Shown: positions 1-32,000 of the stretch, in pieces
Layout of the letters: the number at the start of each line of letters is the position of its first letter
Numbering within the stretch: position 1 is the first letter of the stretch
Source: Acaryochloris thomasi RCC1774
Lineage (GTDB): Bacteria > Cyanobacteriota > Cyanobacteriia > Thermosynechococcales > Thermosynechococcaceae
Direction of reading: 5' to 3'
DNA length: 32,000 nucleotides
Assembly (NCBI RefSeq): GCF_003231495.1
Contig: NZ_PQWO01000017.1
Location: 1 to 32,000 of the forward strand
Made by a program: the position numbers and the translations under genes
The notes under the pieces: generated by a model
The model's database searches: none
Told to the model about the DNA's origin: nothing
Seen by the model: only the letters and a program-made list of their open reading frames with translations

Positions 1-1055
1 ACCGCCTGATGCGGGTCGCCGAAAAGGCCTTCTGTCTCTGTTGCGCCTTCAACCGCACTACCGCCTGCAGCGGCCACGTACCCTGCACGCAAGCTCAGAG
101 GACCGCCCCCAACGTTATAGTTGAAGCCAAAGCCCGCCCCACCGGGATCATCGACGGCATCATTGATGATCAGAGCATTGTTAATGAAAAAGCCAGAGTT
201 GAAGTCGGCACCCGGATCGTTGGCGTAGCTATTGCCATCGATAAAATCACTGGGATAGAGCTGTGGTCCAATGGTGACTGAAAGGTTCTCCACAGGGCTA
301 AATTCATAGGCAAGACGATCTAGCTCAACGCCTGGGCCAGTATCTCGATACTCGATAGCGCCGGGATTGACGGTGCCACCGGCAAGGCCACCCCCTGCGT
401 CAAAGAACTCGCCAAAGAAGTCGTTACCACCATTACCTGTCAAGAGGGTAATCTGCAGTAAGTCTTCCCCCGTGAAGCTGGTGTTGAAGGTTAATCCAAC
501 TTCTGCCAGCGCTGAAGCACGACTGCTGCCAATACCACCGTCAACGTCGGTTTGGTCACCAAACTGAATGGTTCCAATCACGGAGCCTTCGAGCTTGGTG
601 GTGGTTGAAAACTGCTGGGCTTCAACGGTATCAACGCGGGCCTCTAGGCCATCGACCCGGCCTCTTAAAGTGGCAAGCTCTGCTGCAAATTCATCCTGTA
701 GGGCTTTGACGGCATCAAGGTCGGCTTTGGAGGCGAAGCGATCGCTAATCTGGTCCAAGCAAGCATTGAGCGCTGCAGCCATCTCGTAACGAGTGGCTGA
801 GCGGTTGCCCCTAAAAGTGCCGTTGGGATAGCCTGCGATACAGCCATAGCGTTCCACTAGAGACTGCAGGGCTTGAAAAGCCCAGTCAGTGGGCTGCACA
901 TCAGATAACTGAGAGACAGAGGTCACCTGGCCAGTACTGTCTGATTCTGTTTCGGCAATCAGGTCTGAAACCGATGTGTCTGCAAATGCTGGAGCAGTCA
1001 ACGCAAGGGCACCGAAGAGGCCTAGCCCCCCGCCCAAGAAGGATCTTTTATACAT
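1..1055 (-). CDS. Outer-membrane porin with N-terminal SLH domain and OprB-type beta-barrel (5' part only; runs off the window start)
   Basis: Absent from the ORF track because no stop lies in the window. My minus-strand translation from the ATG at 1055-1053 gives MYKRSFLGGGLGLFGALALTAPAFA (signal peptide). It continues with QPTDWAFQALQSLVERYGCIAGYPNGTFRGNRSATRYEMAAALNACL (SLH motif), a coiled-coil linker (LATLRGRVDGLEARVDTVEAQQF) and Gly/aromatic-rich strands typical of cyanobacterial SLH-OprB porins. Confidence 0.8.
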   Translation of the reverse strand, partial: MYKRSFLGGGLGLFGALALTAPAFADTSVSDLIAETESDSTGQVTSVSQLSDVQPTDWAFQALQSLVERYGCIAGYPNGTFRGNRSATRYEMAAALNACLDQISDRFASKADLDAVKALQDEFAAELATLRGRVDGLEARVDTVEAQQFSTTTKLEGSVIGTIQFGDQTDVDGGIGSSRASALAEVGLTFNTSFTGEDLLQITLLTGNGGNDFFGEFFDAGGGLAGGTVNPGAIEYRDTGPGVELDRLAYEFSPVENLSVTIGPQLYPSDFIDGNSYANDPGADFNSGFFINNALIINDAVDDPGGAGFGFNYNVGGGPLSLRAGYVAAAGGSAVEGATETEGLFGDPHQA

Positions 1056-1142
1056 AGTTATGGCTCCACAACACCAAAATATACAAAGCAAGATGGGTCA
1101 CTGCATAAATATCTGTAGACAGAGAAGACACCTCAGATTAGT

Positions 1143-1161
1143 AACGATAATCGTTCTCATT
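1143..1161. promoter_or_regulatory. Zur-box-like operator (AACGATAATCGTTCTCATT) upstream of the porin gene
   Basis: Close variant of the palindrome repeated at 5142, 14816, 21396 and 27691. It lies 88 nt upstream of the porin ATG. A TTGACA hexamer on the minus strand (plus coords 1168-1173) sits just upstream of it. Confidence 0.65.
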
Positions 1162-1235
1162 TTTTCTTGTCAAGGGGCTTCACGATATTGTTTCTGGAGG
1201 TATTCATGTTTGAAGCCTTGATGAGAGGGTGATCT

Positions 1236-2072
1236 TTAAGAACTTCTTGACAGCCTAGGGTAAATCATAGCGCCCAAAAAGAGTCCCAGTTGAGCCATCA
1301 CAATGCTCGGCCCTGACGGTAAATTCATGGTCGCCGATAGTCCCATCCCCACCACAGCACTGATGGCCCCTAAGCTTGCTGATAGCACTACATGGTGGCT
1401 AAACCGCCGAGATAATAACTGGGATGCACAGGCTGGAATCACCACAAAGGCACTAATCAGCAGGACTCCAATGGCCTTAATGGCAATCCCCACGACCAAG
1501 GCCAGCAGCACAATAAAAGTGGTGCGATGGAATGAGACCGAAACGCCCCTTGCGATCGCAAATGGCTCATGCAACGTGATCAGCATTTGAGTCCGCAATG
1601 TGAGGCCAATAAATAAGGTGCAGGCTAGCAGTAAAACAGCGCTGAAGATCAAATCCGATTCTCGGACGGCCAAGATATCGCCAAACAGAAGCTGATGGAG
1701 CCCGCCTTTATAGGTGTCGGTGAAGCTGAGGACAATGACTGCGATCGCTAACGATGATGAATAGATAATGTTGAGCAACGCATCAGTCCATAGCTGGGTG
1801 CGCTCTAGTAGGTAAGTCACGCCCAGGGCAAACACCACCGCGAAGGGCAGCAAAACCGCCGTGGGGTTCCAGCCCAGAAGGACGGCAAAACTGAGGCCCA
1901 GCAGCGCAGAGTGCCCCAGAGCATCACTAAAGAAAGAGAGCTGACGCAGAATCGTAAAGCTCCCCAACATTCCACCCGCCAGCCCAGTAAGGACGCCGCT
2001 CAATACTGCCCGCTGCATAAACGGGAGCTGAAAGAGATCGGCAATTCGGACTATTTCACTAGCAAATGACAT
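1236..2072 (-). CDS. znuB: Zinc ABC transporter permease (ABC-3 family, ZnuB-like)
   Basis: Polytopic hydrophobic protein (MSFASEIVRIADLFQLPFMQRAVLSGVLTGLAGGMLGSF...) typical of ZnuB/TroC permeases. It is the last gene of the hemB-znuA-znuC-znuB string. I place the start at the ATG at 2072 (M35 of the track ORF) because the longer ORF would overlap znuC. Confidence 0.85.
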   Translation of the reverse strand: MSFASEIVRIADLFQLPFMQRAVLSGVLTGLAGGMLGSFTILRQLSFFSDALGHSALLGLSFAVLLGWNPTAVLLPFAVVFALGVTYLLERTQLWTDALLNIIYSSSLAIAVIVLSFTDTYKGGLHQLLFGDILAVRESDLIFSAVLLLACTLFIGLTLRTQMLITLHEPFAIARGVSVSFHRTTFIVLLALVVGIAIKAIGVLLISAFVVIPACASQLLSRRFSHHVVLSASLGAISAVVGMGLSATMNLPSGPSIVMAQLGLFLGAMIYPRLSRSS

Positions 2073-2106
2073 AGCGTTTGACGTGAGAAAACATGAGGCA
2101 ACAATC

Positions 2107-2892
2107 TTAATGCAATGTAGAGTCTGACATACAGGAATGATGGTACCGGGCGAACTCTGGCCCATATACGGCACTTAAGCTGTCGCGAGAGAGGGCAACA
2201 TCCGGCATTCCCTCACAGCGGAGGGTGCGATTCAGACACAGCACATGATCACACTGACGCTGCACCATATTGAGATCGTGAGAAACCTGCATAATGGCCC
2301 ATCCCTGCGTCTGCTTGAGCTGCTCCAGTAGCTGATAGAACTCTGCTTCGCCCCGCACATCTAAGCCTGCTGGCGCTTCATCTAAAACCAGCAGGCGGCG
2401 GGGCCGCACCAAGCAATAGGCCAGTAAAACACGCTTGGTTTCTCCCCCCGAAAGGCTGCTTACCCGTTTGTTTCTTAAGTGCAGGGCTTCGACTTGAGCC
2501 AGCGCTTGACGAACGGCCACCTGCCGTTCCCGCCGCCCTGCCCAAGGCCACTGGAAGCCCAGCGCGTGCCAGCCTAATCCCACCATTTCATCCACCGTCA
2601 TCGGAATGCGGCGATCGAAGATAAAGTTCTGAGGCAGGTAGGCGATCTGCTCTCGCACCCGGGCAGGCAGTACCCCTTTGGGACTGAGGCGATGGCCCAG
2701 TATTTCCACTTCACCACTGTGACAAGGCAGAATGCCCAACATTGCCTGAATCAATGTGCTTTTACCGGCCCCATTGGGACCGACAATCGCAACATTCGTC
2801 CCGGCCTGCACCGAAAATGAGACCTGTTCGACGGCAATATGGGTGTTGCGGGCCACCGTCAAGCCCGAGACCCGCACAATGAAATCTTGCAA
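2107..2892 (-). CDS. znuC: Zinc ABC transporter ATP-binding protein (ZnuC-like)
   Basis: Walker A GPNGAGKST, ABC signature LSGGETKR and Walker B LLVLDEA are present. The track ORF (to 2991) overlaps znuA. A TTG at 2892, preceded by AGGAGA, gives MQDFIVRVSGLTV and starts just after the znuA stop. The start codon remains uncertain. Confidence 0.85.
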   Translation of the reverse strand: MQDFIVRVSGLTVARNTHIAVEQVSFSVQAGTNVAIVGPNGAGKSTLIQAMLGILPCHSGEVEILGHRLSPKGVLPARVREQIAYLPQNFIFDRRIPMTVDEMVGLGWHALGFQWPWAGRRERQVAVRQALAQVEALHLRNKRVSSLSGGETKRVLLAYCLVRPRRLLVLDEAPAGLDVRGEAEFYQLLEQLKQTQGWAIMQVSHDLNMVQRQCDHVLCLNRTLRCEGMPDVALSRDSLSAVYGPEFARYHHSCMSDSTLH

Positions 2893-2902
2893 GCTGAATC
2901 TC

Positions 2903-4066
2903 CTAGAAATTGACCTGCACAAACTGAGGCAAGGTAGCAACAGTCCGCTGCCGGGATGGAGCCGGAACCCAAGACTGGGCTTGACCGCCAAAGGCCGCTG
3001 TTAAGTTTTTGAGATTCTCTCGCATCGCTGTTAAATAGTAGTCTGCTTCCAATGCCTCTGGACCACCAGATTCCAACGGATCAAAGGTGCCCACTTTCAC
3101 ATTGAGATCCTTCGCTAGGGCTTCGAAGGGGCTACCCGTGGCCTGGGGTTCTGATAGTAGCGTATTCAGGTTAGAGTCTTTGGCTGCCTTTAAAACCCGC
3201 TGCACGTCTTCTGGTTTGGCATTTTCTGCCGGGATGCCTACTAGGTACTCTACTTTCAAGCCGTAGCTGCCCGCAAAGTAGTCAGCAAAATCATGATAGG
3301 TGACGAAGGTTTTCCCGGCATAGGGCTTAAGCTGCTCGGTAAACTCAGCATCAAGATTTTTCAGCTCTTCGATATAGGCCGTCGCGTTGGCTTCATAGGT
3401 GGACTGGCCCTCGGGGTCAGCGGCTATCAATCCATCCCGAATATTCTCGACCTGCTGGATTACCCGTTTGGGATCAAGCCAGATGTGGGGATTGTTTTCG
3501 CCGTGGTCGTGTTCGGCGTGCTCCTCACCTTCAGCATGTTCTTCGTCTTCGGCATGCTCCTCACCTTCAGCGTGTTCTTCGCCTTCAGCATGTTCTTCGC
3601 CGTGGTCGTGTTTGCCTTCAGCGTGTTCTTCGCCTTTATGCTCCTCTTCTTCATTGGGGATTACGGTAATGCCTTGGCTCGAATCAATCACGGCTAGCTT
3701 GTCATTGCCCGCGTTTTTGACCATGTCTTCTAGAAATGCCTCCATCTCTAGGCCGTTTTCTATTAGCACATCGGCGGTGGTCAGCTTCTGTACATCTGCG
3801 GGTTTAGCTTGAAAGTCATGGGGGCCAACATTGTTGGGTAAAAGCTGGGTGACTTGGGCGCGATCGCCCGCTACTGCTTTCGTAAAATTCGTAATCGGTA
3901 CAAAGGTGGTCATTACCTGCAGCTTCTCGCCCCCTTGCGCCGCATTTGATTCTCCCGAAGGCGTCGAAGCACAACTGCCTAAGCCCACAGCCAGAGCTGA
4001 GATAAAGGCTACAGAGAGTCGAGCCGTAGATTGAGACTGATGAAAGAGAAAATGACTAAATTTCAT
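2903..4066 (-). CDS. znuA: Periplasmic zinc-binding lipoprotein of ABC transporter (ZnuA, cluster-9/TroA-like) with a long His/Glu-rich loop
   Basis: Signal peptide plus lipobox (ALAVGLGSCAS) and a TroA-like fold sequence (VMTTFVPITNFTKAV...NPHIWLDP...TYHDFADYF). A His/Glu-rich loop spans aa 139-194. Genetic linkage to znuC/znuB and the Zur box at 5142 support the call. Confidence 0.9.
   Translation of the reverse strand: MKFSHFLFHQSQSTARLSVAFISALAVGLGSCASTPSGESNAAQGGEKLQVMTTFVPITNFTKAVAGDRAQVTQLLPNNVGPHDFQAKPADVQKLTTADVLIENGLEMEAFLEDMVKNAGNDKLAVIDSSQGITVIPNEEEEHKGEEHAEGKHDHGEEHAEGEEHAEGEEHAEDEEHAEGEEHAEHDHGENNPHIWLDPKRVIQQVENIRDGLIAADPEGQSTYEANATAYIEELKNLDAEFTEQLKPYAGKTFVTYHDFADYFAGSYGLKVEYLVGIPAENAKPEDVQRVLKAAKDSNLNTLLSEPQATGSPFEALAKDLNVKVGTFDPLESGGPEALEADYYLTAMRENLKNLTAAFGGQAQSWVPAPSRQRTVATLPQFVQVNF
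3485..3652 (-). repeat. In-frame tandem 18-bp repeats (gaagaacatgctgaaggc = EEHAEG) building the ZnuA His-rich loop
   Basis: Protein reads EEEHKGEEHAEGKHDHGEEHAEGEEHAEGEEHAEDEEHAEGEEHAEHDHGENNPH. The DNA shows about six near-identical 18-bp units. These units also create the spurious antisense ORFs at 3293-3812. Confidence 0.9.
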
Positions 4067-4106
4067 GACACCTGTTCGTTATGGGATAAAAAGGGTTGAA
4101 TGTGGG

Positions 4107-5219
<1,113 letters not shown>

Positions 5220-5460
5220 TCAGCACTAACGATCCTGGGAAACTTGTCTATTCTGGGATAGTTATTAGATCCAGCCCCAGACAGTTTCTTGCCCCTTTCT
5301 GATAACGCTCAGATCAAGCTGTATCAAGGGGCGAACCTTTACCCATTTTGTCGAGCCTGGAATTGGCATTGTCCACAATCAATATTTTTAGCTGGCTTCC
5401 GTTGGTGATGTAAAAGGTGGCCGCGAGAAGAGAAAGCAGATCCATACTACTGATTTACTT

Positions 5461-6039
5461 TTAAGCCGCTGAGGTGAGTGCGAGGCCGCGATAGATTTGC
5501 TCGATCGCAAGGCTGAGGTCAATGCTTCGGAGTTCGATGGTGTCGCCTGCCTTGTAGTTGAGAATGATCCATTCGCCCGAGTCATTTTTGCGATACAGGT
5601 CAATTTCGATTTTGGTGGAGCTAACGAGTAGATAGTCTCGAAGAGCGGGGTTTTGGCGATACATCCTAAATTTGCCGCCGCGATCGTAGGCTTCGGTACT
5701 GTCGGACAGAACTTCAACAATGAGGCAGGGATAGGTAATGTATTGGATTGTGGTTTTGTCGCGATCGTCACAGGTAACGCTGGCGTCAGGGTAGGTGTAG
5801 TTGCTGGTTTCGAGGATATTGATTTTGATATCAGAATTGCCAGTGATGCAGCCCGTATTTTCTAGGTGGCTGTCGAATAGGGCGGTGAATCTGATGGCGA
5901 TGCGACCATGATTTACGCTGCCGCCGCTCATGGCATAGACTTGACCGTCAATATATTCATGTTTTTCTAGCTGCTGCTCTTCCCAAGCGAAGTAGGCTTC
6001 GGGGGTCAGTGGAGAGACGTTTTCCTGAGCAGCGATCAT
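5461..6039 (-). CDS. Uma2-family (DUF820) putative restriction endonuclease-like protein
   Basis: N-terminus LTPEAYFAWEEQQLEKHEYIDGQVYAMSGGSVNHGRIA and later PDASV...PCLIVEVLSDST match the pattern of the abundant cyanobacterial Uma2/DUF820 family. Confidence 0.75.
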   Translation of the reverse strand: MIAAQENVSPLTPEAYFAWEEQQLEKHEYIDGQVYAMSGGSVNHGRIAIRFTALFDSHLENTGCITGNSDIKINILETSNYTYPDASVTCDDRDKTTIQYITYPCLIVEVLSDSTEAYDRGGKFRMYRQNPALRDYLLVSSTKIEIDLYRKNDSGEWIILNYKAGDTIELRSIDLSLAIEQIYRGLALTSAA

Positions 6040-6219
6040 GATGAGAGGGCGTTTCTGTAGGGGCGGGAATTGACCCTATTTTATCGCGGTCGGGTGATGG
6101 GATGTGCGATCGCAACTTCGCTGCATTTTGGCAATCAAACGGATATGCTCAGGGGCGCGAAAGATTACCAAAAATTCAAACAGATATTACATTAGCTGAG
6201 CGTCATTTGCAGCATAGGG

Positions 6220-6666
6220 TTAGGCATCGTTACCAAAATATTTAACCATAGGAACTGAGCTATCTAGGTTTGGATCTCCTGCCACCTTATATCCAAGCCG
6301 GGCGTAGAAAGGTAGGGCATTCGGGCTAGCGTCTAGGTTTACTGTAATTTCTCCTTGTGCCCGGATTGCGGACTCTGCATATGCCATAAGTAACGAGCCA
6401 ACACCTGAGTGAGAAGCAGAGGGAGTCACGTAGAGTCCTTTGATTGTTGCGGCCTTGACCTCGATCCAACCCACAACAACCGATTCGCACTCTGCCACCC
6501 AGACACTGTTGTGCTTGATCGCTAATGCAGCGCGATCGGAACTGGCAGAGTTTGCCCAGCGCTCGGCTGCAGCGTGTCCGAAATCATCGGCAAGACTCAT
6601 AATGGCATGCCAACGTATCGCAAGAAGCCTCTGATCATCGCTGGAGATAGCAGACCGAATGTGCAT
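6220..6666 (-). CDS. GNAT-family N-acetyltransferase
   Basis: Acetyl-CoA motif region VTPSASHSGVGSLLMAYAESAIRAQG and C-terminal FYARLGYKV. The track ORF extends to 6747, but those 27 codons lie inside the dispersed repeat, so I prefer the ATG at 6666 (MHIRSAISS). Confidence 0.75.
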   Translation of the reverse strand: MHIRSAISSDDQRLLAIRWHAIMSLADDFGHAAAERWANSASSDRAALAIKHNSVWVAECESVVVGWIEVKAATIKGLYVTPSASHSGVGSLLMAYAESAIRAQGEITVNLDASPNALPFYARLGYKVAGDPNLDSSVPMVKYFGNDA

Positions 6667-6688
6667 TAGAGGGACGTAGAAGCTGTCT

Positions 6689-6921
6689 AAACTATAACTA
6701 TACGGATAGCGGCTGATAACTCCGGTAGGAAGGGTATTATCCGCCAAAAACTAGATAACTCCGCGATCAGAGCATTATCAAGCAGAAGTCGGATAACTCC
6801 GACCCAAGAGGTACTATCCAGTCGTTTACTGTCATCAAGCCACCCTATTTGGAAATCTTGAGATTAATAAGCCCCGCCCTTCAAAGCTTTCAAGACTCCC
6901 TATCCCTATGCTCGTCAGCTC
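6689..6921 (-). repeat. Dispersed repeat family, copy A (longest): three tandem ~38-bp GATAACTCCG-N-TATTATCC hairpin units plus a ~100-bp tail with promoter-like hexamers
   Basis: Positions 6689-6747 align with 11411-11476 and 27147-27209 (core ACGGATAGCGGCTGATAACTCCG). Positions 6789-6921 align at roughly 80% by eye with 27176-27312. Sub-units lie at 6713-6745, 6751-6783 and 6788-6822. The copy ends about 22 nt upstream of the GNAT ATG. Confidence 0.8.
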
Positions 6922-6970
6922 GTAGCAGATTTCAATAAGGCAAGCCTTACCAATGGTGGTGGCCTACGTC

Positions 6971-8074
6971 TTAATTTGCCTCCCCGAGATAGCAGTGACA
7001 ATCTGGCTTCTCAATCAACGAAGCCGCCAGCCGATTAAGTACCACTGCCGCCAGCAGGCCACCGCCCAGGGCGCTTTCAGTAGTCACGTAGGGCACCGAT
7101 AACTGCATCAACCGACGCTTGGCCGCTGGCGCATGACTAAACCCAATGGGCAGACCAATGACTAAGGCAGGCCGACCCACTCCCGTCTCGATGGCTTCGC
7201 AAAGTTTCATCAAGACTGATGGCGCGTAACCCACCATCCAGATATTGCCGTCTGTCAAATCCCGCAACCGCTGGTGCCAGCCGTTATCCTGCCAGAACTG
7301 CTGTTCCGCATCGGCGGCACTGTCTATATGGGGATTGTCCAGCAGCGTGGCCCATTGACAGCCTAAATGGGTAAGACGGGGTTGGTCTAGGGCCGCAATC
7401 ACGGCAGGAACGTCCCCCACTATGGTGCAGCCTGCAGATAGAGTCTCACGGGCTGCCTTGATGGCATCGGAACTAAAGCGCACGAAAGTCGCTAGGCTTA
7501 CATCGCCGCAGGCTAACACCAGGTGAGAGAGTACGTCCACTTCAATCTCAGGACGCTGCGAAAGATCGGGCAGCAAGCGAAAGAGAGCCTCCTGGAAGTG
7601 CTCAGGATGATCTGGGACAGCGGCATCGAGCTGCTGCCAAAGATCTTCGGTAAAGGCCGTCGCGGTCTCTGTTTCAGCCGCCAACTGCCGCAACTGTGCC
7701 AGGGCTTCAGCTTGGACAGACTGGCAAGCTTGGTCGCGTCCAATAAATCCCTCTAGAGCCGTAGCAGTCTGCCGGAGCTTGATCATCTGCTGCAAAACGG
7801 TTTGATACTGCTTCTGGAGCTGGTCCAATAAGGGGTCCACCGCCATCGGCTGGGACTGAGCGACTAGCATTTGCTGGATGTGGGAGAGCTGAAACCCCTG
7901 TTGTTTAAGGGCCACAATTCGCTGGAGGCGCTGTATATCGGCTGCGCTGTAGAGGCGATAGTTGCTGTGCGATCGCATCGGCTGGGGCAGCAGTCCAATC
8001 TGGTGATAGTGCCTCACCATCCGGGGGGTCGTGCCGTGACCAACGGATTGCGTCAGTTCTTTAATAGTCAACAT
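6971..8074 (-). CDS. coaR: MerR-family cobalt-responsive regulator fused to a precorrin-8X methylmutase (CbiC/CobH)-like domain, CoaR-like
   Basis: N-terminal MerR HTH (MLTIKELTQSVGHGTTPRMVRHYHQIGLL...YRLYSAADIQRLQRIVALKQQGF). The C-terminal half is CbiC-like (GYAPSVLMKLCEAIE...LVIGLPIGFSHAPAAKRRL...GGGLLAAVVLNRL). The tail has a Cys-His-Cys (KPDCHCY) like the Synechocystis CoaR sensor motif. Start placed at the ATG at 8074; the longer ORF would cross the divergent promoter. Confidence 0.85.
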   Translation of the reverse strand: MLTIKELTQSVGHGTTPRMVRHYHQIGLLPQPMRSHSNYRLYSAADIQRLQRIVALKQQGFQLSHIQQMLVAQSQPMAVDPLLDQLQKQYQTVLQQMIKLRQTATALEGFIGRDQACQSVQAEALAQLRQLAAETETATAFTEDLWQQLDAAVPDHPEHFQEALFRLLPDLSQRPEIEVDVLSHLVLACGDVSLATFVRFSSDAIKAARETLSAGCTIVGDVPAVIAALDQPRLTHLGCQWATLLDNPHIDSAADAEQQFWQDNGWHQRLRDLTDGNIWMVGYAPSVLMKLCEAIETGVGRPALVIGLPIGFSHAPAAKRRLMQLSVPYVTTESALGGGLLAAVVLNRLAASLIEKPDCHCYLGEAN

Positions 8075-8078
8075 ACCC

Positions 8079-8110
8079 TTGACCTTAACATCAATGTCAA
8101 GGTTTACCCT
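8079..8110 (+). promoter_or_regulatory. MerR-type operator-promoter of coaT: TTGACC -35, 20-bp spacer with a dyad, TACCCT -10
   Basis: The sequence is cTTGACCTTAACATCAATGTCAAGGTTTACCCT. The dyad ACCTTnACAT-nn-ATGTnAAGGT occupies 8082-8103. The over-long spacer (8085-8104) is the hallmark of MerR-activated promoters, and the layout resembles the CueR/ZntR boxes of E. coli copA/zntA. Confidence 0.75.
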
Positions 8111-8140
8111 GAGGAAGCTGTTAATGCTAAGGCTGCCCTG

Positions 8141-10111
8141 ATGGAGAATGTGACACAACTGAGGTTTCCACAACAGGGCCGGATTCCATCTTGGTTTAAA
8201 ACCTATCCTGCCGTCGCAACGGCTGCGCTGTGTGCCCTGCTAACGCTGCTGGGCTGGTTGGCGTTAGTGGCCGGGCAGGTGGGCGGGGCCGTCTGGATCT
8301 TGTTGATTGCCTACGGCATTGGGGGTTATGAAAGCGCTCGTGAAGGGTTAACGACCCTGTGGCAAGAACGGGAATTAGATGTCGATCTATTGATGATTGT
8401 GGCGGCTCTGGGGGCGGCCACCTTGGGGCTATGGCAGCGGGAGTATTATTTGCTGGTGGATGGGGCAATTTTGATCTTAATCTTTGCCATCAGCGGAGCC
8501 TTAGAAGATATTGCCCTCCAGCGCACCGAGCGCAATATTCGGAGCCTGATGCAGCTCACTCCAGATACCGCTTGGCGGTGGCAAGGCGGTCAAACGCAGC
8601 GGATCAAAACGCAGCAGTTGCAGGTGGGCGATCGCATCCTGATCAAACCGGGCGAACTCATTCCCACGGACGGTGTGGTCCAGACTGGCAGCAGTACGGT
8701 GAATCAGGCGACGTTAACCGGCGAGTCGATTCCAGTGGAGAAAGGCATTGGGGATGAAGTCTTCGGGGGCACCCTCAACGGCAGTGGAGCGATCACGGTC
8801 GAGCTGCACCAGCCCCCAGAGAGCAGCCTGATTCAGCGAGTGATCCGCTTAGTGGAGCAGGCCAAAACCTCGCAGCCGCGATCTCAATTATTTTTAGAAA
8901 AATTCGAGCGGGGCTATGCCCGCCTGATTGTCGGCGTCGGGTTGCTCCTGGCAATAATGCCGCCCCTCTTGCTGGCCTGGAGTTGGGAAACCACTATCTA
9001 CCGAGCCTTGATTTTTCTGGTGGTGGCCTCCCCCTGCGCCCTAATGGCGGCGATTATGCCCACCTTACTCTCTGGGATTGCTCAGGGGGCACGACAGGGG
9101 ATTCTATTTAAAGATGGTGCTCAGTTGGAAACGATGGGGCGAATTGAGGCGATCGCCTTCGATAAAACCGGCACCCTAACCACGGGCGTTCTGCAGGTCA
9201 GCGATCTAGTGCCTGCTGCAGGCGTCGCCGCGAATCATGTGCTACAGGTGGCGGCTTCCCTAGAGGCTTATTCCGAGCATCCCATTGCGGATGCGATTGT
9301 GGCTGAGGCCCAACAGCAGGGACTGTCGCTTTTGTCAGCCAATGCTGTTCAAGCTGCGATAGGTCAGGGCATTGTCGGTCATCTAGCCGGAACCCTAACC
9401 CGGATCGGTAAACCTCAGTTTGTCACGGCAGATCTGTCCGAAACGGCAGACTCTCATCTGCTTCAGGCCAGCCATCAGCTAGAAGCCACCGGCAAAACCG
9501 TGATCTGGGTCACGGAGCAGCAGCACTTGATCGGACTTTTGGCCGTCGCCGATCAGATACGTCCCCAAGCCGCTCAAGTCTTAGCTATCCTCAAGCAACT
9601 GGGAATTGCGACGGTGATTCTGACGGGGGATAATGCCGCCACCGCTCAGACCCTTGCCCAACTTGTGGCGGTAGAAGCCGTCTACGCCGATTTACTACCG
9701 GAGGACAAAGTAGATGCCATTGAAAAACTCCAGCAGCAGTACGGCACCGTGGCGATGGTGGGGGATGGCATTAACGATGCTCCGGCTCTGGCTCAAGCCT
9801 CGGTGGGCATTGCGATGGGGACGACGGGCAGTGATGTAGCTTTAGAGACGGCGGATGTGGTGTTGATGGGCGATCGTTTAGAGAAACTCACGCAGGCGAT
9901 TGGTATTGGAGCCAAGTCTCAACGGATTGTCAAACAGAATATTGCTCTAGCGCTGACCTCTATTGCCCTGTTGATGGTAGCTAACTTCTTTGGTGAACTG
10001 ACCTTGCCTGCTGGGGTGCTGGGGCACGAGGGGGCAACGTTGTTGGTAACGCTCAATGGCTTGCGATTACTGAGAACCGATGCCGCTATCGCCTCTATAT
10101 CTTACTTGTAG
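8141..10111 (+). CDS. coaT: P1B-4-type heavy-metal (cobalt) exporting ATPase, CoaT-like
   Basis: SPC motif in a TM helix (LVVASPCALMAA), DKTGTLT phosphorylation site, GDGINDAPAL, and HEGATLLVTLNGLRLL in the last TM helix. No N-terminal HMA domain. Start placed at the ATG at 8141 (MENVTQL), downstream of the MerR-type promoter; the track ORF start at 7871 is inside coaR. Confidence 0.85.
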   Translation: MENVTQLRFPQQGRIPSWFKTYPAVATAALCALLTLLGWLALVAGQVGGAVWILLIAYGIGGYESAREGLTTLWQERELDVDLLMIVAALGAATLGLWQREYYLLVDGAILILIFAISGALEDIALQRTERNIRSLMQLTPDTAWRWQGGQTQRIKTQQLQVGDRILIKPGELIPTDGVVQTGSSTVNQATLTGESIPVEKGIGDEVFGGTLNGSGAITVELHQPPESSLIQRVIRLVEQAKTSQPRSQLFLEKFERGYARLIVGVGLLLAIMPPLLLAWSWETTIYRALIFLVVASPCALMAAIMPTLLSGIAQGARQGILFKDGAQLETMGRIEAIAFDKTGTLTTGVLQVSDLVPAAGVAANHVLQVAASLEAYSEHPIADAIVAEAQQQGLSLLSANAVQAAIGQGIVGHLAGTLTRIGKPQFVTADLSETADSHLLQASHQLEATGKTVIWVTEQQHLIGLLAVADQIRPQAAQVLAILKQLGIATVILTGDNAATAQTLAQLVAVEAVYADLLPEDKVDAIEKLQQQYGTVAMVGDGINDAPALAQASVGIAMGTTGSDVALETADVVLMGDRLEKLTQAIGIGAKSQRIVKQNIALALTSIALLMVANFFGELTLPAGVLGHEGATLLVTLNGLRLLRTDAAIASISYL

Positions 10112-10260
10112 GGCTGAAGTTGCGATCGCAACTCAACAGTGACTTGCTGCGAACGTCAGGATTGGCCTCTCGGGAGCATCGGGTTCTTGCCCTTTTGTCT
10201 GACAATGCCTCACGAGATATAGCATTTGGTTCATGTGCTATATCTGACAACTTTAACTTT

Positions 10261-10306
10261 CAGAGATAGCACCACATCGACTGCCACAACGCAGAACAAA
10301 GACTTA
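10261..10306. repeat. 46-bp dispersed repeat, copy 1 (CAGAGATAGCACCACATCGACTGCCACAACGCAGAACAAAGACTTA)
   Basis: Matches 25554-25599 at about 39 of 46 positions, including an identical 17-mer ACATCGACTGCCACAAC. Both copies lie shortly downstream of the last gene of a plus-strand unit. Confidence 0.7.
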
Positions 10307-10419
10307 GCGGATTAAGCTCAGAGGCGCTGACCAGAACGGCTGAATTTGAAGCTTCCAACTCTTGTCTAGAAATTTCGCAGAACGATTCAGCGTCCCTTAC
10401 AGCGTGTAGTTATGTAGTG

Positions 10420-11061
10420 TCACGATACCCTGCGAAAAATATATAGAGGAGCTGTTTTAGTATAGCCAACCCCTCGACCTAATCCATGTAGAGATTCTCG
10501 AGTGATGGAAGTTTTGCCTTTTGGAACAAAATAAGCCTCTAAAGCAGAATATGAAATGCGGTATTTACCTTTATCTCTATGTACGGTAGCTATGAGCTTA
10601 TAGTCTTTATCAAGTGCCGCTAGACCTGCGTCAGCATGACTATTGTTCACCAACAGTAATCCGTCTATGTTGAGATAAGCTTTGCAAGCCTCTGAAATAA
10701 AACCCGCATACTGAGAGATTAGTAAATCACAAGAATCTATAAGCTCGCTATGTATCTTACTGTAGTCCGCGCCGTAAAACGTGACACTGGGTGCCTCTTT
10801 GTATTGTTTGCGGTGCTGGATGAGTGCCTGTACTTGTTCTTCTTGAAAGAATAGTTTGGCATTCTTATCTGAATCAATATAGGTAACAGTTTGAAAGACA
10901 AAAGAAGGTGAAACATGGACGAAGCTTCCAGGATAAATTACGCTACTGATTCCAAACTCACTTTTTAGTAGTTGAAACAAATCTAATTGCTCGTAATCCC
11001 TGTCAATATAGTATTTTTGATAGGTTTGAAGAGCATCTTTTGCTCGACTCATAATAGACAC
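10420..11061 (-). CDS. Hypothetical protein in a visibly AT-rich segment (possibly methyltransferase-like fold; function not supported)
   Basis: Uninterrupted 213-codon ORF with no competing ORF. Its composition differs from the neighbours and it contains no HIP1 site. I recognise no diagnostic motif. Confidence 0.5.
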   Translation of the reverse strand: MSIMSRAKDALQTYQKYYIDRDYEQLDLFQLLKSEFGISSVIYPGSFVHVSPSFVFQTVTYIDSDKNAKLFFQEEQVQALIQHRKQYKEAPSVTFYGADYSKIHSELIDSCDLLISQYAGFISEACKAYLNIDGLLLVNNSHADAGLAALDKDYKLIATVHRDKGKYRISYSALEAYFVPKGKTSITRESLHGLGRGVGYTKTAPLYIFRRVS

Positions 11062-11153
11062 AATGCTACATAACGGTAGACATCACCGGGTGGCGGCGAA
11101 CGACTTGCAAGCAGACGAAAAAATAACCACCGCCACTCCGGTGCATGTCATGG

Positions 11154-11381
11154 TTATCCGCCGTCTTTGGTCATCATGTTGGCAAACCGACGGGTTAGTT
11201 CGTCAGTGATCAGATGGTCGCGTTTGGTCATGATTAACCAAGTGTGGCCAGACAGATCAGTTAGTGTTCCCCGTCGGTCGCCATCAAATTGGTCCGTCGG
11301 TGGCGATACCGATGTCGCGCCAGCAGTCAGCCCGGTAGCGAAAGTAGCGTCGTCAGCGATCAGATATGGGGTTGCCGTCAT
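11154..11381 (-). pseudogene. Short VOC/glyoxalase (PhnB-like) remnant
   Basis: The 75-aa ORF keeps an N-terminal TPYLI and a C-terminal FDGDRRGTLTDLSGHTWLIMT, reminiscent of VOC-family proteins. It is about half the usual length, suggesting internal deletion. It is preceded by repeat copy B. Confidence 0.35.
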
Positions 11382-11410
11382 TGTTGCTATCGTTTGGTCG
11401 TGTGAACTTC

Positions 11411-11476
11411 AGTCGGATAACTATAATTATACGAATAGCGGCTGATAACTCTGGTAAGAAGGGTATTCTCCGCCAG
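11411..11476 (-). repeat. Dispersed repeat family, copy B (short)
   Basis: AGTCGGATAACTATAATTATACGAATAGCGGCTGATAACTCTGGTAAGAAGGGTATTCTCCGCCAG aligns with 6689-6747 and 27147-27209. On the minus strand it contains a perfect TATAAT. It lies 30 nt upstream of the ATG at 11381. Confidence 0.75.
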
Positions 11477-11501
11477 ACTTTCGGTTTTGGTACCGTTTGG
11501 A

Positions 11502-13163
11502 TCATGTACGCTCAATCCAGTACCCTGCCCATGCCAATACCAGGGAAAAAACCATCGCAGCCACAGCCTGTCGCCCCATCAAAATTAGTGCAAACCGGAG
11601 TGACTGTTCGCGGGCAATGGTGAGGGCCGTGACGAGGCAAGGCAACAATACACCGGCCAGATAGACCCCTGTAAGAATTTGTAGCGGTGTGAGGACCGAG
11701 AGGGTATCAACCTCAGCAAAGAGTAGCAGGCCATCTTTACGAATAGAGGCCAGGATTATGGGTAAAGCAGCATCCGACGGGAGATGAAAGATGCCCATCA
11801 GGGGATGAAGAATGGTTGCCAAAGCAGTCAGGAGATTCCACTCGTCTAAAACGGATGCGATTAAGGTAATGGCGACAAAAATGGGAATCGCAGTCGTAAA
11901 AAACTGGTAGAGGGTTCCTTGGGCTTCTCGCCAGATCGCGACTAGGCGTGGCCGTTCTAAAAAGGTACGGTGTTCAATCATCAGGCTGTTCTGAAGAGAG
12001 CGAGCCGACTTGGGCGCAATCAAGCGTGTGTAGACTAAGGTTGTTGAAGTCAGATAAACCAGGTAAGGAATCGCCAAGTAGGGCATGTTGGCTGCACTAA
12101 ACACCCCCAGCGTGGCCCCCAATTGATAGGAACAGGCTGAGCCAAAGGCGATCGCCGAGATGCAAGTTTTGCGAGCGCAGCTAGAACAGGCACGGGTACT
12201 GATCACCGCTGGGACGTTACAGCCAAACCCCATCATGACTCGCACCAGATCCCGGCCAGATAGGCCAAAGGGGCGCAACAGCGGATGCAGAGCGACTGTG
12301 ATCCGTTCGACCAAGCCACTGGCTTTGTAAGTGCCCAGAAATAGGGCATACAGAATGACCGTTGGCACAGCCCAGACAAACAGGAGCGGCCCCATCGTCA
12401 GCAAGCCGTAGCGTCCGATCAGCATGGCTTCAGGTAGAGGGAGTAAGCCCGTCAGAGCGTCGATGAGGGGCTTGATCAGCCATTGCACTAGGGGATCGGC
12501 GATCGCAGCAAAGCGATTGGCAAACCCAACCGCCAGCATGGCAGGCAAAAAAAGGAGCAAAATCGCAACGAGCCAACCGACGCGCGGATGCTCCAAAATG
12601 GTGGGCTGGGGTTCAATCCGCCATCCGGCAGGGTGCGGTTGCCATTGGTAAGGAAAGGCCGACGGTGCAGAGAGACTTGCGACTATTTCATGACGCTGCG
12701 TGCGGGTCAAATTTCTCGCGTTCACCGGCATAAACTCTAAATGAGAAGCCTGCTTCCAGTCACGAACAACCGAATGGGTGAACCCAGAACTCGCAATTTT
12801 ATCCCAAAACGTGATCACAACAATGCCGAGCTTCCCTGCAACCAAAGGCCATAAATCCGCCAGATCTTCATCAACATGCGTTGCTTTAACCACCAGCAGC
12901 ACAACGTCATGGATTTGTAATTGCGCCAGGGCCGCTTGCGTTGTGGCTCGATCAGAGCGGTACAAAATACCGGGCGTATCCACAAAGGTCATCCCATCTC
13001 TGACATAGGTTTCACAGGCAATAGTAGAACCGCGAAAGTTGCTGCTATAGGGCGAACATCCGGTCAGGGCGGCAATCAGTTGAGATTTGCCCGTATTCTC
13101 TTTACCAATAACGACGATAGAGCGCTGGACTGGAGGGGTAAGCAGGGGCATGGCAGGCAGCAA
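11502..13163 (-). CDS. FeoB-family GTPase-coupled metal transporter (N-terminal G domain plus polytopic gate/nucleoside-recognition membrane domain)
   Basis: G1 motif VVIGKENTGKS, G3 motif FVDTPGI, followed by about 10 hydrophobic segments. It is the third gene behind the Zur box at 14816. No FeoA-like ORF is adjacent. Confidence 0.75.
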   Translation of the reverse strand: MLPAMPLLTPPVQRSIVVIGKENTGKSQLIAALTGCSPYSSNFRGSTIACETYVRDGMTFVDTPGILYRSDRATTQAALAQLQIHDVVLLVVKATHVDEDLADLWPLVAGKLGIVVITFWDKIASSGFTHSVVRDWKQASHLEFMPVNARNLTRTQRHEIVASLSAPSAFPYQWQPHPAGWRIEPQPTILEHPRVGWLVAILLLFLPAMLAVGFANRFAAIADPLVQWLIKPLIDALTGLLPLPEAMLIGRYGLLTMGPLLFVWAVPTVILYALFLGTYKASGLVERITVALHPLLRPFGLSGRDLVRVMMGFGCNVPAVISTRACSSCARKTCISAIAFGSACSYQLGATLGVFSAANMPYLAIPYLVYLTSTTLVYTRLIAPKSARSLQNSLMIEHRTFLERPRLVAIWREAQGTLYQFFTTAIPIFVAITLIASVLDEWNLLTALATILHPLMGIFHLPSDAALPIILASIRKDGLLLFAEVDTLSVLTPLQILTGVYLAGVLLPCLVTALTIAREQSLRFALILMGRQAVAAMVFSLVLAWAGYWIERT

Positions 13164-13198
13164 GAGAACAGGGCAATCTACAATTTTTCAGCAGGGCC

Positions 13199-14320
13199 TT
13201 AGCAGATACAGTCGTTGTCACAGCACGATAGGTCATCTAGAAACAGTCCTGACTGGCGGTAGGTTTCTAATGGCGCAGGATCAATGCCTAAACGGAGGGC
13301 GATCGCATGGGCCACCACCGCAAACCGCTGCCGGAACTTATAGATAAAGCAAAAAATCAGACCAGGATGACGCACTGAAGGGCCAACCACAAACAGACCA
13401 GGGGTGCGGGTAGACTCATCTTGCTCGTTCAAGACGGCATGATTCTCCGACCAGTGGAACAGCGGGGCAATTTGCTTCAAGCTGGTCTCAAAACCCGTAC
13501 AGAGAATGGGGGGATGCACCGTCAGCCATTTCTGGTATTCGCTGTAGACGGCATAGCCCCCTGGCATTTTTTTGACTTCGCCAATGGAGACATTGCTGAG
13601 CAGTTCGAGACGGCCCGTTTGATGGGCCAACCTCAGGCGCTGCAGCGTATAGGGTGACAATGAAACACTCGGATCCGTCTCCTGGCTACCCCACACCCCA
13701 GTCCGATCTAAAACCCTGACTTTTTTCCCTAAGGCGACTAAATGGGTCGCGGCATCCATACCACTTTCATAGCCGCCGATGATCGTAAATTCATCCCCTG
13801 GCAAATTGGACCAAGAGCGAATCTGGGAATTGTGAATGCAGTGGTCTGCGCCCAAAAATGGATTTAACTTTGGGTATTGGAATTCTCCAGCGGCCCAGAT
13901 CACAAACTGGGTTGTGAAGTCCCCGCCAGAAGTTTTTAGAATGAACCCGCGACACTGAGAGAGGGGTTCAATTGCTAAAACATCTGTTTCTGTCTGCACA
14001 GGCAACTGGAAGTGATCCACCACTGTTTGTAGGTAGAGCGCATACTGCTGGCCATTGATATGCTCTCGTCGAAAGGCGAGCGCTGGAGATGTTTTCAGGG
14101 TGATGGCATTGAGGTCGAGTAGGCCAAAACCATGACTCGGAAACGAGGGGGTAATCAAGTTCATCTCCACTGGCCAGCGGCTAAAGGAGGCTCCCACCTG
14201 CAGCCGATCCACCAGGATAAAGTTGTCCAGGCCCAGCTCCCGCAACGCAACAGCGCAACCCACCCCAGCAGGTCCAGCACCGACGATCACGACATCATAG
14301 AAAGAAGTTGATTGAGTCAT
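13199..14320 (-). CDS. FAD/NAD(P)-binding oxidoreductase (pyridine-nucleotide-disulfide / flavin monooxygenase-like)
   Basis: N-terminal dinucleotide fold YDVVIVGAGPAGVGCAVAL and a second Rossmann-like motif FTIIGGYESGMDAATHL. It lies between the DUF1636-like gene and the FeoB-like gene, with gaps of 20 and 35 nt. Confidence 0.7.
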   Translation of the reverse strand: MTQSTSFYDVVIVGAGPAGVGCAVALRELGLDNFILVDRLQVGASFSRWPVEMNLITPSFPSHGFGLLDLNAITLKTSPALAFRREHINGQQYALYLQTVVDHFQLPVQTETDVLAIEPLSQCRGFILKTSGGDFTTQFVIWAAGEFQYPKLNPFLGADHCIHNSQIRSWSNLPGDEFTIIGGYESGMDAATHLVALGKKVRVLDRTGVWGSQETDPSVSLSPYTLQRLRLAHQTGRLELLSNVSIGEVKKMPGGYAVYSEYQKWLTVHPPILCTGFETSLKQIAPLFHWSENHAVLNEQDESTRTPGLFVVGPSVRHPGLIFCFIYKFRQRFAVVAHAIALRLGIDPAPLETYRQSGLFLDDLSCCDNDCIC

Positions 14321-14340
14321 GGAATATTGTTCGGATACGA

Positions 14341-14733
14341 TTACAGGCTAGGACAGGGAATCCTTGCTAAAATCCCCTTCTGCATTGACTCTGGACGACT
14401 TTGACGGGGAACGATACCATCTGAGCTGGAGTGATATTGGTGGGCCAGTTGCAAAACGGCTGCCGCACTGTGCAGAGGCAGCATGTCACCAAACATTAAG
14501 GTGGTTTTCCCTGCTGCTGCTAGGGCAATGGTGCAGGAGCGATCGCAAGCACTTAGATAGTTCACCGCTTCGATCTTGAACTCAAGGGGGAGGGGCCACT
14601 GCTCCTGAAGCCGCAGTAAATTGCTGAGCAGGTGATAGCCACCGCGTTGTCCTACGTAGTCTCGTTGGGTACGCGAGAAGACACAGGACCGACAGACGAA
14701 TAGAGCGTGTTGAGCCATAATGGGCACTGCCAT
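14341..14733 (-). CDS. DUF1636-like predicted metal-binding protein (Cys pairs CRSC and CDRSC)
   Basis: HALFVCRSCVFS ... YLSACDRSCTIAL ... TLMFGDM matches my recollection of the DUF1636 family often found beside cobW genes. It is the first gene behind the Zur box at 14816. The start could be M1 or M6. Confidence 0.6.
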   Translation of the reverse strand: MAVPIMAQHALFVCRSCVFSRTQRDYVGQRGGYHLLSNLLRLQEQWPLPLEFKIEAVNYLSACDRSCTIALAAAGKTTLMFGDMLPLHSAAAVLQLAHQYHSSSDGIVPRQSRPESMQKGILARIPCPSL

Positions 14734-14815
14734 ACTGAAACGCTATGGGTGATCGCTAGCGAGATTATCCACCCGGAATGGATTGAACCGTTTGTACAAA
14801 ATCCTATACTTAAAA

Positions 14816-14832
14816 ATGATAATCATTCTCAT
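14816..14832. promoter_or_regulatory. Zur box (ATGATAATCATTCTCAT) upstream of the DUF1636-flavoprotein-FeoB-like operon
   Basis: Same palindrome family as 5142, 21396 and 27691. It lies 83 nt upstream of the ATG at 14733. Confidence 0.7.
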
Positions 14833-15148
14833 TGTCTTTAGCCACCCGACTTTCTTGCTCTCACAACCTGATAGCAGATGCGCCTCTGAGTTTGAATAGC
14901 GAGGAGGGTGCACAGTTTTTGTTGCGGATGCGAGGGGCTGAGATTTGCGATCGCACTTAGCTTGGCTCTGCTGCTGAGCGATTTGCTAAGACAGATATTA
15001 CGGCCTATCCGTTGATGGGAGAGGTGTTGGCGTAGTATCTGGATCAGATTGTGAATGTCACTTTGCCATGCGATGCAGGTAGTGTGCGAAATGGCCCGTT
15101 AGTTTTTGAATGCTAGGATCAGGCTAGCTCCTAAGTGCGAAAGATCTC

Positions 15149-15376
15149 ATGCTAACTTTGAATCAGCTTATTTCAGAGGCGACTGCCTTACCCGATACAG
15201 ACAAAGCAGTCCTCATAGACAAAGTTGTGGAAAGCATGGAAGAGCGAGTTGACCGGGACGTTTTGAGCCAGGGAATCCAGACAGCTCAAGACCGCATCGC
15301 TGAGATTGAGAGCGGTGCAGTCCAAGCTATTCCCGGAGATATTGCTTTAGCACAGGTTCGGCAACGCTTAGGGTAA
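15149..15376 (+). CDS. Type II antitoxin (putative addiction module component family)
   Basis: A 75-aa acidic protein (MLTLNQLISEATALPDTDKAVLIDKVVESM...IESG). Its TAA stop overlaps the ATG of the downstream toxin by 1 nt (TAATG). Confidence 0.7.
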   Translation: MLTLNQLISEATALPDTDKAVLIDKVVESMEERVDRDVLSQGIQTAQDRIAEIESGAVQAIPGDIALAQVRQRLG

Positions 15377-15666
15377 TGAAATATGAATTCCACCCAGCAG
15401 CCCTGCAAGAATATGCAGAGGCTGTAGAGTTTTTTGCCCAAAAAGACCGGCATCAGGATTTCATCGACATCATAGAAAGTTCAATATTTCGGGTTATTTC
15501 AGCACCAGAACGCTGGCCGGTTGTTCAAGGTGAGATTCGTCGTTATTTGACCCCCAAGTTTTCCTATGCCATCTTGTATCGAGTCTTTTCAGATAGAGTC
15601 GTAATTGCCGCAGTCATGAGTTGTCGTAGAGATCCCAATTATTGGCAAGATCGTTTGGAATCGTAA
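15376..15666 (+). CDS. Type II toxin, RelE/ParE superfamily
   Basis: A 96-aa protein (MKYEFHPAALQEYAEAVEFF...RRYLTPKFSYAILYRV...VVIAAVMSCRRDPNYW), which is the typical ParE/RelE plasmid-stabilisation pattern. It is translationally coupled to the upstream antitoxin. Confidence 0.75.
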   Translation: MKYEFHPAALQEYAEAVEFFAQKDRHQDFIDIIESSIFRVISAPERWPVVQGEIRRYLTPKFSYAILYRVFSDRVVIAAVMSCRRDPNYWQDRLES

Positions 15667-15967
15667 AGACCACCTCACTTGCTCCACGGTTCCCCCTGTA
15701 CACATCGTCCCCGCTTAATAAAAGCCAGAATTGCCCGCACAGTCACCTAACGTTCCACGCCAAGTAAACCTGATGCCTAAGAAAGGCCGTTTATTTGAAA
15801 CACAGTGAACCACAGAATGATAACCTTAGGGCCAGATTTATACGACTTCTGATTGATAATGCCCTTATCTCGGAGTCATCCGATTCTTGGCAGATAATAT
15901 CCTTCCAACCGGATTTATCAACCACCATCCATATAATCGTAGTTAGAGCTTCAATTGGAGAGCAGGA

Positions 15968-17221
15968 ATGGGCCGATATACCAAAGTCGACCTAGCATAC
16001 GAATTCTTGGTGGCCAAGGAGAAGCAAGACGAATCCTTTACTGTTCAACAACTATCCGAAGCAACCGGGTGGGCTGTCGTAACATGCAAAAATTATTTAT
16101 CAAAGCGTTGGCATCAGTATTTAGAAAGGGATGGAGATCAGTATTCAAGCGAAGCTATATTATTTCTAAGCAAAGAAGATTTTCAGGCTCTTCATTCTCA
16201 AAAGCTTCAACAAACTACCGACCTTTCCACGAGGGGAATGCTGATTCATAAAGCAAGGGAATTCGCCTTGCTTGCTGTCTCCGTATACAACAATCCATTC
16301 ACTAAATTCAAAACGTATGGGTTCATTGTAAATATTGTCGTCGCCTATGTTGCATTGTTTCATGCGATATTCGAGAAACGGGGAATCTGTTGCTCGCATC
16401 TTGATGCAGGCGGACATCCAGTACTTATTGACGGAGACGAGAAAGTCTGGGAGTTATCAGAGTGTGTACGTGAATATTGGAAAGGAGTAACAAGCCCAGT
16501 CGCAGCTAACCTACGCTTCCTAACTGGGCTTAGGAACAAAATTGAACACCGGAGTCTACCAGCTATTGACCTTGCGGTCGCTGGGGAGTGTCAGGCTGCA
16601 CTGGCGAACTTCGAAGATCTCCTCGTACAAGAGTTTGGTGATGAACACGCTCTGATAGCAGATCTGGCGATTGCCATGCAGCTTAGTAGAATTTCTGAGC
16701 AGGCACAGATTGACACACTAAAGCAGCTACAGAAGGAGAACTACAGAGTAGTTAAGGAGTACATGGAAACGTACCGGAACGATCTCGACGATGAGGTTGT
16801 CCAGAGTCAGAAATACCGTATTCGAGCATTCCTCGTTCCAAAACTTGGAAATCATGCAACAAGCAGCGATATTGCTATCGAATTTATCAACGTCAACGAA
16901 TTGTCTGAAGACGAACTTGCTAACTATGAACAAGGGGTGGCCTTCATAAAGGGAATTGAAAATCCCTACAAGCTTAGACCGACCAAAGTTATTGAACTTG
17001 TAAGGGAAAAAAGAGCGAGCTTCAATATGACCATGCACACGAAGTCTTGGAAGTACTATAAAGCTCGACCTCGTGAGCTGCAAAAGGGCTTTCGAGGGAA
17101 ATACTGTAGCTTTATCGAGGGATTCGATGGCTATCTCTATTCCAAGCACTGGGTGAACTTTCTTGTCAGTGAACTCGCGTCAGAAGAAACGATGACTTCA
17201 ATCAAAGCACAGGCTATTTAG
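15968..17221 (+). CDS. HEPN-motif protein (DUF3644/Abi-like), candidate defence or toxin RNase
   Basis: Exact RNxxxH motif RNKIEH at aa 189-194 (nt 16532-16549). It follows a helical segment LLAVSVYNNPFTKFKTYGFIVNIVVAYVALFHAIFEKRG that resembles DUF3644-type HEPN families. The gene is AT-richer, contains no HIP1, and is flanked by two TA pairs. Confidence 0.6.
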   Translation: MGRYTKVDLAYEFLVAKEKQDESFTVQQLSEATGWAVVTCKNYLSKRWHQYLERDGDQYSSEAILFLSKEDFQALHSQKLQQTTDLSTRGMLIHKAREFALLAVSVYNNPFTKFKTYGFIVNIVVAYVALFHAIFEKRGICCSHLDAGGHPVLIDGDEKVWELSECVREYWKGVTSPVAANLRFLTGLRNKIEHRSLPAIDLAVAGECQAALANFEDLLVQEFGDEHALIADLAIAMQLSRISEQAQIDTLKQLQKENYRVVKEYMETYRNDLDDEVVQSQKYRIRAFLVPKLGNHATSSDIAIEFINVNELSEDELANYEQGVAFIKGIENPYKLRPTKVIELVREKRASFNMTMHTKSWKYYKARPRELQKGFRGKYCSFIEGFDGYLYSKHWVNFLVSELASEETMTSIKAQAI

Positions 17222-17522
17222 AGATAAAGATGGTGTCTAGAACAACCGCAAAGAAATCAGTCCACATTGGATACTCACGAGATCGAGCGCAGGCCAGCTC
17301 TAATAAGCGGTTGCAGCAGACGAAAATTCCGCTATGTGAAATTTTTGCGTCTGTACCAAAACGTTAGATATCAGCCATCCAAAAACTCAATTAAGTGACC
17401 AAGTGTTGTGGTTGATGTCGGCGGAAAACGCGATCGCTATCTTGAACAAGTTGCTTACGACAACATGCATAACGACGGATCGATAGCATAGATAAAACTC
17501 TTGGTCAAAGCTGTGCAGATTG

Positions 17523-17840
17523 CTAGCACTTCGCAACAGAAATCTTTTCAGGAGTCAATCGATATCCCAGGGCATTGAGAATAGCATTCACACTTTCAAA
17601 TTTTGGACTTCCCTCGATTGATAGCGCTTTTTGCAATCCTTTCCGTGACATCCCCGCAGCCGCAGCAGTTGCGGTGATCCCCTTTGCTCGGGCGATGGTT
17701 CGTAGAGACGCAAGCAAAGCTCCGATATCACCATCTTGAGCATAGTCTTCAAAGAGAATAGAGAGATATTCATCTATTTCTTCAGGATGTTGCTGGAAAT
17801 ATTCAGCTTCTAGCTGATCAAGGGTTCTCAGTTGTCGCAT
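17523..17840 (-). CDS. HigA-type antitoxin (addiction module antidote protein, HTH)
   Basis: LRTIARAKGITATAAAAGMSRKGLQKALSIEGSPKFESVNAILNALGYRL is the typical HTH pattern of antidote proteins encoded downstream of killer proteins. It overlaps the upstream toxin ORF by 23 nt. Confidence 0.75.
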   Translation of the reverse strand: MRQLRTLDQLEAEYFQQHPEEIDEYLSILFEDYAQDGDIGALLASLRTIARAKGITATAAAAGMSRKGLQKALSIEGSPKFESVNAILNALGYRLTPEKISVAKC

Positions 17841-18201
17841 TGGTTAAATACTCCTTCCAGTAAGCTTGAGCCGTTTTAACATCAAGATTCTGAGTACTTT
17901 TGTCGCCGCCACAAAGCAAAATGACGAGCGTTGGGCCATTTTCGCCAAAGTAAACTCGATATCCAGGCCCGAAGAATAGTCTGAGTTCATAGACTCCACC
18001 CCCTAAAGCTTTGCAATCACCATAGTTACCTTGTTCGAGACGACGTAGACGACTCAAGATCCGCTTGCGACCCACCGTATCCCGAAGACTTGTAAGCCAT
18101 TGGCTGAAAGGCTCTTGACCTAATGCGTCTGCATAGACAAGGATCTGTTTCGGTAGTGAGGAGTTGGACAAGCTTCTATCAGAGTGCGTACCACAGTACA
18201 C
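17818..18201 (-). CDS. HigB/RelE-like toxin (addiction module killer protein family)
   Basis: FSQWLTSLRD...RILSRLRRLEQGNYGDCKALGGGVYELRLFFGPGYRVYFGENGPTLVILLCGGDKSTQNLDV is the characteristic killer-protein pattern. The toxin-first gene order is as in higBA. The true start may be downstream of the listed ATG. Confidence 0.75.
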   Translation of the reverse strand: MYCGTHSDRSLSNSSLPKQILVYADALGQEPFSQWLTSLRDTVGRKRILSRLRRLEQGNYGDCKALGGGVYELRLFFGPGYRVYFGENGPTLVILLCGGDKSTQNLDVKTAQAYWKEYLTNATTENP

Positions 18202-18282
18202 TACTAAATCTTATCGAATGTAAATCCTGTATTGGTGAGATCGCACTCAACCTCATTCTTCTGCTGACGGGCTGGCTGTTGT

Positions 18283-18924
18283 TCAAGACCTAGCGGCCCT
18301 ATGGCCTTCGTGCAGTGTAGCAATACAGGCAGAATCATCTGCACAGTGATAGCCCGCCAATAAGGCTCGATTGACTTCCACTACGTGATGAGAAAACTGA
18401 TGATCGACGGTCTTGGCATCGGGTAGCCGATCAGCGTCAGCTTGATGGATAATGACAGCCCCTGATCCGACATATTTCCCGGTTGGGATCTCCACGTCTT
18501 GGATCAGCGCATGCATCATCACAACACAATGATCACCCACCTTGGCATTAAACACTGTTGATCGAAAGCCAATGAAGCAGTCATTACCAATATAGGCAGG
18601 TCCGTGAATCAAGGCCATGTGGGTAATGCAGGTATTTTCGCCAATCCAGACCGAATAGGGCTGATGATCATCGCCTCTGACCCGCCCCTGTTCTAAGCCA
18701 TGAATAACCACACCATCCTGGATATTGGTGTTCGCACCGATATAAAAGGGCATGCCCTCGTCTGCTCGAATGGAAGTGCCGGGTGCAATCAATACCTGTT
18801 GACCCAAGCGAACATCTCCGATCAAACTTGACGAGGGATGCACGTAAGCTGACGGATCCATTTGGGGTTGGTCTAGCCCTCGATCCCAAGGTGTCGGGGG
18901 CGAAGGCTGCTGGCGTAGGGGCAT
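18283..18924 (-). CDS. Stand-alone gamma-class carbonic anhydrase-like protein (left-handed beta-helix), resembling the N-terminal domain of CcmM
   Basis: Hexapeptide-repeat sequence with candidate metal-ligand histidines (VVIHG at H75; THMALIHG at H102/H107). The C-terminal helix carries Cys194 and Cys200 ([10 protein letters not shown]). No RbcS-like repeats follow. It is the last gene of the thrS-hisI string. Confidence 0.75.
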
Positions 18925-18959
18925 TTTTTACTCCACAGGTTTAAATTCAAGTGAACCCA

Positions 18960-19445
18960 TCAAAGCTGTGTCGGATTGGGGGTATCCCCATAGATCAGTT
19001 GAGGGTCAAAGGTTTTTGCGGTTTCTGTAAAGGTCAATGTAATGGGATAGTTTTCCCTCACCGCTTCCGTTCCCAAAGGAATTTGACGATAAAAACAAGA
19101 TCGATACCCCACATGGCAACTGGCTCCAGAGTCTGCAACAGTCACCCGCATCCAAAGGCAGTCTTGATCATCATCAATCAGCAATTGCTGGACGTATTGG
19201 ATCAAGCCACTGGTCGCGCCTTTGTGCCAGAGGGTCTGACGACTGCGGCTGTAGTAATGGGCTTCTCCGGTTTCGATAGTTTTGACCAAGGCGGCCTGAT
19301 TCATATAGGCATGCATCAATAGTTCGCCTGTCTGGGCATCGGTTGTCACAACAGGAATTAAGCCCGCTTGATTAAATTTGGGCGCGAGGGACGTGCCTTC
19401 TTCGACAGCTTCTACACAGGTGCGATCCGCAAATAGAGTCGTCAT
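18960..19445 (-). CDS. hisI: Phosphoribosyl-AMP cyclohydrolase, monofunctional HisI paralog
   Basis: [48 protein letters not shown]...DCLWMRV....[10 protein letters not shown] is the canonical HisI pattern including the Cys/His metal-ligand positions. There is no HisE domain. Confidence 0.85.
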
Positions 19446-19505
19446 GGTAAACCTCGGTGATCACGATGGATGGAAACAGATACAGCTTTCATCAGTTCTC
19501 CTGAT

Positions 19506-21356
19506 CTAAATCTTTTGTTTAGCGTCAATGGCTGACTGCATTTTTTCGTACAGGTCACAGAGCGTTAACGGTCCCTGCTCTCCTGCCTGTCGGGTGCGAA
19601 TACTGAGGGTCTGGTTTTCCACTTCTCGCTTGCCCACGACCGCCACAACAGGAATTTTTTCTAGGGCAGCCAAACGAATTTGTTTCCCTAGACGCTCGCC
19701 GCTCCTATCGACCTCAGCTCGCCAGCCTTTCTGCGTAAGCTGGTTTAAGACTTCAAAGGCATACTCTTGCTGGGCATCACTGACGGTTAGCAATCGAATC
19801 TGCGTCGGCGCTAACCACAGCGGGAAATCCCCGGCATAGTTCTCGATCAAGATGCCAAAGAACCGCTCTAGCGATCCAAAAATGGCTCGATGGATCATGA
19901 TCGGGCGCTGCCGTGATCCGTCTGCGGCCACGTATTCCATCTCGAAGCGCTCTGGCAAGTTGAAATCGACTTGAATGGTGGAACATTGCCACAGCCGCCC
20001 GATCGCATCTCGAATCTTCAGATCGATTTTGGGACCATAGAACGCGCCGCCGCCCTCATCCGTGAGGTAATCCCAACCCTTACGCTCCAGGGCTGTGCTC
20101 AATGCCTGGGTGGCTAAGTCCCAAATGTCATCGCTGCCGACGGATTTGTCAGGCCGGGTTGAGAGGTTGATTTCATAATCGCTAAAGCCAAAGTCAGACA
20201 GCACCTTTTCGGTGAGATTCAGGACGGCCAAAATCTCATCCGCCACCTGATCAGGCAGACAAAAGACGTGGGCGTCATCTTGAGTAAAGCCCCTGACCCG
20301 CATCAGTCCATGCAGTGTCCCGGAGCGTTCGTAACGATAGACCGTTCCCAGCTCGGCCCACCGTAGGGGAAACTCTCGATAGGAGTGGAGTTCATGCTGG
20401 TAGGTGAGCACATGAAAGGGGCAGTTCATCGGCTTGATCTGATAATCCTGAGTTTCCACCGCCATTTGATCAAACATGCTGTCGCGGTAGAACTCAAAAT
20501 GGCCGGACGTTTTCCAGAGATCAAGATTGGCGATGTGGGGCGTATAGAGTAGCTCATACCCTGCTGCTAAATGTGCCTGCCGCCAGTAGTCTTCGATGAT
20601 GTGGCGAATCCTGGCCCCGCGAGGATGCCAAAAGACCAGCCCCCCTCCAGCAGCCTCTTCAATACTGAACAGCTTCAGTGTCTTTCCCAAAAGACGGTGA
20701 TCTCGGCGCTGAGCCTCTTCTTTTTGGTGTAGGTAGGCTTTTAACTGCTTTGGAGTTTCCCAGGCGGTTCCATAGATCCGCTGCAGTTGAGCTTGGGTTT
20801 CATCGCCACGCCAATAAGCTCCAGCGACACTTTCGAGCATGAATGCCTTTGAATGCAGCTCGCCTGTACTGTTGAGATGGGGACCCGAGCACAGATCCCA
20901 CCAAAATTCATCAGGGGCCACTGACAACGGAGCAATCAGCGAGGCTTCCGCCTCTGGATGCTGTGTCCGGCCTGTGTCAGGACTGCCAATGAAATAGCGG
21001 GTAATCGCTTCCTCTGCAGGAATCTGGGCCAATATTTCTAATTTGTAGGGTTCTTGCAACTGTTCTAGTTCAGCCGTCATCTGATCGCGATCCACTTGTT
21101 CGCGGATGATGGGCAAATTGGCCTTGATGATGCGCCGCATCTGAGTTGCGATCGCATCCAGATCCTCTGGCGTAAAAGCCTGGGCACGGTCAAAGTCATA
21201 GTAGAAACCTGTCTCAGTCGTTGGACCAATCGTCACCTTTGTCTCAGGAAACAGATGCTGCACCGCCATAGCCATCACATGAGCGCAGGTGTGGCGAAGT
21301 CGCTGTAGCTGTTCGGTGGAATTAGGCGCTGACAGCGTACGAGAAACGGTAGACAT
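19506..21356 (-). CDS. thrS: Threonyl-tRNA synthetase paralog lacking the N-terminal TGS domain
   Basis: Begins 20 aa before the editing-domain RHTCAH motif (E. coli has about 68 aa before RHSCAH). The catalytic Zn-ligand contexts are retained (PMNCPFH, FTQDDAHVFC, IMIHRAIFGSLERF). The divergent folE starts only 143 nt upstream, which is too little room for a TGS domain. Confidence 0.9.
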   Translation of the reverse strand: MSTVSRTLSAPNSTEQLQRLRHTCAHVMAMAVQHLFPETKVTIGPTTETGFYYDFDRAQAFTPEDLDAIATQMRRIIKANLPIIREQVDRDQMTAELEQLQEPYKLEILAQIPAEEAITRYFIGSPDTGRTQHPEAEASLIAPLSVAPDEFWWDLCSGPHLNSTGELHSKAFMLESVAGAYWRGDETQAQLQRIYGTAWETPKQLKAYLHQKEEAQRRDHRLLGKTLKLFSIEEAAGGGLVFWHPRGARIRHIIEDYWRQAHLAAGYELLYTPHIANLDLWKTSGHFEFYRDSMFDQMAVETQDYQIKPMNCPFHVLTYQHELHSYREFPLRWAELGTVYRYERSGTLHGLMRVRGFTQDDAHVFCLPDQVADEILAVLNLTEKVLSDFGFSDYEINLSTRPDKSVGSDDIWDLATQALSTALERKGWDYLTDEGGGAFYGPKIDLKIRDAIGRLWQCSTIQVDFNLPERFEMEYVAADGSRQRPIMIHRAIFGSLERFFGILIENYAGDFPLWLAPTQIRLLTVSDAQQEYAFEVLNQLTQKGWRAEVDRSGERLGKQIRLAALEKIPVVAVVGKREVENQTLSIRTRQAGEQGPLTLCDLYEKMQSAIDAKQKI

Positions 21357-21395
21357 AGAGGGATTAGAGATAACGGCAATGGGTTGCCCATGAAT

Positions 21396-21412
21396 ATGAT
21401 AATGATTATCAT
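21396..21412. promoter_or_regulatory. Zur box (ATGATAATGATTATCAT) in the divergent thrS / folE intergenic region
   Basis: The best palindrome of the five. It lies 40 nt from the thrS ATG (21356) and 88 nt from the folE ATG (21500), so it is positioned to control both divergent operons. Confidence 0.8.
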
Positions 21413-21499
21413 TATACTTGCCAGTCTCCAGTTTGCTTCTGTATTGAAATCGACTGGACTTCGGAGTTCCCTATATCCCTTTCTACGTTAGGAGTTTGT

Positions 21500-22135
21500 A
21501 TGACCCTGTCTTCGATGCCCTCGTTTGTGCCTGATACTATTGCCACTGAGGCTAAACCCATCGTTTCGGAAGCACAAATGCAGGACGCCGTCCGCACATT
21601 GTTGCTGGGCATGGGGGAAGATCCTGATCGAGAGGGGCTGCGAGATACCCCCAAGCGAGTCGTCAAATCTTTAAAATTTCTGTCCTCCGGGTATCAAATG
21701 TCCCTGGATGAGTTGCTCAATGGGGCCGTCTTTTCCGAGAACTTAGACGAGATGGTCTTAGTGCGTGATATTGACCTGTTTAGTTCCTGCGAACATCACA
21801 TTCTGCCGATTTTGGGTAAAGCCCATGTTGCCTATATTCCCAACGGCAAAGTTATTGGCCTCTCTAAAATTGCCCGCATTTGTGAGATGTACGCTCGGCG
21901 GCTACAGGTGCAAGAACGGTTGACCGCCCAGATTGCCGATGCCTTGCAGGGACTGCTCAAGCCCCAAGGTGTGGCCGTCGTTGTCGAAGCCACCCATATG
22001 TGCATGGTGATGCGGGGGGTACAAAAACCTGGCTCTTGGACCTCGACGAGCGCCATGCGGGGCGCGTTTGCCGGTGATGCCCGTACCCGCCAAGAGTTTT
22101 TCAATCTGGTTGCTCATTCCGCTGCAATTCGTTAA
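21500..22135 (+). CDS. folE: GTP cyclohydrolase I, type 1 (FolE; Zn-ligand motifs retained)
   Basis: [20 protein letters not shown] and [11 protein letters not shown] motifs are present. The gene is preceded by an AGGAG RBS. Confidence 0.9.
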
Positions 22136-22162
22136 TGAAACTCTCTTATTCAGGACTGAGCG

Positions 22163-23143
22163 ATGCTCCCCCTCCCTGGACAGTTTGAAAAACGCCTGCC
22201 CGTCACGATGATCACGGGATTTTTGGGCAGCGGTAAAACCACCCTGCTCAATCATCTGTTGGGGCATCTTGGCGGTCGGCGCGTGGCTGTGTTTGTCAAC
22301 GAATTTGGGGCCATTGATATTGATAGCCAAATTCTAGTGGCCGTTGATGAAGACATTGTTTCCCTCAAGAACGGCTGCGTATGCTGTCAGGTCAAGGAGG
22401 ACTTTCTAAGGGCGCTGAGGCGGGTGTTAGCCTACGACCACATGCAAAAAGCTGCAGGCAAGCAGGGCTTAGAGGCGATTCTCCTAGAAACATCGGGTGT
22501 GGCAGACCCCTATCCCATCATGCTCACCTTTAGGGTCAGTGAGCTGTGGAGCCTGACTCGCCTCGATGCGGTGCTAACGGTGGTAGATGCAGAAACGTTT
22601 ACCGCTGAGCACTTCCAGAGTCAGACTGCCCTCCGTCAGATCCAGTACGGAGATATTATTTTACTCAACAAGGCCGATCTCGTAGGGGACAAACAGCTCA
22701 GTCATTTAGAGGCTGAAATTAAGCGCCTTAAGCCCCAAGCAAGGGTCCTACCCATGACCTATGGTCAAGTCCCGTTATCGAGTGTTCTCGATGTGGCACT
22801 CTTCTCAGGTGACAGAGAAGCAAGTGCTGCGCCAGCCACCCTGCATATACAAGACGATGGCTTTGTTGCCGTGCCCTTTGAAAGCGATCGCCCCTTCGTG
22901 CTCAAAAAATTTCAGCAGTTTTTGGACTACCAGTTACCTGCAGATGTCTTTCGGGCCAAGGGCGTTCTTTGGTTTACAGAAAGCCCCCACAGGCATCTGT
23001 TTCAACTGAGCGGTAAGCGGAGCCAGTTTCAGGATGAATCTTGGTTTCAGCCGCCCAAAAATCAACTGGTGTGTATCGGTCGCAACTTAGATTCAGAACA
23101 ATTACAGCAACAGCTCCAGCAGTGTTTAGCCTTGACCCATTGA
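22163..23143 (+). CDS. COG0523-family (CobW/ZigA/YeiR-like) metallochaperone GTPase
   Basis: P-loop ITGFLGSGKTTLLNHLL, metal-binding GCVCCQV (CxCC), ETSGVADP, LLNKADL and a CobW C-terminal domain (FRAKGVLWF...QLVCIG). Confidence 0.85.
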   Translation: MLPLPGQFEKRLPVTMITGFLGSGKTTLLNHLLGHLGGRRVAVFVNEFGAIDIDSQILVAVDEDIVSLKNGCVCCQVKEDFLRALRRVLAYDHMQKAAGKQGLEAILLETSGVADPYPIMLTFRVSELWSLTRLDAVLTVVDAETFTAEHFQSQTALRQIQYGDIILLNKADLVGDKQLSHLEAEIKRLKPQARVLPMTYGQVPLSSVLDVALFSGDREASAAPATLHIQDDGFVAVPFESDRPFVLKKFQQFLDYQLPADVFRAKGVLWFTESPHRHLFQLSGKRSQFQDESWFQPPKNQLVCIGRNLDSEQLQQQLQQCLALTH

Positions 23144-23147
23144 TTTT

Positions 23148-23924
23148 ATGAGTACTCCCTCTTTTCTCGCCGTTTCTGGTCCCCCTGGCAGTGGTAAAAC
23201 CACCTGGATTAAACAATTTCTCAAAGATGAAACGGCTCCCTTGTTTTATCTCTATCCGGGGTTAGGCAACGTTTCCGTAGATCTGATGCGGATTGGCTAT
23301 ACCTTTCCCTGGGTGCAGGTGATTCCTGAGAGCCAAATACAGCAGGCACTCACCGCACTGCCAGACCAGGCGGTGGTTTACCTAGAGCTGGGCTTTCACC
23401 TGAATTTAGACTCACCATTTCTCAGCGCTTTGCCCTGCCATCAAGTTGCAGTGCTCCCCCCTGATCTCCAAGACTCTGAATGGCATCAATGGGCCGATGA
23501 AATTTGTCTGGGCAACGATATTGCGACTCCTGATGTAGCCAAGCCGCCTGAGCTATGGCATACGCCTCTACAGGGACAGGTCTTTGATCCCCCTAGCTTA
23601 GAGGTCGTGTTGACTGAAATAGCAGGGGGAGCCTACGGTAAAGTCCATCGCTTAAAAGGCATTTTTGAGATGCCCGATGGACAAGCCCTTAGCATCGATT
23701 TTGTAGCAGGGCTAGAGGGCATCGAATATACCGAACTGAATATACCTCGTTGGCTAGAGGGACGCCCCCATCGCTACAGCGGCGTTGAGGTGATCGGCGA
23801 CAACCTAGAGCAAGAGATCATTGCTCAGACCCTATTGGATAGCAGCTTGGCAGATGAGACGCTCTCCTATTATCAACAGCAATACAAGACCTTAGAGCCA
23901 GTCGAGGAGGCTGTTTCTGTATGA
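23148..23924 (+). CDS. Degenerate COG0523-like P-loop protein lacking the CxCC metal motif
   Basis: P-loop VSGPPGSGKTTWIKQFL and a CobW_C-like end (VHRLKGIFEMPDGQALSIDFV), but no CxCC and no NKxD-like motif. It starts 4 nt after the preceding stop and overlaps the next gene by ATGA. Confidence 0.6.
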   Translation: MSTPSFLAVSGPPGSGKTTWIKQFLKDETAPLFYLYPGLGNVSVDLMRIGYTFPWVQVIPESQIQQALTALPDQAVVYLELGFHLNLDSPFLSALPCHQVAVLPPDLQDSEWHQWADEICLGNDIATPDVAKPPELWHTPLQGQVFDPPSLEVVLTEIAGGAYGKVHRLKGIFEMPDGQALSIDFVAGLEGIEYTELNIPRWLEGRPHRYSGVEVIGDNLEQEIIAQTLLDSSLADETLSYYQQQYKTLEPVEEAVSV

Positions 23925-24733
23925 AACTCGCAGTGATTTCCTGTATTCATGGCAACGTTGAGGCACTCAATGCCGTGCTCTCTGATATCGATCGCCAGCA
24001 AACCGATCAGATTTACTGTCTCGGCGATCTGGTGGGCTACGGTCCCCATCCCAACGCAGTGGTGGAGATGATTCGTTCCCTCGATATTCCCACCTGTCAG
24101 GGCTGCTGGGACGAAGATATTGTCGATGGCCTCAATGCCTGTGACTGTAGTTATCCTTCACAGTTAGCAGAAAAGCGAGGGAAGCAAGCCCATGAATGGA
24201 CGGACCGAGTCGTTCATCCAGAGGTGCGGGAGTATTTAGCAAGTCTGCCGATCACATTGCAATCTGAAAATCTGGCCTTTGTTCACGGTAGCCCCAACAG
24301 TCAGCATGAATATCTACTCCCCAGCATGGACGGATTTGCCGCCCTAGAACGGGTCTTATCCACCGGGGCAGATGTCTTGTTCTGCGGTCATACCCATGTC
24401 CCCTACGTGCGTGATCTAGCCGATGGCAAACTTTCGATGCGGGTTCATCAACCTGGAAAAGAAGAAACACAGCAGCAGTCCACGGTTTCCCTGAAGCGGA
24501 TTATCAATGCCGGATCGGTGGGAGAGCCTCGCCACGGACGACCCAATGCGACCTATGTTCTCTATGACACAGAGACGGCACAGGTCACACTCCGAGAAGT
24601 GCCCTACGACTATACAAAAACCTGTTTAGCCATTATTGAGCAGGGCTTACCGCCTATTTTTGCATGGCGATTGGCGCGGGGGATGGAGTTTGCAGAACGG
24701 GCTGATGATCCTAGTCATGTGTGTCAGCGGTAG
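23921..24733 (+). CDS. Metallophosphoesterase-family protein with Cys substitutions in metal motifs and a CxxC...CxC insert
   Basis: Motif I reads ISCIHGN (Cys where DxH has Asp). Motif II is LGDLVGYGP, motif IV FVHGSP and motif V CGHTHVP. The motif III region reads CQGCWDEDIVDGLNACDCSYP. Confidence 0.75.
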   Translation: MKLAVISCIHGNVEALNAVLSDIDRQQTDQIYCLGDLVGYGPHPNAVVEMIRSLDIPTCQGCWDEDIVDGLNACDCSYPSQLAEKRGKQAHEWTDRVVHPEVREYLASLPITLQSENLAFVHGSPNSQHEYLLPSMDGFAALERVLSTGADVLFCGHTHVPYVRDLADGKLSMRVHQPGKEETQQQSTVSLKRIINAGSVGEPRHGRPNATYVLYDTETAQVTLREVPYDYTKTCLAIIEQGLPPIFAWRLARGMEFAERADDPSHVCQR

Positions 24734-24758
24734 CTGGCCCCAATTAAGGAGGTGAAGA

Positions 24759-25496
24759 ATGGAACAGTGGGCTATCTTAAGCGGGATAGAAGGTAATCTC
24801 GATGCATATGAGGCGGTGCTGGCCGATATCCGGCGACAGCGCTATCCGGTAACGGACCTCTATGTCTTAGGAGATATTGTGGGACTTAAGGGCGACAACC
24901 GGGCTGTGATGCGGCGGCTTCAGTCTCCGCGCGCCGGGGAATTAGAACCCCAGGTTTGTATCGGCTGGTGGGAAGAGCAGTGTTTTAATTTGTACGGGTT
25001 GGGCGGATTGCCCGATGCGCCAGAGTTAATAGAGCAAGAGGGGGCCGACGCTGTGCAGCACCTCTGGGAGTCAGTATCACGGGAGGCGGTGGACTGGATG
25101 CGATCGCTTCACTTTGGGTTTCACGAACTCGACTGTCTCTTGATTCACGGCAGCACGGTGGGCTACGCCGATGAACTCACGCCGGAGACGCCCGCGATTC
25201 AATTGTGCGATCGCCTGATTCGCGCTGATGCCAACAATCTATTCTGTGGACGTTCAGGCTTAGCCTTTGAATGCTGGATCGAACCAAGTGATCTATGCTC
25301 CACCGTCATGACCTTAGATGGAACACAGGCTCCTCAAACGCAAAATCGAACGCCCCGACGCATTGTCGGCGTTGGCAGCGTGGGGCGCACATTGGGACAA
25401 GCCACCTATACACTTTATAATCCTGCCAATAATCACATTACCTTCAAGACCGTGAAATATAGTAAAGCCAAGGGCTTTGCCCTGCAAAGCGCATAG
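24759..25496 (+). CDS. Metallophosphoesterase-like paralog with degenerate catalytic motifs (probable pseudo-enzyme)
   Basis: Collinear with the upstream gene, but motif I is LSGIEGN, motif V is CGRSG and the motif III region is CIGWWEEQC. GDIVG and LIHGS are retained. A strong RBS (AAGGAGG) precedes the ATG. Confidence 0.65.
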   Translation: MEQWAILSGIEGNLDAYEAVLADIRRQRYPVTDLYVLGDIVGLKGDNRAVMRRLQSPRAGELEPQVCIGWWEEQCFNLYGLGGLPDAPELIEQEGADAVQHLWESVSREAVDWMRSLHFGFHELDCLLIHGSTVGYADELTPETPAIQLCDRLIRADANNLFCGRSGLAFECWIEPSDLCSTVMTLDGTQAPQTQNRTPRRIVGVGSVGRTLGQATYTLYNPANNHITFKTVKYSKAKGFALQSA

Positions 25497-25553
25497 GAGC
25501 GTCATGAGAGATGACACTCGGTGCAGGTGCGATCGCTTATTGCTTTAAACGCT

Positions 25554-25599
25554 CAGAGATGACACTACATCGACTGCCACAACCCAGAACAGAGACTCA
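25554..25599. repeat. 46-bp dispersed repeat, copy 2 (CAGAGATGACACTACATCGACTGCCACAACCCAGAACAGAGACTCA)
   Basis: Aligns with 10261-10306. A partial extra copy of the first 12 nt (AGAGATGACACT) lies at 25507-25518. Confidence 0.7.
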
Positions 25600-25713
25600 A
25601 CATTGTCGTTCAGCAGGTAAAAAATACGATTACTCCACCCTAAACGTTTGGCAAACTGCTGCAACGAGATTTCTAGGTTCTACAACACCAATCTTGATCA
25701 AGTAGTACGCTGG

Positions 25714-26343
25714 TCATGGATTACGCTTGAGTATCCAAAATGGCGGAGCATCAGTTGTAAGTTGTTGCTTACGCGCGATTTCAAACCCATTTTTCTGGTA
25801 AAACCGCACGGCTAACTCTGTCGCCGTGACGACAGAACAAGGAAGCCCCTCATCACTTGCTCGACACAAAATAGGCCGTAGTAATTGAGTCCCTATCCCT
25901 TGTCCTTGACTCTCTGGTTGCACAACCATCAGCCCTAAATCCCAATAGGGAGAATTGCCCATATCTTGTTGCTGAACTCTTTCGATTGCAGACAACATAT
26001 TTAGCCATCGTGCCAATCGATTCCAACCTACCTTCACTGGCAACTTATACAACTGAACCTGAAGCGCCATCTTTAATTGTTGGAGTAGATTGGTAGAGAA
26101 TTCTCCTGATGGCGGCAACCAAGCCGCTACTCCTTGAAAGTCTGATGTCGTGTAGACATGCCCATATTGAATGCAGTAAACCATTAATTGACTTGTCAGC
26201 CAACTTAAAGCCTGAAATCGCAGTTCTGGATCATCCGGTGTTAAGTAGCTAAATACCGGATCAGCGATCAATGCATTCGCGGCAATTTCACTGGCATTCT
26301 CAATCTGCGATGAATGTAACTGGAGCACATCAGAACGATGCAT
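25714..26343 (-). CDS. GNAT-family N-acetyltransferase
   Basis: QPESQGQGIGTQLLRPILCRASDEGLPC...AVRFYQKNGFE is the typical acetyl-CoA binding motif A/B region. Confidence 0.75.
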   Translation of the reverse strand: MHRSDVLQLHSSQIENASEIAANALIADPVFSYLTPDDPELRFQALSWLTSQLMVYCIQYGHVYTTSDFQGVAAWLPPSGEFSTNLLQQLKMALQVQLYKLPVKVGWNRLARWLNMLSAIERVQQQDMGNSPYWDLGLMVVQPESQGQGIGTQLLRPILCRASDEGLPCSVVTATELAVRFYQKNGFEIARKQQLTTDAPPFWILKRNP

Positions 26344-26653
26344 AGTTTGATGCCCTAACTAAAGCTTCCTAAAAAAGCAAGAACCGTTGATATACAGTCA
26401 TTACAGCCGATAAGGTTGACAGGGAGTGCACGGTCAAGTTGTGCATCCTCGACGTTATAGCCGATTTAGCTTTGTACGTGGAAATCCAAAGCTCTCAAAA
26501 AAAGAGATTTTGAGAACGAGTTTACAGAGGGTTCAGGGTCTATTTAGCTGGCTCAGACTTTTTCAGCAAGCCCTAACGTCCAAAATCACCGGGTCGCGAC
26601 AAGTGATTCTCCATTTGAATATACCCGGCTTCGCGATCCGGTACATTTTTTTG

Positions 26654-27139
26654 TTATACGTCGGTCTGAGTTGTGATTCGAGTGATTTGTCGACCAAGAA
26701 CTTTGCGGTTCGCGTGAATTTTCACGGGCAGGTCAGTGTTATAAGAATACAGTTCGTCGATGACGCCAGCCATGTGTTTTTTCGTCTCGACATCCTTTGA
26801 TTGAAGTGTTGATGCTATGGCACGATCGTATTCTTGTCGAAGCGATTTCATTTTACGATCGTCATGTCTACACGTAGGACAGTTTTTTGCATATGAATCG
26901 ACGTAGAAACCGAGTTGTTCGTACCATCGTTTTTGCTCAGCGGCGGTGAAGCAAAACTTCTCGGAGCAGCGAGAACATTTGAATGTGGCATCGACATACC
27001 AATGGCGTGGGCACACCGAGTAGTTTTGGCGAGACACATCAGCACGTACTGCAGAATCGTGATTGAGGTGCAAGCATTCCCAGAAGAAATGTCGGGGCAT
27101 GTTTACCGAACTGGTTTCGCCAAAGGAGTCCATGTGCAT
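26654..27139 (-). CDS. Zinc-ribbon domain protein (zf-trcl-like, four-Cys)
   Basis: CPRHWYVDATFKCSRCSEKFCFTAAEQKRWYEQLGFYVDSYAKNCPTCRH contains two Cys pairs flanking the conserved F-F-EQ-Y-GF pattern. The segment is AT-richer. Repeat copy C starts 8 nt upstream of the ATG. Confidence 0.65.
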   Translation of the reverse strand: MHMDSFGETSSVNMPRHFFWECLHLNHDSAVRADVSRQNYSVCPRHWYVDATFKCSRCSEKFCFTAAEQKRWYEQLGFYVDSYAKNCPTCRHDDRKMKSLRQEYDRAIASTLQSKDVETKKHMAGVIDELYSYNTDLPVKIHANRKVLGRQITRITTQTDV

Positions 27140-27146
27140 CCTTGAG

Positions 27147-27312
27147 GCGGATAACTACTAAATTCTACGGATAGCGGCTGATAACTCCGACTCTGAGGGC
27201 ATTATCCAGTAGTTTACTGCCATCAAGCCACCCCGTTTGGGAATCTTAAGATTGATATGCCTTTCCCCGTAAAGCTTTCAAGAATCCCTGTCCCTATCCA
27301 ACTTGTCAGCTC
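27147..27312 (-). repeat. Dispersed repeat family, copy C (one hairpin unit plus full tail)
   Basis: GGCGGATAACTACTAAATTCTACGGATAGCGGCTGATAACTCCG...GGGCATTATCCAG, followed by a tail aligning with 6822-6921. On the minus strand the tail carries TTGAAA-N17/18-TATCAA and the gene-proximal end carries TAGAAT. Confidence 0.8.
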
Positions 27313-27678
27313 TCTTTGACCACATCCGCGCAAACTTTCGCCATAAGGACTAGAGATCCAAGAGCGCAAAGCTCTGCCTATAGGGTATTGGCAGCTTTCC
27401 TGTCAATTAAGTCATGAGTCCATCTCTCGAACTCGAAGTTCAGACCATTCATGAGCACCCATTGCATCGGAAACCACTGTGTTTGACGCTCGAACGATCG
27501 CACCTCTCACCGATTGCGATCGCACAACCACTCCCAGATTTTATGAACAGGCTAGGGTTTGAAGCCTTATTCTCCTAAATAGACTGTGCTGAGAAACCAT
27601 CTTGGCGATTCTTAAGACTGGGAACCGCTATCTCACAGGCTCCTCACCCTGAATTAAGTTTCAACACAATGCCGCCTC

Positions 27679-27707
27679 TTGATATAGTGAATGATAATCA
27701 TTATCAT
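27679..27707 (+). promoter_or_regulatory. Promoter (TTGATA-N17-TATCAT) overlapped by a Zur box (ATGATAATCATTATCAT, 27691-27707) upstream of sufE-like/COG0523
   Basis: The -35-like TTGATA is at 27679-27684, followed by a 17-nt spacer and a -10-like TATCAT at 27702-27707. The palindrome covers the spacer and the -10, which is the classical repressor geometry. It lies 30 nt upstream of the ATG at 27737. Confidence 0.8.
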
Positions 27708-27736
27708 TTTAACGATACACCTGCACTCCAGGCGCT

Positions 27737-28180
27737 ATGTCTATGGTGACGACCCCTCTCCCCCCCGCCCTTGCCAAAATTGTGAAGCGCTTCGAGCAGA
27801 CCTCTGATCCCAAGCAGCGATACGAATATCTGCTCTGGTTCGCCAAGCGATTGCCCCCCTTCCCAGAAGCTGATAAACAGCCCTGCAATAAGGTCGTGGG
27901 CTGCGTGTCCCAGGTCTATCTCACTGCCACTTCGACCGACGGCGGGGTTCACTTTCAAGGGGACTCCGACGCTCAAATCACCAAAGGGTTGGTGGGGCTG
28001 CTGATTGAAGGTCTCAATGGATTGCCGCCCGAACAAATTGTGCAGCTCACCCCAAACTTTATTGAACAGACCGGCCTCAACGTTAGCCTTACCCCGTCAC
28101 GCAGCAACGGGTTCTACAACATTTTCACGACTCTGCAGCGATTAGCGCTGCAGCTCATGCCCCCAGAGCAAAATCATTAA
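27737..28180 (+). CDS. sufE: SufE-like sulfur-acceptor domain protein
   Basis: FEQTSDPKQRYEYLLWFAKRLP...KVVGCVSQVYLTA...FQGDSDAQITKGLVGLLIEGLNG is the SufE/Fe-S metabolism-associated domain pattern, including the conserved Cys in GCVSQV. Confidence 0.8.
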   Translation: MSMVTTPLPPALAKIVKRFEQTSDPKQRYEYLLWFAKRLPPFPEADKQPCNKVVGCVSQVYLTATSTDGGVHFQGDSDAQITKGLVGLLIEGLNGLPPEQIVQLTPNFIEQTGLNVSLTPSRSNGFYNIFTTLQRLALQLMPPEQNH

Positions 28181-28199
28181 CCGCAGACGGAGTCAACCC

Positions 28200-29255
<1,056 letters not shown>

Positions 29256-29575
29256 GACACACCTCGGCAAAACATAGTGCCCTTTCCAATGCGTTATGGA
29301 AGCCAGTCAGGATTTATCCCAGCCGCCACTAAATCGGGTGCCGGAGCCTCTGGCGTCTGAAGGAAAATGAAATTACATTTTAGTAATCACTCCTTAAGCG
29401 AGCCATGCCGTCCTGCCACATTGACCGGCAATCCGAGAGGCAACCGCTGTTGGTAGGGCTTGGTTTTATGAGTGATGCGGGACTTTGGTGGAAAGGTTTC
29501 TTGTCGTCAACCCGGAACAATCTGACATCATTACTAAAACCGCCGTAACTGGCTTACAGCATTAGTCTTATCTAA

Positions 29576-29646
29576 AGGTGGCACCCAGATTCGAACTGGG
29601 GATAAAGGCTTTGCAGGCCCCTGCCTTACCACTTGGCTATGCCACC
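29576..29646 (-). tRNA. tRNA-Cys (anticodon GCA)
   Basis: The minus strand reads GGTGGCATAGCCAAGTGGTAAGGCAGGGGCCTGCAAAGCCTTTATCCCCAGTTCGAATCTGGGTGCCACCT. It folds as a cloverleaf with a 7-bp acceptor stem, anticodon loop CTGCAAA, T-loop TTCGAAT, an A13-A22 mismatch and discriminator U, as in known tRNA-Cys. CCA is not encoded. Confidence 0.9.
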
Positions 29647-29771
29647 ATCATTTCCTGAAGGACGTGTCAAAAGTCTCTGCCAACTAGAGAAGAGTAAAGA
29701 CACGGTAGTTGATAACTATACCGTCTACCTTTCTCTCTGTCCAGTACAGATTCATTGTGGCTAGCCCTTAA

Positions 29772-29987
29772 TCAATATTGAACTTCCCATAAACCCAAGA
29801 GGGGACCGATGAAGCGCAAGATCACCCAAGCAATCACTACAATCCCAATCCCAACCCAGGCACCCTTGTTTGCCACTCGAAAGAACTGAATCAGCTGCTG
29901 TTCGGAGAAGGGGATCCAGGGCAAAATCCTGGGATCTTTTCCATACTGCTCACCCTGTGACTCTTGGCGTCGCTTTGATTCTCCCAT
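29772..29987 (-). CDS. Small membrane protein (basic N-terminus, one C-terminal TM helix); conserved-cyanobacterial-looking hypothetical
   Basis: MGESKRRQESQ... followed by the hydrophobic segment GAWVGIGIVVIAWVILRFIGPLLGL. I prefer M10 of the track ORF as the start. The function is unknown. Confidence 0.45.
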   Translation of the reverse strand: MGESKRRQESQGEQYGKDPRILPWIPFSEQQLIQFFRVANKGAWVGIGIVVIAWVILRFIGPLLGLWEVQY

Positions 29988-30070
29988 CCTCTTGCCCTCA
30001 TCAATGCTACTCAACTGATCCTAATGGCGATCAGGGAGCACCGTCACGTTACTCGTGGAATCTTAATAGC

Positions 30071-31603
30071 CTAGGCATGATCCAATAGTGGTAAGGCAGA
30101 CTGTGTAAATAAACTTGAGTCGAGGTAATTAATCCGTGCGTAGGGACTAAGCGCATCTAGAATCTGCTGACCATAGCTACGATGTATAACTCTGGCATCT
30201 AAAAGCGCAACAACGCCTTGCTGCTCACGAGCAGGTGCGATCGCATCTTGCAGCATTCTCAGCGTCTGGGGCAGGAGATAGAGACGGAACCAATCTTGAC
30301 GCCGCCGCTTATAGTAAGCCACTCGCCCAGCCACCCGCGGATCCTCCAATGATGGAATAGGCAGCGTTGCAATCACCAATAGAGGCGGAGCCGGAACATG
30401 ATGCTGCACCTGCAGCCAGTAGTCCCAGCCCGTGACTAAAATGCTGTCTTGGCCCAAAGCAGGTGTCTCAACCTGTACCCGAGATCCAAACTCAGCCGCC
30501 AGCAAAGCCGCAATCTGCGCTTTCAAAGGCAGGTCATCAATTACCAAGACGGTAGGCCGACCTAGCCCTCGACTAAGGGCCAACAAATCACGAATTTGAA
30601 TCATGATTCGCGCCTGAAATTCAGGCGTATTGGGCATGGGTAAACCATCGGGAATATAAAGCTGAATAGCCTCTGTATGCCGATCCGCACCAAACTGAAC
30701 ACAGGTTACATCTTCGATCCCCAGCGTTTTTTCATAGAGGTGGGCGCTCGCTTGCACGTTCACACCTCCACCGAAAAGCACTGTTGTCTGCTGCTCCCAA
30801 ATCGCCCGTAGATAGGGTTCAACATCAATCGGCGCACAGTGAAGCGTGAACGATCCCTGCTGCCGATGGATCTCTGTCCAAAGCAGTTGATCCGGCCGAG
30901 TATACTGCTGCCAAAAACGTTGCCAAGACTTAGGCCCCATGCTTAAGTCGCAGCTCAGCAGATCGTGATGCAGATGCTCAAGAACTTGATGCTCACCCTC
31001 GGTCAATAAAGCACAGCCATAGGGATTAACCGGATGCTGAAAGATGCTGCGAGTTAACTGCGCGCGCGCACCTCGCAGAAGCTGGGTCTGATGAGGATAG
31101 CACCATCGCAGCTGCTCCCAATCTTGCAAATCAAGGGAGACCGTTAAATGCTTGCGAGTCCAGCTCTCTAGTTCATCCACCCCATCCAGCAGCACTAGGC
31201 CAGATCCGATTGTCCAATCAGACCGCTGTGCCAACCACTCCTGAGGCGAAAGAATAAGGAGACCGCTAAAGTGAGGCCCGGGCCACTGCTGCACAGTGCA
31301 AACCGGCTTTTTAAACCCCAGCCACTCACTCAACTTAGGAATATCTATCTGTAAAAGCCGTTGCTGAACAGCAGCAGGAGTAACCAGTACAACAGGATCA
31401 GGCCACAGCAATAGAGGTACAAGATAGCTACAGCGATAATGCCCCCGATACCGAGCTGCCGCACTCACCTGGATGAGAGCGCTCCGCTGAAGGCGTAAAG
31501 CTCGGGCGACCAGTCGGGCCACAGACAAGTGGTGGGGCCAGCGAACTTCTCCCTGATCACGCAAAAAAGCATGTAGTTGCTGGTGGACGTCTACCTCAAG
31601 CAA
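30071..31603 (-). CDS. DinG/Rad3-like helicase-family protein lacking a recognisable Walker A motif
   Basis: The N-terminal WPHHLSVARLVARALRLQRSALIQ and the C-terminal VVALLDARVIHRSYGQQILDALSP resemble DinG-type helicase ends. A DExx-like LLDGVDEL is present, but I find no GxxGKT/S. Confidence 0.5.
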   Translation of the reverse strand: MLEVDVHQQLHAFLRDQGEVRWPHHLSVARLVARALRLQRSALIQVSAAARYRGHYRCSYLVPLLLWPDPVVLVTPAAVQQRLLQIDIPKLSEWLGFKKPVCTVQQWPGPHFSGLLILSPQEWLAQRSDWTIGSGLVLLDGVDELESWTRKHLTVSLDLQDWEQLRWCYPHQTQLLRGARAQLTRSIFQHPVNPYGCALLTEGEHQVLEHLHHDLLSCDLSMGPKSWQRFWQQYTRPDQLLWTEIHRQQGSFTLHCAPIDVEPYLRAIWEQQTTVLFGGGVNVQASAHLYEKTLGIEDVTCVQFGADRHTEAIQLYIPDGLPMPNTPEFQARIMIQIRDLLALSRGLGRPTVLVIDDLPLKAQIAALLAAEFGSRVQVETPALGQDSILVTGWDYWLQVQHHVPAPPLLVIATLPIPSLEDPRVAGRVAYYKRRRQDWFRLYLLPQTLRMLQDAIAPAREQQGVVALLDARVIHRSYGQQILDALSPYARINYLDSSLFTQSALPLLDHA

Positions 31604-31754
31604 AATAAACCCATTGACGGTAACGGCATGACCTTCATTGTGGCATAGTCCATCCCAGAAGCTGATAGGTAGAAATAACTCAGCATTCCTAGTCGCGAAG
31701 CTTTAAGAACTGAACACTGCACCGATACACTAACAAAAACAGCCCGGTGGATTT

Positions 31755-32000
31755 ATGACACTGTCAATCGCCCATTTAGGTCCTCCTGGAACCTATGCTG
31801 AGCAAGCCGCACTCGCCTATCTAGACTTACATTCCACGCCGTCTACGACATTGCGTCCCTATGCCAGTATTGCCCGTACAATCCAGTCAACCGCCCAGGG
31901 AGAGACCCATCTAACGATTGCTCCCATCGAAAATTCAATTGAGGGTAGCGTTGCCACAACACTAGACACTTTATGGCAATGCTCCGACCTCCAAATTCGT
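31755..32000 (+). CDS. pheA: Prephenate dehydratase (N-terminal part; runs off the window end)
   Basis: My translation from the ATG at 31755 gives MTLSIAHLGPPGTYAEQAALAYL...TIAPIENSIEGSVATTLDTLW, the canonical PDT-domain start. It is absent from the track because no stop lies in the window. Confidence 0.8.
   Translation, partial: MTLSIAHLGPPGTYAEQAALAYLDLHSTPSTTLRPYASIARTIQSTAQGETHLTIAPIENSIEGSVATTLDTLWQCSDLQIR

Follow-up and report, generated by a model that had tools for sequence, protein, structure and literature searches.

Which genes stand behind the copies of a 17-bp palindrome that recurs in a stretch of Acaryochloris thomasi RCC1774, and what could such a repeated operator control? 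We addressed this question in the whole 32,000-nt stretch (GCF_003231495.1 NZ_PQWO01000017.1:1-32000; hereafter the window), in which an earlier note had described five boxes and read them as sites of the zinc regulator Zur. When the whole window was scanned with the pattern ATGATAATNATTATCAT, allowing up to 3 mismatches, we obtained 8 matches against 0.11 expected by chance, a number attained by 0 of 100 shuffles, and all five boxes were recovered where the note had placed them (Table 1). A weak site at 21402 overlaps box 4 with a shift of 6 nt, and the matches at 28900 and 28903 were rejected as false positives that fall where a COG0523 gene encodes a His-rich segment. The matrix check suggested in the note, carried out within the window with a symmetrised position weight matrix (PWM), gave the five promoter sites 23.3-30.0 bits, against at most 14.2 bits anywhere else. 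For comparison we used 80 loci of porin relatives (647 kb), picked without regard to zinc genes, in which only one match of at least 23 bits was found, against five in the 32-kb window. The ORF map placed all five copies in intergenic regions, in agreement with the statement that no box lies inside a gene; because only ~16% of the window is non-coding, we estimated the probability of this arrangement at ~1e-4. The boxes lie ahead of the first gene in six transcription units, and their distances to the start codons (porin, 79 nt; hemB2, 15 nt; DUF1636, 82 nt; thrS2, 39 nt; folE2, 87 nt; sufE, 29 nt) span 15-87 nt, close to the 16-90 nt given earlier.

Next to their position, the boxes could be assigned to an operator type. 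Their 15-bp core agrees with the published Anabaena Zur consensus TGATAATNATTATCA, a 7-1-7 inverted repeat (0-3 mismatches to the 17-mer) attributed to Napolitano 2012 in the summary of PMC3323870, and in box 5 the core does not differ at any position from the Anabaena alr3242 Zur site TGATAATCATTATCA. This bears out the earlier assignment to a Fur-family 7-1-7 operator of the Anabaena Zur type. The Anabaena sites are tabulated in Table S3 of PMC10957091, where all3515 and all4725 were tested by EMSA. Promoters were called as consensus hexamer matches, and in four of the five boxes one half-site (TATCAT or TATCGT) doubles as the −10 hexamer of a sigma-70-like promoter; Zur sites over −10 boxes have been reported for Anabaena (PMC10957091). 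The box 1 promoter is the best promoter match in its half of the window, and box 4 is an operator common to two divergent promoters. Inside the proposed operons the genes overlap or are separated by at most 40 nt, with the exception of thrS2-hisI2 (60 nt).

Table 1. Boxes, promoters and genes of the predicted Zur island (coordinates counted from the first letter of the window)
Feature	Coordinates	Strand	Evidence or remark
Box 1, ACGATAATCGTTCTCAT	1144..1160	.	3 mismatches; lowest score, 23.3 bits
Box 2, ATGATAATCGTTATCAT	5142..5158	.	1 mismatch
Box 3, ATGATAATCATTCTCAT	14816..14832	.	1 mismatch; 28.2 bits
Box 4, ATGATAATGATTATCAT	21396..21412	.	0 mismatches; 21396..21418 with overlapping weak site
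Box 5, ATGATAATCATTATCAT	27691..27707	.	0 mismatches
Box 1 promoter, TTGACA-18-TATCGT	1173..1144	-	−10 within box
Box 2 promoter, CTGACC-17-TATCAT	5170..5142	-	−10 within box
Box 3 promoter		-	Half-site yields TATCAT as −10; weak −35 TGGCTA, read by eye
Box 4 promoter, TTGCCC-17-TATCAT	21384..21412	+	−10 within box
Box 4 promoter, CTGGCA-17-TATCAT	21424..21396	-	−10 within box
Box 5 promoter, TTGATA-17-TATCAT	27679..27707		−10 within box
SLH + OprB porin, por_somb "iron uptake porin" family	2..1064	-	Pfam SLH, OprB; NCBIfam NF033921
znuB, ABC-3 permease	1236..2072	-	Pfam ABC-3, 2.4e-58
znuC, ABC ATPase	2107..2991 (as listed ORF)	-	Pfam ABC_tran
znuA, periplasmic zinc-binding protein, long His/Glu-rich loop	2903..4066	-	Pfam ZnuA, 6.6e-74
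hemB2, porphobilinogen synthase, Mg-type (zinc-independent) class	4107..5126	-	Pfam ALAD
FeoB-like GTPase/Gate-domain permease	11502..13163	-	Pfam MMR_HSR1, FeoB_N, Gate
Pyr_redox_3 flavoprotein, C-terminal CC-x3-C-x-C tail	13199..14320	-	Pfam, 3.8e-96
DUF1636 protein, leads operon 3	14341..14733	-	Pfam DUF1636, 1.4e-35
Stand-alone gamma-carbonic anhydrase, homolog of CcmM N-terminal domain	18283..18924	-	3KWC, E = 3e-91
hisI2, phosphoribosyl-AMP cyclohydrolase paralog	18960..19445	-	Pfam PRA-CH
thrS2, threonyl-tRNA synthetase paralog, no TGS domain detected	19506..21356	-	Pfam
folE2, GTP cyclohydrolase I (type IA) paralog	21500..22135	+	Pfam, 6.4e-75
COG0523 metallochaperone GTPase, GCVCC motif	22163..23143	+	Pfam cobW + CobW_C
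Short P-loop/CobW_C-like protein without CxCC motif	23148..23924	+	Weak CobW_C match
Metallophosphoesterase 1	23921..24733	+	Pfam Metallophos_2
Metallophosphoesterase-like 2, paralogous partner of metallophosphoesterase 1	24759..25496	+	tblastn; no Pfam match
SufE-family sulfur-acceptor paralog	27737..28180	+	Pfam SufE, 1.1e-42
COG0523 metallochaperone GTPase, His-rich insert	28200..29255	+	Pfam cobW + CobW_C

We counted ~18 genes in the box-headed operons, where about 20 had been proposed, and by Pfam, NCBIfam and PDB comparisons they match the categories known from zinc limitation (uptake functions, chaperones of the COG0523 type, zinc-enzyme paralogs). Box 1 stands past the end of znuB and ahead of a porin gene that the earlier note had left unnamed. 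The porin, of which the window holds only the N-terminal 354 aa (the gene runs off its left end), scored 242.7 bits with NF033921 (cut-off 100); it is a less expected member among the box-headed genes and a candidate outer-membrane entry route for zinc. Conservation of the box ahead of porin relatives is patchy, with boxes near ~4 of the 80 loci. In the second unit, hemB2 has the non-zinc enzymes 1W1Z and 1B4K as its best PDB matches, and where the Cys-rich zinc site would be it carries an Asp-rich DxALDxxxxxGHDG motif that aligns with the Chlorobium enzyme (1W1Z), which places it in the Mg-type class as defined in the established literature cited by Haas 2009 (PMC2770081). The true start of znuC is probably near 2880.

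Several zinc-enzyme paralogs belong to the divergent units at box 4. Orthologs of thrS2 with 71-79% identity have a box upstream in four other loci (L001, L002, L003 and L006). Alignment of hisI2 with 1ZPS and further paralogs shows DDDxDC in place of DCD, the first zinc-ligand Cys motif. When compared with T. elongatus CcmM209 (3KWC), the gamma-carbonic anhydrase still has the motifs of the His ligands and the pair of Cys residues at the C-terminus. We rejected this ORF as a CcmM scaffold, in which RbcS-like (SSUL) repeats follow the gamma-carbonic anhydrase domain: its match covers only positions 1-208 of 320 in the NCBIfam model and reaches 385 of the required 550 bits; Pfam found no RuBisCO_small domain in it, and judged by its sequence it is a stand-alone gamma-carbonic anhydrase domain equivalent to CcmM209. 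On the other strand, folE2 keeps its zinc ligands (CEHH and HMCM motifs aligned). Metallophosphoesterase 1 has orthologs with 70-73% identity in Picosynechococcus and Trichormus plasmid clusters, and its partner matched the second of the phosphatase genes at 51-59% identity (tblastn) in both L088 and L089, two loci in which the trio of the short GTPase-like protein and both phosphoesterases is kept and headed by a box. The sufE-COG0523 pair is likewise box-headed in L006 and L174.

The same boxes were found ahead of orthologous operons in more than 10 other cyanobacterial genomes and plasmids, where they precede thrS2, hemB2, sufE, the flavoprotein/FeoB-like pair, hisI/CcmM-like genes and the short GTPase/phosphoesterase trio. 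The concentration of boxes in one locus had been called unusual; this was not borne out, because in relatives we found 3-5 boxes per 12-20 kb (L006, L083, L084, L089 and L174). The idea that the island is broken up by unrelated insertions stood in part: it suits the low-GC genes of mobile type in the window (DUF3644, Uma2 and two pairs of toxin-antitoxin genes), and low-GC patches separate the operons, but the coaR/coaT-like pair (a MerR-CbiC regulator and a P-type ATPase for cobalt export) is a metal system and a conserved neighbour, adjoining the island in L174 too.

These five boxes and six units, with ~18 genes, very probably make up a Zur-controlled zinc-starvation regulon, as predicted from sequence. 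This reading is well supported because the boxes match the consensus, the genes behind them are typical Zur targets and the boxes are kept before orthologs; binding by Zur, the response to zinc and the operon boundaries are predicted along with it. Zur targets of the hemB, thrS, folE and COG0523 types, which the earlier note had named, are documented: PMC6103462 gives hemB2, thrS2, folE2, COG0523 and znuABC for Anabaena, and PMC4628125 gives hemB-II, folE-II and znu for Synechococcus 7002; paralogs of HisI, gamma-carbonic anhydrase, ThrRS and HemB are predicted targets (Haas 2009, PMC2770081). The island would be of a familiar type. No Fur-family ORF, and no zur gene, was found in the 32-kb window.

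We propose that under zinc sufficiency zinc-loaded Zur dimers would sit on the 7-1-7 inverted repeat; a half-site forms the −10 hexamer in four of the five promoters, so that bound Zur would block RNA polymerase, and the single box at 21396 would control two divergent promoters. When zinc becomes scarce, Zur would give up its sensing zinc and come off the DNA, and the six units would be switched on. Their products would include an uptake group (ZnuABC, the SLH/OprB porin and perhaps also the FeoB-like permease), the COG0523 proteins as a metallochaperone group, and proteins that replace or duplicate zinc enzymes (Mg-type HemB2, ThrS2, FolE2, HisI2 and the CcmM-like gamma-carbonic anhydrase), together with conserved proteins without an assigned role (DUF1636, the four-Cys flavoprotein, SufE, the short GTPase-like protein and the two phosphoesterases). 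FurA cross-talk is possible, because FurA co-regulates the znu genes in Anabaena (PMC4005646).

Among known systems, we compared the island with the Zur (FurB, All2473) regulon of Anabaena/Nostoc PCC 7120, with its all4725-all4721 operon (hemB2, thrS2, COG0523, folE2) and znuABC, to the extent that Napolitano et al. 2012 is summarised in PMC6103462, PMC3323870 and PMC10957091. On this account both share the TGATAATNATTATCA operator over −10 boxes and the core targets; there, zinc-loaded Zur represses and zinc limitation derepresses, which is the logic predicted for the island. The two differ in gene order and operon make-up, since the island has hemB2 joined to znuABC and thrS2 and folE2 in divergent orientation; its outer-membrane candidate is an SLH/OprB porin instead of a TonB-dependent receptor, and hisI2, the CcmM-like gamma-carbonic anhydrase, sufE, the DUF1636/flavoprotein/FeoB-like genes and the phosphoesterases are extras. 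In Synechococcus sp. PCC 7002 the Zur regulon combines a znu cluster with a cluster on pAQ7 (hemB-II, folE-II, G0131 and G0132; PMC4628125). It also contains hemB2 and folE2, and the sister-strain plasmid L088 shows the same clustering of short GTPase-like and phosphoesterase genes, with boxes at a divergent promoter and before hemB. Unlike the island it comprises seven genes only, its phosphoesterase was not derepressed in a zur mutant (PMC4628125), and its flavoprotein is of the G0132 type, NAD_binding_9-like, another family than the Pyr_redox_3 protein of the window, for which tblastn gave no match in L088. The predicted proteobacterial Zur clusters, e.g., of Pseudomonas and the Klebsiella pLVPK virulence plasmid (Haas et al. 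2009, PMC2770081), share COG0523, HisI, gamma-carbonic anhydrase, HemB, ThrRS/CysRS and FolE paralogs, and the Klebsiella one the flavoprotein/FeoB-like pair, but differ in operator (the enterobacterial type is GTTATGTTATAAC) and in having a zinc-independent FolE1B-type FolE2. The Fur iron-uptake islands of Synechocystis 6803/6714 (~32 kb with 11 Fur boxes; PMC8634477) resemble our island in architecture, in which many boxes for a single metal regulator and bidirectional promoters serve tens of genes at one locus, with a por_somb porin among the targets; they differ in regulator and metal (Fur, iron), in their 21-23-nt motif and in the other cargo genes.

A first rival reading has the boxes answer to iron instead. 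The box core reportedly also equals the classical Fur-box 7-1-7 consensus, which Baichoo and Helmann are said to have described in 2002 for E. coli and B. subtilis, so that TGATAATNATTATCA would be shared with Fur operators of other bacteria. Iron-responsive Fur (FurA) would then respond to iron starvation at least at the porin, FeoB-like and SufE units, the three with iron-type annotations, and a porin of the "iron uptake porin" family NF033921 under Fur control, like a Fur island, has a precedent in Synechocystis (PMC8634477). The Anabaena FurA consensus AAATAAATTCTCAATAAAT differs, however (PMC4005646), sites of the type found in the window are bound by Anabaena Zur (PMC10957091), and the box also stands before znuABC, COG0523 and the Mg-type hemB2. 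The FeoB-like gene points the same way: in Paenibacillus its pair with the flavoprotein stands behind a Zur-specific box near paralogs of S14 and L33, and in Klebsiella and Haloferax the pair is close to zinc genes, as is the flavoprotein alone in Paracoccus. We consider control by iron very unlikely.

It is somewhat less improbable, though still unlikely, that only boxes 2, 4 and 5 are true Zur operators and that box 1, possibly also box 3, are decayed sites or chance look-alikes whose genes are not zinc-regulated. Box 1 has the most mismatches and the lowest score, few of the 80 porin relatives have a box, the closest (L090) has none in the 150 nt of upstream sequence at hand, no porin-like gene of Anabaena is a known Zur target (PMC9705863), and box 3 lacks a good −35. 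Yet box 1 exceeds the best non-site of the window by 9 bits (PWM) and sits on the promoter match that ranks best in its half of the window, boxed porin relatives occur in L128, L130 and L142, and in L091 the porin follows a znuA-like gene that has the box in front; box 3 itself scores 28.2 bits, and its flavoprotein/FeoB-like genes are box-headed in seven of seven other cyanobacteria. As for a mobile or structural element in dispersed copies, or an A+T-rich palindrome arisen by chance, in either case without regulatory role, the mobile-type genes and low-GC patches of the window would fit it, but the copies share only ~17-19 bp with different flanks, all stand at promoters, and the shuffles never met their number; the presence of the motif before orthologs in distant genomes and plasmids effectively refutes it, and we give it practically no credence.

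Within the predicted Zur regulon, the DUF1636-flavoprotein-FeoB-like operon is less expected among the box-headed genes. DUF1636 also comes after thrS2 in L003, L006 and L089. Residues C366, C367, C371 and C373 of the flavoprotein are invariant in an alignment of 8 sequences from 3 phyla, and its C-terminal tails were examined also in archaeal and alphaproteobacterial sequences. As a FeoB proper the permease was rejected, since it reached 95 of the 315.65 bits required by TIGR00437 and 36 of the 683 required by NF007105; we call it FeoB-like, and no FeoB equivalog, because only the G domain and the Gate domains are common to FeoB. The flavoprotein/FeoB-like pair is box-headed in all seven of the other cyanobacteria examined. 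A perfect Zur box of the Firmicute type, TCGTAATTATTACGA, which differs from the Fur box of Firmicutes, precedes the pair in Paenibacillus, where COG0523 and the S14 and L33 paralogs are its neighbours; the pair adjoins COG0523, hisI2 and a gamma-carbonic anhydrase in the Klebsiella pLVPK-type cluster (L086), and COG0523, S14 and hisI in Haloferax, and in Paracoccus the flavoprotein alone comes after zur-COG0523, beside aztABC. Our literature search found no paper describing the pair or tying either protein to Zur or zinc. We tentatively suggest that the four-Cys flavoprotein and the translationally coupled FeoB-like permease might be an undescribed, ancient zinc-limitation module, maybe for redox-assisted import or mobilisation of metal, and regard this pair as the most interesting lead of the island.

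Allowing three or fewer mismatches to ATGATAATNATTATCAT, we obtained eight matches in the window against 0.11 expected; no shuffle out of 100 yielded as many. The five palindromes that the earlier note had read as zinc-limitation (Zur) operators were all recovered in place. With a symmetrised weight matrix these boxes scored 23.3-30.0 bits and all other positions of the window at most 14.2 bits; sites of at least 23 bits numbered five in the window versus one in 647 kb of metagenomic DNA not chosen for zinc genes. All five boxes are intergenic, in a window of which only ~16% is non-coding. One of the extra matches, a weak one, overlaps box 4 at an offset of 6 nt. The two others fall in the second COG0523 gene, whose His-rich insert HDHDHDHHGHGHHGHDHHHH is encoded by ATCATGATCAT repeats that mimic half a Zur box, and we rejected them as operators since such coding repeats give false motif matches. 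Overlapping box pairs with exactly this 6-nt shift were frequent in the comparison loci as well; they would allow two dimers to sit on opposite faces of the DNA, much like the binding of two dimers on opposite faces reported for the Anabaena all3515 promoter.

Next, we examined the promoters around the boxes. A scan for consensus hexamers placed a predicted sigma-70-like promoter on boxes 1, 2, 4 and 5 with its −10 hexamer inside the box, where it would be masked by a repressor occupying the palindrome; box 3 holds a TATCAT −10 sequence, with a −35 sequence that matches at only three of six positions. Box 4 carries a predicted promoter on each strand, and this one operator would control both divergent promoters together. 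Zur sites of Anabaena likewise overlap −10 boxes (PMC10957091).

For Zur of Anabaena the consensus takes the form of a 7-1-7 palindrome (PMC3323870), represented by the sites TGATAATCATTATCA (alr3242), TGATAATCATTATCG (all3515) and TGATAATAATAATCA (PMC10957091 Table S3) and by the high-affinity all4725 site, whose probe includes TGATAACCATTATCA (PMC10957091). Comparison of these with the window cores CGATAATCGTTCTCA, TGATAATCGTTATCA, TGATAATCATTCTCA, TGATAATGATTATCA and TGATAATCATTATCA indicated one and the same element. Regulation by Fur rather than Zur was rejected on the basis of the Anabaena FurA consensus, AAATAAATTCTCAATAAAT, which differs from the Zur-type core (PMC4005646), of the gene content, and of the Zur-specific box that heads related genes in a Firmicute. 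An origin of the boxes in a larger repeat or mobile element was also rejected, because their flanks are not conserved. The reading of the boxes as predicted Zur operators is supported by the identity of the motif, its position at promoters, the genes that follow it and phylogenetic footprinting.

The boxes head six predicted transcription units, within which genes overlap or lie at most 40 nt apart, with the exception of thrS2 and hisI2 (60 nt). By these short gaps ~18 genes stand behind boxes, in agreement with the "about 20" co-regulated genes proposed earlier. Between the units lie a Uma2 nuclease, two GNAT acetyltransferases, two toxin-antitoxin pairs, a DUF3644 protein, a treble-clef zinc-finger protein, one ORF without family match and a MerR-CbiC regulator divergent from a P-type ATPase. 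GC content dips to 0.44 at 10-11, 16-18 and 26-27 kb, coincident with accessory genes, and the toxin-antitoxin, DUF3644 and Uma2 genes with the lower GC at 16-18 kb are consistent with accessory or mobile insertions. The MerR-CbiC/P-type ATPase pair, which we take to match the CoaR/CoaT cobalt-efflux pair of Synechocystis, is a recurrent neighbour of Zur islands and follows the one in L174. Among RNA elements Rfam returned only a tRNA-Cys (GCA), just 3' of the last Zur unit and the sole Rfam/ARAGORN match in the window.

Predicted Zur boxes, associated promoters (consensus scan) and other features of the window and of comparison loci; for boxes 1-5 the strand is that of the unit. L081, L172, L173 and L174 are further cyanobacterial loci.
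Feature	Locus	Position	Strand	Description
Box 1	window	1144	minus	79 nt upstream of SLH + OprB porin gene (por_somb family), which leaves the window at its left end; TTGACA-18-TATCGT
Box 2	window	5142	minus	15 nt upstream of hemB2-znuA-znuC-znuB; CTGACC-17-TATCAT
Box 3	window	14816	minus	82 nt upstream of DUF1636, Pyr_redox_3 flavoprotein, FeoB-like GTPase/permease
Box 4, unit 1	window	21396	minus	39 nt from thrS2-hisI2-gamma-CA; CTGGCA-17-TATCAT
Box 4, unit 2	window	21396	plus	87 nt from folE2, COG0523, short CobW_C-like protein, two metallophosphoesterases; TTGCCC-17-TATCAT
Box 5	window	27691	plus	29 nt upstream of sufE-COG0523; TTGATA-17-TATCAT
Weak shifted site	window	21402-21418		overlaps box 4
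Shifted box pairs	L083 (Rubidibacter)	6734
Shifted box pairs	L084 (Crocosphaera)	1721
Shifted box pairs	L085 (Acaryochloris pREB2)	14957, 16357
Shifted box pairs	L172; L173	8731; 8660
His-rich stretch	window	28897-28955	plus	second COG0523 gene
Uma2 nuclease	window	5461-6039	minus	between Zur units
MerR-CbiC regulator	window	6971-8173	minus	MerR family fused to CbiC (precorrin isomerase-like) domain; CHC terminus
P-type ATPase	window	about 8200-10111	plus	SPC and HEGAT motifs
Flavoprotein/FeoB-like pair	window	11502-14320	minus
Toxin-antitoxin pair	window	15149-15666	plus	between Zur units
DUF3644 gene	window	15968-17221	plus	between Zur units
Toxin-antitoxin pair	window	17523-18201	minus	between Zur units
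gamma-CA	window	18283-18924	minus
HisI2	window	18960-19445	minus
tRNA-Cys	window	29576-29646	minus
HisI paralog	L083	9860-10345		DDDxDC
~310-aa CcmM-type paralog	L081; L083	3282-4229; 10361-11296		also L172, L173, L174
cysS2	L081; L174; L172	4314-5774; 7261-8745; 21242-21644
cysS2	L171 (Paracoccus)	7103-8461
Pyr_redox_2/NAD_binding_9 flavoprotein	L084; L173	471-1682; 6939-8552
Pyr_redox_2/NAD_binding_9 flavoprotein	L088 (Picosynechococcus plasmid)	4757-6022
Pyr_redox_2/NAD_binding_9 flavoprotein	L170 (Haloferax)	2579-3868
MerR-CbiC/P-type ATPase pair	L174	16698-19888
Zur box	L084	12740		before metH
Zur box	L089 (Trichormus plasmid A)	11089		adjoins lanthipeptide precursor gene
Zur boxes	L085	16351, 30729		before small 'transcriptional repressor' gene and formamidase gene

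Much of the gene content repeats known Zur regulons. Targets in Anabaena include hemB2, thrS2, folE2, COG0523 and znuABC (PMC6103462); in Synechococcus 7002, zur mutation and TPEN derepress the znu genes along with hemB-II, folE-II and a GTPase-like protein (PMC4628125); and across bacteria Haas et al. (2009) predicted that Zur targets include paralogs of HisI, gamma-CA, HemB and ThrRS (PMC2770081). HemB2 of the window belongs to the non-zinc class by its best PDB matches (1W1Z, 1B4K) and a 14-residue motif. FolE2 retains the zinc-ligand motifs CEHH and HMCM, and ThrS2, on inspection of its translation by eye, all three of its zinc-ligand motifs; in Anabaena, ThrS2 paralogs are still active at low zinc (PMC4787780). 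HisI2 retains two of three ligand cysteines, reading DDDxDC for DCDxD at the first, and has a two-residue insertion. This variant is shared with Rubidibacter, while DCD is intact in the HisI paralogs of Trichormus plasmid A, Klebsiella and Haloferax. The stand-alone gamma-CA matched CcmM209, the active T. elongatus fragment (E = 3e-91); it has no RbcS-like repeats, but its His motifs and C-terminal Cys pair are retained. In other cyanobacteria a Zur-box-linked CcmM-type paralog, ~310 aa long, has kept one RbcS-like domain. Together, the stand-alone enzyme and these paralogs suggest a variant of the carboxysomal CA/scaffold for zinc limitation.

Comparison loci also held members absent from the window or of other kinds. 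A cysteinyl-tRNA synthetase paralog, cysS2, which the window lacks, occurs in box-headed clusters of several cyanobacteria and Paracoccus. High-scoring boxes precede metH (B12-dependent methionine synthase, a zinc enzyme) in Crocosphaera and adjoin a lanthipeptide precursor gene on Trichormus plasmid A, and two more precede other genes on Acaryochloris pREB2.

We then studied the flavoprotein and FeoB-like pair behind box 3. The C-terminal CC-x3-C-x-C tail of the flavoprotein was invariant in an alignment of eight sequences (8/8) from three phyla at 45-84% identity, and homologs in Haloferax, Paracoccus and Enterococcus end in equivalent four-Cys tails. The FeoB-like protein falls below FeoB equivalog thresholds; its orthologs in cyanobacteria number in the hundreds (66-94% identity), and in several genomes its gene overlaps or abuts that of the flavoprotein. 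Comparison covered the pair, or the flavoprotein alone, in loci L081-L084, L086, L087 and L170-L174. Each of the seven contexts examined (Egbenema, Calothrix, Rubidibacter, Crocosphaera, Leptolyngbya SIO1E4, Leptothoe and a Leptolyngbyaceae MAG) links the pair to a box, which either precedes the flavoprotein by 37-50 nt or heads its operon. A Firmicute Zur box without mismatch, TCGTAATTATTACGA, stands in Paenibacillus ahead of COG0523, rpsN, the flavoprotein and the FeoB-like gene, in that order, and a second box precedes rpmG. In Klebsiella pneumoniae the order is gamma-CA, COG0523, flavoprotein/FeoB-like, COG0523 and hisI2, with enterobacterial Zur-like palindromes upstream of the flavoprotein and of hisI2, and the flavoprotein had matches in 499 Klebsiella plasmid records. 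Haas et al. called the pLVPK cluster Zur-regulated and did not mention the flavoprotein or the FeoB-like gene (PMC2770081). Haloferax has COG0523, flavoprotein, S14, FeoB-like gene and hisI; Paracoccus has aztABC, a Fur-family repressor, COG0523, the flavoprotein without its FeoB-like partner, and cysS. The homolog on an Enterococcus plasmid had no obvious zinc neighbours and only a two-mismatch box 2.5 kb away, and we set it aside. Our literature search found no published tie of either protein to Zur or zinc. As a working idea, the FeoB-like protein would be a GTP-gated permease and its partner may handle thiol-bound or redox-dependent metal species.

We considered orthology between the window flavoprotein and G0132, a 'FAD-dependent oxidoreductase' derepressed in the Synechococcus 7002 zur mutant (PMC4628125). 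This was rejected because tblastn found no match on L088, the sister-strain plasmid, whose flavoprotein is of a different family. That second, unrelated family (Pyr_redox_2/NAD_binding_9), probably the one to which G0132 belongs, also occurs inside zinc-limitation clusters and adjoins Zur boxes in three cyanobacterial loci (L084, L088, L173).

Conservation extended to other units. Orthologs of ThrS2 (71-79% identity) had a box 60-170 nt upstream in four of four genomes, and the Leptolyngbyaceae MAG L006 has most of the island, as box-hemB2-znuABC, box-thrS2-DUF1636 and box-sufE-COG0523-COG0523. Trichormus variabilis plasmid A carries box-hemB, box-thrS-DUF1636-COG0523-methyltransferase-hisI and box-short GTPase-phosphoesterase-phosphatase, and on the Picosynechococcus plasmid the short protein and the two phosphoesterases adjoin folE and hemB, with boxes. 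L174 has at least four boxes and ~17 such genes within 14 kb. Given this box density in relatives, Zur units of this group are as a rule clustered, and the concentration in the window, described earlier as unusual, is normal among them.

The porin behind box 1 is the weakest part of the finding. Its closest relative (61% identity) has no box within the available upstream 150 nt; in another (58%) a box heads a ZnuA-like gene followed by the porin, and in three more, boxes lie 50-170 nt upstream. Over 80 metagenomic relatives, conservation of the box gave partial support only, and not one Anabaena porin-like gene is among its known Zur targets (PMC9705863). Zinc regulation of the window porin is, from these comparisons, likely but not secure.

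As a Zur regulon the locus agrees with what is known from Anabaena and Synechococcus 7002; it is a well-described kind of system and alters no concept. Its value lies in a compact, sequence-defined list of zinc-limitation genes for a Leptolyngbya/Thermosynechococcus-like cyanobacterium, and the conserved members without an assigned zinc role that the list adds are more interesting than the regulon itself. The SLH/OprB porin is a possible outer-membrane zinc route in organisms in which TonB-dependent receptors are the only such routes known as Zur targets, and the stand-alone CcmM-type gamma-CA may connect zinc supply with the carbon-concentrating mechanism. Further such members are the SufE paralog with COG0523 and the short GTPase-like protein with two phosphoesterases. 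Foremost is the flavoprotein/FeoB-like pair: since Klebsiella pLVPK-type (virulence plasmid) records hold it within their putative Zur cluster, what it does could matter for nutritional immunity, and could also bear on cyanobacterial trace-metal ecology.

Follow-up and report, generated by a model that had tools for sequence, protein, structure and literature searches.

The window, that is, the whole stretch of 32,000 nucleotides of Acaryochloris thomasi RCC1774 DNA analyzed here, is a zinc-limitation island in which accessory genes are scattered among core genes. Its gene content includes ZnuABC, an alternative HemB, FolE, ThrRS, HisI, a gamma carbonic anhydrase, two COG0523 GTPases, SufE, and a CoaR-like MerR-CbiC regulator with a P-type ATPase. 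Five AATGATAATCATTATCATT palindromes in the window are presumably Zur boxes. Its cyanobacterial character is seen in the many HIP1 sites (GCGATCGC), and the closest relatives of the encoded proteins come from MAGs labelled Thermosynechococcaceae or Leptolyngbyaceae. Among those with a name, the closest are the 'Thermosynechococcaceae cyanobacterium' MAGs GCA_049683515.1, GCA_020357715.1, and GCA_964435315.1.

Several of the accessory genes are preceded by copies of one repeat (Table 1). Self-BLAST recovered the three copies of the original prediction, here named A, B, and C, which lie in one orientation and are similar far beyond chance (79% over 133 nt for A and C, E = 9e-26; 91% over 57 nt for A and B, E = 5e-16; 85% over 47 nt for B and C). 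The prediction had overlooked a fourth copy, D, which matches A at 76% over 143 nt (E = 1e-23). This copy is inverted relative to the other three but lies directly 5' of a gene on the plus strand, so that all four copies in the window have one polarity toward the next gene. A search with a profile of the copies found no fifth one in the window. Together with three distinct copies in relatives, they form a real repeat family of seven distinct copies, which is bigger than first described.

Table 1. Positions of the repeat copies, their parts, and the genes behind them (cargo) in the window and in the loci of relatives
Feature	Position	Strand	Support
Copy A, full length (tail, three units, -10 region, end ...TAGTTTA)	6685..6921	(-)	self-BLAST; nhmmer 6681-6910, E = 6e-73
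Copy A, unit 1, GGCGGATAAT-N-GTTATCAGCCGC; right arm TTATCA is a -35-like hexamer	6709..6745	(-)	
Copy A, unit 2	6751..6782	(-)	
Copy A, unit 3, palindrome GGATAGTACC...GGAGTTATCC	6788..6822	(-)	
Copy A, gene-proximal edge with two overlapping -10-like hexamers, TATAGT TATAGT	6691..6702	(-)	
Copy A, possible tail hairpin, outer stem GGGAGUCUUGA / UCAAGAUUUCC plus inner stem	6851..6900	(-)	
Cargo of A, GNAT acetyltransferase	6220..6666	(-)	Pfam Acetyltransf_10, E = 1e-14
Copy B, 5'-truncated: unit 1 (11438-11474), TATAAT (11426-11431), end TAGTTATCCGAC	11411..11476	(-)	
Cargo of B, 75-aa ORF, possibly a VOC-fold remnant	11154..11381	(-)	
Second ORF behind copy B, after the 75-aa ORF, 213 aa	10420-11061		
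Copy C: tail (27210-27312), one hybrid unit (27174-27209), TAGAAT (27162-27167), end TAGTTATCCGCC	27147..27312	(-)	
Cargo of C, treble-clef zinc-ribbon protein (zf_Tbcl)	26654..27139	(-)	Pfam
Second gene behind copy C, after the zinc ribbon, GNAT	25714-26343		Pfam
Copy D, without tail: three units (about 15815-15847, 15853-15882, 15889-15926), TATAAT (15932-15937), end TAGTTAGA	15802..15948	(+)	
Cargo of D, DUF3644 protein	15968..17221	(+)	Pfam, E = 8e-48; PADLOC candidate defence family PDC-S19, E = 3.7e-98
Copy in locus L002, precedes a TIR gene	1741-1970		
Copy in locus L006 (near-identical in L007), precedes an AT-rich 154-aa ORF	3492-3626		
Copy in locus L014, precedes a BrnT/BrnA pair	2822-2886		

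The coordinates of the original prediction give gaps of 22, 29, and 7 nt between copies A, B, and C and the respective ATG codons. Pfam supports the earlier assignment of a GNAT protein behind A and a zinc-ribbon protein behind C, but not that of a VOC remnant behind B: the 75-aa ORF has no Pfam match even at E<=10, and its PDB matches to glyoxalase-fold proteins are weak (E = 0.3-0.6). The cargo had also been described as AT-richer. This holds for the zinc-ribbon gene (47% GC), the DUF3644 gene (44%), and the 213-aa ORF (39%), but not for the GNAT gene (51%) or the 75-aa ORF (54%), the window itself having 51%.

Fifteen loci from relatives were gathered via their ThrRS, CoaT, and FeoB-like neighbors, and the element occurs in four of them, which amounts to the three distinct copies listed above. 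It was not found in the loci of more distant relatives, and thus the family is narrow. Distant-mode blastn against plasmids and phages returned no matches. Pattern scans, which required exact matches and would let diverged relatives escape, gave nothing in the viral collection, a single match in the genome collection (an Acidimicrobiales MAG, with a weak nhmmer value, E = 0.0013), and two AT-rich matches in metagenomes; the matches in both collections were taken as chance. All seven copies sampled lie in or beside one genomic island, and the sample therefore carries an ascertainment bias. Directly 5' of the BrnT/BrnA pair in L014 is a separate palindrome that resembles an operator; the pair thus seems to possess its own promoter/operator, and the repeat need not drive it there. 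A 93-aa ORF located 5' of the L002 copy was considered as a divergent regulator and rejected, since it is a fragment of a COG0523 pseudogene.

Read on the gene strand, the element consists of a tail of ~100 nt (in full-length copies only), one to three units of 38/39 bp, a -10 box of the TATAAT type, and the end ...TAGTTA. In the aligned copies, the last segment before the terminal TTA is CCGCYATCCG-TATAAT-TGTAG. The tail is present in A, C, and L002 and absent from B, D, L006, and L014. The number of units also varies, with three in A, D, and L002, about two and a half in L006, and one in B, C, and L014. The units are arranged head-to-tail, not as inverted pairs. In copy A they start at 6714, 6753, and 6791, and the resulting spacing of 39 and 38 nt confirms the triplication with a period of ~38 bp that had been noticed from the sequence; Tandem Repeats Finder did not detect these units, since they are too diverged. 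The single unit of copy C is a hybrid, with a left arm resembling that of unit 3 and a right arm resembling that of unit 1, as expected after unequal crossing-over of units. Within the tail, the start of a small ORF (ATGRCAGTAAAC...) was noticed but discarded, as the ORF is found only in A and C and is missing from L002 and D.

The common core with its GATAA/TTATC dyad, originally described for A, B, and C, is present in all three. Every unit contains a 27-bp imperfect palindrome, GATAAYNCC-N7-GGNRTTATC, and in this register 85.6% of the cells pair, compared with 52% or less in shifted registers. A hairpin register with 12-bp arms, derived from a perfect palindrome in L006, pairs in 56% of the cells, not above shuffles, and the 27-bp register was adopted instead. 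Pairwise identity is 0.87 and 0.82 in the two arms, 0.49 in the spacer, and about 0.43 in the linkers between units. Covariation, for which a check had been proposed with the original prediction, is not seen in the units: all 13 contain zero compensatory changes in the palindrome and do not exceed the shuffle control. Conserved arms, drifting spacers, and the lack of compensatory changes are the signature of a conserved sequence, for example a protein-binding site, and not of an RNA constrained by its structure. The pattern is thus compatible with the array of regulator-binding sites suggested earlier, but no candidate regulator gene is encoded near the copies.

Folding of the whole element is no better than that of shuffled sequences (z = -1.67 on the gene strand and +0.39 on the other strand), and a search of Rfam, proposed earlier as a check, produced no match at the gathering threshold or even at E<=5. 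The tail of copy A can be folded into a hairpin of -20.6 kcal/mol (z = -2.67), and a like two-stem hairpin is predicted in the tails of C (z about 0) and L002 (z = -1.0), only that of A exceeding shuffles. The three sequences contain one compensatory pair and several G-U pairs, the latter workable only on the gene strand; the tail hairpin is possible, if unproven. The structured 5' leader that formed half of one earlier explanation is not supported by these comparisons, nor by the location of the units 5' of the -10 box.

At the gene-proximal edge, each of the seven copies has a -10-like hexamer: TATAAT in B, D, L002, and L006, TATAGT in A, TAGAAT in C, and TACAAT in L014. The hexamers of A, B, and C are those listed in the original prediction, and positions T1, A2, A4, and T6 are invariant in all copies. 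A consensus scan of the gene strand reported TTATCA-17-TATAGT in A and B only and no promoter in C, D, or L002; a recognizable -35 partner of TATAAT was not found. In transcriptome maps of cyanobacteria, a -10 element is seen and A is preferred at +1, with no -35 consensus (PMC3219970), and the start is thus expected at the A or G of ...TAGTT-A-G. All copies (7/7) face the downstream ORF, and in six of them the start codon is about 14-57 nt past ...TAGTTA. The other promoter-like motif noted earlier, TTGAAA-N17/18-TAT(C/T)AA in the distal tail, does exist in A and C, but its value as a promoter is doubtful: it ends in A and not in T, so that the key -7 T is missing; the promoter scan did not report it; and it is disrupted in L002 by a 9-nt duplication and absent from the four tail-less copies.

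The 3' boundary of the element is sharp. When the seven copies are anchored at the right on TAGTTA, similarity falls to background (0.25) within 2-3 nt, while B and C share about 11 bases beyond it (TCCGMCTSAAG). This edge of homology coincides approximately with the transcription start predicted from the -10 box. The L014 locus belongs to a close strain, the FeoB-like proteins of that strain and of the window being 94% identical. Up to TTATAGTTA, the two sequences agree at >90%, over a stretch that takes in the end of the FeoB-like gene and the repeat, with copy B and its L014 ortholog having the identical 5'-truncation point. Beyond TTATAGTTA the two sequences are unrelated. L002 and L006 have in common an upstream fragment of a COG0523 pseudogene and the repeat; homology stops at TAGTTAGA, and the genes that follow differ. 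The L006 locus is in turn orthologous to that of copy C, between COG0523/SufE and a 245-aa gene, and contains a different cargo.

Presence of the repeat also varies among the loci. In L016 and L017, the FeoB-like gene is directly followed by a Zur box, SufE, and COG0523, and there is no repeat. Copy D is located inside a 3.3-kb insertion (window 14954-18231) missing from L016, and in L004 and L007 the gamma-CA-like gene adjoins DUF1636, with no genes called between them. Being found at synteny breaks and in insertions, the repeat travels with, or borders, variable accessory DNA. The earlier suggestion of a cassette junction is borne out insofar as the repeat is kept and the DNA after ...TAGTTA is unrelated at two orthologous or related pairs of loci; against it, the window contains no attC-like sites, no recombinase gene was found among the window ORFs scanned, and there is no second repeat copy or core repeat at the far end of the cargo. 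Two other candidates were rejected. Repeat 'E' (window 10207-10304 and 25499-25597) had been considered as the right-hand end of a mobile cassette; its copy E2 belongs natively to the 245-aa gene as the 3' flank, and the repeat lies 5' of the element in L002 and is missing from the cargoes of A and D. Truncation of FeoB by copy B was dropped too, because the window protein and the FeoB of L013 are distant paralogs and their comparison is uninformative.

Our tentative interpretation, to which we give somewhat less than an even chance, is that the element serves as a portable promoter confined to one lineage, that it contains operator-like sites and has been spread and reshuffled through recombination, and that its 3' edge is the junction of cargo turnover. 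RNA polymerase would use the -10 box, a -35 box being presumably unneeded in cyanobacteria, and transcription would begin within the final one or two bases of the repeat, which would leave every downstream gene its own short leader. The palindromes, with the closest one overlapping the -35 position, would be operators for a putative dimeric DNA-binding protein that co-regulates the dispersed genes, and the optional tail, foldable into a hairpin, may be an upstream insulator or terminator. Since the number of units varies, copy C has a hybrid unit, and some copies are truncated, we infer that the element spreads and is reshuffled by recombination between copies rather than by transposition of the classical cut-and-paste type. 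The point of cargo exchange would then be the 3' edge of the repeat; for example, inversion between inverted copies would swap whatever lies past their promoter ends. Homologous recombination between dispersed copies would thus explain the shared breakpoint without a dedicated enzyme. This interpretation retains the promoter half of the mobile promoter with a structured leader that had been proposed, which is the best supported part of the proposal in view of the -10 box, the uniform polarity, and the homology ending at the predicted start.

Alternatively, the element may be a selfish or neutral modular repeat, BOX- or MITE-like and without a regulatory role, whose position reflects tolerated insertions and a small biased sample. 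The modular structure with a variable number of units, the truncated or tail-less copies, and the highly rearranged surrounding DNA would agree with that, as would the restriction to one small lineage, with no relatives found in the genome, metagenome, viral, plasmid, and phage collections. However, terminal inverted repeats are lacking, as the two ends of A, C, and L002 are no more complementary to each other than the ends of shuffled sequences, and no target-site duplication is seen in C or L002, the 4-nt match in A being a chance one. Moreover, the polarity and the selective conservation of the arms and of the critical -10 positions disfavor a purely selfish repeat, and we regard this explanation as somewhat unlikely. 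A genuine MITE, with 37-nt TIRs and a 10-bp TSD, is present in L006.

We consider it unlikely that the element is a site-specific landing pad, similar to attI with a promoter, where a recombinase encoded elsewhere would bind the repeated GGAGTTAT sites and insert or exchange modules between TAG and TTA of the terminal ...TAGTTA. What suggests such a pad is the breakpoint common to seven copies, including the pairs B and L014, and L002 and L006; the location of copies at synteny breaks or in insertions missing from relatives (L016 and L017; copy D); and the cassette-typical cargo (toxin-antitoxin pairs, TIR, PDC-S19, and GNAT). In addition, the edge of copy B, CGTATAA-TTATAG-TTATCCG, is a 7-6-7 inverted repeat that resembles a tyrosine-recombinase core, and the junctions of L006 (GTTAGAT) and L014 (GTTAGGT) fit the GTTRRRY motif. 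On the other hand, these are two of the seven junctions, the rest being GTTAGAG (D and L002), GTTTAGA (A), and GTTATCC (B and C). A pair of attC-like R''/R' sites (RYYYAAC ... GTTRRRY, 35-150 nt apart) is absent from the whole window on both strands, the Pfam scan detected no integrase, recombinase, or transposase domain among the window ORFs that it covered, and the cargo lacks a second flanking copy or core repeat. Ordinary homologous recombination would give an equally sharp break, and the hybrid unit in C would be its trace. More doubtful still is an as yet undescribed, promoter-bearing gene-capture platform of cyanobacteria, in which a putative unlinked recombinase would recognize the GGAGTTAT sites together with a terminal CGTATAA-N6-TTAxxxx core, and defence or toxin-antitoxin modules would be inserted or exchanged at the same position. 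If it did exist, each newcomer would be expressed at once, as at the Pc-attI of an integron, but without attC and at dispersed single sites.

On the opposite strand, each unit resembles a promoter, TTGATA-16-TATTAT, with 10/12 matching positions in D and 9/12 in A and L002; conservation of the arms could thus reflect -35/-10 hexamers facing the other way, and the units might be tandem promoters with a divergent or antisense direction. Against this, no match was found in B and C, and no target recurs consistently on the tail side, where the neighbors are antisense to CoaR, FeoB-like, or ParE, sense to SufE, or pseudogene fragments. A variant of this explanation takes the units for weak Zur/Fur-type sites, with the arms TGATAAT and GTTATCA being equal or nearly equal to half-sites of the five palindromes in the window. 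The half-sites of the units are, however, 13-15 nt apart and do not match the 7-1-7 inverted repeat of the Zur/Fur box, TGATAAT-N-ATTATCA, and the invariant GGAG adjoining the right arm would be left unexplained. Promoters of the opposite strand or weak Zur/Fur-type sites are, in our opinion, very improbable. The least probable explanation is a structured RNA whose unit hairpins would function at the RNA level, be it a 5' leader with a cis-regulatory role or a small RNA, with transcription beginning in the tail: the like architecture of the tail hairpins in A, C, and L002 with their G-U pairs and the ability of each unit to form a hairpin would fit it, but the whole-element fold equals that of shuffles, the unit helix is without compensatory changes, the 'promoter' of the tail has no -7 T and is disrupted in L002, B, D, L006, and L014 have no tail at all, and Rfam is blank.

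Judged by its sequence, the portable promoter proposed here belongs to a known kind, that of putative mobile promoters and BOX-like modular repeats, and has no sequence relative in the libraries searched. Several other classes were compared with it. REP/REPIN elements with a RAYT, which are short palindromes with a 5' GTAG set in inverted pairs, are not indicated, as there are no inverted pairs of units and no Y1-transposase domain among the window ORFs scanned. A type III toxin-antitoxin locus, in which tandem repeats of ~36 nt are transcribed ahead of a ToxN/AbiQ-family endoribonuclease, is contradicted by the downstream proteins (GNAT, zf_Tbcl, DUF3644, and TIR), which are not ToxN-like, by the single unit of B and C, and by the -10 box lying between the units and the gene. 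Phage operator arrays, such as OR1-OR3 of lambda overlapping PR/PRM, also consist of three tandem imperfect palindromes beside or overlapping a promoter. The palindromes of the element are 27 bp long with a 38/39-bp period, compared with 17 bp and about 24 bp in lambda, and, in contrast to lambda operators, the element has no adjacent repressor gene and occurs in multiple copies before unrelated genes.

The integron platform (Pc and attI) is similar in that a promoter stands just before a fixed point followed by unrelated genes, often of the toxin-antitoxin or defence type. It contains repeated IntI-binding GTTA sites, with insertion between the G and the TTRRRY of GTTRRRY, and the element has repeated GTTAT-containing sites before its ...GTTAG junction. 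Unlike an integron, it has no intI, no attC, and no co-oriented cassette array, and its copies are dispersed singly.

In its modular layout, with one to three internal units observed, the element resembles BOX elements (PMC10969869). The BOX elements of Streptococcus pneumoniae (boxA-boxB(n)-boxC) and the promoter-bearing Correia elements of Neisseria are likewise small intergenic repeats of modular build, in which the number of internal modules (~40-45 bp each) varies; they lie near gene starts and can affect expression of the neighboring gene. The element differs from both in its unrelated sequence, in its occurrence in another phylum, and in its ends, which are not complementary and have no TIRs or TSDs; its known copy number is far lower, and the polarity toward the gene is strict in every copy.

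Putative mobile promoters (PMPs) have been documented in prokaryotes (Matus-Garcia, Nijveen and van Passel 2012, PMC3575422). They share with the element the presence of highly similar non-coding sequence upstream of non-homologous genes in one genome, no tie to a known mobile element, and a suspected role in rewiring of expression. The PMP threshold of >=80% over >=50 nt upstream of non-homologous genes is strictly reached by the pair A and B, with the other pairs just under it (85% over 47 nt for B and C, 79% over 133 nt for A and C, 76% over 143 nt for A and D); the downstream proteins are the GNAT, the 75-aa ORF, zf_Tbcl, and DUF3644. If our interpretation is true, this lineage reuses a ready-made promoter/operator module before acquired genes (TIR, PDC-S19, GNATs, and toxin-antitoxin pairs), and the family would provide a concrete example of the expression and co-regulation of horizontally acquired genes, a question left by the PMP surveys. 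The sharp common breakpoint at the predicted start, found even between orthologous loci, makes two questions directly testable, namely whether the promoter is reused via homologous exchange or site-specific capture, and whether the palindromes join scattered accessory genes into one regulon. PMPs are defined by similarity alone, with their mode of movement unknown, whereas the anatomy of the element is resolved into a tail, palindromic units, and a -10 box, and, unlike PMPs, it has a 3' boundary at the predicted start site, where the cargo is turned over at orthologous loci.

The entire window reads as a zinc-limitation island, with paralogous, probably zinc-independent enzymes. The palindrome AATGATAATCATTATCATT, which in our reading looks like a Zur box, occurs in it five times, upstream of the znuA side, hemB, DUF1636, folE/thrS, and sufE-COG0523. 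The arms of the 38/39-bp repeat units, TGATAAT and GTTATCA, match the half-sites of these Zur-like boxes exactly or almost exactly, and within the units they are spaced by 13-15 nt. The ZnuA-like gene contains an internal 18-nt tandem repeat (window 3512-3661), which codes for a His/Glu-rich (EEHAEG) loop.

Comparison with loci from relatives points to a large rearrangement in the lineage of the window. In two of them, L016 (11516-11713) and L017 (8609-8849), the Zur box, SufE, and COG0523 come directly after the FeoB-like gene. In the window, 16 kb separate FeoB-like from SufE/COG0523 (positions 11502 and 27690), the two parts are mutually inverted, and copies B and C of the repeat lie at the two sides of this break. 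A second, separate repeat family, E (76-86% identity among copies), carries two GAGATGACAC-like motifs in direct orientation and is located immediately 3' of the stop codons of the CoaT-like ATPase gene and the 245-aa gene, at the distal ends of the accessory cargo of copies B and C. In the relative's locus L002, E is joined to the final bases of a 245-aa gene that has been deleted and to a fragment of COG0523.

Copy D, with its candidate defence gene PDC-S19, resides in a 3.3-kb insertion together with a ParE-type and a Gp49/HI1420 toxin-antitoxin pair. An imperfect direct repeat of ~30 bp, with a HIP1 site in it (GATCGCACTYARC...CTGCTGA), borders the insertion on both sides, and L016, which has two HIP1 sites at this position, represents the empty site. 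The MITE-like insertion in L006, a repeat-carrying locus, is genuine: its terminal inverted repeats are 37 nt long and 81% complementary, and its target duplication, GTTGAGGGGC, measures 10 bp. The insertion lies directly upstream of the repeat and adjoins the deletion that removed the repeat's tail.

Location of the features described in the text
Feature	Position	Strand	Remark
Zur-like palindrome	window 1143-1165, 5141-5163, 14815-14837, 21393-21413, 27690-27712		
Unit arms matching Zur-like half-sites (examples)	window 6714-6720, 6775-6781, 15853-15859		
Repeat E	window 10207-10304, 25499-25597; L002 1255-1400		
Edges of the 3.3-kb insertion	window 14900-15010, 18180-18290		compared with L016 6020-6160
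MITE-like insertion	L006 3349-3501		~135 bp
MerR-CbiC fusion regulator	window 6971-8173	-	
Heavy-metal P-type ATPase	window 8153-10111	+	
54-aa ORF	window 27414-27578	+	
tRNA-Cys (GCA)	window 29576-29646	-	immediately past second COG0523 gene

The 54-aa ORF, for which no match was found in Pfam, is situated ~100 nt upstream of the copy C tail and is transcribed away from it. Finally, the MerR-CbiC regulator and the heavy-metal P-type ATPase are encoded by a divergent gene pair that resembles the CoaR/CoaT cobalt efflux system of Synechocystis.

Follow-up and report, generated by a model that had tools for sequence, protein, structure and literature searches.

The Zur regulons of Anabaena PCC 7120 and Synechococcus PCC 7002 (PMC4628125, PMC10957091) share their operator motif with the window analysed here, a whole stretch of 32,000 nucleotides from the cyanobacterium Acaryochloris thomasi RCC1774. 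Neighbouring genes are also common to both, namely znuABC, COG0523 and paralogues of thrS, folE, hemB, hisI and gamma-CA. In the cyanobacterial Zur papers searched, we found no mention of the flavoprotein and FeoB-like permease pair that we describe below. The Zur-regulated "FAD-dependent oxidoreductase" of PCC 7002, G0132, belongs to another family (NAD_binding_9) and gave no tblastn match.

A related operon is known from S. aureus. HG001_02621-24 (COG0523, "iron transporter" and "oxidoreductase") has a Zur box, was derepressed in a delta-zur mutant by proteomics, and is calprotectin-induced (PMC13586535, 2026). Its flavoprotein (PDB 3D1C) has a CCx3CxC tail like that of the flavoprotein in the window, and its Zur box lies directly upstream. 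The permease core is orthologous to that in the window (30% identity), and C-x2-C-x4-C...FGSxCSYQ is common to both. The S. aureus operon differs in that its permease has no G domain, ZigA/COG0523 is encoded inside the operon, DUF1636 is missing and its Zur box follows the Firmicute pattern. We found no functional characterisation of the module in the literature searched. The initial annotation had called the system undescribed, which stays fair for its function but not for its Zur regulation, given a RegPrecise prediction and the S. aureus report (PMC13586535). Its proposal of a FeoB-type permease that is controlled by Zur and partnered by a flavoprotein has strong support from comparative genomics and, for the S. 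aureus orthologues, from the delta-zur proteomics (PMC13586535).

Two other systems resemble the pair more loosely. B. subtilis CzcO, a Pyr_redox_3/COG2072-type flavoprotein encoded beside CzcD, has been reported to facilitate CzcD cation transport (PMC12607644). Its legacy label, "flavoprotein involved in K+ transport", is also attached to some homologues of the flavoprotein in the window. The likeness, a flavoprotein encoded beside a metal transporter, is one of type and not of direct sequence comparison. Metal excess induces CzcD, which is a CDF exporter; the permease in the window is FeoB-type and linked to zinc lack. In the MerT/MerP-MerA system, a thiophilic metal moves by ligand exchange from a membrane protein with Cys pairs to a pyridine-nucleotide flavoprotein that has a C-terminal vicinal Cys pair. 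We use this as a working analogy only. The module has no homology to MerT, the flavoprotein is without the MerA active-site CxxxxC and NmerA, and Hg2+ is reduced by the Mer system whereas Zn2+ cannot be.

Operon layout and Zur-type boxes

Three minus-strand ORFs follow each other in the order DUF1636, flavoprotein, FeoB-like permease, with intergenic gaps of 20 and 35 nt (Table 1). Coordinates, strand and gaps were as first annotated, and the translations contain the motifs reported earlier: the 130-aa protein has CRSC and CDRSC, the 373-aa protein has VVIVGAGPAGVG, and the 553-aa protein has GKENTGKS and DTPG. Because homologues begin with MPLLTP, the FeoB-like protein more likely starts at the ATG at 13151 (549 aa, gap of 47 nt) than at the TTG at 13163. 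No Rfam element was found upstream of the operon.

The Zur box upstream of the three genes is real and of the cyanobacterial type. It has one mismatch to the palindrome TGATAATNATTATCA and is centred 91 nt upstream of the DUF1636 ATG. We observed three further boxes with 0-1 mismatch in the window, and matches to the 20-mer with ≤3 mismatches numbered six compared to none in shuffles. The operon had been placed behind the same operator as znuABC. The motif is identical to that before hemB-znuACB, but the site is a separate, unshared one. Zur control of the operon is well supported. The three genes are probably co-transcribed as one Zur-repressed operon within a cyanobacterial zinc-starvation island.

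Table 1. Features of the operon and Zur-type boxes in the window
Feature	Position	Strand	Detail or basis
Zur box before hemB(paralog)-znuA-znuC-znuB	5143..5157	.	genes 1236-5126, minus strand
FeoB-subfamily GTPase-permease gene	11502..13163	-	553 aa counted from TTG start
Polytopic membrane domain with two Gate motifs	11508..12578	-	Pfam Gate; TIGR00437; AF2 helices
Signature beside Gate motif 1, GFGCNVPAVISTRACSSCARKTCISAIAFGSACSYQ	12126..12227	-	C315, C326, C329, C334, C344
FeoB-like G domain	12669..13124	-	residues 14-165; invariant alignment columns
Pyr_redox_3 flavoprotein gene	13199..14320	-	373 aa; Pfam and PDB 3D1C match
C-terminal Cys cluster of flavoprotein, CCDNDCIC	13202..13225	-	residues 366-373
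DUF1636 gene	14341..14733	-	130 aa; Pfam PF07845
Zur box of the operon	14817..14831	.	TGATAATCATTCTCA on plus strand; TGAGAATGATTATCA on gene strand
Perfect Zur box, thrS-hisI-gammaCA (minus) / folE-COG0523 (plus) intergenic	21397..21411	.	
Perfect Zur box before sufE-COG0523	27692..27706	.	genes 27737-29255, plus strand

Domains and cysteine signatures of the encoded proteins

Pfam analysis of the FeoB-like protein gave matches to FeoB_N (37.9 bits, cutoff 27), MMR_HSR1 (50 bits) and, over two stretches, Gate (57 bits). Its G domain carries G1 (GKENTGKS), G2 (T47), G3 (DTPG), G4 (TFWD) and a G5-like NAR; the first four were invariant in both permease alignments (A1, A2). The best Foldseek matches of this domain were the NFeoB structures 4r98, 8vwn and 3iby. 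This protein shares with E. coli FeoB a G domain, a polytopic domain carrying two Gate motifs, and the gate Cys; the gate residues C315 (GFGCNVP) and C509 are invariant with E. coli FeoB included.

The two proteins are 22% identical, and the window protein is ~220 residues shorter, without the C-terminal tail and with an 80-90-residue deletion in place of the helical S/GDI domain. The membrane domain begins near residue 196 in the alignment, with which the AF2 secondary structure is consistent. The protein did not reach the cutoff of the FeoB equivalog TIGR00437 (95 bits vs 315.65, aligned over residues 199-479) or of NF007105 (36.2 bits vs 683). The lack of a FeoA partner noted earlier was confirmed: none of the ORFs scanned near the operon has a FeoA or FeoC domain. 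FeoB is normally under Fur control, whereas the FeoB-like gene has a Zur-type box and, in the examined loci, a near-constant flavoprotein partner. By these comparisons the protein is a short FeoB-subfamily permease and not an equivalog FeoB.

A CxxC-x4-C motif after gate 1 is extra in the window protein compared to the iron-transporting E. coli FeoB. It was present in 119/120 cyanobacterial FeoB-like homologues. C326-x2-C329 is kept in cyanobacteria, haloarchaea, Paenibacillus, Klebsiella, Pantoea and S. aureus, and is absent in E. coli FeoB. The AF2 model is weak (pLDDT 65, <50 at the Cys motif), and pore geometry is not derivable from it. The permease had been described as GTPase-gated, which does not hold throughout the subfamily: the S. 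aureus orthologue has no G domain, and neither do about 10 complete representatives.

The flavoprotein matched Pfam Pyr_redox_3 (PF13738) with 322 bits over positions 1-305 of 305, and the dinucleotide-binding motifs VGAGPAG and GGYESGMDAA were conserved in its alignment (A3). It is orthologous to S. aureus 3D1C over its full length (E=1.4e-76). It is an NAD(P)H/FAD-type protein with two dinucleotide-binding domains, of the FMO/YpdA/CzcO-like group. By sequence it lies closest to YpdA bacillithiol-disulfide reductase, thioredoxin reductase and ArsO/FMO-type enzymes. It did not reach the cutoffs of the YpdA model TIGR04018 (65.4 bits vs 339.9) and the ArsO model NF040505 (54.1 bits vs 425), and stayed far under that of the TrxR equivalog. 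The only conserved cysteines in the alignment are C324 and the tail, with no CxxC redox pair near the FAD motif. The aligned cyanobacterial, haloarchaeal, firmicute and proteobacterial sequences all share C366, C367, C371 and C373, and the motif is also found in 3D1C. Among 108 full-length Firmicute homologues, 77 had the CCx3CxC tail; nearly all of the remaining 31 had a related terminal Cys cluster, most commonly Cx2Cx3CxC.

The third protein matched DUF1636 (PF07845) with 122.7 bits (cutoff 31.6) over positions 1-116 of 117, and PDB 9JN8, an undescribed entry, with E=1.3e-11. Homology modelling predicted a thioredoxin-like [2Fe-2S] ferredoxin fold for the family (PMC4520260). Of its four Cys residues, C63 and C67 are invariant in the alignment, and C14 and C17 occur in all aligned full-length cyanobacterial copies.

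Conservation of the pair

In the cyanobacterial comparison, relatives were found in 296 species genomes. The flavoprotein gene was directly followed by the FeoB-like gene in 73/80 cyanobacterial loci. A Zur box lay ≤300 nt upstream of the pair in 58 of the 65 testable loci (about 0.04 expected per 300 nt; median distance 45 nt), and the other seven had no recognisable box. DUF1636 immediately precedes the flavoprotein only here and on one 78%-identical metagenome contig (L093). Elsewhere it belongs to Zur-box operons of a different make-up, together with thrS or COG0523; in Proteobacteria it is the first gene of cobalamin/CobW operons, and distant loci have DUF1636 followed by COG0523. DUF1636 is an independent cyanobacterial Zur-regulon gene that joined the pair in this lineage only. 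The initial annotation had taken all three genes as the module and proposed a survey of Zur boxes with this triad in cyanobacteria; the boxes do recur, but with the pair and not with the triad.

The pair is also found in zinc-starvation islands outside the cyanobacteria. It occurs on Klebsiella plasmids (about 499 records) together with Fur-family repressors, COG0523, dksA, folE2, gamma-CA, zigA and hisI, in such an island in 52 E. coli genomes, and likewise in Pantoea, Paenibacillus, Bacillus, S. aureus and the haloarchaeon Haloferax. The lineage's own Zur operator lies upstream of the module in Klebsiella, Pantoea, Paenibacillus and S. aureus, and Zur-type boxes precede it in five lineages in all. 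COG0523 is encoded beside the module in many genomes. The 7-nt overlap of the flavoprotein and permease genes in Firmicutes suggests that their products form a stoichiometric complex. Overall, the conserved core is a two-gene module, spread across Bacteria and haloarchaea, of a Cys-tailed cytoplasmic flavoprotein and a short FeoB-subfamily permease.

The flavoprotein, which had been proposed as an accessory, is the more constant component of the two. Its family is larger (1290 matches vs 183 representative clusters of the permease subfamily). In Paracoccus it occurs with COG0523 and cysS, and the permease is absent. In Lactobacillales (L. paracasei, E. faecalis and S. iniae) it is paired with an Amt-like membrane protein whose twin-His motif lacks its second His, and in S. 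iniae a perfect AdcR operator, TTAACTGGTTAA, lies 40 nt upstream of the locus.

Candidate functions of the module

We favour, at about an even chance, the reading that the module, induced at low zinc, takes up Zn2+ or a thiophilic surrogate (Co2+ or Fe2+) through the cytoplasmic membrane. Zinc or a surrogate metal is a plausible substrate, and we infer the inward direction of transport. The ion would pass along the thiolates of the permease to the flavoprotein, whose Cys tail would accept it by a ligand exchange like that from MerT to MerA. Flavin and NAD(P)H would keep the thiols reduced or gate the hand-off, and COG0523 chaperones would then distribute the metal. In the A. thomasi operon, DUF1636 could carry electrons or metal for the flavoprotein. 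The thiolate signatures kept across phyla in both proteins speak for this uptake route, as do the operon layout, the conserved pairing, the zinc-starvation islands and Zur operators of other lineages, and the S. aureus data. B. subtilis CzcO with CzcD offers a precedent for a Pyr_redox_3 flavoprotein that aids a divalent-cation transporter. Several observations weigh against it. Zn2+ is redox-inert, which leaves the need for a flavoenzyme unexplained, and ZnuABC is already encoded in the window. The permease may not define the function, given that the flavoprotein gene stands without it in Paracoccus and that Lactobacillales have an Amt-like protein in its place. The dispensable G domain and the box-less minority of cyanobacterial loci also count against it.

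A wider reading is more speculative. The Cys-tailed flavoprotein and a membrane partner would form a near-universal, previously unrecognised zinc-starvation system of Bacteria and haloarchaea. Zn2+ would be imported or mobilised along a thiolate relay that the redox enzyme powers or gates, and would then pass to COG0523 chaperones. The partner would be either the thiolate-lined FeoB-subfamily permease or, in Lactobacillales, the Amt-like channel with its defective twin-His motif. If true, a redox-inert metal would be transported by a new logic, one encoded by S. aureus and by virulence plasmids of Klebsiella.

Alternatively, the flavoprotein itself may be the functional centre, an explanation we consider doubtful. 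As a class-B-type monooxygenase or a disulfide reductase that depends on NAD(P)H, it would have a thiol, thiolate or small molecule as its substrate. It could, for example, reduce the cysteines of apo-zinc sites or a low-molecular-weight thiol buffer, or oxidatively release Zn from thiolates. The permease need not carry metal; the FeoB-like or Amt-like protein would merely supply or remove substrate or anchor the flavoprotein. The Paracoccus and Lactobacillales loci, the AdcR operator of S. iniae, the size of the flavoprotein family and its reductase and monooxygenase relatives are consistent with such an enzyme. Against this, the cross-phylum thiolate signature of the permease subfamily points to a soft-metal site, and the two genes are tightly paired in cyanobacteria and overlap in Firmicutes. 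The lack of a CxxC pair near the FAD motif and the low YpdA, ArsO and TrxR scores also argue against this enzyme.

Import of a substitute metal (Fe2+, Co2+ or Mn2+) is rather improbable. The imported ion would load the co-induced zinc-independent or cambialistic paralogues of gamma-CA, FolE, HisI and HemB, with the flavoprotein as a metal reductase (Fe3+/Co3+) or thiol keeper. Fe2+ is the ancestral substrate of FeoB, the family to which the permease belongs, and a redox enzyme is sensible for Fe or Co, not Zn. A CoaR/CoaT-type cobalt-efflux pair lies 1.4 kb from the operon. CoaR/CoaT recurs ≤8 kb from the pair in five loci (L007, L009, L025, L043 and L054) and adjoins DUF1636-COG0523 in two (L094 and L095), and the proteobacterial cobalamin/CobW operons headed by DUF1636 fit a cobalt link. 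Cobalt substitution during zinc starvation is documented in other bacteria (PMC11340326, PMC13083405). However, CoaR/CoaT adjacency is limited to a minority of loci, every lineage checked uses its zinc regulator with no Fur or cobalt-type control seen, and the neighbours that stay constant are COG0523 and zinc-sparing paralogues. The CxxC-x4-C motif also sets the permease apart from the iron transporter of E. coli.

An ordinary Fur-controlled Fe(II) FeoB among unrelated neighbours, with a Fur box misread as a Zur box, is hardly credible: despite the FeoB_N and Gate matches and the label "ferrous iron transport protein B" in some sources, it is contradicted by the equivalog scores, the low identity to E. 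coli FeoB with helical domain and FeoA absent, the identical boxes before znuACB, thrS/folE-COG0523 and sufE-COG0523 in the window, and the derepression of the S. aureus orthologue in delta-zur (PMC13586535).

The operon within a zinc-starvation island

ORF and Pfam analysis bore out the three genes, coordinates and domains of the initial annotation, as well as the gaps of 20 and 35 nt between the minus-strand ORFs. For the permease, a start at 13151 (ATG) is more probable than one at 13163. The Zur box of the operon has its centre 91 nt before the first start codon (ATG). When the 20-mer that contains this box was compared with ≤3 mismatches, six relatives were present in the window and 0 in 100 shuffles. 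The operon had been placed behind the same operator as znuABC. The motif is indeed the same, but hemB-znuACB has a separate box that is not shared with the operon. Because the other boxes in the window precede recognisable Zur-regulon genes, the window is a cyanobacterial zinc-starvation island; by sequence relatedness, its host is near Acaryochloris and the Thermosynechococcaceae.

Domain scans of the small ORFs around the operon detected no FeoA or FeoC, in agreement with the reported lack of a FeoA partner. No riboswitch or sRNA was detected in 10000-15500 (Rfam, permissive threshold), and promoter and terminator consensus scans gave matches at chance level. The divergent sets around the perfect box at 21397-21411 encode, on one side, ThrS, HisI and a 213-aa gamma-CA/CcmM-N-terminal-like protein and, on the other, FolE, COG0523, a CobW_C-only protein and a metallophosphoesterase. 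The Zur box upstream of a SufE (sulfur transfer) gene is unusual.

Features of the window and of the compared loci
Locus	Feature	Position	Strand	Description
Window	DUF1636 ORF	14341-14733	minus	130 aa; Pfam DUF1636, 122.7 bits
Window	Flavoprotein ORF	13199-14320	minus	373 aa; Pfam Pyr_redox_3, 322 bits, full profile
Window	FeoB-like permease ORF	11502-13163	minus	553 aa; Pfam MMR_HSR1/FeoB_N and two Gate stretches
Window	Zur box of operon	14817-14831		TGATAATCATTCTCA; one mismatch to cyanobacterial Zur palindrome TGATAATNATTATCA
Window	Zur box	5143-5157		before hemB(paralog)-znuA-znuC-znuB
Window	Zur box, perfect	21397-21411		between thrS-hisI-gammaCA (18283-21356, minus) and folE-COG0523 set (21500-24733, plus)
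Window	Zur box, perfect	27692-27706		before SufE-domain gene (27737-28180) and COG0523 gene (28200-29255)
Window	CoaR-type regulator	6971-8173	minus	MerR HTH and CbiC domain; divergent from CoaT-like gene
Window	CoaT-like P-type ATPase	7871-10111	plus	
Window	213-aa ORF	10420-11061	minus	low-GC; no family match
Window	75-aa ORF	11154-11381	minus	
Window	ParE/antitoxin pair	15149-15666		within lower-GC stretch
Window	DUF3644 protein	15968-17221		within lower-GC stretch
Window	Gp49-like/antidote pair	17523-18201		within lower-GC stretch
Klebsiella	Zur operator			CGTTATGTTATAACG; 20 nt before flavoprotein
Klebsiella	Neighbours			two Fur-family repressors, COG0523, dksA, folE2, carbonate dehydratase, zigA, hisI
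Pantoea	Zur operator, perfect			TGTTATGTTATAACA; 25 nt before flavoprotein gene
Pantoea	Neighbours			Klebsiella set plus cysS, thrS, 6-carboxytetrahydropterin synthase
Paenibacillus	Zur operator			TAATCGTAATTATTACGATTA; before operon
Paenibacillus	Gene order			COG0523-rpsN-flavoprotein-permease, then rpmG
S. aureus (L088)	Zur operator	5933-5953		AAATCGTAATTATTACGATTT; before flavoprotein gene
S. aureus	Gene order			flavoprotein-permease-COG0523
Bacillus sp.	Gene order			folE2, then flavoprotein-permease-COG0523
Haloferax	Neighbours			COG0523, flavoprotein, S14, permease, hisI, ZnuA-like
L174	Lactobacillales Amt-pairing locus	547-1647		
L172	Lactobacillales Amt-pairing locus	3399-4478		
L090	Lactobacillales Amt-pairing locus	4867-5901	minus	

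Conservation of the flavoprotein-permease pair

Permease relatives were confirmed by tblastn in 296 GTDB species genomes. The best 80 loci were all cyanobacterial, and relatives 66-94% identical occur in many cyanobacteria. The flavoprotein gene lay immediately upstream of the permease on the same strand in 73 of these 80 loci; most of the remaining 7 end at a contig boundary. We counted boxes with ≤2 mismatches in the 65 loci that had ≥300 nt upstream of the flavoprotein. A Zur box was present in these 300 nt in 58/65 loci (median distance 45 nt), compared to a background of 0.04 boxes per 300 nt that itself includes true boxes of neighbouring Zur genes. The pair often adjoined hisI, gamma-CA, thrS, folE, hemB or COG0523 paralogues across the 80 loci. 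In cyanobacteria the association with Zur boxes holds for the pair; the FeoB-like/DUF1636/flavoprotein triad of the initial interpretation does not generalise.

The G domain of the permease is intact (G1 GKENTGKS, T47, DTPG, TFWD). Compared to E. coli FeoB, the permease is only 22% identical, has neither the helical domain nor the C-terminal tail, and carries TR-x-C-S-x-C-x-R-x2-C ... FGSACSYQ right after GFGCNVP. It scored 95 bits against TIGR00437 (FeoB), for which the cutoff is 315.65. E. coli FeoB does not have the C326/C329 CxxC pair, whereas members from cyanobacteria, haloarchaea, Paenibacillus, Klebsiella, Pantoea and S. aureus keep it; CxxCx4C was found in 119/120 cyanobacterial relatives. 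When 1.84 billion representatives were searched with a profile, only 183 clusters reached E≤1e-30, with canonical-FeoB-looking 599-677-aa two-stretch matches starting near E=1e-38. On these sequence grounds, the permease subfamily is small and distinct. An AF2 model built from a 16-sequence alignment had a pLDDT of 65 (<50 for residues 313-342, including the Cys motif) and was too weak to locate this motif in a pore; with it, Foldseek matched the G domain to NFeoB structures and matched no solved full-length FeoB. One subfamily representative, P0260 (923 aa), has a C-terminal extension of ~410 residues. We rejected it as a flavoprotein-permease (Rosetta-stone) fusion, as the extension has no Pfam domain.

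The flavoprotein contains both dinucleotide motifs, and its C-terminal CC-x3-4-C-x-C and C324 are invariant across four phyla. Among full-length Firmicute homologues, 77/108 end in CCx3CxC, and nearly all others have a related terminal Cys cluster, most often Cx2Cx3CxC. The crystal structure 3D1C, 98% identical to the S. aureus flavoprotein P0121, ends in SCCEVSCTC and matched the window flavoprotein over its full length (E=1.4e-76). Among characterised proteins, the closest are YpdA/Bdr, thioredoxin reductase, ArsO and FMO-type enzymes; these are distant, and all family scores were below cutoff. The published Zur-regulated 'FAD-dependent oxidoreductase' G0132 of PCC 7002 was rejected as an orthologue because tblastn found no match and its family is NAD_binding_9. 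Another 'FAD/NAD(P)-binding protein' (~425 aa), unrelated to the flavoprotein, also occurs in zinc islands: on PCC 7002 pAQ7 (L086:25590-26855, taken as G0132 and matching NAD_binding_9) and, by its annotation, in Haloferax (L082:2268-3557).

Searches of plasmids with tblastn located the pair side by side on ~499 Klebsiella pneumoniae and 20 Escherichia plasmids, in Pantoea and Paenibacillus, and in the haloarchaea Haloferax, Halocatena and Haloarcula (~50% identity). The Klebsiella version was present in 52/5426 complete E. coli genomes (megablast), on chromosomes or plasmids (genome hits H51-H58). Because it occurs on Klebsiella plasmids and on E. coli chromosomes and plasmids, the zinc-sparing island with the pair is horizontally mobile; Klebsiella plasmid p56661-276.1 (L081) is one example that carries both. 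The annotated contexts of the pair in the six non-cyanobacterial groups examined were all zinc-starvation islands, and in each bacterial lineage checked (Klebsiella, Pantoea, Paenibacillus, S. aureus) a lineage-specific type of Zur operator preceded the module.

In S. aureus, the flavoprotein gene is followed first by a gene for a 446-aa Gate protein and then by a COG0523 gene. The Gate protein shares the Cys signature of the window permease and aligns with its membrane part at 30% identity. Sequence comparison verified the proteins of this operon (HG001_02621-24) as orthologues of the window flavoprotein and permease. The operon is a RegPrecise-predicted Zur target with a Zur box, is more abundant in the delta-zur proteome and is induced by calprotectin (PMC13586535). 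Zur regulation of the module has therefore been reported previously, for S. aureus. Haas et al. (2009) marked a Zur cluster on pLVPK and did not discuss the pair. Together, operator conservation across lineages and regulation of the S. aureus orthologues support the proposed Zur control. The emphasis on GTPase gating does not generalise, given that the S. aureus protein matches the membrane part and about ten complete subfamily members have no G domain. Overall, the initial interpretation is partly supported. Within the zinc-starvation response, the module represents a FeoB subfamily of its own that has a flavoprotein as its near-constant partner.

Possible roles of the pair

How bacteria obtain zinc when the host or the environment restricts it is a central question of bacterial physiology and virulence. 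To our knowledge, the known routes (ZnuABC/AdcABC, ZupT, metallophores, TonB receptors) include no FeoB-type permease or flavoenzyme. We found no functional study of the flavoprotein or the permease in the literature, and the original description of the function as uncharacterised holds. Carriers of the module are medically and ecologically important: cyanobacteria, Klebsiella plasmids, E. coli, S. aureus (where the operon is shared with ZigA), bacilli and haloarchaea. The existing 3D1C structure and tractable hosts make the role of the pair in zinc starvation directly testable, and the answer could also clarify the metal source of the COG0523 chaperones.

The best-supported reading is import coupled to a thiolate relay. 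The operon would form one transcript under Zur repression that is derepressed when zinc is lacking. The cargo that the permease carries across the cytoplasmic membrane would be a thiophilic divalent cation, with Zn2+ as the most economical candidate. Permease thiolates would then hand the ion to the flavoprotein's Cys tail. Flavin and NAD(P)H may gate this transfer or keep the thiols reduced, and COG0523 proteins would pass the ion onward. We infer the substrate, the direction of transport and the relay. Metal hand-off from MerT to MerA offers an analogy for such a relay. CzcO, which is reported to facilitate CzcD transport (PMC12607644), is a precedent for a flavoprotein acting with a transporter.

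We observed that the flavoprotein is a more constant element than the permease. Paracoccus has the order Zur-COG0523-flavoprotein-cysS, without the permease. A gene for a 366-aa Amt-family protein directly precedes the flavoprotein in Lacticaseibacillus paracasei, and the order in Enterococcus faecalis is COG0523, COG0523, Amt-like, DCD, flavoprotein, ZnuCBA-like. The Amt-like and flavoprotein genes of Streptococcus iniae are divergently arranged, and the perfect AdcR operator TTAACTGGTTAA (L090:5951-5962) lies between the two, 40 nt upstream of the flavoprotein. Of the twin-His pair, the Amt-like partners retain the first His but have Asn in the second position; the Phe gate, W148 and D160 are also retained. 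These data suggest that the Lactobacillales Amt-like partner is a zinc-regulated protein with a non-ammonium role. Since FeoB-like and Amt-like partners both occur, any explanation must accommodate two unrelated membrane partners. Alternatively, the flavoprotein could itself carry out the function, as a redox enzyme directed at thiols or thiolates whose membrane helpers are interchangeable; we consider this somewhat unlikely.

Four points are consistent with import of a surrogate metal: the FeoB ancestry of the permease, a requirement for redox chemistry, the link between DUF1636 and cobalamin/CobW, and the repeated proximity of CoaR/CoaT. The latter pair lies 1.4 kb from the operon in the window and ≤8 kb from the flavoprotein-permease pair in five other loci (L007, L009, L025, L043, L054), and adjoins DUF1636-COG0523 in L094 and L095. 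This recurrence may reflect a cobalt link, but we regard surrogate-metal import as quite unlikely. An ordinary Fur-controlled FeoB is highly improbable, as it is contradicted by the scores, architecture and operators.

DUF1636 and other neighbours

Apart from the window, DUF1636 was directly upstream of the flavoprotein in a single metagenome contig, the 78%-identical L093 (Zur box, DUF1636, flavoprotein). In the close relative L012 it is the third gene of a different operon that starts after a perfect Zur box, and in L011 a Zur box lies between divergent DUF1636 and cysS. Across 80 metagenome loci, DUF1636 mostly followed thrS or flanked COG0523, behind Zur boxes. As it occurs in other Zur-box operons and beside the flavoprotein only here and in L093, DUF1636 is an independent cyanobacterial Zur-regulon gene that joined the pair in this lineage. 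At distant, apparently non-cyanobacterial loci (31-39% identity) it was directly upstream of a CobW-type COG0523, and cyanobacterial Zur boxes were not found there. A metagenome scan with the single protein gave no match, whereas an alignment query did; exact-sequence look-up of the window protein also gave no match. The window protein has four Cys, and the fold in a published model is a predicted thioredoxin-like [2Fe-2S] ferredoxin (PMC4520260). The first gene of the L012 operon (1823-3151) encodes a 442-aa protein that contains a TonB-receptor Plug domain and weakly matches a thioredoxin-like ferredoxin.

Downstream of the permease, the 213-aa ORF was excluded as a module member because none of the loci compared kept it with the pair; the 75-aa ORF likewise did not accompany the pair in other loci. 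Between two Zur operons, the stretch 15149-18201 has a lower GC content (0.44-0.47) and resembles a mobile insertion.

Follow-up and report, generated by a model that had tools for sequence, protein, structure and literature searches.

A stand-alone HEPN protein of the EC042_2821 type in a strain-specific islet of Acaryochloris thomasi, a candidate single-protein defence effector

In 2013, Anantharaman, Makarova, Burroughs, Koonin & Aravind described computationally a three-domain architecture built around a HEPN domain, the EC042_2821 family (Biol Direct 8:15; PMC3710099). This family overlaps Pfam DUF3644/PF12358 and PF18740 and has an N-terminal winged helix-turn-helix (wHTH) 'in some' members; its C-terminal ∼180 aa were assigned to a novel REase fold, and restriction-modification (R-M) operon contexts were noted (PMC3710099). 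In PADLOC, a single-gene phage-defence candidate is listed as PDC-S19. The PDC systems are explicitly unvalidated; they entered the list by 'guilt-by-embedding' in BREX, DISARM and type I RM loci. Our literature search found no paper on or testing PDC-S19, and neither PDC-S19 nor DUF3644 appears in the text supplements of Payne et al.

Experimental precedents come from other HEPN proteins. HEC-08, another DUF3644 HEPN protein, protects E. coli from phage and depends on its motif histidine, H128 (10.1101/2024.01.29.577857). The Ishtar proteins (ist1/ist2) of Acinetobacter baumannii, which are single HEPN + CTD (C-terminal domain) proteins, clear plasmid RP4 with little loss of viability (10.64898/2026.07.06.735840); their genes lie in variable regions and are also carried by integrons and P4 satellites. 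The closest solved relatives of the HEPN core are those of HepT/MntA (SO_3166/SO_3165; PDB: 5yep, 6m6w, 7bxo), in which HepT, an RNase toxin of ∼130 aa with an Rx4H motif, is neutralised by an adjacent MNT nucleotidyltransferase.

Here, we have analysed a protein encoded in a 32,000-nucleotide stretch of DNA from Acaryochloris thomasi (the window, taken at its full length) and show that its gene is stand-alone, lies in a strain-specific islet and was acquired horizontally. The protein is a member of the EC042_2821-type HEPN family, a kind already catalogued as a single-gene anti-phage/anti-plasmid candidate. To our knowledge, few anti-phage systems of cyanobacteria have so far been characterised experimentally.

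Domain architecture and family membership

The gene and the domains that it encodes are located in the window as follows.

15968..17221, plus strand: coding sequence, ATG start, of the 417-aa wHTH-HEPN-CTD protein (EC042_2821-type / PADLOC PDC-S19)
15957..15960, plus strand: GGAG, Shine-Dalgarno-like, 7 nt before the ATG, read from the sequence and supporting the start codon
15968..16192, plus strand: N-terminal wHTH, ∼aa 1-75, from predicted secondary structure and Foldseek
16241..16783, plus strand: HEPN domain (Pfam DUF3644), aa 92-272, from the PF12358 match and HEPN fold matches
16532..16549, plus strand: codons agg aac aaa att gaa cac, which spell RNKIEH (aa 189-194), the catalytic Rx4H of the HEPN domain
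16784..17218, plus strand: family-specific CTD, aa 273-417; the PDC-S19 models span aa 92-412

The open reading frame is intact and has exactly the extent given in a preliminary description made from the letters of the sequence. Its start codon is backed by the alignment of homologs, the N-terminus of which reads M-[SG]-R-Y-x-K-V-D-L-A-Y. That the helical region around the motif is of the DUF3644 type, as the preliminary description had proposed, is borne out by PF12358, which matches aa 92-272 over profile positions 2-182 of 183 with 162.8 bits (gathering cut-off 27.6; E = 8.4e-48) and also matches 71/71 divergent relatives. In the AlphaFold model the HEPN helices are residues 88-108, 115-137, 177-192 and 205-223, and Foldseek recovers the HEPN fold with AF_0298 (PDB: 2hsb; probability 0.99, TM-target 0.62) and with HepT/SO_3166 (7bxo/6m6w/5yep; probability 0.8-0.97). 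The E-values of these fold matches are weak (0.14-0.35) because the query had three domains. A search of PDB sequences with the single protein as query gave nothing relevant; a family profile reached only HepT toxins, weakly, at the motif helix.

The bare Rx4-6H pattern is common by chance. The protein holds three such sites (R89, R138 and R189), and at least one occurs in 82% of composition-preserving shuffles, while the stricter RNxxxH occurs in only 2% of them. A bare motif could thus be a chance occurrence, and what gives the R189 site its meaning is the conservation of R189 and H194 in divergent relatives: among 145 representatives of 26-48% identity, R189 is present in 143 and H194 in all 145, with N108, N181, Q209 and N214 near-invariant alongside them. 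In 80 closer homologs (53-71% identity), L188, R189, N190, I192, E193, H194 and R195 are invariant. The R89 and R138 sites show no conservation among homologs. RNKIEH, which the preliminary description had singled out as the HEPN motif and whose conservation it had made a point to watch, is invariant across the family.

The N-terminal ∼90 aa had been taken for a small nucleic-acid-binding module, and this agrees with a predicted wHTH. The model shows helices at 5-19, 26-33 and 37-47 and strands at 52-55 and 58-61 (alpha-alpha-alpha-beta-beta; pLDDT 81-92), for which Foldseek returns the IclR-type 2g7u (probability 0.99) and BrxR 7t8l (0.93).

The C-terminal half, in which no motif had been recognised, is the EC042_2821 family's own C-terminal domain. 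The REase fold assigned to this domain in 2013, with the R-M operon contexts (PMC3710099), raises the alternative that the CTD is an active REase-fold DNase and the real effector, the HEPN domain being regulatory or a second nuclease. Weak PF18740 hits do recur at the same region, in the window protein (E = 0.12 at aa 345-413, below threshold), in 6/71 relatives (best 0.002) and in the E. coli 042 prototype (E = 0.0033), but none reaches the Pfam threshold. When the CTD was modelled apart (aa 225-417, 149 diverse sequences) and compared with the PDB, the model reached a pLDDT of ∼92 over aa 334-417 and of 57-69 over aa 284-333, and Foldseek found no REase or other fold match (best E = 4.5). 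The best-conserved CTD positions reach only 65-91%. D301, E305 and K328, the candidate residues and best-conserved polar positions of the domain, are kept in 65-75% of sequences compared with 99-100% for the HEPN residues, and in the window sequence they are not spaced as in a canonical (D/E)xK motif (residues 326-328 read FIK). We consider a DNase CTD improbable. Among the weak fold hits of the CTD, small winged-helix proteins that bind DNA rank highest.

The E. coli 042 protein (NC_017626.1, 3013188-3014501) adjoins ssrA, where we located it by reading the annotation, and from its product name, size and position it is the probable EC042_2821 prototype. A DNA search for the enterobacterial homolog gave no match among E. 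coli complete genomes, whether in near or in distant mode. The window protein shares with the EC042_2821 family the optional wHTH, a DUF3644 HEPN domain with Rx4H, and a CTD of ∼150-180 aa. BLASTP aligns it with the E. coli 042 protein at E = 1e-9 over aa 11-215 (wHTH + HEPN), RDQAVH being aligned to RNKIEH, and PDLC04950 and PDLC04952 match both proteins across HEPN and CTD. The two differ in that they are only 21% identical and their C-terminal halves give no pairwise alignment. The window gene also differs from the family as described in not being part of an R-M operon, and the predicted REase fold was not reproduced for its CTD. R-M operon occurrence is a contextual tendency of the family rather than a strict criterion. 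A methyltransferase neighbours the gene in E. coli 042, and type I specificity subunits are found in 2/33 homolog loci.

PADLOC assigns the protein to PDC-S19 (E = 4e-98). PDLC04950 matches at E = 3.7e-98 over aa 92-412, the siblings PDLC04948, 04949, 04952 and 04953 also match, and at E up to 1 no model other than those of PDC-S19 matches the window protein. The likeness to PDC-S19 is thus a strong match through HEPN and CTD together with single-gene organisation; the differences are that the window copy is cyanobacterial, has a toxin-antitoxin pair on either side and includes an extra wHTH outside the PDC-S19 models.

HEC-08, the nearest experimentally supported relative, has the same Pfam HEPN family, DUF3644, in a single protein with an Rx4-6H motif, but it has C-terminal zinc ribbons and no wHTH, whereas the window protein has a wHTH and no zinc ribbons. 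Its CTD holds no CxxC pairs and a single conserved cysteine (Cys380), and PADLOC matches PDC-S19 only, so that we do not place it with HEC-08. Ishtar resembles it in being monogenic and in having a HEPN domain (DUF4145 or DUF3644) followed by an uncharacterised alpha/beta C-terminal domain, yet the Ishtar proteins have 170-260 aa compared with 417 aa. Membership of that family is rejected: hhalign of the window-family alignment against the first 17 distinct sequences of Table S3 gave a probability of 10% over 17 columns only (the RNxxEH helix), and window-family accessions or signature peptides are absent from the Ishtar supplement, Table S3 included. A HEPN-MNT toxin-antitoxin module is rejected as well, as the protein has 417 aa and three domains, the adjacent genes are not MNT, and no nucleotidyltransferase recurs among 122 neighbours of homologs.

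A strain-specific islet carrying a horizontally acquired gene

The gene lies at a variable hotspot, on an islet of 3.3 kb that is specific to the strain.

14992..18300, no strand: low-GC accessory islet, 3.3 kb, carrying the gene and replacing 303 nt of a close relative
15149..15666, plus strand: self-contained type II toxin-antitoxin pair (Unstab_antitox + ParE-like toxin; PF09720 3.9e-9, PF05016 4.8e-6)
17523..18201, minus strand: self-contained pair of a HigB/Gp49-like toxin and a HI1420-type antidote (PF05973 3.1e-5; PF21716 1.8e-16)

The boundaries came from blastn, in which window 14311-14991 corresponds to 14586-13900 of the close relative L095, and window 18301-19469 to its 13596-12426. 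The site is empty in L095, where the hexapeptide gene and the DUF1636 gene are only ∼500 nt apart, and a second close relative has different cargo at the same site. Homology to the sequence L094 resumes at window 17363; the region of the HI1420-type antidote is 92% identical to L094, in which the toxin gene is missing. The islet has a GC content of 0.453 compared with 0.52-0.53 in the flanks. The preliminary description had called the gene AT-richer than the Zur operons and devoid of HIP1, and the counts agree: GC is 0.443 and GC3 0.447 (flanks, GC3 0.57-0.58), and the gene holds none of the 24 HIP1 sites of the whole window.

ThrS is 100% identical to that of A. thomasi RCC1774. The nearest homologs of the HEPN protein, at 70-71% identity, are from marine Gammaproteobacteria, and in a neighbour-joining tree the protein nests inside a gammaproteobacterial clade. 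The only other cyanobacterial copy is distant and has an in-frame stop. These observations show that A. thomasi acquired the gene horizontally, from a marine gammaproteobacterial lineage. The distribution of the family as a whole is patchy across many phyla and driven by horizontal transfer.

A 32-nt direct repeat, D2, lies at 14946-14977 and 18236-18267 with only 75% identity between its copies. Its position fits att-like islet ends, which is suggestive, but the junctions also involve the 303-nt deletion. The wider surroundings of the gene are a cluster of metal-homeostasis-type genes.

Company of the homologs and probable function

The family is large and mobile. We collected 1429 homologs, every one named only 'DUF3644 domain-containing', which form 959 clusters at 50% identity and come from many bacterial phyla and one archaeal MAG. 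Twenty-seven plasmids carry homologs, and the family is nearly absent from phage genomes. In Serratia and Klebsiella, homologs directly follow P4-type integrases in P4-like satellites at smpB/ssrA and adjoin a Ser/Thr kinase gene; in other Enterobacteriaceae, islets consist of an integrase, the DUF3644 gene and a second HEPN gene (HEPN_Cthe2314 / PDC-S64). The E. coli 042 homolog sits in an ssrA island beside a DNA methyltransferase, that of Bowmanella in an islet rich in toxin-antitoxin genes, while an integrative mobilizable element that has a MobQ relaxase carries another. Among the neighbours there are also type I RM specificity subunits and further defence genes.

To look for partners, the two nearest open reading frames on each side were taken from 33 loci (122 neighbours) and compared by Pfam, PADLOC and all-against-all BLAST. 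No neighbour family occurs in more than three loci, the neighbours show no homology between loci, and tblastn found no remnant of them in the window islet. The gene is therefore stand-alone, without a conserved partner; a hidden antitoxin or partner is rejected, in keeping with the earlier remark that no antitoxin-like gene adjoins it.

Judged from sequence and predicted structure, the protein is probably a single-protein RNA-cleaving defence or abortive-infection effector, and the label of abortive-infection or toxin RNase given to it earlier names a candidate function. It would act alone against invading elements: phages, and perhaps plasmids as well. Its HEPN domain, probably dimeric, would be held inactive before invasion; we infer that the wHTH and/or the CTD could sense nucleic acid or protein derived from the invader, and that sensing would free the HEPN domain to cleave RNA, by which the infected cell or the replication of the invader would be arrested. 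A defence role is supported by the mobile and defence contexts of the homologs and by the precedents of HEC-08 and Ishtar. Against it stand the flanks of the window gene, which are toxin-antitoxin pairs with no recognised defence system among them, the near absence of the family from phage genomes, and the occurrence of HEPN domains in non-defence proteins as well.

The integrases next to homologs in P4-like satellites, the MobQ mobilizable element and the 27 plasmids would suit cargo by which mobile elements compete with one another or maintain themselves, rather than protection of the host from phage. It could work as an incompatibility factor against plasmids in the manner of Ishtar, destroying the RNA primers or transcripts of rival replicons, or be an addiction toxin that stabilises the islet, the rest of which is made up of addiction-type toxin-antitoxin pairs; Ishtar shows that a single HEPN + CTD protein can clear a plasmid. 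However, the protein falls outside the Ishtar family (17 columns at 10% probability in hhalign), classical addiction would need an antitoxin partner, which it lacks, and the mechanism overlaps that of a defence effector, the target alone being different. We regard a role as cargo, in either form, as rather unlikely.

The N-terminal wHTH, typical of transcription factors, together with the metal-homeostasis-type surroundings and the regulatory nature of some HEPN families, e.g. MtlR (PMC3710099), could also point to a non-defence regulator or RNA-processing factor, that is a winged-helix DNA binder in which the HEPN domain serves to bind a ligand or to process host RNA. This fits poorly with the patchy horizontal distribution, the absence of the gene from the closest relatives at this site, the association with integrases and satellites, and the strict conservation of Rx4H. 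Moreover, the wHTH is found in 46/108 full-length family representatives (∼40%), and over half of the family lacks it. A regulatory role is thus quite improbable, a little more so than a DNase CTD.

Defence therefore remains our preferred reading, as a candidate role, for a family that is widespread and that recurs on satellites, integrative islands and plasmids. The gene is an accessory gene of an expected type and leaves current understanding unchanged. Since this copy is intact, recently mobile and preceded by a host promoter-like element, it is a reasonable candidate for testing PDC-S19 / EC042_2821 defence, and it is also suited to asking what the unclassified CTD senses.

The dispersed repeat upstream of the gene

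Non-coding elements flank the gene on both sides.

15802..15948, plus strand: copy of a dispersed repeat of ∼145 nt, promoter/leader-like, directly upstream of the gene; further copies are given below
15932..15937, plus strand: TATAAT, a -10-like hexamer 30 nt before the ATG, in the conserved repeat core; all copies keep it fully or nearly so
17316..17354, plus strand: interrupted hairpin of 13 bp without a U-tract, ∼95 nt past the stop codon

Other copies of the repeat lie in the window at 6832-6690, 11476-11418 and 27207-27151, all on the minus strand, and elsewhere in L094 (1818-1964) and L100 (1736-1933). Every copy, that before the HEPN gene included, ends just upstream of a start codon on the same strand, with a gap of 15-40 nt in the five copies of the window and L094; the L100 copy abuts the ATG. 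The layout is a series of at most three hairpin units (GATAAT-N13-GGAGTTATC) and, after them, TATAAT. The 66-aa open reading frame at 15795-15995, earlier judged spurious, overlaps this non-coding repeat, which supports that judgement. The repeat has no match in Rfam, and its reading as a known or structured RNA is unsupported, the consensus fold being weak (-7.9 kcal/mol from two sequences).

From its sequence, the TATAAT-bearing repeat is probably a host-type promoter that transcribes the gene. The alternative that the gene is a silent or decaying passenger, functionless in its present host, would agree with its foreign composition, the variable hotspot and the in-frame stop of the other cyanobacterial copy, L025. 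Yet all 417 codons are intact, every family-invariant residue is kept, and a good Shine-Dalgarno sequence and the host-type promoter-like module stand directly upstream, so that we consider a silent or decaying passenger very improbable.

In the A. thomasi lineage, the genes that follow the repeat are unrelated to one another and of accessory or defence type; they encode HEPN, TIR, GNAT and treble-clef zinc-finger proteins, and two are unknown open reading frames. Strain-to-strain homology stops precisely at the repeat's 3' end, and the repeat could therefore be both a portable promoter and a recombination junction. It is conceivable, but we think unlikely, that the lineage captures and expresses genes by a system of its own, built on the ∼145-nt repeat, and that the HEPN gene is one of its cassettes. 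If this were true, the repeat would swap defence genes in a manner integron-like in function, with no integrase in sight.

On the other side of the gene, the 13-bp hairpin may be a terminator or the edge of a window-specific segment. The region that contains it (17215-17420) folds with -54.9 kcal/mol (z = -2.84).

The HEPN protein and its catalytic motif

The 417-aa product of the HEPN gene adds a new cyanobacterial member, acquired by horizontal transfer, to a known but experimentally untested family. The preliminary description had read a protein-coding gene at 15968-17221 with RNKIEH at residues 189-194, and had likened the motif region to DUF3644/Abi-type HEPN families and the N-terminus to a small nucleic-acid-binding module; both observation and interpretation proved essentially right. 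On the + strand, the sequence reads as an ATG start, 417 codons and a TAG stop, with bases 16532-16549 encoding RNKIEH. The equivalent methionine opens the homologs in the alignment, and a GGAG is located 7 nt 5' of the ATG.

DUF3644 (PF12358), recognised as a HEPN family by Anantharaman et al. in 2013 (PMC3710099), covers residues 92-272 over its full profile (Pfam, E 8.4e-48). A PADLOC search, suggested in the preliminary description, matched residues 92-412 to the single-gene defence candidate PDC-S19 (E 3.7e-98), and four sibling PDC-S19 models also match. NCBIfam has no model for the protein, and a PDB sequence search with the protein alone gave no relative; a profile from 71 divergent relatives reaches three PDB sequences, all HepT toxins, weakly and at the motif helix. 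In the AlphaFold2 model (80 sequences, mean pLDDT 75.7), an alpha-alpha-alpha-beta-beta module at the N-terminus is followed by a helical bundle bearing RNKIEH at the end of helix 177-192, a long helix 244-272, and an alpha/beta C-terminal region in which residues 280-330 are poorly modelled. Foldseek against the PDB gave two separate sets of local, high-probability matches: the N-terminus to winged-helix regulators (IclR-type 2g7u, probability 0.99; BrxR 7t8l, 0.93; FadR), and the middle to HEPN proteins (AF_0298 2hsb, 0.99; HepT/SO_3166 entries, 0.8-0.97). We are highly confident of the family assignment. The winged-helix (wHTH) module is present in ~40% of full-length family representatives. 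A subgroup of close homologs (P0064, P0067, P0072, P0091 and P0106; ~487-532 aa, 58-63% identity) carries an extra, conserved N-terminal extension of ~95 aa that precedes the wHTH.

The bare Rx4-6H pattern alone is uninformative: the protein has three such sites, and at least one occurs in 82% of its shuffles, compared with 2% for the stricter RNxxxH. The RNKIEH site matters because it is conserved among homologs, a check that the preliminary description had itself named. L188, R189, N190, I192, E193, H194 and R195 are invariant across 80 homologs (53-71% identity). Among 150 cluster representatives at 26-48% identity, R189 is kept in 143/145 and H194 in 145/145, and N108, N181, Q209 and N214 are near-invariant. 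The HEPN active-site motif is thus intact, strictly conserved and located within a HEPN-like fold.

The C-terminal domain and a possible mechanism

The C-terminal domain (CTD) and the repeat upstream of the gene are the parts most deserving further work. The EC042_2821 HEPN family includes fusions to wHTH, REase and zinc-ribbon domains, and a 'novel REase (EC042_2821_CTD)' of ~180 aa was defined in 2013 (PMC3710099). E. coli 042 encodes a 437-aa DUF3644 protein, in the gene order ssrA, integrase, DUF3644 gene, DNA methyltransferase, which is very probably the EC042_2821 prototype. Its wHTH and HEPN parts align with those of the window protein (21% identity, E 1e-9), with RDQAVH opposite RNKIEH; the C-terminal halves gave no pairwise alignment. 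The same PDC-S19 models match HEPN and CTD of both proteins, and therefore the two belong to one family, CTD included.

PF18740, the Pfam model of the CTD, is weak in every sequence tested (window protein, E 0.12; E. coli 042 protein, E 0.0033; 6 of the 71 divergent relatives, best E 0.002). A second model, of residues 225-417 alone with 149 diverse sequences, folds residues 334-417 as beta-alpha-alpha-beta-beta-alpha-alpha (pLDDT ~92) and leaves residues 284-333 at pLDDT 57-69. Searching the PDB with this model gave nothing significant (best E 4.5), the top weak matches being small DNA-binding winged-helix proteins with probability <=0.15. Conservation in the CTD (D301 75%, E305 65%, K328 75% with K or R in 93%, H357 76%, Y391 91%) is far lower than at the HEPN site. 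Therefore, the REase assignment of the CTD is a literature prediction that was not reproduced here, and we favour a sensor or binding role over another catalytic centre.

HEPN proteins, among them Cas13, Csm6, RnlA/LsoA, PrrC/RloC, HepT and ApeA, are metal-independent RNases that usually function as dimers, the Rx4-6H site being composite. In HEC-08, an anti-phage DUF3644 protein, mutation of the motif histidine abolishes phage defence (10.1101/2024.01.29.577857). On that basis, the window protein is probably a single-chain sensor-effector, in which an invader cue would unleash the predicted RNase, which would then shut down either the infected cell or the invader itself. We regard this defence-RNase mechanism, taken as a whole, as moderately probable. 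The anti-plasmid Ishtar proteins illustrate that HEPN proteins with a C-terminal domain can clear plasmids instead (10.64898/2026.07.06.735840), but the window protein is not a homolog of Ishtar. PDC systems, PDC-S19 among them, have been described as untested candidates, and we found no paper on PDC-S19.

A single-gene unit in a strain-specific islet

The HEPN gene is immediately flanked by two toxin-antitoxin pairs.

15149-15666, + strand: Unstab_antitox and ParE pair
17523-18201, - strand: Gp49/HigB-like toxin and HI1420-type antidote pair

Both pairs are self-contained. We surveyed the two nearest ORFs per side at the 33 closest loci (122 proteins), where no Pfam or PADLOC family recurred in more than three; just one neighbour recurs, another HEPN protein (HEPN_Cthe2314 / PDC-S64), at 3 of the 33. 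Closely spaced upstream ORFs of the nearest relatives are mutually unrelated, with no counterpart left in the window. The proposed lack of a cognate antitoxin is borne out: the HEPN gene is a single-gene unit whose product carries two accessory domains and lacks a partner. The HEPN and antidote genes converge, and the 300 nt separating them hold one further element.

17316-17354, + strand: 13-bp interrupted hairpin (CAGACGAAAAUU...AAUUUUUGCGUCUG) without a U-tract, just before 17363, where L094 homology resumes

The neighbouring ThrS shares 100% identity with that of Acaryochloris thomasi RCC1774. As had been noted from the sequence, the gene is relatively AT-rich (GC 0.443 and GC3 0.447, against 0.52-0.53 and 0.57-0.58 in the flanks) and free of HIP1: 24 HIP1 sites occur in the window, where 0.6 would be expected, and none within the gene or the window-specific segment 15058-17362. 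The best homologs (63-71% identity) are almost all from Gammaproteobacteria (Bowmanella, Alteromonas, Pseudoalteromonas, Shewanella, Vibrio, Aeromonas, Klebsiella, Xenorhabdus), and the window protein falls inside the gammaproteobacterial clade of a neighbour-joining tree built without bootstrap. Cyanobacterial relatives number 1/168 in reference genomes, at 49% identity. This copy (L025 5388-6602, MAG 'Cyanobacteria bacterium P01_G01_bin.19') has an in-frame stop inside the conserved ...GKYCG*IEGFDGYLY... segment, which points to a pseudogene or else to an assembly error.

The gene is mobile by horizontal transfer, and its associates are integrases, satellites, and genes for toxin-antitoxin or defence systems. 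Enterobacterial homologs (L082-L093, L099) immediately follow an integrase at smpB/ssrA. Those of Serratia and Klebsiella (L088-L093) directly follow a P4-type integrase inside a P4-like satellite (Ogr/Delta, AlpA, ASH and primase genes), with a Ser/Thr kinase gene next; other Enterobacteriaceae (L082-L087) have small islets of integrase, DUF3644 and HEPN_Cthe2314 (PDC-S64); and the E. coli 042 homolog (L099 3188-4501) lies in an ssrA-linked, MobQ-type integrative mobilizable element beside a DNA methyltransferase gene. The Bowmanella homolog is among RelE, ParDE and Phd genes, and a 71% homolog, on a Catenovulum megaplasmid, adjoins a transposase. Homologs occur on 27 plasmids and are nearly absent from phage genomes (one match, 32% identity; one Siphoviridae structural match, probability 0.99). 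The family comprises 959 clusters at 50% identity, from Proteobacteria, Bacteroidota, Acidobacteriota, Planctomycetota, Patescibacteria, Firmicutes and one Thermoplasmata MAG.

In one close-relative locus, L095 (ThrS 90% identity), the hexapeptide gene and DUF1636 are ~500 nt apart, and window 14992-18300 stands in place of 303 nt. In another, L094 (ThrS 89%), the same hisI-DUF1636 interval holds other cargo. The antidote gene with its 3' flank (window 17363-17830, L094 14616-15082) is 92% identical, above the 82-86% of the housekeeping flanks; the Gp49/HigB-like toxin gene (window 17818-18201) is missing in L094, leaving an orphan antitoxin there. The islet that holds the HEPN gene is therefore strain-specific, and it occupies a hotspot where accessory genes turn over.

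The hexapeptide (gamma-carbonic-anhydrase-like) gene at 18283-18924 (- strand) encodes 213 aa, against 310 aa in L095 (12973-13905), whose extra C-terminus matches RuBisCO_small. The 303 nt replaced are exactly those encoding this domain, so that the insertion appears, from this sequence comparison, to have truncated a CcmM-like protein. The islet is bracketed by the two copies of a 32-nt direct repeat (14946-14977 / 18236-18267, 75% identical) that includes a HIP1 site, and the L094 cargo has on each side (14338-14479 and about 16820-16960) a stretch of ~144 nt with homology to window 14849-14991; such sequences may mark recombination sites used to exchange cargo at the hotspot. In L094 and L095, thrS and hisI are beside cobW-family GTPase and GTP cyclohydrolase I genes (cf. 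window 18960-21356), and the L095 thrS region also has metallophosphatase, ALAD and ABC-3 genes. This set resembles a cluster of zinc-starvation (Zur) regulon paralogs; thus a defence-type islet is inserted inside a probable metal-homeostasis gene cluster.

A dispersed repeat upstream of accessory genes

The 66-aa ORF upstream of the HEPN gene, dismissed as spurious in the preliminary description, does sit on a non-coding repeat. This dispersed element of ~145 nt precedes mutually unrelated accessory genes.

Repeat copies and the genes downstream
Window 15802-15948, + strand: HEPN gene, ATG 15968
Window 6832-6690, - strand: GNAT gene
Window 27207-27151, - strand: treble-clef zinc-finger gene
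Window 11476-11418, - strand: 75-aa ORF
L094 1818-1964, + strand: TIR-domain gene
L100 (metagenome contig) 1736-1933, + strand: 187-aa ORF

The copy before the HEPN gene is 76% identical to the L094 stretch ending 38 nt before the TIR-domain gene. The repeat is built of up to three units, roughly GATAAT-N13-GGAGTTATC, with TATAAT after the last; full copies have all three units, followed by CCGTATAATTGTAGTTA. Rfam gave no match, viral contigs held no copy, and evidence for RNA structure is weak. Every copy ends shortly 5' of a start codon on the same strand, by 15-40 nt in the window and L094, and the L100 copy abuts the ATG. We read the repeat as a putative host promoter/leader module before accessory genes. 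It might double as a recombination junction: the syntenic L094 and L100 share homology precisely up to the 3' end of the repeat, and past it the two strains have different genes.

Follow-up and report, generated by a model that had tools for sequence, protein, structure and literature searches.

The window that we analysed, a 32,000-nucleotide stretch of the Acaryochloris thomasi RCC1774 genome (GCF_003231495.1, NZ_PQWO01000017.1:1-32000), carries an operon that opens with folE and continues on the plus strand with a gene for a canonical COG0523 GTPase and three further genes, in the order g3, g4 and g5 (Table 1). The TGA stop codon of the COG0523 gene (23141-23143) is separated by four nucleotides (tttt) from the ATG of g3 at 23148, and the reading frames of g3 and g4 share an ATGA overlap (23921-23924) that is preceded by GAGGAGG at 23904-23910. 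Every sequence feature that an initial annotation of the DNA had described was recovered at its given position when we checked the translations and junctions. Because g3, g4, g5 and the COG0523 gene each have hundreds of close homologs, they are real genes and not chance open reading frames.

Table 1. Positions of genes and sequence elements in the window
Feature	Position	Strand	Remarks
DUF1636 - flavoprotein (Pyr_redox_3) - FeoB-like GTPase transporter operon	11502-14831	-	Separate operon
Zur box, 1 mismatch	14817-14831		Heads the DUF1636-flavoprotein-FeoB-like operon
Hexapeptide-repeat gene	18283-18924		Follows thrS and hisI; Hexapep
hisI	18960-19445		Next after thrS; NCBIfam hisI 7e-44
thrS	19506-21356	-	Divergent from folE, with a common Zur box; NCBIfam thrS 4e-210
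Zur-box-like 7-1-7 palindrome TGATAATGATTATCA	21397-21411	.	thrS/folE divergent intergenic region; perfect match
folE, GTP cyclohydrolase I type IA	21500-22135	+	Opens the plus-strand operon; Pfam PF01227 6e-75, NCBIfam FolE
Canonical COG0523 GTPase	22163-23143	+	cobW and CobW_C; GFLGSGKTT, GCVCCQ, ETSG, NKAD
g3, COG0523-derived P-loop NTPase lacking CxCC and NKxD	23148-23924	+	Core cassette gene 1
g4, Cys-type metallophosphoesterase-fold protein	23921-24733	+	Core cassette gene 2
Shine-Dalgarno sequence of g5, AAGGAGG	24746-24752	+	6 nt ahead of the ATG at 24759
g5, ligand-depleted g4 paralog	24759-25496	+	Core cassette gene 3

A conserved three-gene cassette and its neighbours

The FolE translation carries the sequences SSCEHH and HMCM, whose Cys, His and Cys residues we take, by reference to E. 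coli FolE, to be the zinc ligands. The COG0523 protein encoded next to it matches the Pfam models cobW (172 bits, cut-off 20.7; 9e-51) and CobW_C (77.6 bits, cut-off 22; 7e-22), has the Walker A, CxCC, ExxG and NKxD motifs and the CobW_C domain of its family, and is 47% identical to the second COG0523 protein of the window. COG0523 genes lie within 350 nucleotides of 14 of 21 folE genes, and many g3-g4-g5 cassettes have none within 5 kb. The canonical COG0523 gene is a variable neighbour that lies outside the core cassette and tracks folE, and its product probably serves FolE as a chaperone, by analogy with the ZagA-FolE pair of B. subtilis.

The conserved module consists of the three genes g3-g4-g5 and is found across cyanobacteria. 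Of 79 cyanobacterial loci, 78 have g3 immediately before g4 and 67 retain the ATGA overlap; g5 follows g4 in 70 of 74 loci, and the median gap between these two genes is 37 nucleotides. The triad is also present in 58 additional metagenome loci. Judged from the conserved overlap, g3 and g4 are translationally coupled. Our neighbour scans covered about 140 cyanobacterial loci and used zinc-regulon seeds only. A search of the literature accessible to us found no paper that characterises g3, g4 or g5. In sequence identity to the proteins of the window, g4 (82%) is comparable to FolE (80%), and g5 (71-75%) to ThrRS (74%).

The initial annotation had drawn the module as a unit of four genes, in which the canonical COG0523 protein loads metal into the metallophosphoesterase while g3 is an inactive pseudo-chaperone and g5 an inactive pseudo-enzyme. 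In the window and in its closest relatives (L010-L012) the four genes do lie side by side with little space between them. However, only 8 of 75 loci have the canonical COG0523 gene immediately before g3, and its presence goes with that of folE, as described above; the genes that stay together are g3, g4 and g5. Moreover, g3 keeps the catalytic residues of an NTPase as well as its coupling to g4, and we consider the four-gene model very unlikely.

Zur-type operators

The palindrome between thrS and folE overlaps promoter-like sites on the two strands at their -10-like hexamers (TATCAT). A Zur palindrome of this 7-1-7 form has been reported in Anabaena (PMC3323870). The window contains 11 Zur-box matches with three or fewer mismatches, compared with 1.2 expected, and none of 100 shuffled sequences reached 11. 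Across loci, boxes with no more than two mismatches head g3 or the chain of zinc genes contiguous with it in 45 of 76 cases, where about 0.06 are expected per window. By the simple rule that we used, the remaining 31 lack a box directly at the head of the operon, but several of them have one farther upstream. Among the 45 are cassettes that have no other zinc genes nearby (such as L002, L023, L035, L036, L040, L063 and L073).

The window has the same 7-1-7 operator as the known cyanobacterial Zur regulon (the Anabaena all4725 operon and the pAQ7 hemB-II/folE-II genes of Synechococcus 7002), and it has hemB, folE, thrS, COG0523 and znuABC as companion genes in common with it. In Synechococcus PCC 7002, G0131 and G0132 are derepressed in a zur mutant and induced by TPEN, and G0129 and G0130 show no derepression (PMC4628125). 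By gene mapping, G0131 is a truncated g3, a perfect Zur box lies between it and the divergent G0132, and G0129 and G0130 are remnants of a decayed cassette. PCC 7002, the one strain studied, carries only such a remnant.

Zinc control had been proposed in the initial annotation, and with the perfect Zur-type palindrome between thrS and folE and like boxes at the head of stand-alone cassettes, control of g3-g4-g5 by Zur is well supported at the level of sequence. The A. thomasi cassette, which is appended to the folE-COG0523 pair, is most likely transcribed at low zinc from the promoter of folE, which carries the Zur box.

The g3, g4 and g5 proteins

The g3 protein is 258 amino acids long and carries the P-loop sequence GPPGSGKT. 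Its only Pfam match is a borderline one to CobW_C (22.4 bits, cut-off 22), and it falls short of the cobW model. An AlphaFold2 model of g3 (pLDDT 91.9) has as its only significant Foldseek matches in the PDB the structures of YjiA (1nij, 4ixm and 4ixn), which align over the full length at E values of 1e-8 to 1e-7; the next match has an E value of 0.02. In profile comparisons the C-terminus aligns with CobW_C (hhalign, E = 4e-5), and the best PDB match is to the N-terminus of YjiA (E = 0.02). The g3 family has 315 members, of which all that bear an organism name are cyanobacterial, and it adjoins g4 in the loci examined. For Walker A and the Walker B-type ExxG, residues G11, G14, G16, K17, T18 and E80 are invariant, and G82 is at least 90% conserved.

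CxCC has been described as conserved in all members of COG0523 (PMC2770081). The g3 protein of the window has no Cys in the segment from Walker A to ExxG, nor does a 45-member family alignment show a conserved one there; the stretch in place of the CxCC region reads RIGYxFPWVQV. NKxD is absent as well, and the matching stretch, which was read by motif order and not from an alignment of g3 with COG0523 in that region, is VAVLPPxL with a nearly invariant P104. The g3 protein resembles COG0523/G3E GTPases (YjiA, ZigA, ZagA, CobW and the nitrile hydratase activator) in its two-domain YjiA-like fold, Walker A, ExxG and CobW_C-like C-terminus, and its gene, too, adjoins that of a presumed metalloprotein client and is under zinc-starvation control. 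In contrast to them it lacks CxCC and NKxD, is shorter and fails the cobW model. On these comparisons g3 is a COG0523 derivative from which CxCC has been lost, and the initial reading of a kept P-loop and CobW_C-like end with the CxCC gone agrees with the translation and the family alignment. Judged from its gene order and its translational coupling with g4, g3 may deliver metal to the adjacent client or gate the insertion, as G3E NTPases do for theirs in the pairs of UreG and urease, HypB and hydrogenase, and the nitrile hydratase activator and its enzyme. Since g3 has no recognisable metal-binding motif, we infer a role in metal insertion only from its ancestry and position.

The g4 translation contains ISCIHGN, GDLVGYGP, CQGCWDED, NACDCSYPS, VHGSP and GHTH, with key residues C8-x-H10, D36, C62-W63-D64, C74-x-C76, H122, H157/H159 and a C-terminal H266-x-C268. 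It matches Pfam Metallophos_2 (82.3 bits, cut-off 27; 5e-23) and PDB entry 3rqz (E = 3e-31). The AlphaFold2 model has a pLDDT of 91.5; confidence is lowest in the CxC loop (residues 71-80) and in the C-terminal part that starts near residue 255 and includes the Cys tail. Foldseek matches it to 3rqz, SapH, 1nnw and 2gju with E values of 4e-21 to 2e-14 and query-normalised TM-scores of about 0.70-0.74.

Five of the seven ligands of the binuclear site are kept (His10, Asp36, His122, His157 and His159), and G35-D36 of motif II, H122 of motif IV and G156-H157-T158-H159 of motif V are both canonical and invariant. The GSVGxPR segment is retained too. Instead of the canonical D-x-H and G-N-H-[DE], motifs I and III read C8-I-H10 and G61-C62-W63-D64, both invariant in the Cys-type clade. 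The change in motif III goes beyond mere Cys richness, as GCWD aligns with GN[HY]D and the Asn itself is replaced by Cys. In the ligand table, none of D8C, N62C, H63W and the C-terminal Cys tail is seen without the other three. The alignments place C8 and C62 at ligand positions, as the initial annotation had suggested, and they identify g4 as a metallophosphoesterase-fold protein with Cys at two metal-ligand positions (Asp8 and Asn62). With Trp at the general-acid position and two thiolate ligands, it could equally have lost hydrolysis.

Several known proteins of this fold share some of these features. Car1 of Rufibacter tibetensis and its homologs in ars operons (for example, Paraclostridium Orf1) are approximately 38-42% identical to g4 and have the same fold and insert. 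The C74-G-C76 of the ars-operon homologs and the C74-D-C76 of g4 occupy identical columns with identical numbering, and position 63 carries an aromatic residue for the general-acid His in both. The Car1-type proteins differ in that Asp8 and Asn62 are still the canonical residues and the C-terminal Cys tail is missing. In a neighbour-joining tree the Cys-type clade falls inside the Car1-type group (41 of 50 bootstraps), with weakly supported fine branching. The arsenate reductase activity of Car1 is reportedly coupled to thioredoxin. Cys74 and Cys76 are essential in this metallophosphoesterase-fold arsenate reductase (PMC12124457). By sequence comparison, then, the nearest characterised relative of g4 is Car1, an arsenate reductase and not a hydrolase. 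As this relative is a thiol-dependent reductase, a substrate screen of g4 limited to phosphoesters could overlook its true activity.

The shared CxC insert and aromatic residue 63, together with the placement in the tree, would also suit a Car1-like enzyme that detoxifies arsenate or another oxyanion and lies near zinc genes by chance. Car1-type genes are found in ars or pst operons, whereas g4 loci have Zur-box-like sites and recurrent zinc-regulon neighbours in our scans, and the extra Cys substitutions of g4 are absent from Car1-type proteins. We regard this reading as most improbable. Among the few Car1-type loci examined, by annotation only, there was no annotated g3-like or g5-like gene.

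The RNA lariat debranching enzyme Dbr1 has, like g4, a Cys-x-His for Asp-x-His in motif I, and this Cys is essential for catalysis (PMC5113202), which shows that a motif I of this form can be catalytically competent. Dbr1 differs in that the Asn-His of motif III is kept and the CxC insert is missing, and it did not come up among the close fold matches; it is a eukaryotic enzyme of RNA, unconnected with zinc regulation. The closest solved structures are those of SapH/Spr1479, an asymmetric Ap4A hydrolase, and the uncharacterised 3rqz, 1nnw and 2gju. The motif II of 3rqz is of the GDxVGYGP type, as in g4, and that of 1nnw and 2gju reads GNIVGLFP. Unlike g4, 3rqz has canonical Asp, Asn and His ligands and no CxC insert; motif I is degenerate in 1nnw and 2gju. 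To our knowledge, none of these four proteins has a known zinc-regulon context.

A further explanation is that g4/g5 stands in for a housekeeping zinc or manganese phosphoesterase, either through tighter thiolate binding or with Cys as a metal-free nucleophile. Such a replacement would parallel the other paralogs (Mg-type hemB, a second thrS and hisI) that form an island in the window behind four Zur boxes. The hemB product carries the motif DVALDPY...GHDG, which is presumably of the Mg type. The presence of SapH, an Ap4A hydrolase/phosphodiesterase, among the fold neighbours of g4 is compatible with this explanation, but the relation to a reductase speaks against it, no housekeeping counterpart was identified within the loci and proteins analysed, and a simple isozyme swap leaves two extra dedicated genes unexplained. 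We judge it to be quite unlikely.

The g5 protein is 27% identical to g4 (E = 1e-24), and its homology rests on this comparison, as g5 itself has no Pfam or NCBIfam match. Motifs I and V read SGIEGN and GRSG, so the initial description of a g4 paralog that has lost both motifs was accurate. Of the seven ligands, the Asp of motif II and the His of motif IV are the only two left, and the other positions hold G, E, W, R and G; for example, g5 reads G8/E10 and WWE where g4 reads C8/H10 and CWD. Nevertheless, members of the g5 family are 65-88% identical, with invariant WAILSGIEGN, CxGWWEEQC, HGS and FCGRSG, and as g5 is as conserved as ThrRS it is not decaying. The label 'pseudo' given earlier to g3 and g5 is therefore too strong: the pocket of g5 is invariant, and in g3 both Walker A and the glutamate of ExxG are still present.

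A possible function and the FeoB-like transporter

The explanation that we favour, tentatively, is a Zur-controlled cassette in which g4 is the working subunit, g5 its partner and g3 an assembly or metal-insertion factor. In g4, one ligand at each metal position would now be a thiolate (Asp8 to Cys and Asn62 to Cys), with the general-acid His changed to Trp, the Cys74-x-Cys76 loop equivalent to the redox pair of Car1, and the C-terminal His-x-Cys tail as an addition. The resulting thiolate-rich dimetal centre is expected to favour zinc and/or iron over manganese, and would bind a tetrahedral oxyanion or phosphoester and act on it with the help of Cys74 and Cys76. With five of seven ligands lost and its pocket remodelled and invariant, g5 would be a partner that g4 requires but that is not itself catalytic, and g3 may be a factor, specific to the cassette, that uses NTP to drive assembly or metal insertion.

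Outside cyanobacteria the Cys-type homologs of g4 are single genes, and neither g3 nor g5 lies beside them in any of the approximately 11-12 informative lineages. In 8 of these lineages a FeoB-like GTPase transporter is encoded within 2 kb, often in a frame that overlaps that of the metallophosphoesterase, and COG0523, ZnuA or Fur-family genes are often nearby.

These neighbours, and the Zur box that the FeoB-like gene of the window has of its own, could reflect a metal hand-off system in which g4, with g5, is no enzyme but a cytosolic acceptor or buffer that passes zinc or a substitute metal from a Zur-controlled FeoB-like importer to clients, with g3 driving release by NTP. The Trp in place of the general-acid His is consistent with such a role, and there are non-catalytic scaffolds with the metallophosphoesterase fold, Vps29 being among the fold matches of g4. 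However, the retention of four His, the bridging Asp, GSVGxPR and the Car1-type CxC, in a protein conserved like FolE, is what one would sooner expect of a catalytic site, and a high-affinity sink for zinc seems counterproductive in cells starved of the metal, unless its release is an active process. Metal hand-off therefore seems unlikely.

Under the favoured explanation of an enzymatic g4, the role of g3 would be taken outside cyanobacteria by the G-domain of the FeoB-like importer encoded alongside. The FeoB-like transporter of the window is 36-38% identical over its full length (E of about 1e-95) to the transporters of two non-cyanobacterial loci (L004 and L005), and by this similarity it is of the same family as those that adjoin the non-cyanobacterial Cys-type proteins.

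A conserved three-gene cassette

At the level of sequence, comparison across genomes establishes a coupled cassette with Zur operators that consists of three genes: g3, which encodes a COG0523-derived NTPase without CxCC; g4, which encodes a metallophosphoesterase (MPE) of the Cys type, with Cys in motifs I and III; and g5, the ligand-depleted paralog of g4. The comparison used 80 loci taken from species-representative genomes, with genes annotated by phmmer. g3 lies directly 5' of g4 in 78 of the 79 loci with room for it, g5 lies 3' of g4 in 70 of 74, and the 4-nt ATGA overlap of g3 and g4 is retained in 67 of 79. The gap from g4 to g5 has a median of 37 nt. The same g3-g4-g5 triad occurs in 58 additional metagenome loci.

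In the window, all of the open reading frames, junctions and motifs of the initial annotation were found in place when the sequence was re-read, including the 4-nt spacing between the canonical COG0523 gene and g3 and the ATGA overlap at the g3/g4 junction. g5 is clearly paralogous to g4 (27% identity, E = 1e-24). NCBIfam holds no specific model for g3, g4 or g5.

Features of the window discussed in the text, with their positions
Feature	Position	Strand	Remarks
hemB	4107-5126	-	behind the 5143 box
Zur-type box	5143		heads hemB (presumably Mg-type), then znuA, znuC, znuB
MerR-CbiC fusion (CoaR-like) and divergent P-type ATPase	6971-10111		inside the zinc island
DUF1636, Pyr_redox_3 flavoprotein, 553-aa FeoB-like GTPase transporter	11502-14831	-	Zur-boxed operon
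Zur-type box	14817		heads DUF1636, flavoprotein, FeoB-like transporter
Hexapeptide-repeat protein	18283-18924	-	immediately 3' of hisI in the thrS operon
Zur-type box	21397-21411		heads thrS-hisI on one strand, folE through g5 on the other
Canonical COG0523	22163-23143	+	GCVCCQ present; Pfam cobW and CobW_C
g3	23148-23924	+	Pfam: borderline CobW_C only (22.4 bits, cut-off 22)
g4	23921-24733	+	Pfam Metallophos_2
AAGGAGG ahead of g5	24746-24752	+	
g5	24759-25496	+	no Pfam match; paralogy to g4 instead
GNAT acetyltransferase and Cys-rich treble-clef (zf_Tbcl) protein	25714-27139	-	convergent to g5, between two Zur units
Zur-type box	27692		perfect; heads sufE and His-rich second COG0523 (unit 27692-29255)

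The initial annotation had placed these genes in a four-gene module together with the canonical COG0523 gene, as a chaperone with its pseudo-chaperone and an enzyme with its pseudo-enzyme. However, just 8 of 75 loci have COG0523 immediately 5' of g3, and a same-strand COG0523 gene lies within 350 nt of folE in 14 of the 21 folE cases. The unit is therefore a three-gene cassette, joined in this lineage to a folE-COG0523 pair, and we regard the four-gene scheme as quite improbable. By analogy with ZagA-FolE of B. subtilis, the canonical COG0523 probably serves FolE rather than the cassette. The SSCEHH and HMCM motifs of FolE, which we read as Cys/His/Cys zinc ligands, are apparently kept. Flanks of 5 kb or more on both sides are available at 40 loci, and 11 of these lack any zinc-type neighbour.

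The cassette has some variants (L-numbers denote comparison loci from other genomes or metagenomes). No g5 was found 3' of g4 in two Hormoscilla loci and in L064, where a thrS fragment lies between g4 and COG0523. COG0523 directly follows g4 in L045 and L052, and thrS is inserted between g4 and g5 in L040.

The best 120 database matches to g4 belong to very distant cyanobacteria and share 73-87% identity with it, and at 50% clustering the family forms a single full-length cluster. Over a common set of loci, chosen by g4 similarity, median identity to the window proteins is 82% for g4, 80% for FolE, 74% for ThrRS, 71-75% for g5, 57-62% for g3 and 48-55% for COG0523. The cassette is a very strongly conserved, uncharacterised member of the cyanobacterial zinc-starvation response, and g4 is conserved like FolE. 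Within the searchable literature, nothing was found on the g3, g4 or g5 genes or on their combination.

Probable zinc control and the surrounding island

The divergent thrS and folE genes are separated by a region with a perfect 7-1-7 palindrome, TGATAATGATTATCA, which overlaps -10-like hexamers on either strand. Allowing up to three mismatches, the window contains 11 matches to the box against 1.2 expected, a count reached in 0 of 100 shuffles. A 7-1-7 Zur operator has been documented in Anabaena (PMC3323870). Across genomes, a box with at most two mismatches heads g3 or its contiguous zinc-gene chain in 45 of 76 loci, with an expectation of about 0.06 per 500-bp window. Boxes are also present at stand-alone cassettes, for example Nodularia L002, L023, L035, L036, L040, L063 and L073.

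Experimental data that bear on the cassette exist only for Synechococcus PCC 7002, in which G0131 and G0132 are derepressed in a zur mutant and induced by TPEN, whereas G0129 and G0130 are neither (PMC4628125). G0131 corresponds, by synteny with PCC 7117, to a truncated g3, and the interval between it and G0132 holds a perfect box. The cassette of this strain, carried on pAQ7 (L091, 4989-6760), has decayed: g3 is cut to 165 aa and is followed by unrelated or remnant ORFs, and g4 is absent from it in the synteny comparison. The cassette is intact in the sister strains PCC 7117 and PCC 73109. This decay accounts for the published result that the phosphoesterase is not induced, and we dropped the non-induction of G0129 and G0130 as a refutation of zinc control. 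Taken together, the boxes and the induction of the truncated g3 give the zinc control proposed by the initial annotation good support from sequence and indirect support from experiment.

Most of the stretch (1236-29255) forms a single zinc-starvation island with four strong Zur-type boxes. The second COG0523, which shares 47% identity with the first, has a His-rich insert, HDHDHDHHGHGHHGHDHHHH. The hemB product has a motif that we take to be the Mg-type, zinc-independent form, which would fit a Zur-regulated zinc-sparing paralog. The MerR-CbiC fusion and the P-type ATPase look like a CoaR/CoaT-type cobalt-efflux pair; one start codon is probably over-extended, because the two listed ORFs overlap. 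The hexapeptide-repeat protein may be gamma-carbonic-anhydrase-like, and it may represent another zinc-related paralog.

The cassette is plasmid-borne in Trichormus variabilis ATCC 29413 (plasmid A), Dolichospermum and Picosynechococcus. On plasmid A (L090, 35-7618) one same-strand run reads thrS-DUF1636-COG0523-methyltransferase-hisI-hypothetical-g3-g4-g5. The zinc island as a whole may thus be a mobile unit.

The three proteins and their putative roles

The g3 family comprises 315 proteins, of which all name-bearing matches are cyanobacterial, and g3 adjoins g4 in the loci examined. Its invariant residues include GxxGxGKT and the ExxG glutamate E80. CxCC was not found in the family alignment, and VLPP occupies the place where we would expect NKxD. 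The AF2 model is confident (pLDDT 91.9), and its only significant PDB fold matches are three YjiA entries (E 1e-8 to 1e-7, full length; next E = 0.02). The C-terminus matches the CobW_C end by hhalign (E = 4e-5), and a profile search of PDB sequences places the YjiA N-terminus at the top, weakly (E = 0.02). Pairwise BLAST against COG0523 aligns the P-loop only, so that profile and fold methods were needed. This motif pattern and the YjiA and CobW_C matches identify g3, as judged from sequence and model, as a COG0523 derivative without the family's metal site and guanine-specificity motif. It probably still binds and hydrolyses a nucleotide. The earlier term pseudo-chaperone overstates what has been lost, since GxxGxGKT and E80 are invariant.

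Consistent multiple alignments give motif I of g4 as C8-x-H10 in place of D-x-H, and motif III as G-C62-W63-D in place of G-N-H/Y-D; D36, H122, H157 and H159 are invariant. C8 and C62 fall at ligand positions, which bears out the initial proposal of Cys substitutions in the binuclear site. If the standard superfamily ligand assignment is assumed, one ligand per metal position is now a thiolate. To our knowledge, thiolates at both metal positions have not been described in the metallophosphoesterase superfamily, and we know of no precedent for the second substitution, N62C. A Cys-x-His motif I is compatible with catalysis in Dbr1 (PMC5113202).

In the ligand table D8C, N62C, W63 and the C-terminal Cys tail co-occur without exception; the tail is H266-x-C268-x-R in cyanobacteria and C-x-C in other bacteria. 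A C74-x-C76 pair lies within a 7-residue insert. The AF2 model has a pLDDT of 91.5, with lower confidence at the CxC loop (71-80) and from about 255 onward, including the C-terminal tail. We considered as a candidate reading that the five Cys residues build an Fe-S-like or NiFe-like cluster. Among solved structures, 3rqz, the Ap4A hydrolase SapH and 1nnw/2gju are closest; unlike g4, 3rqz-like proteins lack the CxC insert. A HMMER pairwise alignment of g4 with 3rqz set motif III two residues out of register, and the multiple alignments were preferred.

Car1 is an arsenate reductase of the MPE fold in which Cys74 and Cys76 are reported to be essential (PMC12124457). In our alignment they occupy the same columns, with the same numbering, as C74 and C76 of g4. 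The signatures of 139 relatives divide into 92 D/N/H without CxC, 24 D/N/Y with CxC, 10 C/C/W with CxC, 4 of the g5 type and 9 others. A midpoint-rooted NJ tree was uninformative; rooted with an outgroup, the tree puts g5 and the Cys-type clade within the CxC/aromatic-63 group in 41 of 50 bootstraps. Because finer branching is weak (strict Cys-type monophyly 15/50; g5 as exclusive sister of cyanobacterial g4 4/50), an origin of g5 by g4 duplication is only suggested. By these comparisons, g4 has a thiol-dependent oxyanion reductase as its closest characterised relative, so that redox chemistry is to be weighed beside hydrolysis.

The CxC-insert canonical relatives nearest g4 are found in arsenic-resistance or phosphate-transport operons: ArsD-ArsA-rhodanese-ArsR-Acr3 followed by the MPE, MIP-ArsR followed by the MPE, PstA-PstB, MPE, PhoU, and, in Paraclostridium and Hymenobacteraceae respectively, ArsR, MPE, ArsM and ArsR-DUF6428-MPE-Acr3(-ArsC). 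Arsenate detoxification, which such neighbourhoods bring to mind, is a highly improbable function for the Zur-boxed cassette. At loci L172 (2185-2946) and L173-L178, Car1-type (CGC) MPEs lie in ars operons or, at L172, between pstB and phoU in a phosphate-transport operon; of the latter setting we know no description.

In g5 five of seven ligand positions are lost (now G, E, W, R, G), and the motif II Asp and motif IV His are kept. The replacement residues are invariant (WAILSGIEGN, CxGWWEEQC, FCGRSG); in the alignment the length of the CxC insert is retained and its cysteines are gone. This pattern of conservation indicates that g5 is under strong constraint, as expected of an obligatory partner or regulatory subunit.

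We tentatively favour, as a whole, a mechanism in which g4 would hold a thiolate-rich dimetal centre, with zinc and/or iron favoured over manganese, and would bind and act on a tetrahedral oxyanion or phosphoester with the assistance of Cys74/Cys76. g5 would be its non-catalytic partner, g3 a dedicated NTP-driven assembly or insertion factor, and the upstream canonical COG0523 would serve FolE. In Zur regulons most members are importers, zinc-sparing paralogs or COG0523 chaperones, and for most of these chaperones no client is known. The cassette would couple a chaperone-derived NTPase to a defined putative client with a candidate new metal centre, and with only three proteins it is a tractable system in which to ask how a G3E-type NTPase serves its client. 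Each component is of a known kind, namely the metallophosphoesterase fold, the Zur regulon and the pairing of a G3E NTPase with a client. What appears new is that a COG0523 derivative without CxCC, a dimetal site with two thiolates and a Car1-type CxC pair, an obligate degenerate paralog and a recurring FeoB-like neighbour are found in combination. We consider a simple paralog replacement improbable. Because zinc availability limits marine and freshwater cyanobacteria, the physiology of the cassette could matter ecologically.

Cys-type proteins and FeoB-like transporters in other bacteria

A metagenome scan seeded with non-cyanobacterial Cys-type proteins, together with direct look-ups, yielded 16 distinct lineages, in none of which g3 or g5 was found. 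A FeoB-like protein (about 550 aa, MMR_HSR1 G-domain and Gate) is encoded within 2 kb in 8 of about 11-12 informative lineages, and its gene mostly directly adjoins or overlaps the Cys-type gene. COG0523, ZnuA or Fur-family genes are nearby in several lineages. In the lineages covered, the Cys-type protein therefore usually stands beside a P-loop NTPase, often near metal-starvation-type genes; the cyanobacterial partner, g3, is soluble, and that of other bacteria is tethered to the membrane.

Along its full length, the window's own FeoB-like protein shares 36-38% identity with transporters adjoining Cys-type MPEs elsewhere. In Picosynechococcus a FAD/NAD(P)-binding gene is divergent from g3, with a Zur box common to both. 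The flavoprotein or FAD gene and the FeoB-like gene are hints of a redox and import partnership, and the recurring neighbour is a lead to a possible zinc-linked importer family. The same adjacency could reflect a non-enzymatic metal hand-off device tied to the FeoB-like importer, a reading that we find rather unlikely.

A broader reading, speculative and rather unlikely as a whole, is that the Cys-type MPE and a P-loop NTPase form an unrecognised zinc-starvation module in more than one phylum. In cyanobacteria g3 would be the NTPase; elsewhere the G-domain of the neighbouring FeoB-like importer would take its place. The former phosphoesterase pocket, rebuilt with thiolates as two of its ligands, a CxC pair capable of redox chemistry and a Cys tail at the C-terminus, would no longer hydrolyse phosphoesters; its chemistry would be thiol-redox or metal transfer and would link the import of metal to its allocation. 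If true, the module would be a new route to acquire or redistribute zinc or a substitute metal.

In L004 (804-6341) the region 5' of the FeoB-like, Cys-type MPE and Crp genes encodes an S8 peptidase, six small ORFs of 79-90 aa and an ABC transporter, an arrangement that looks like a peptide-maturation and export cluster.
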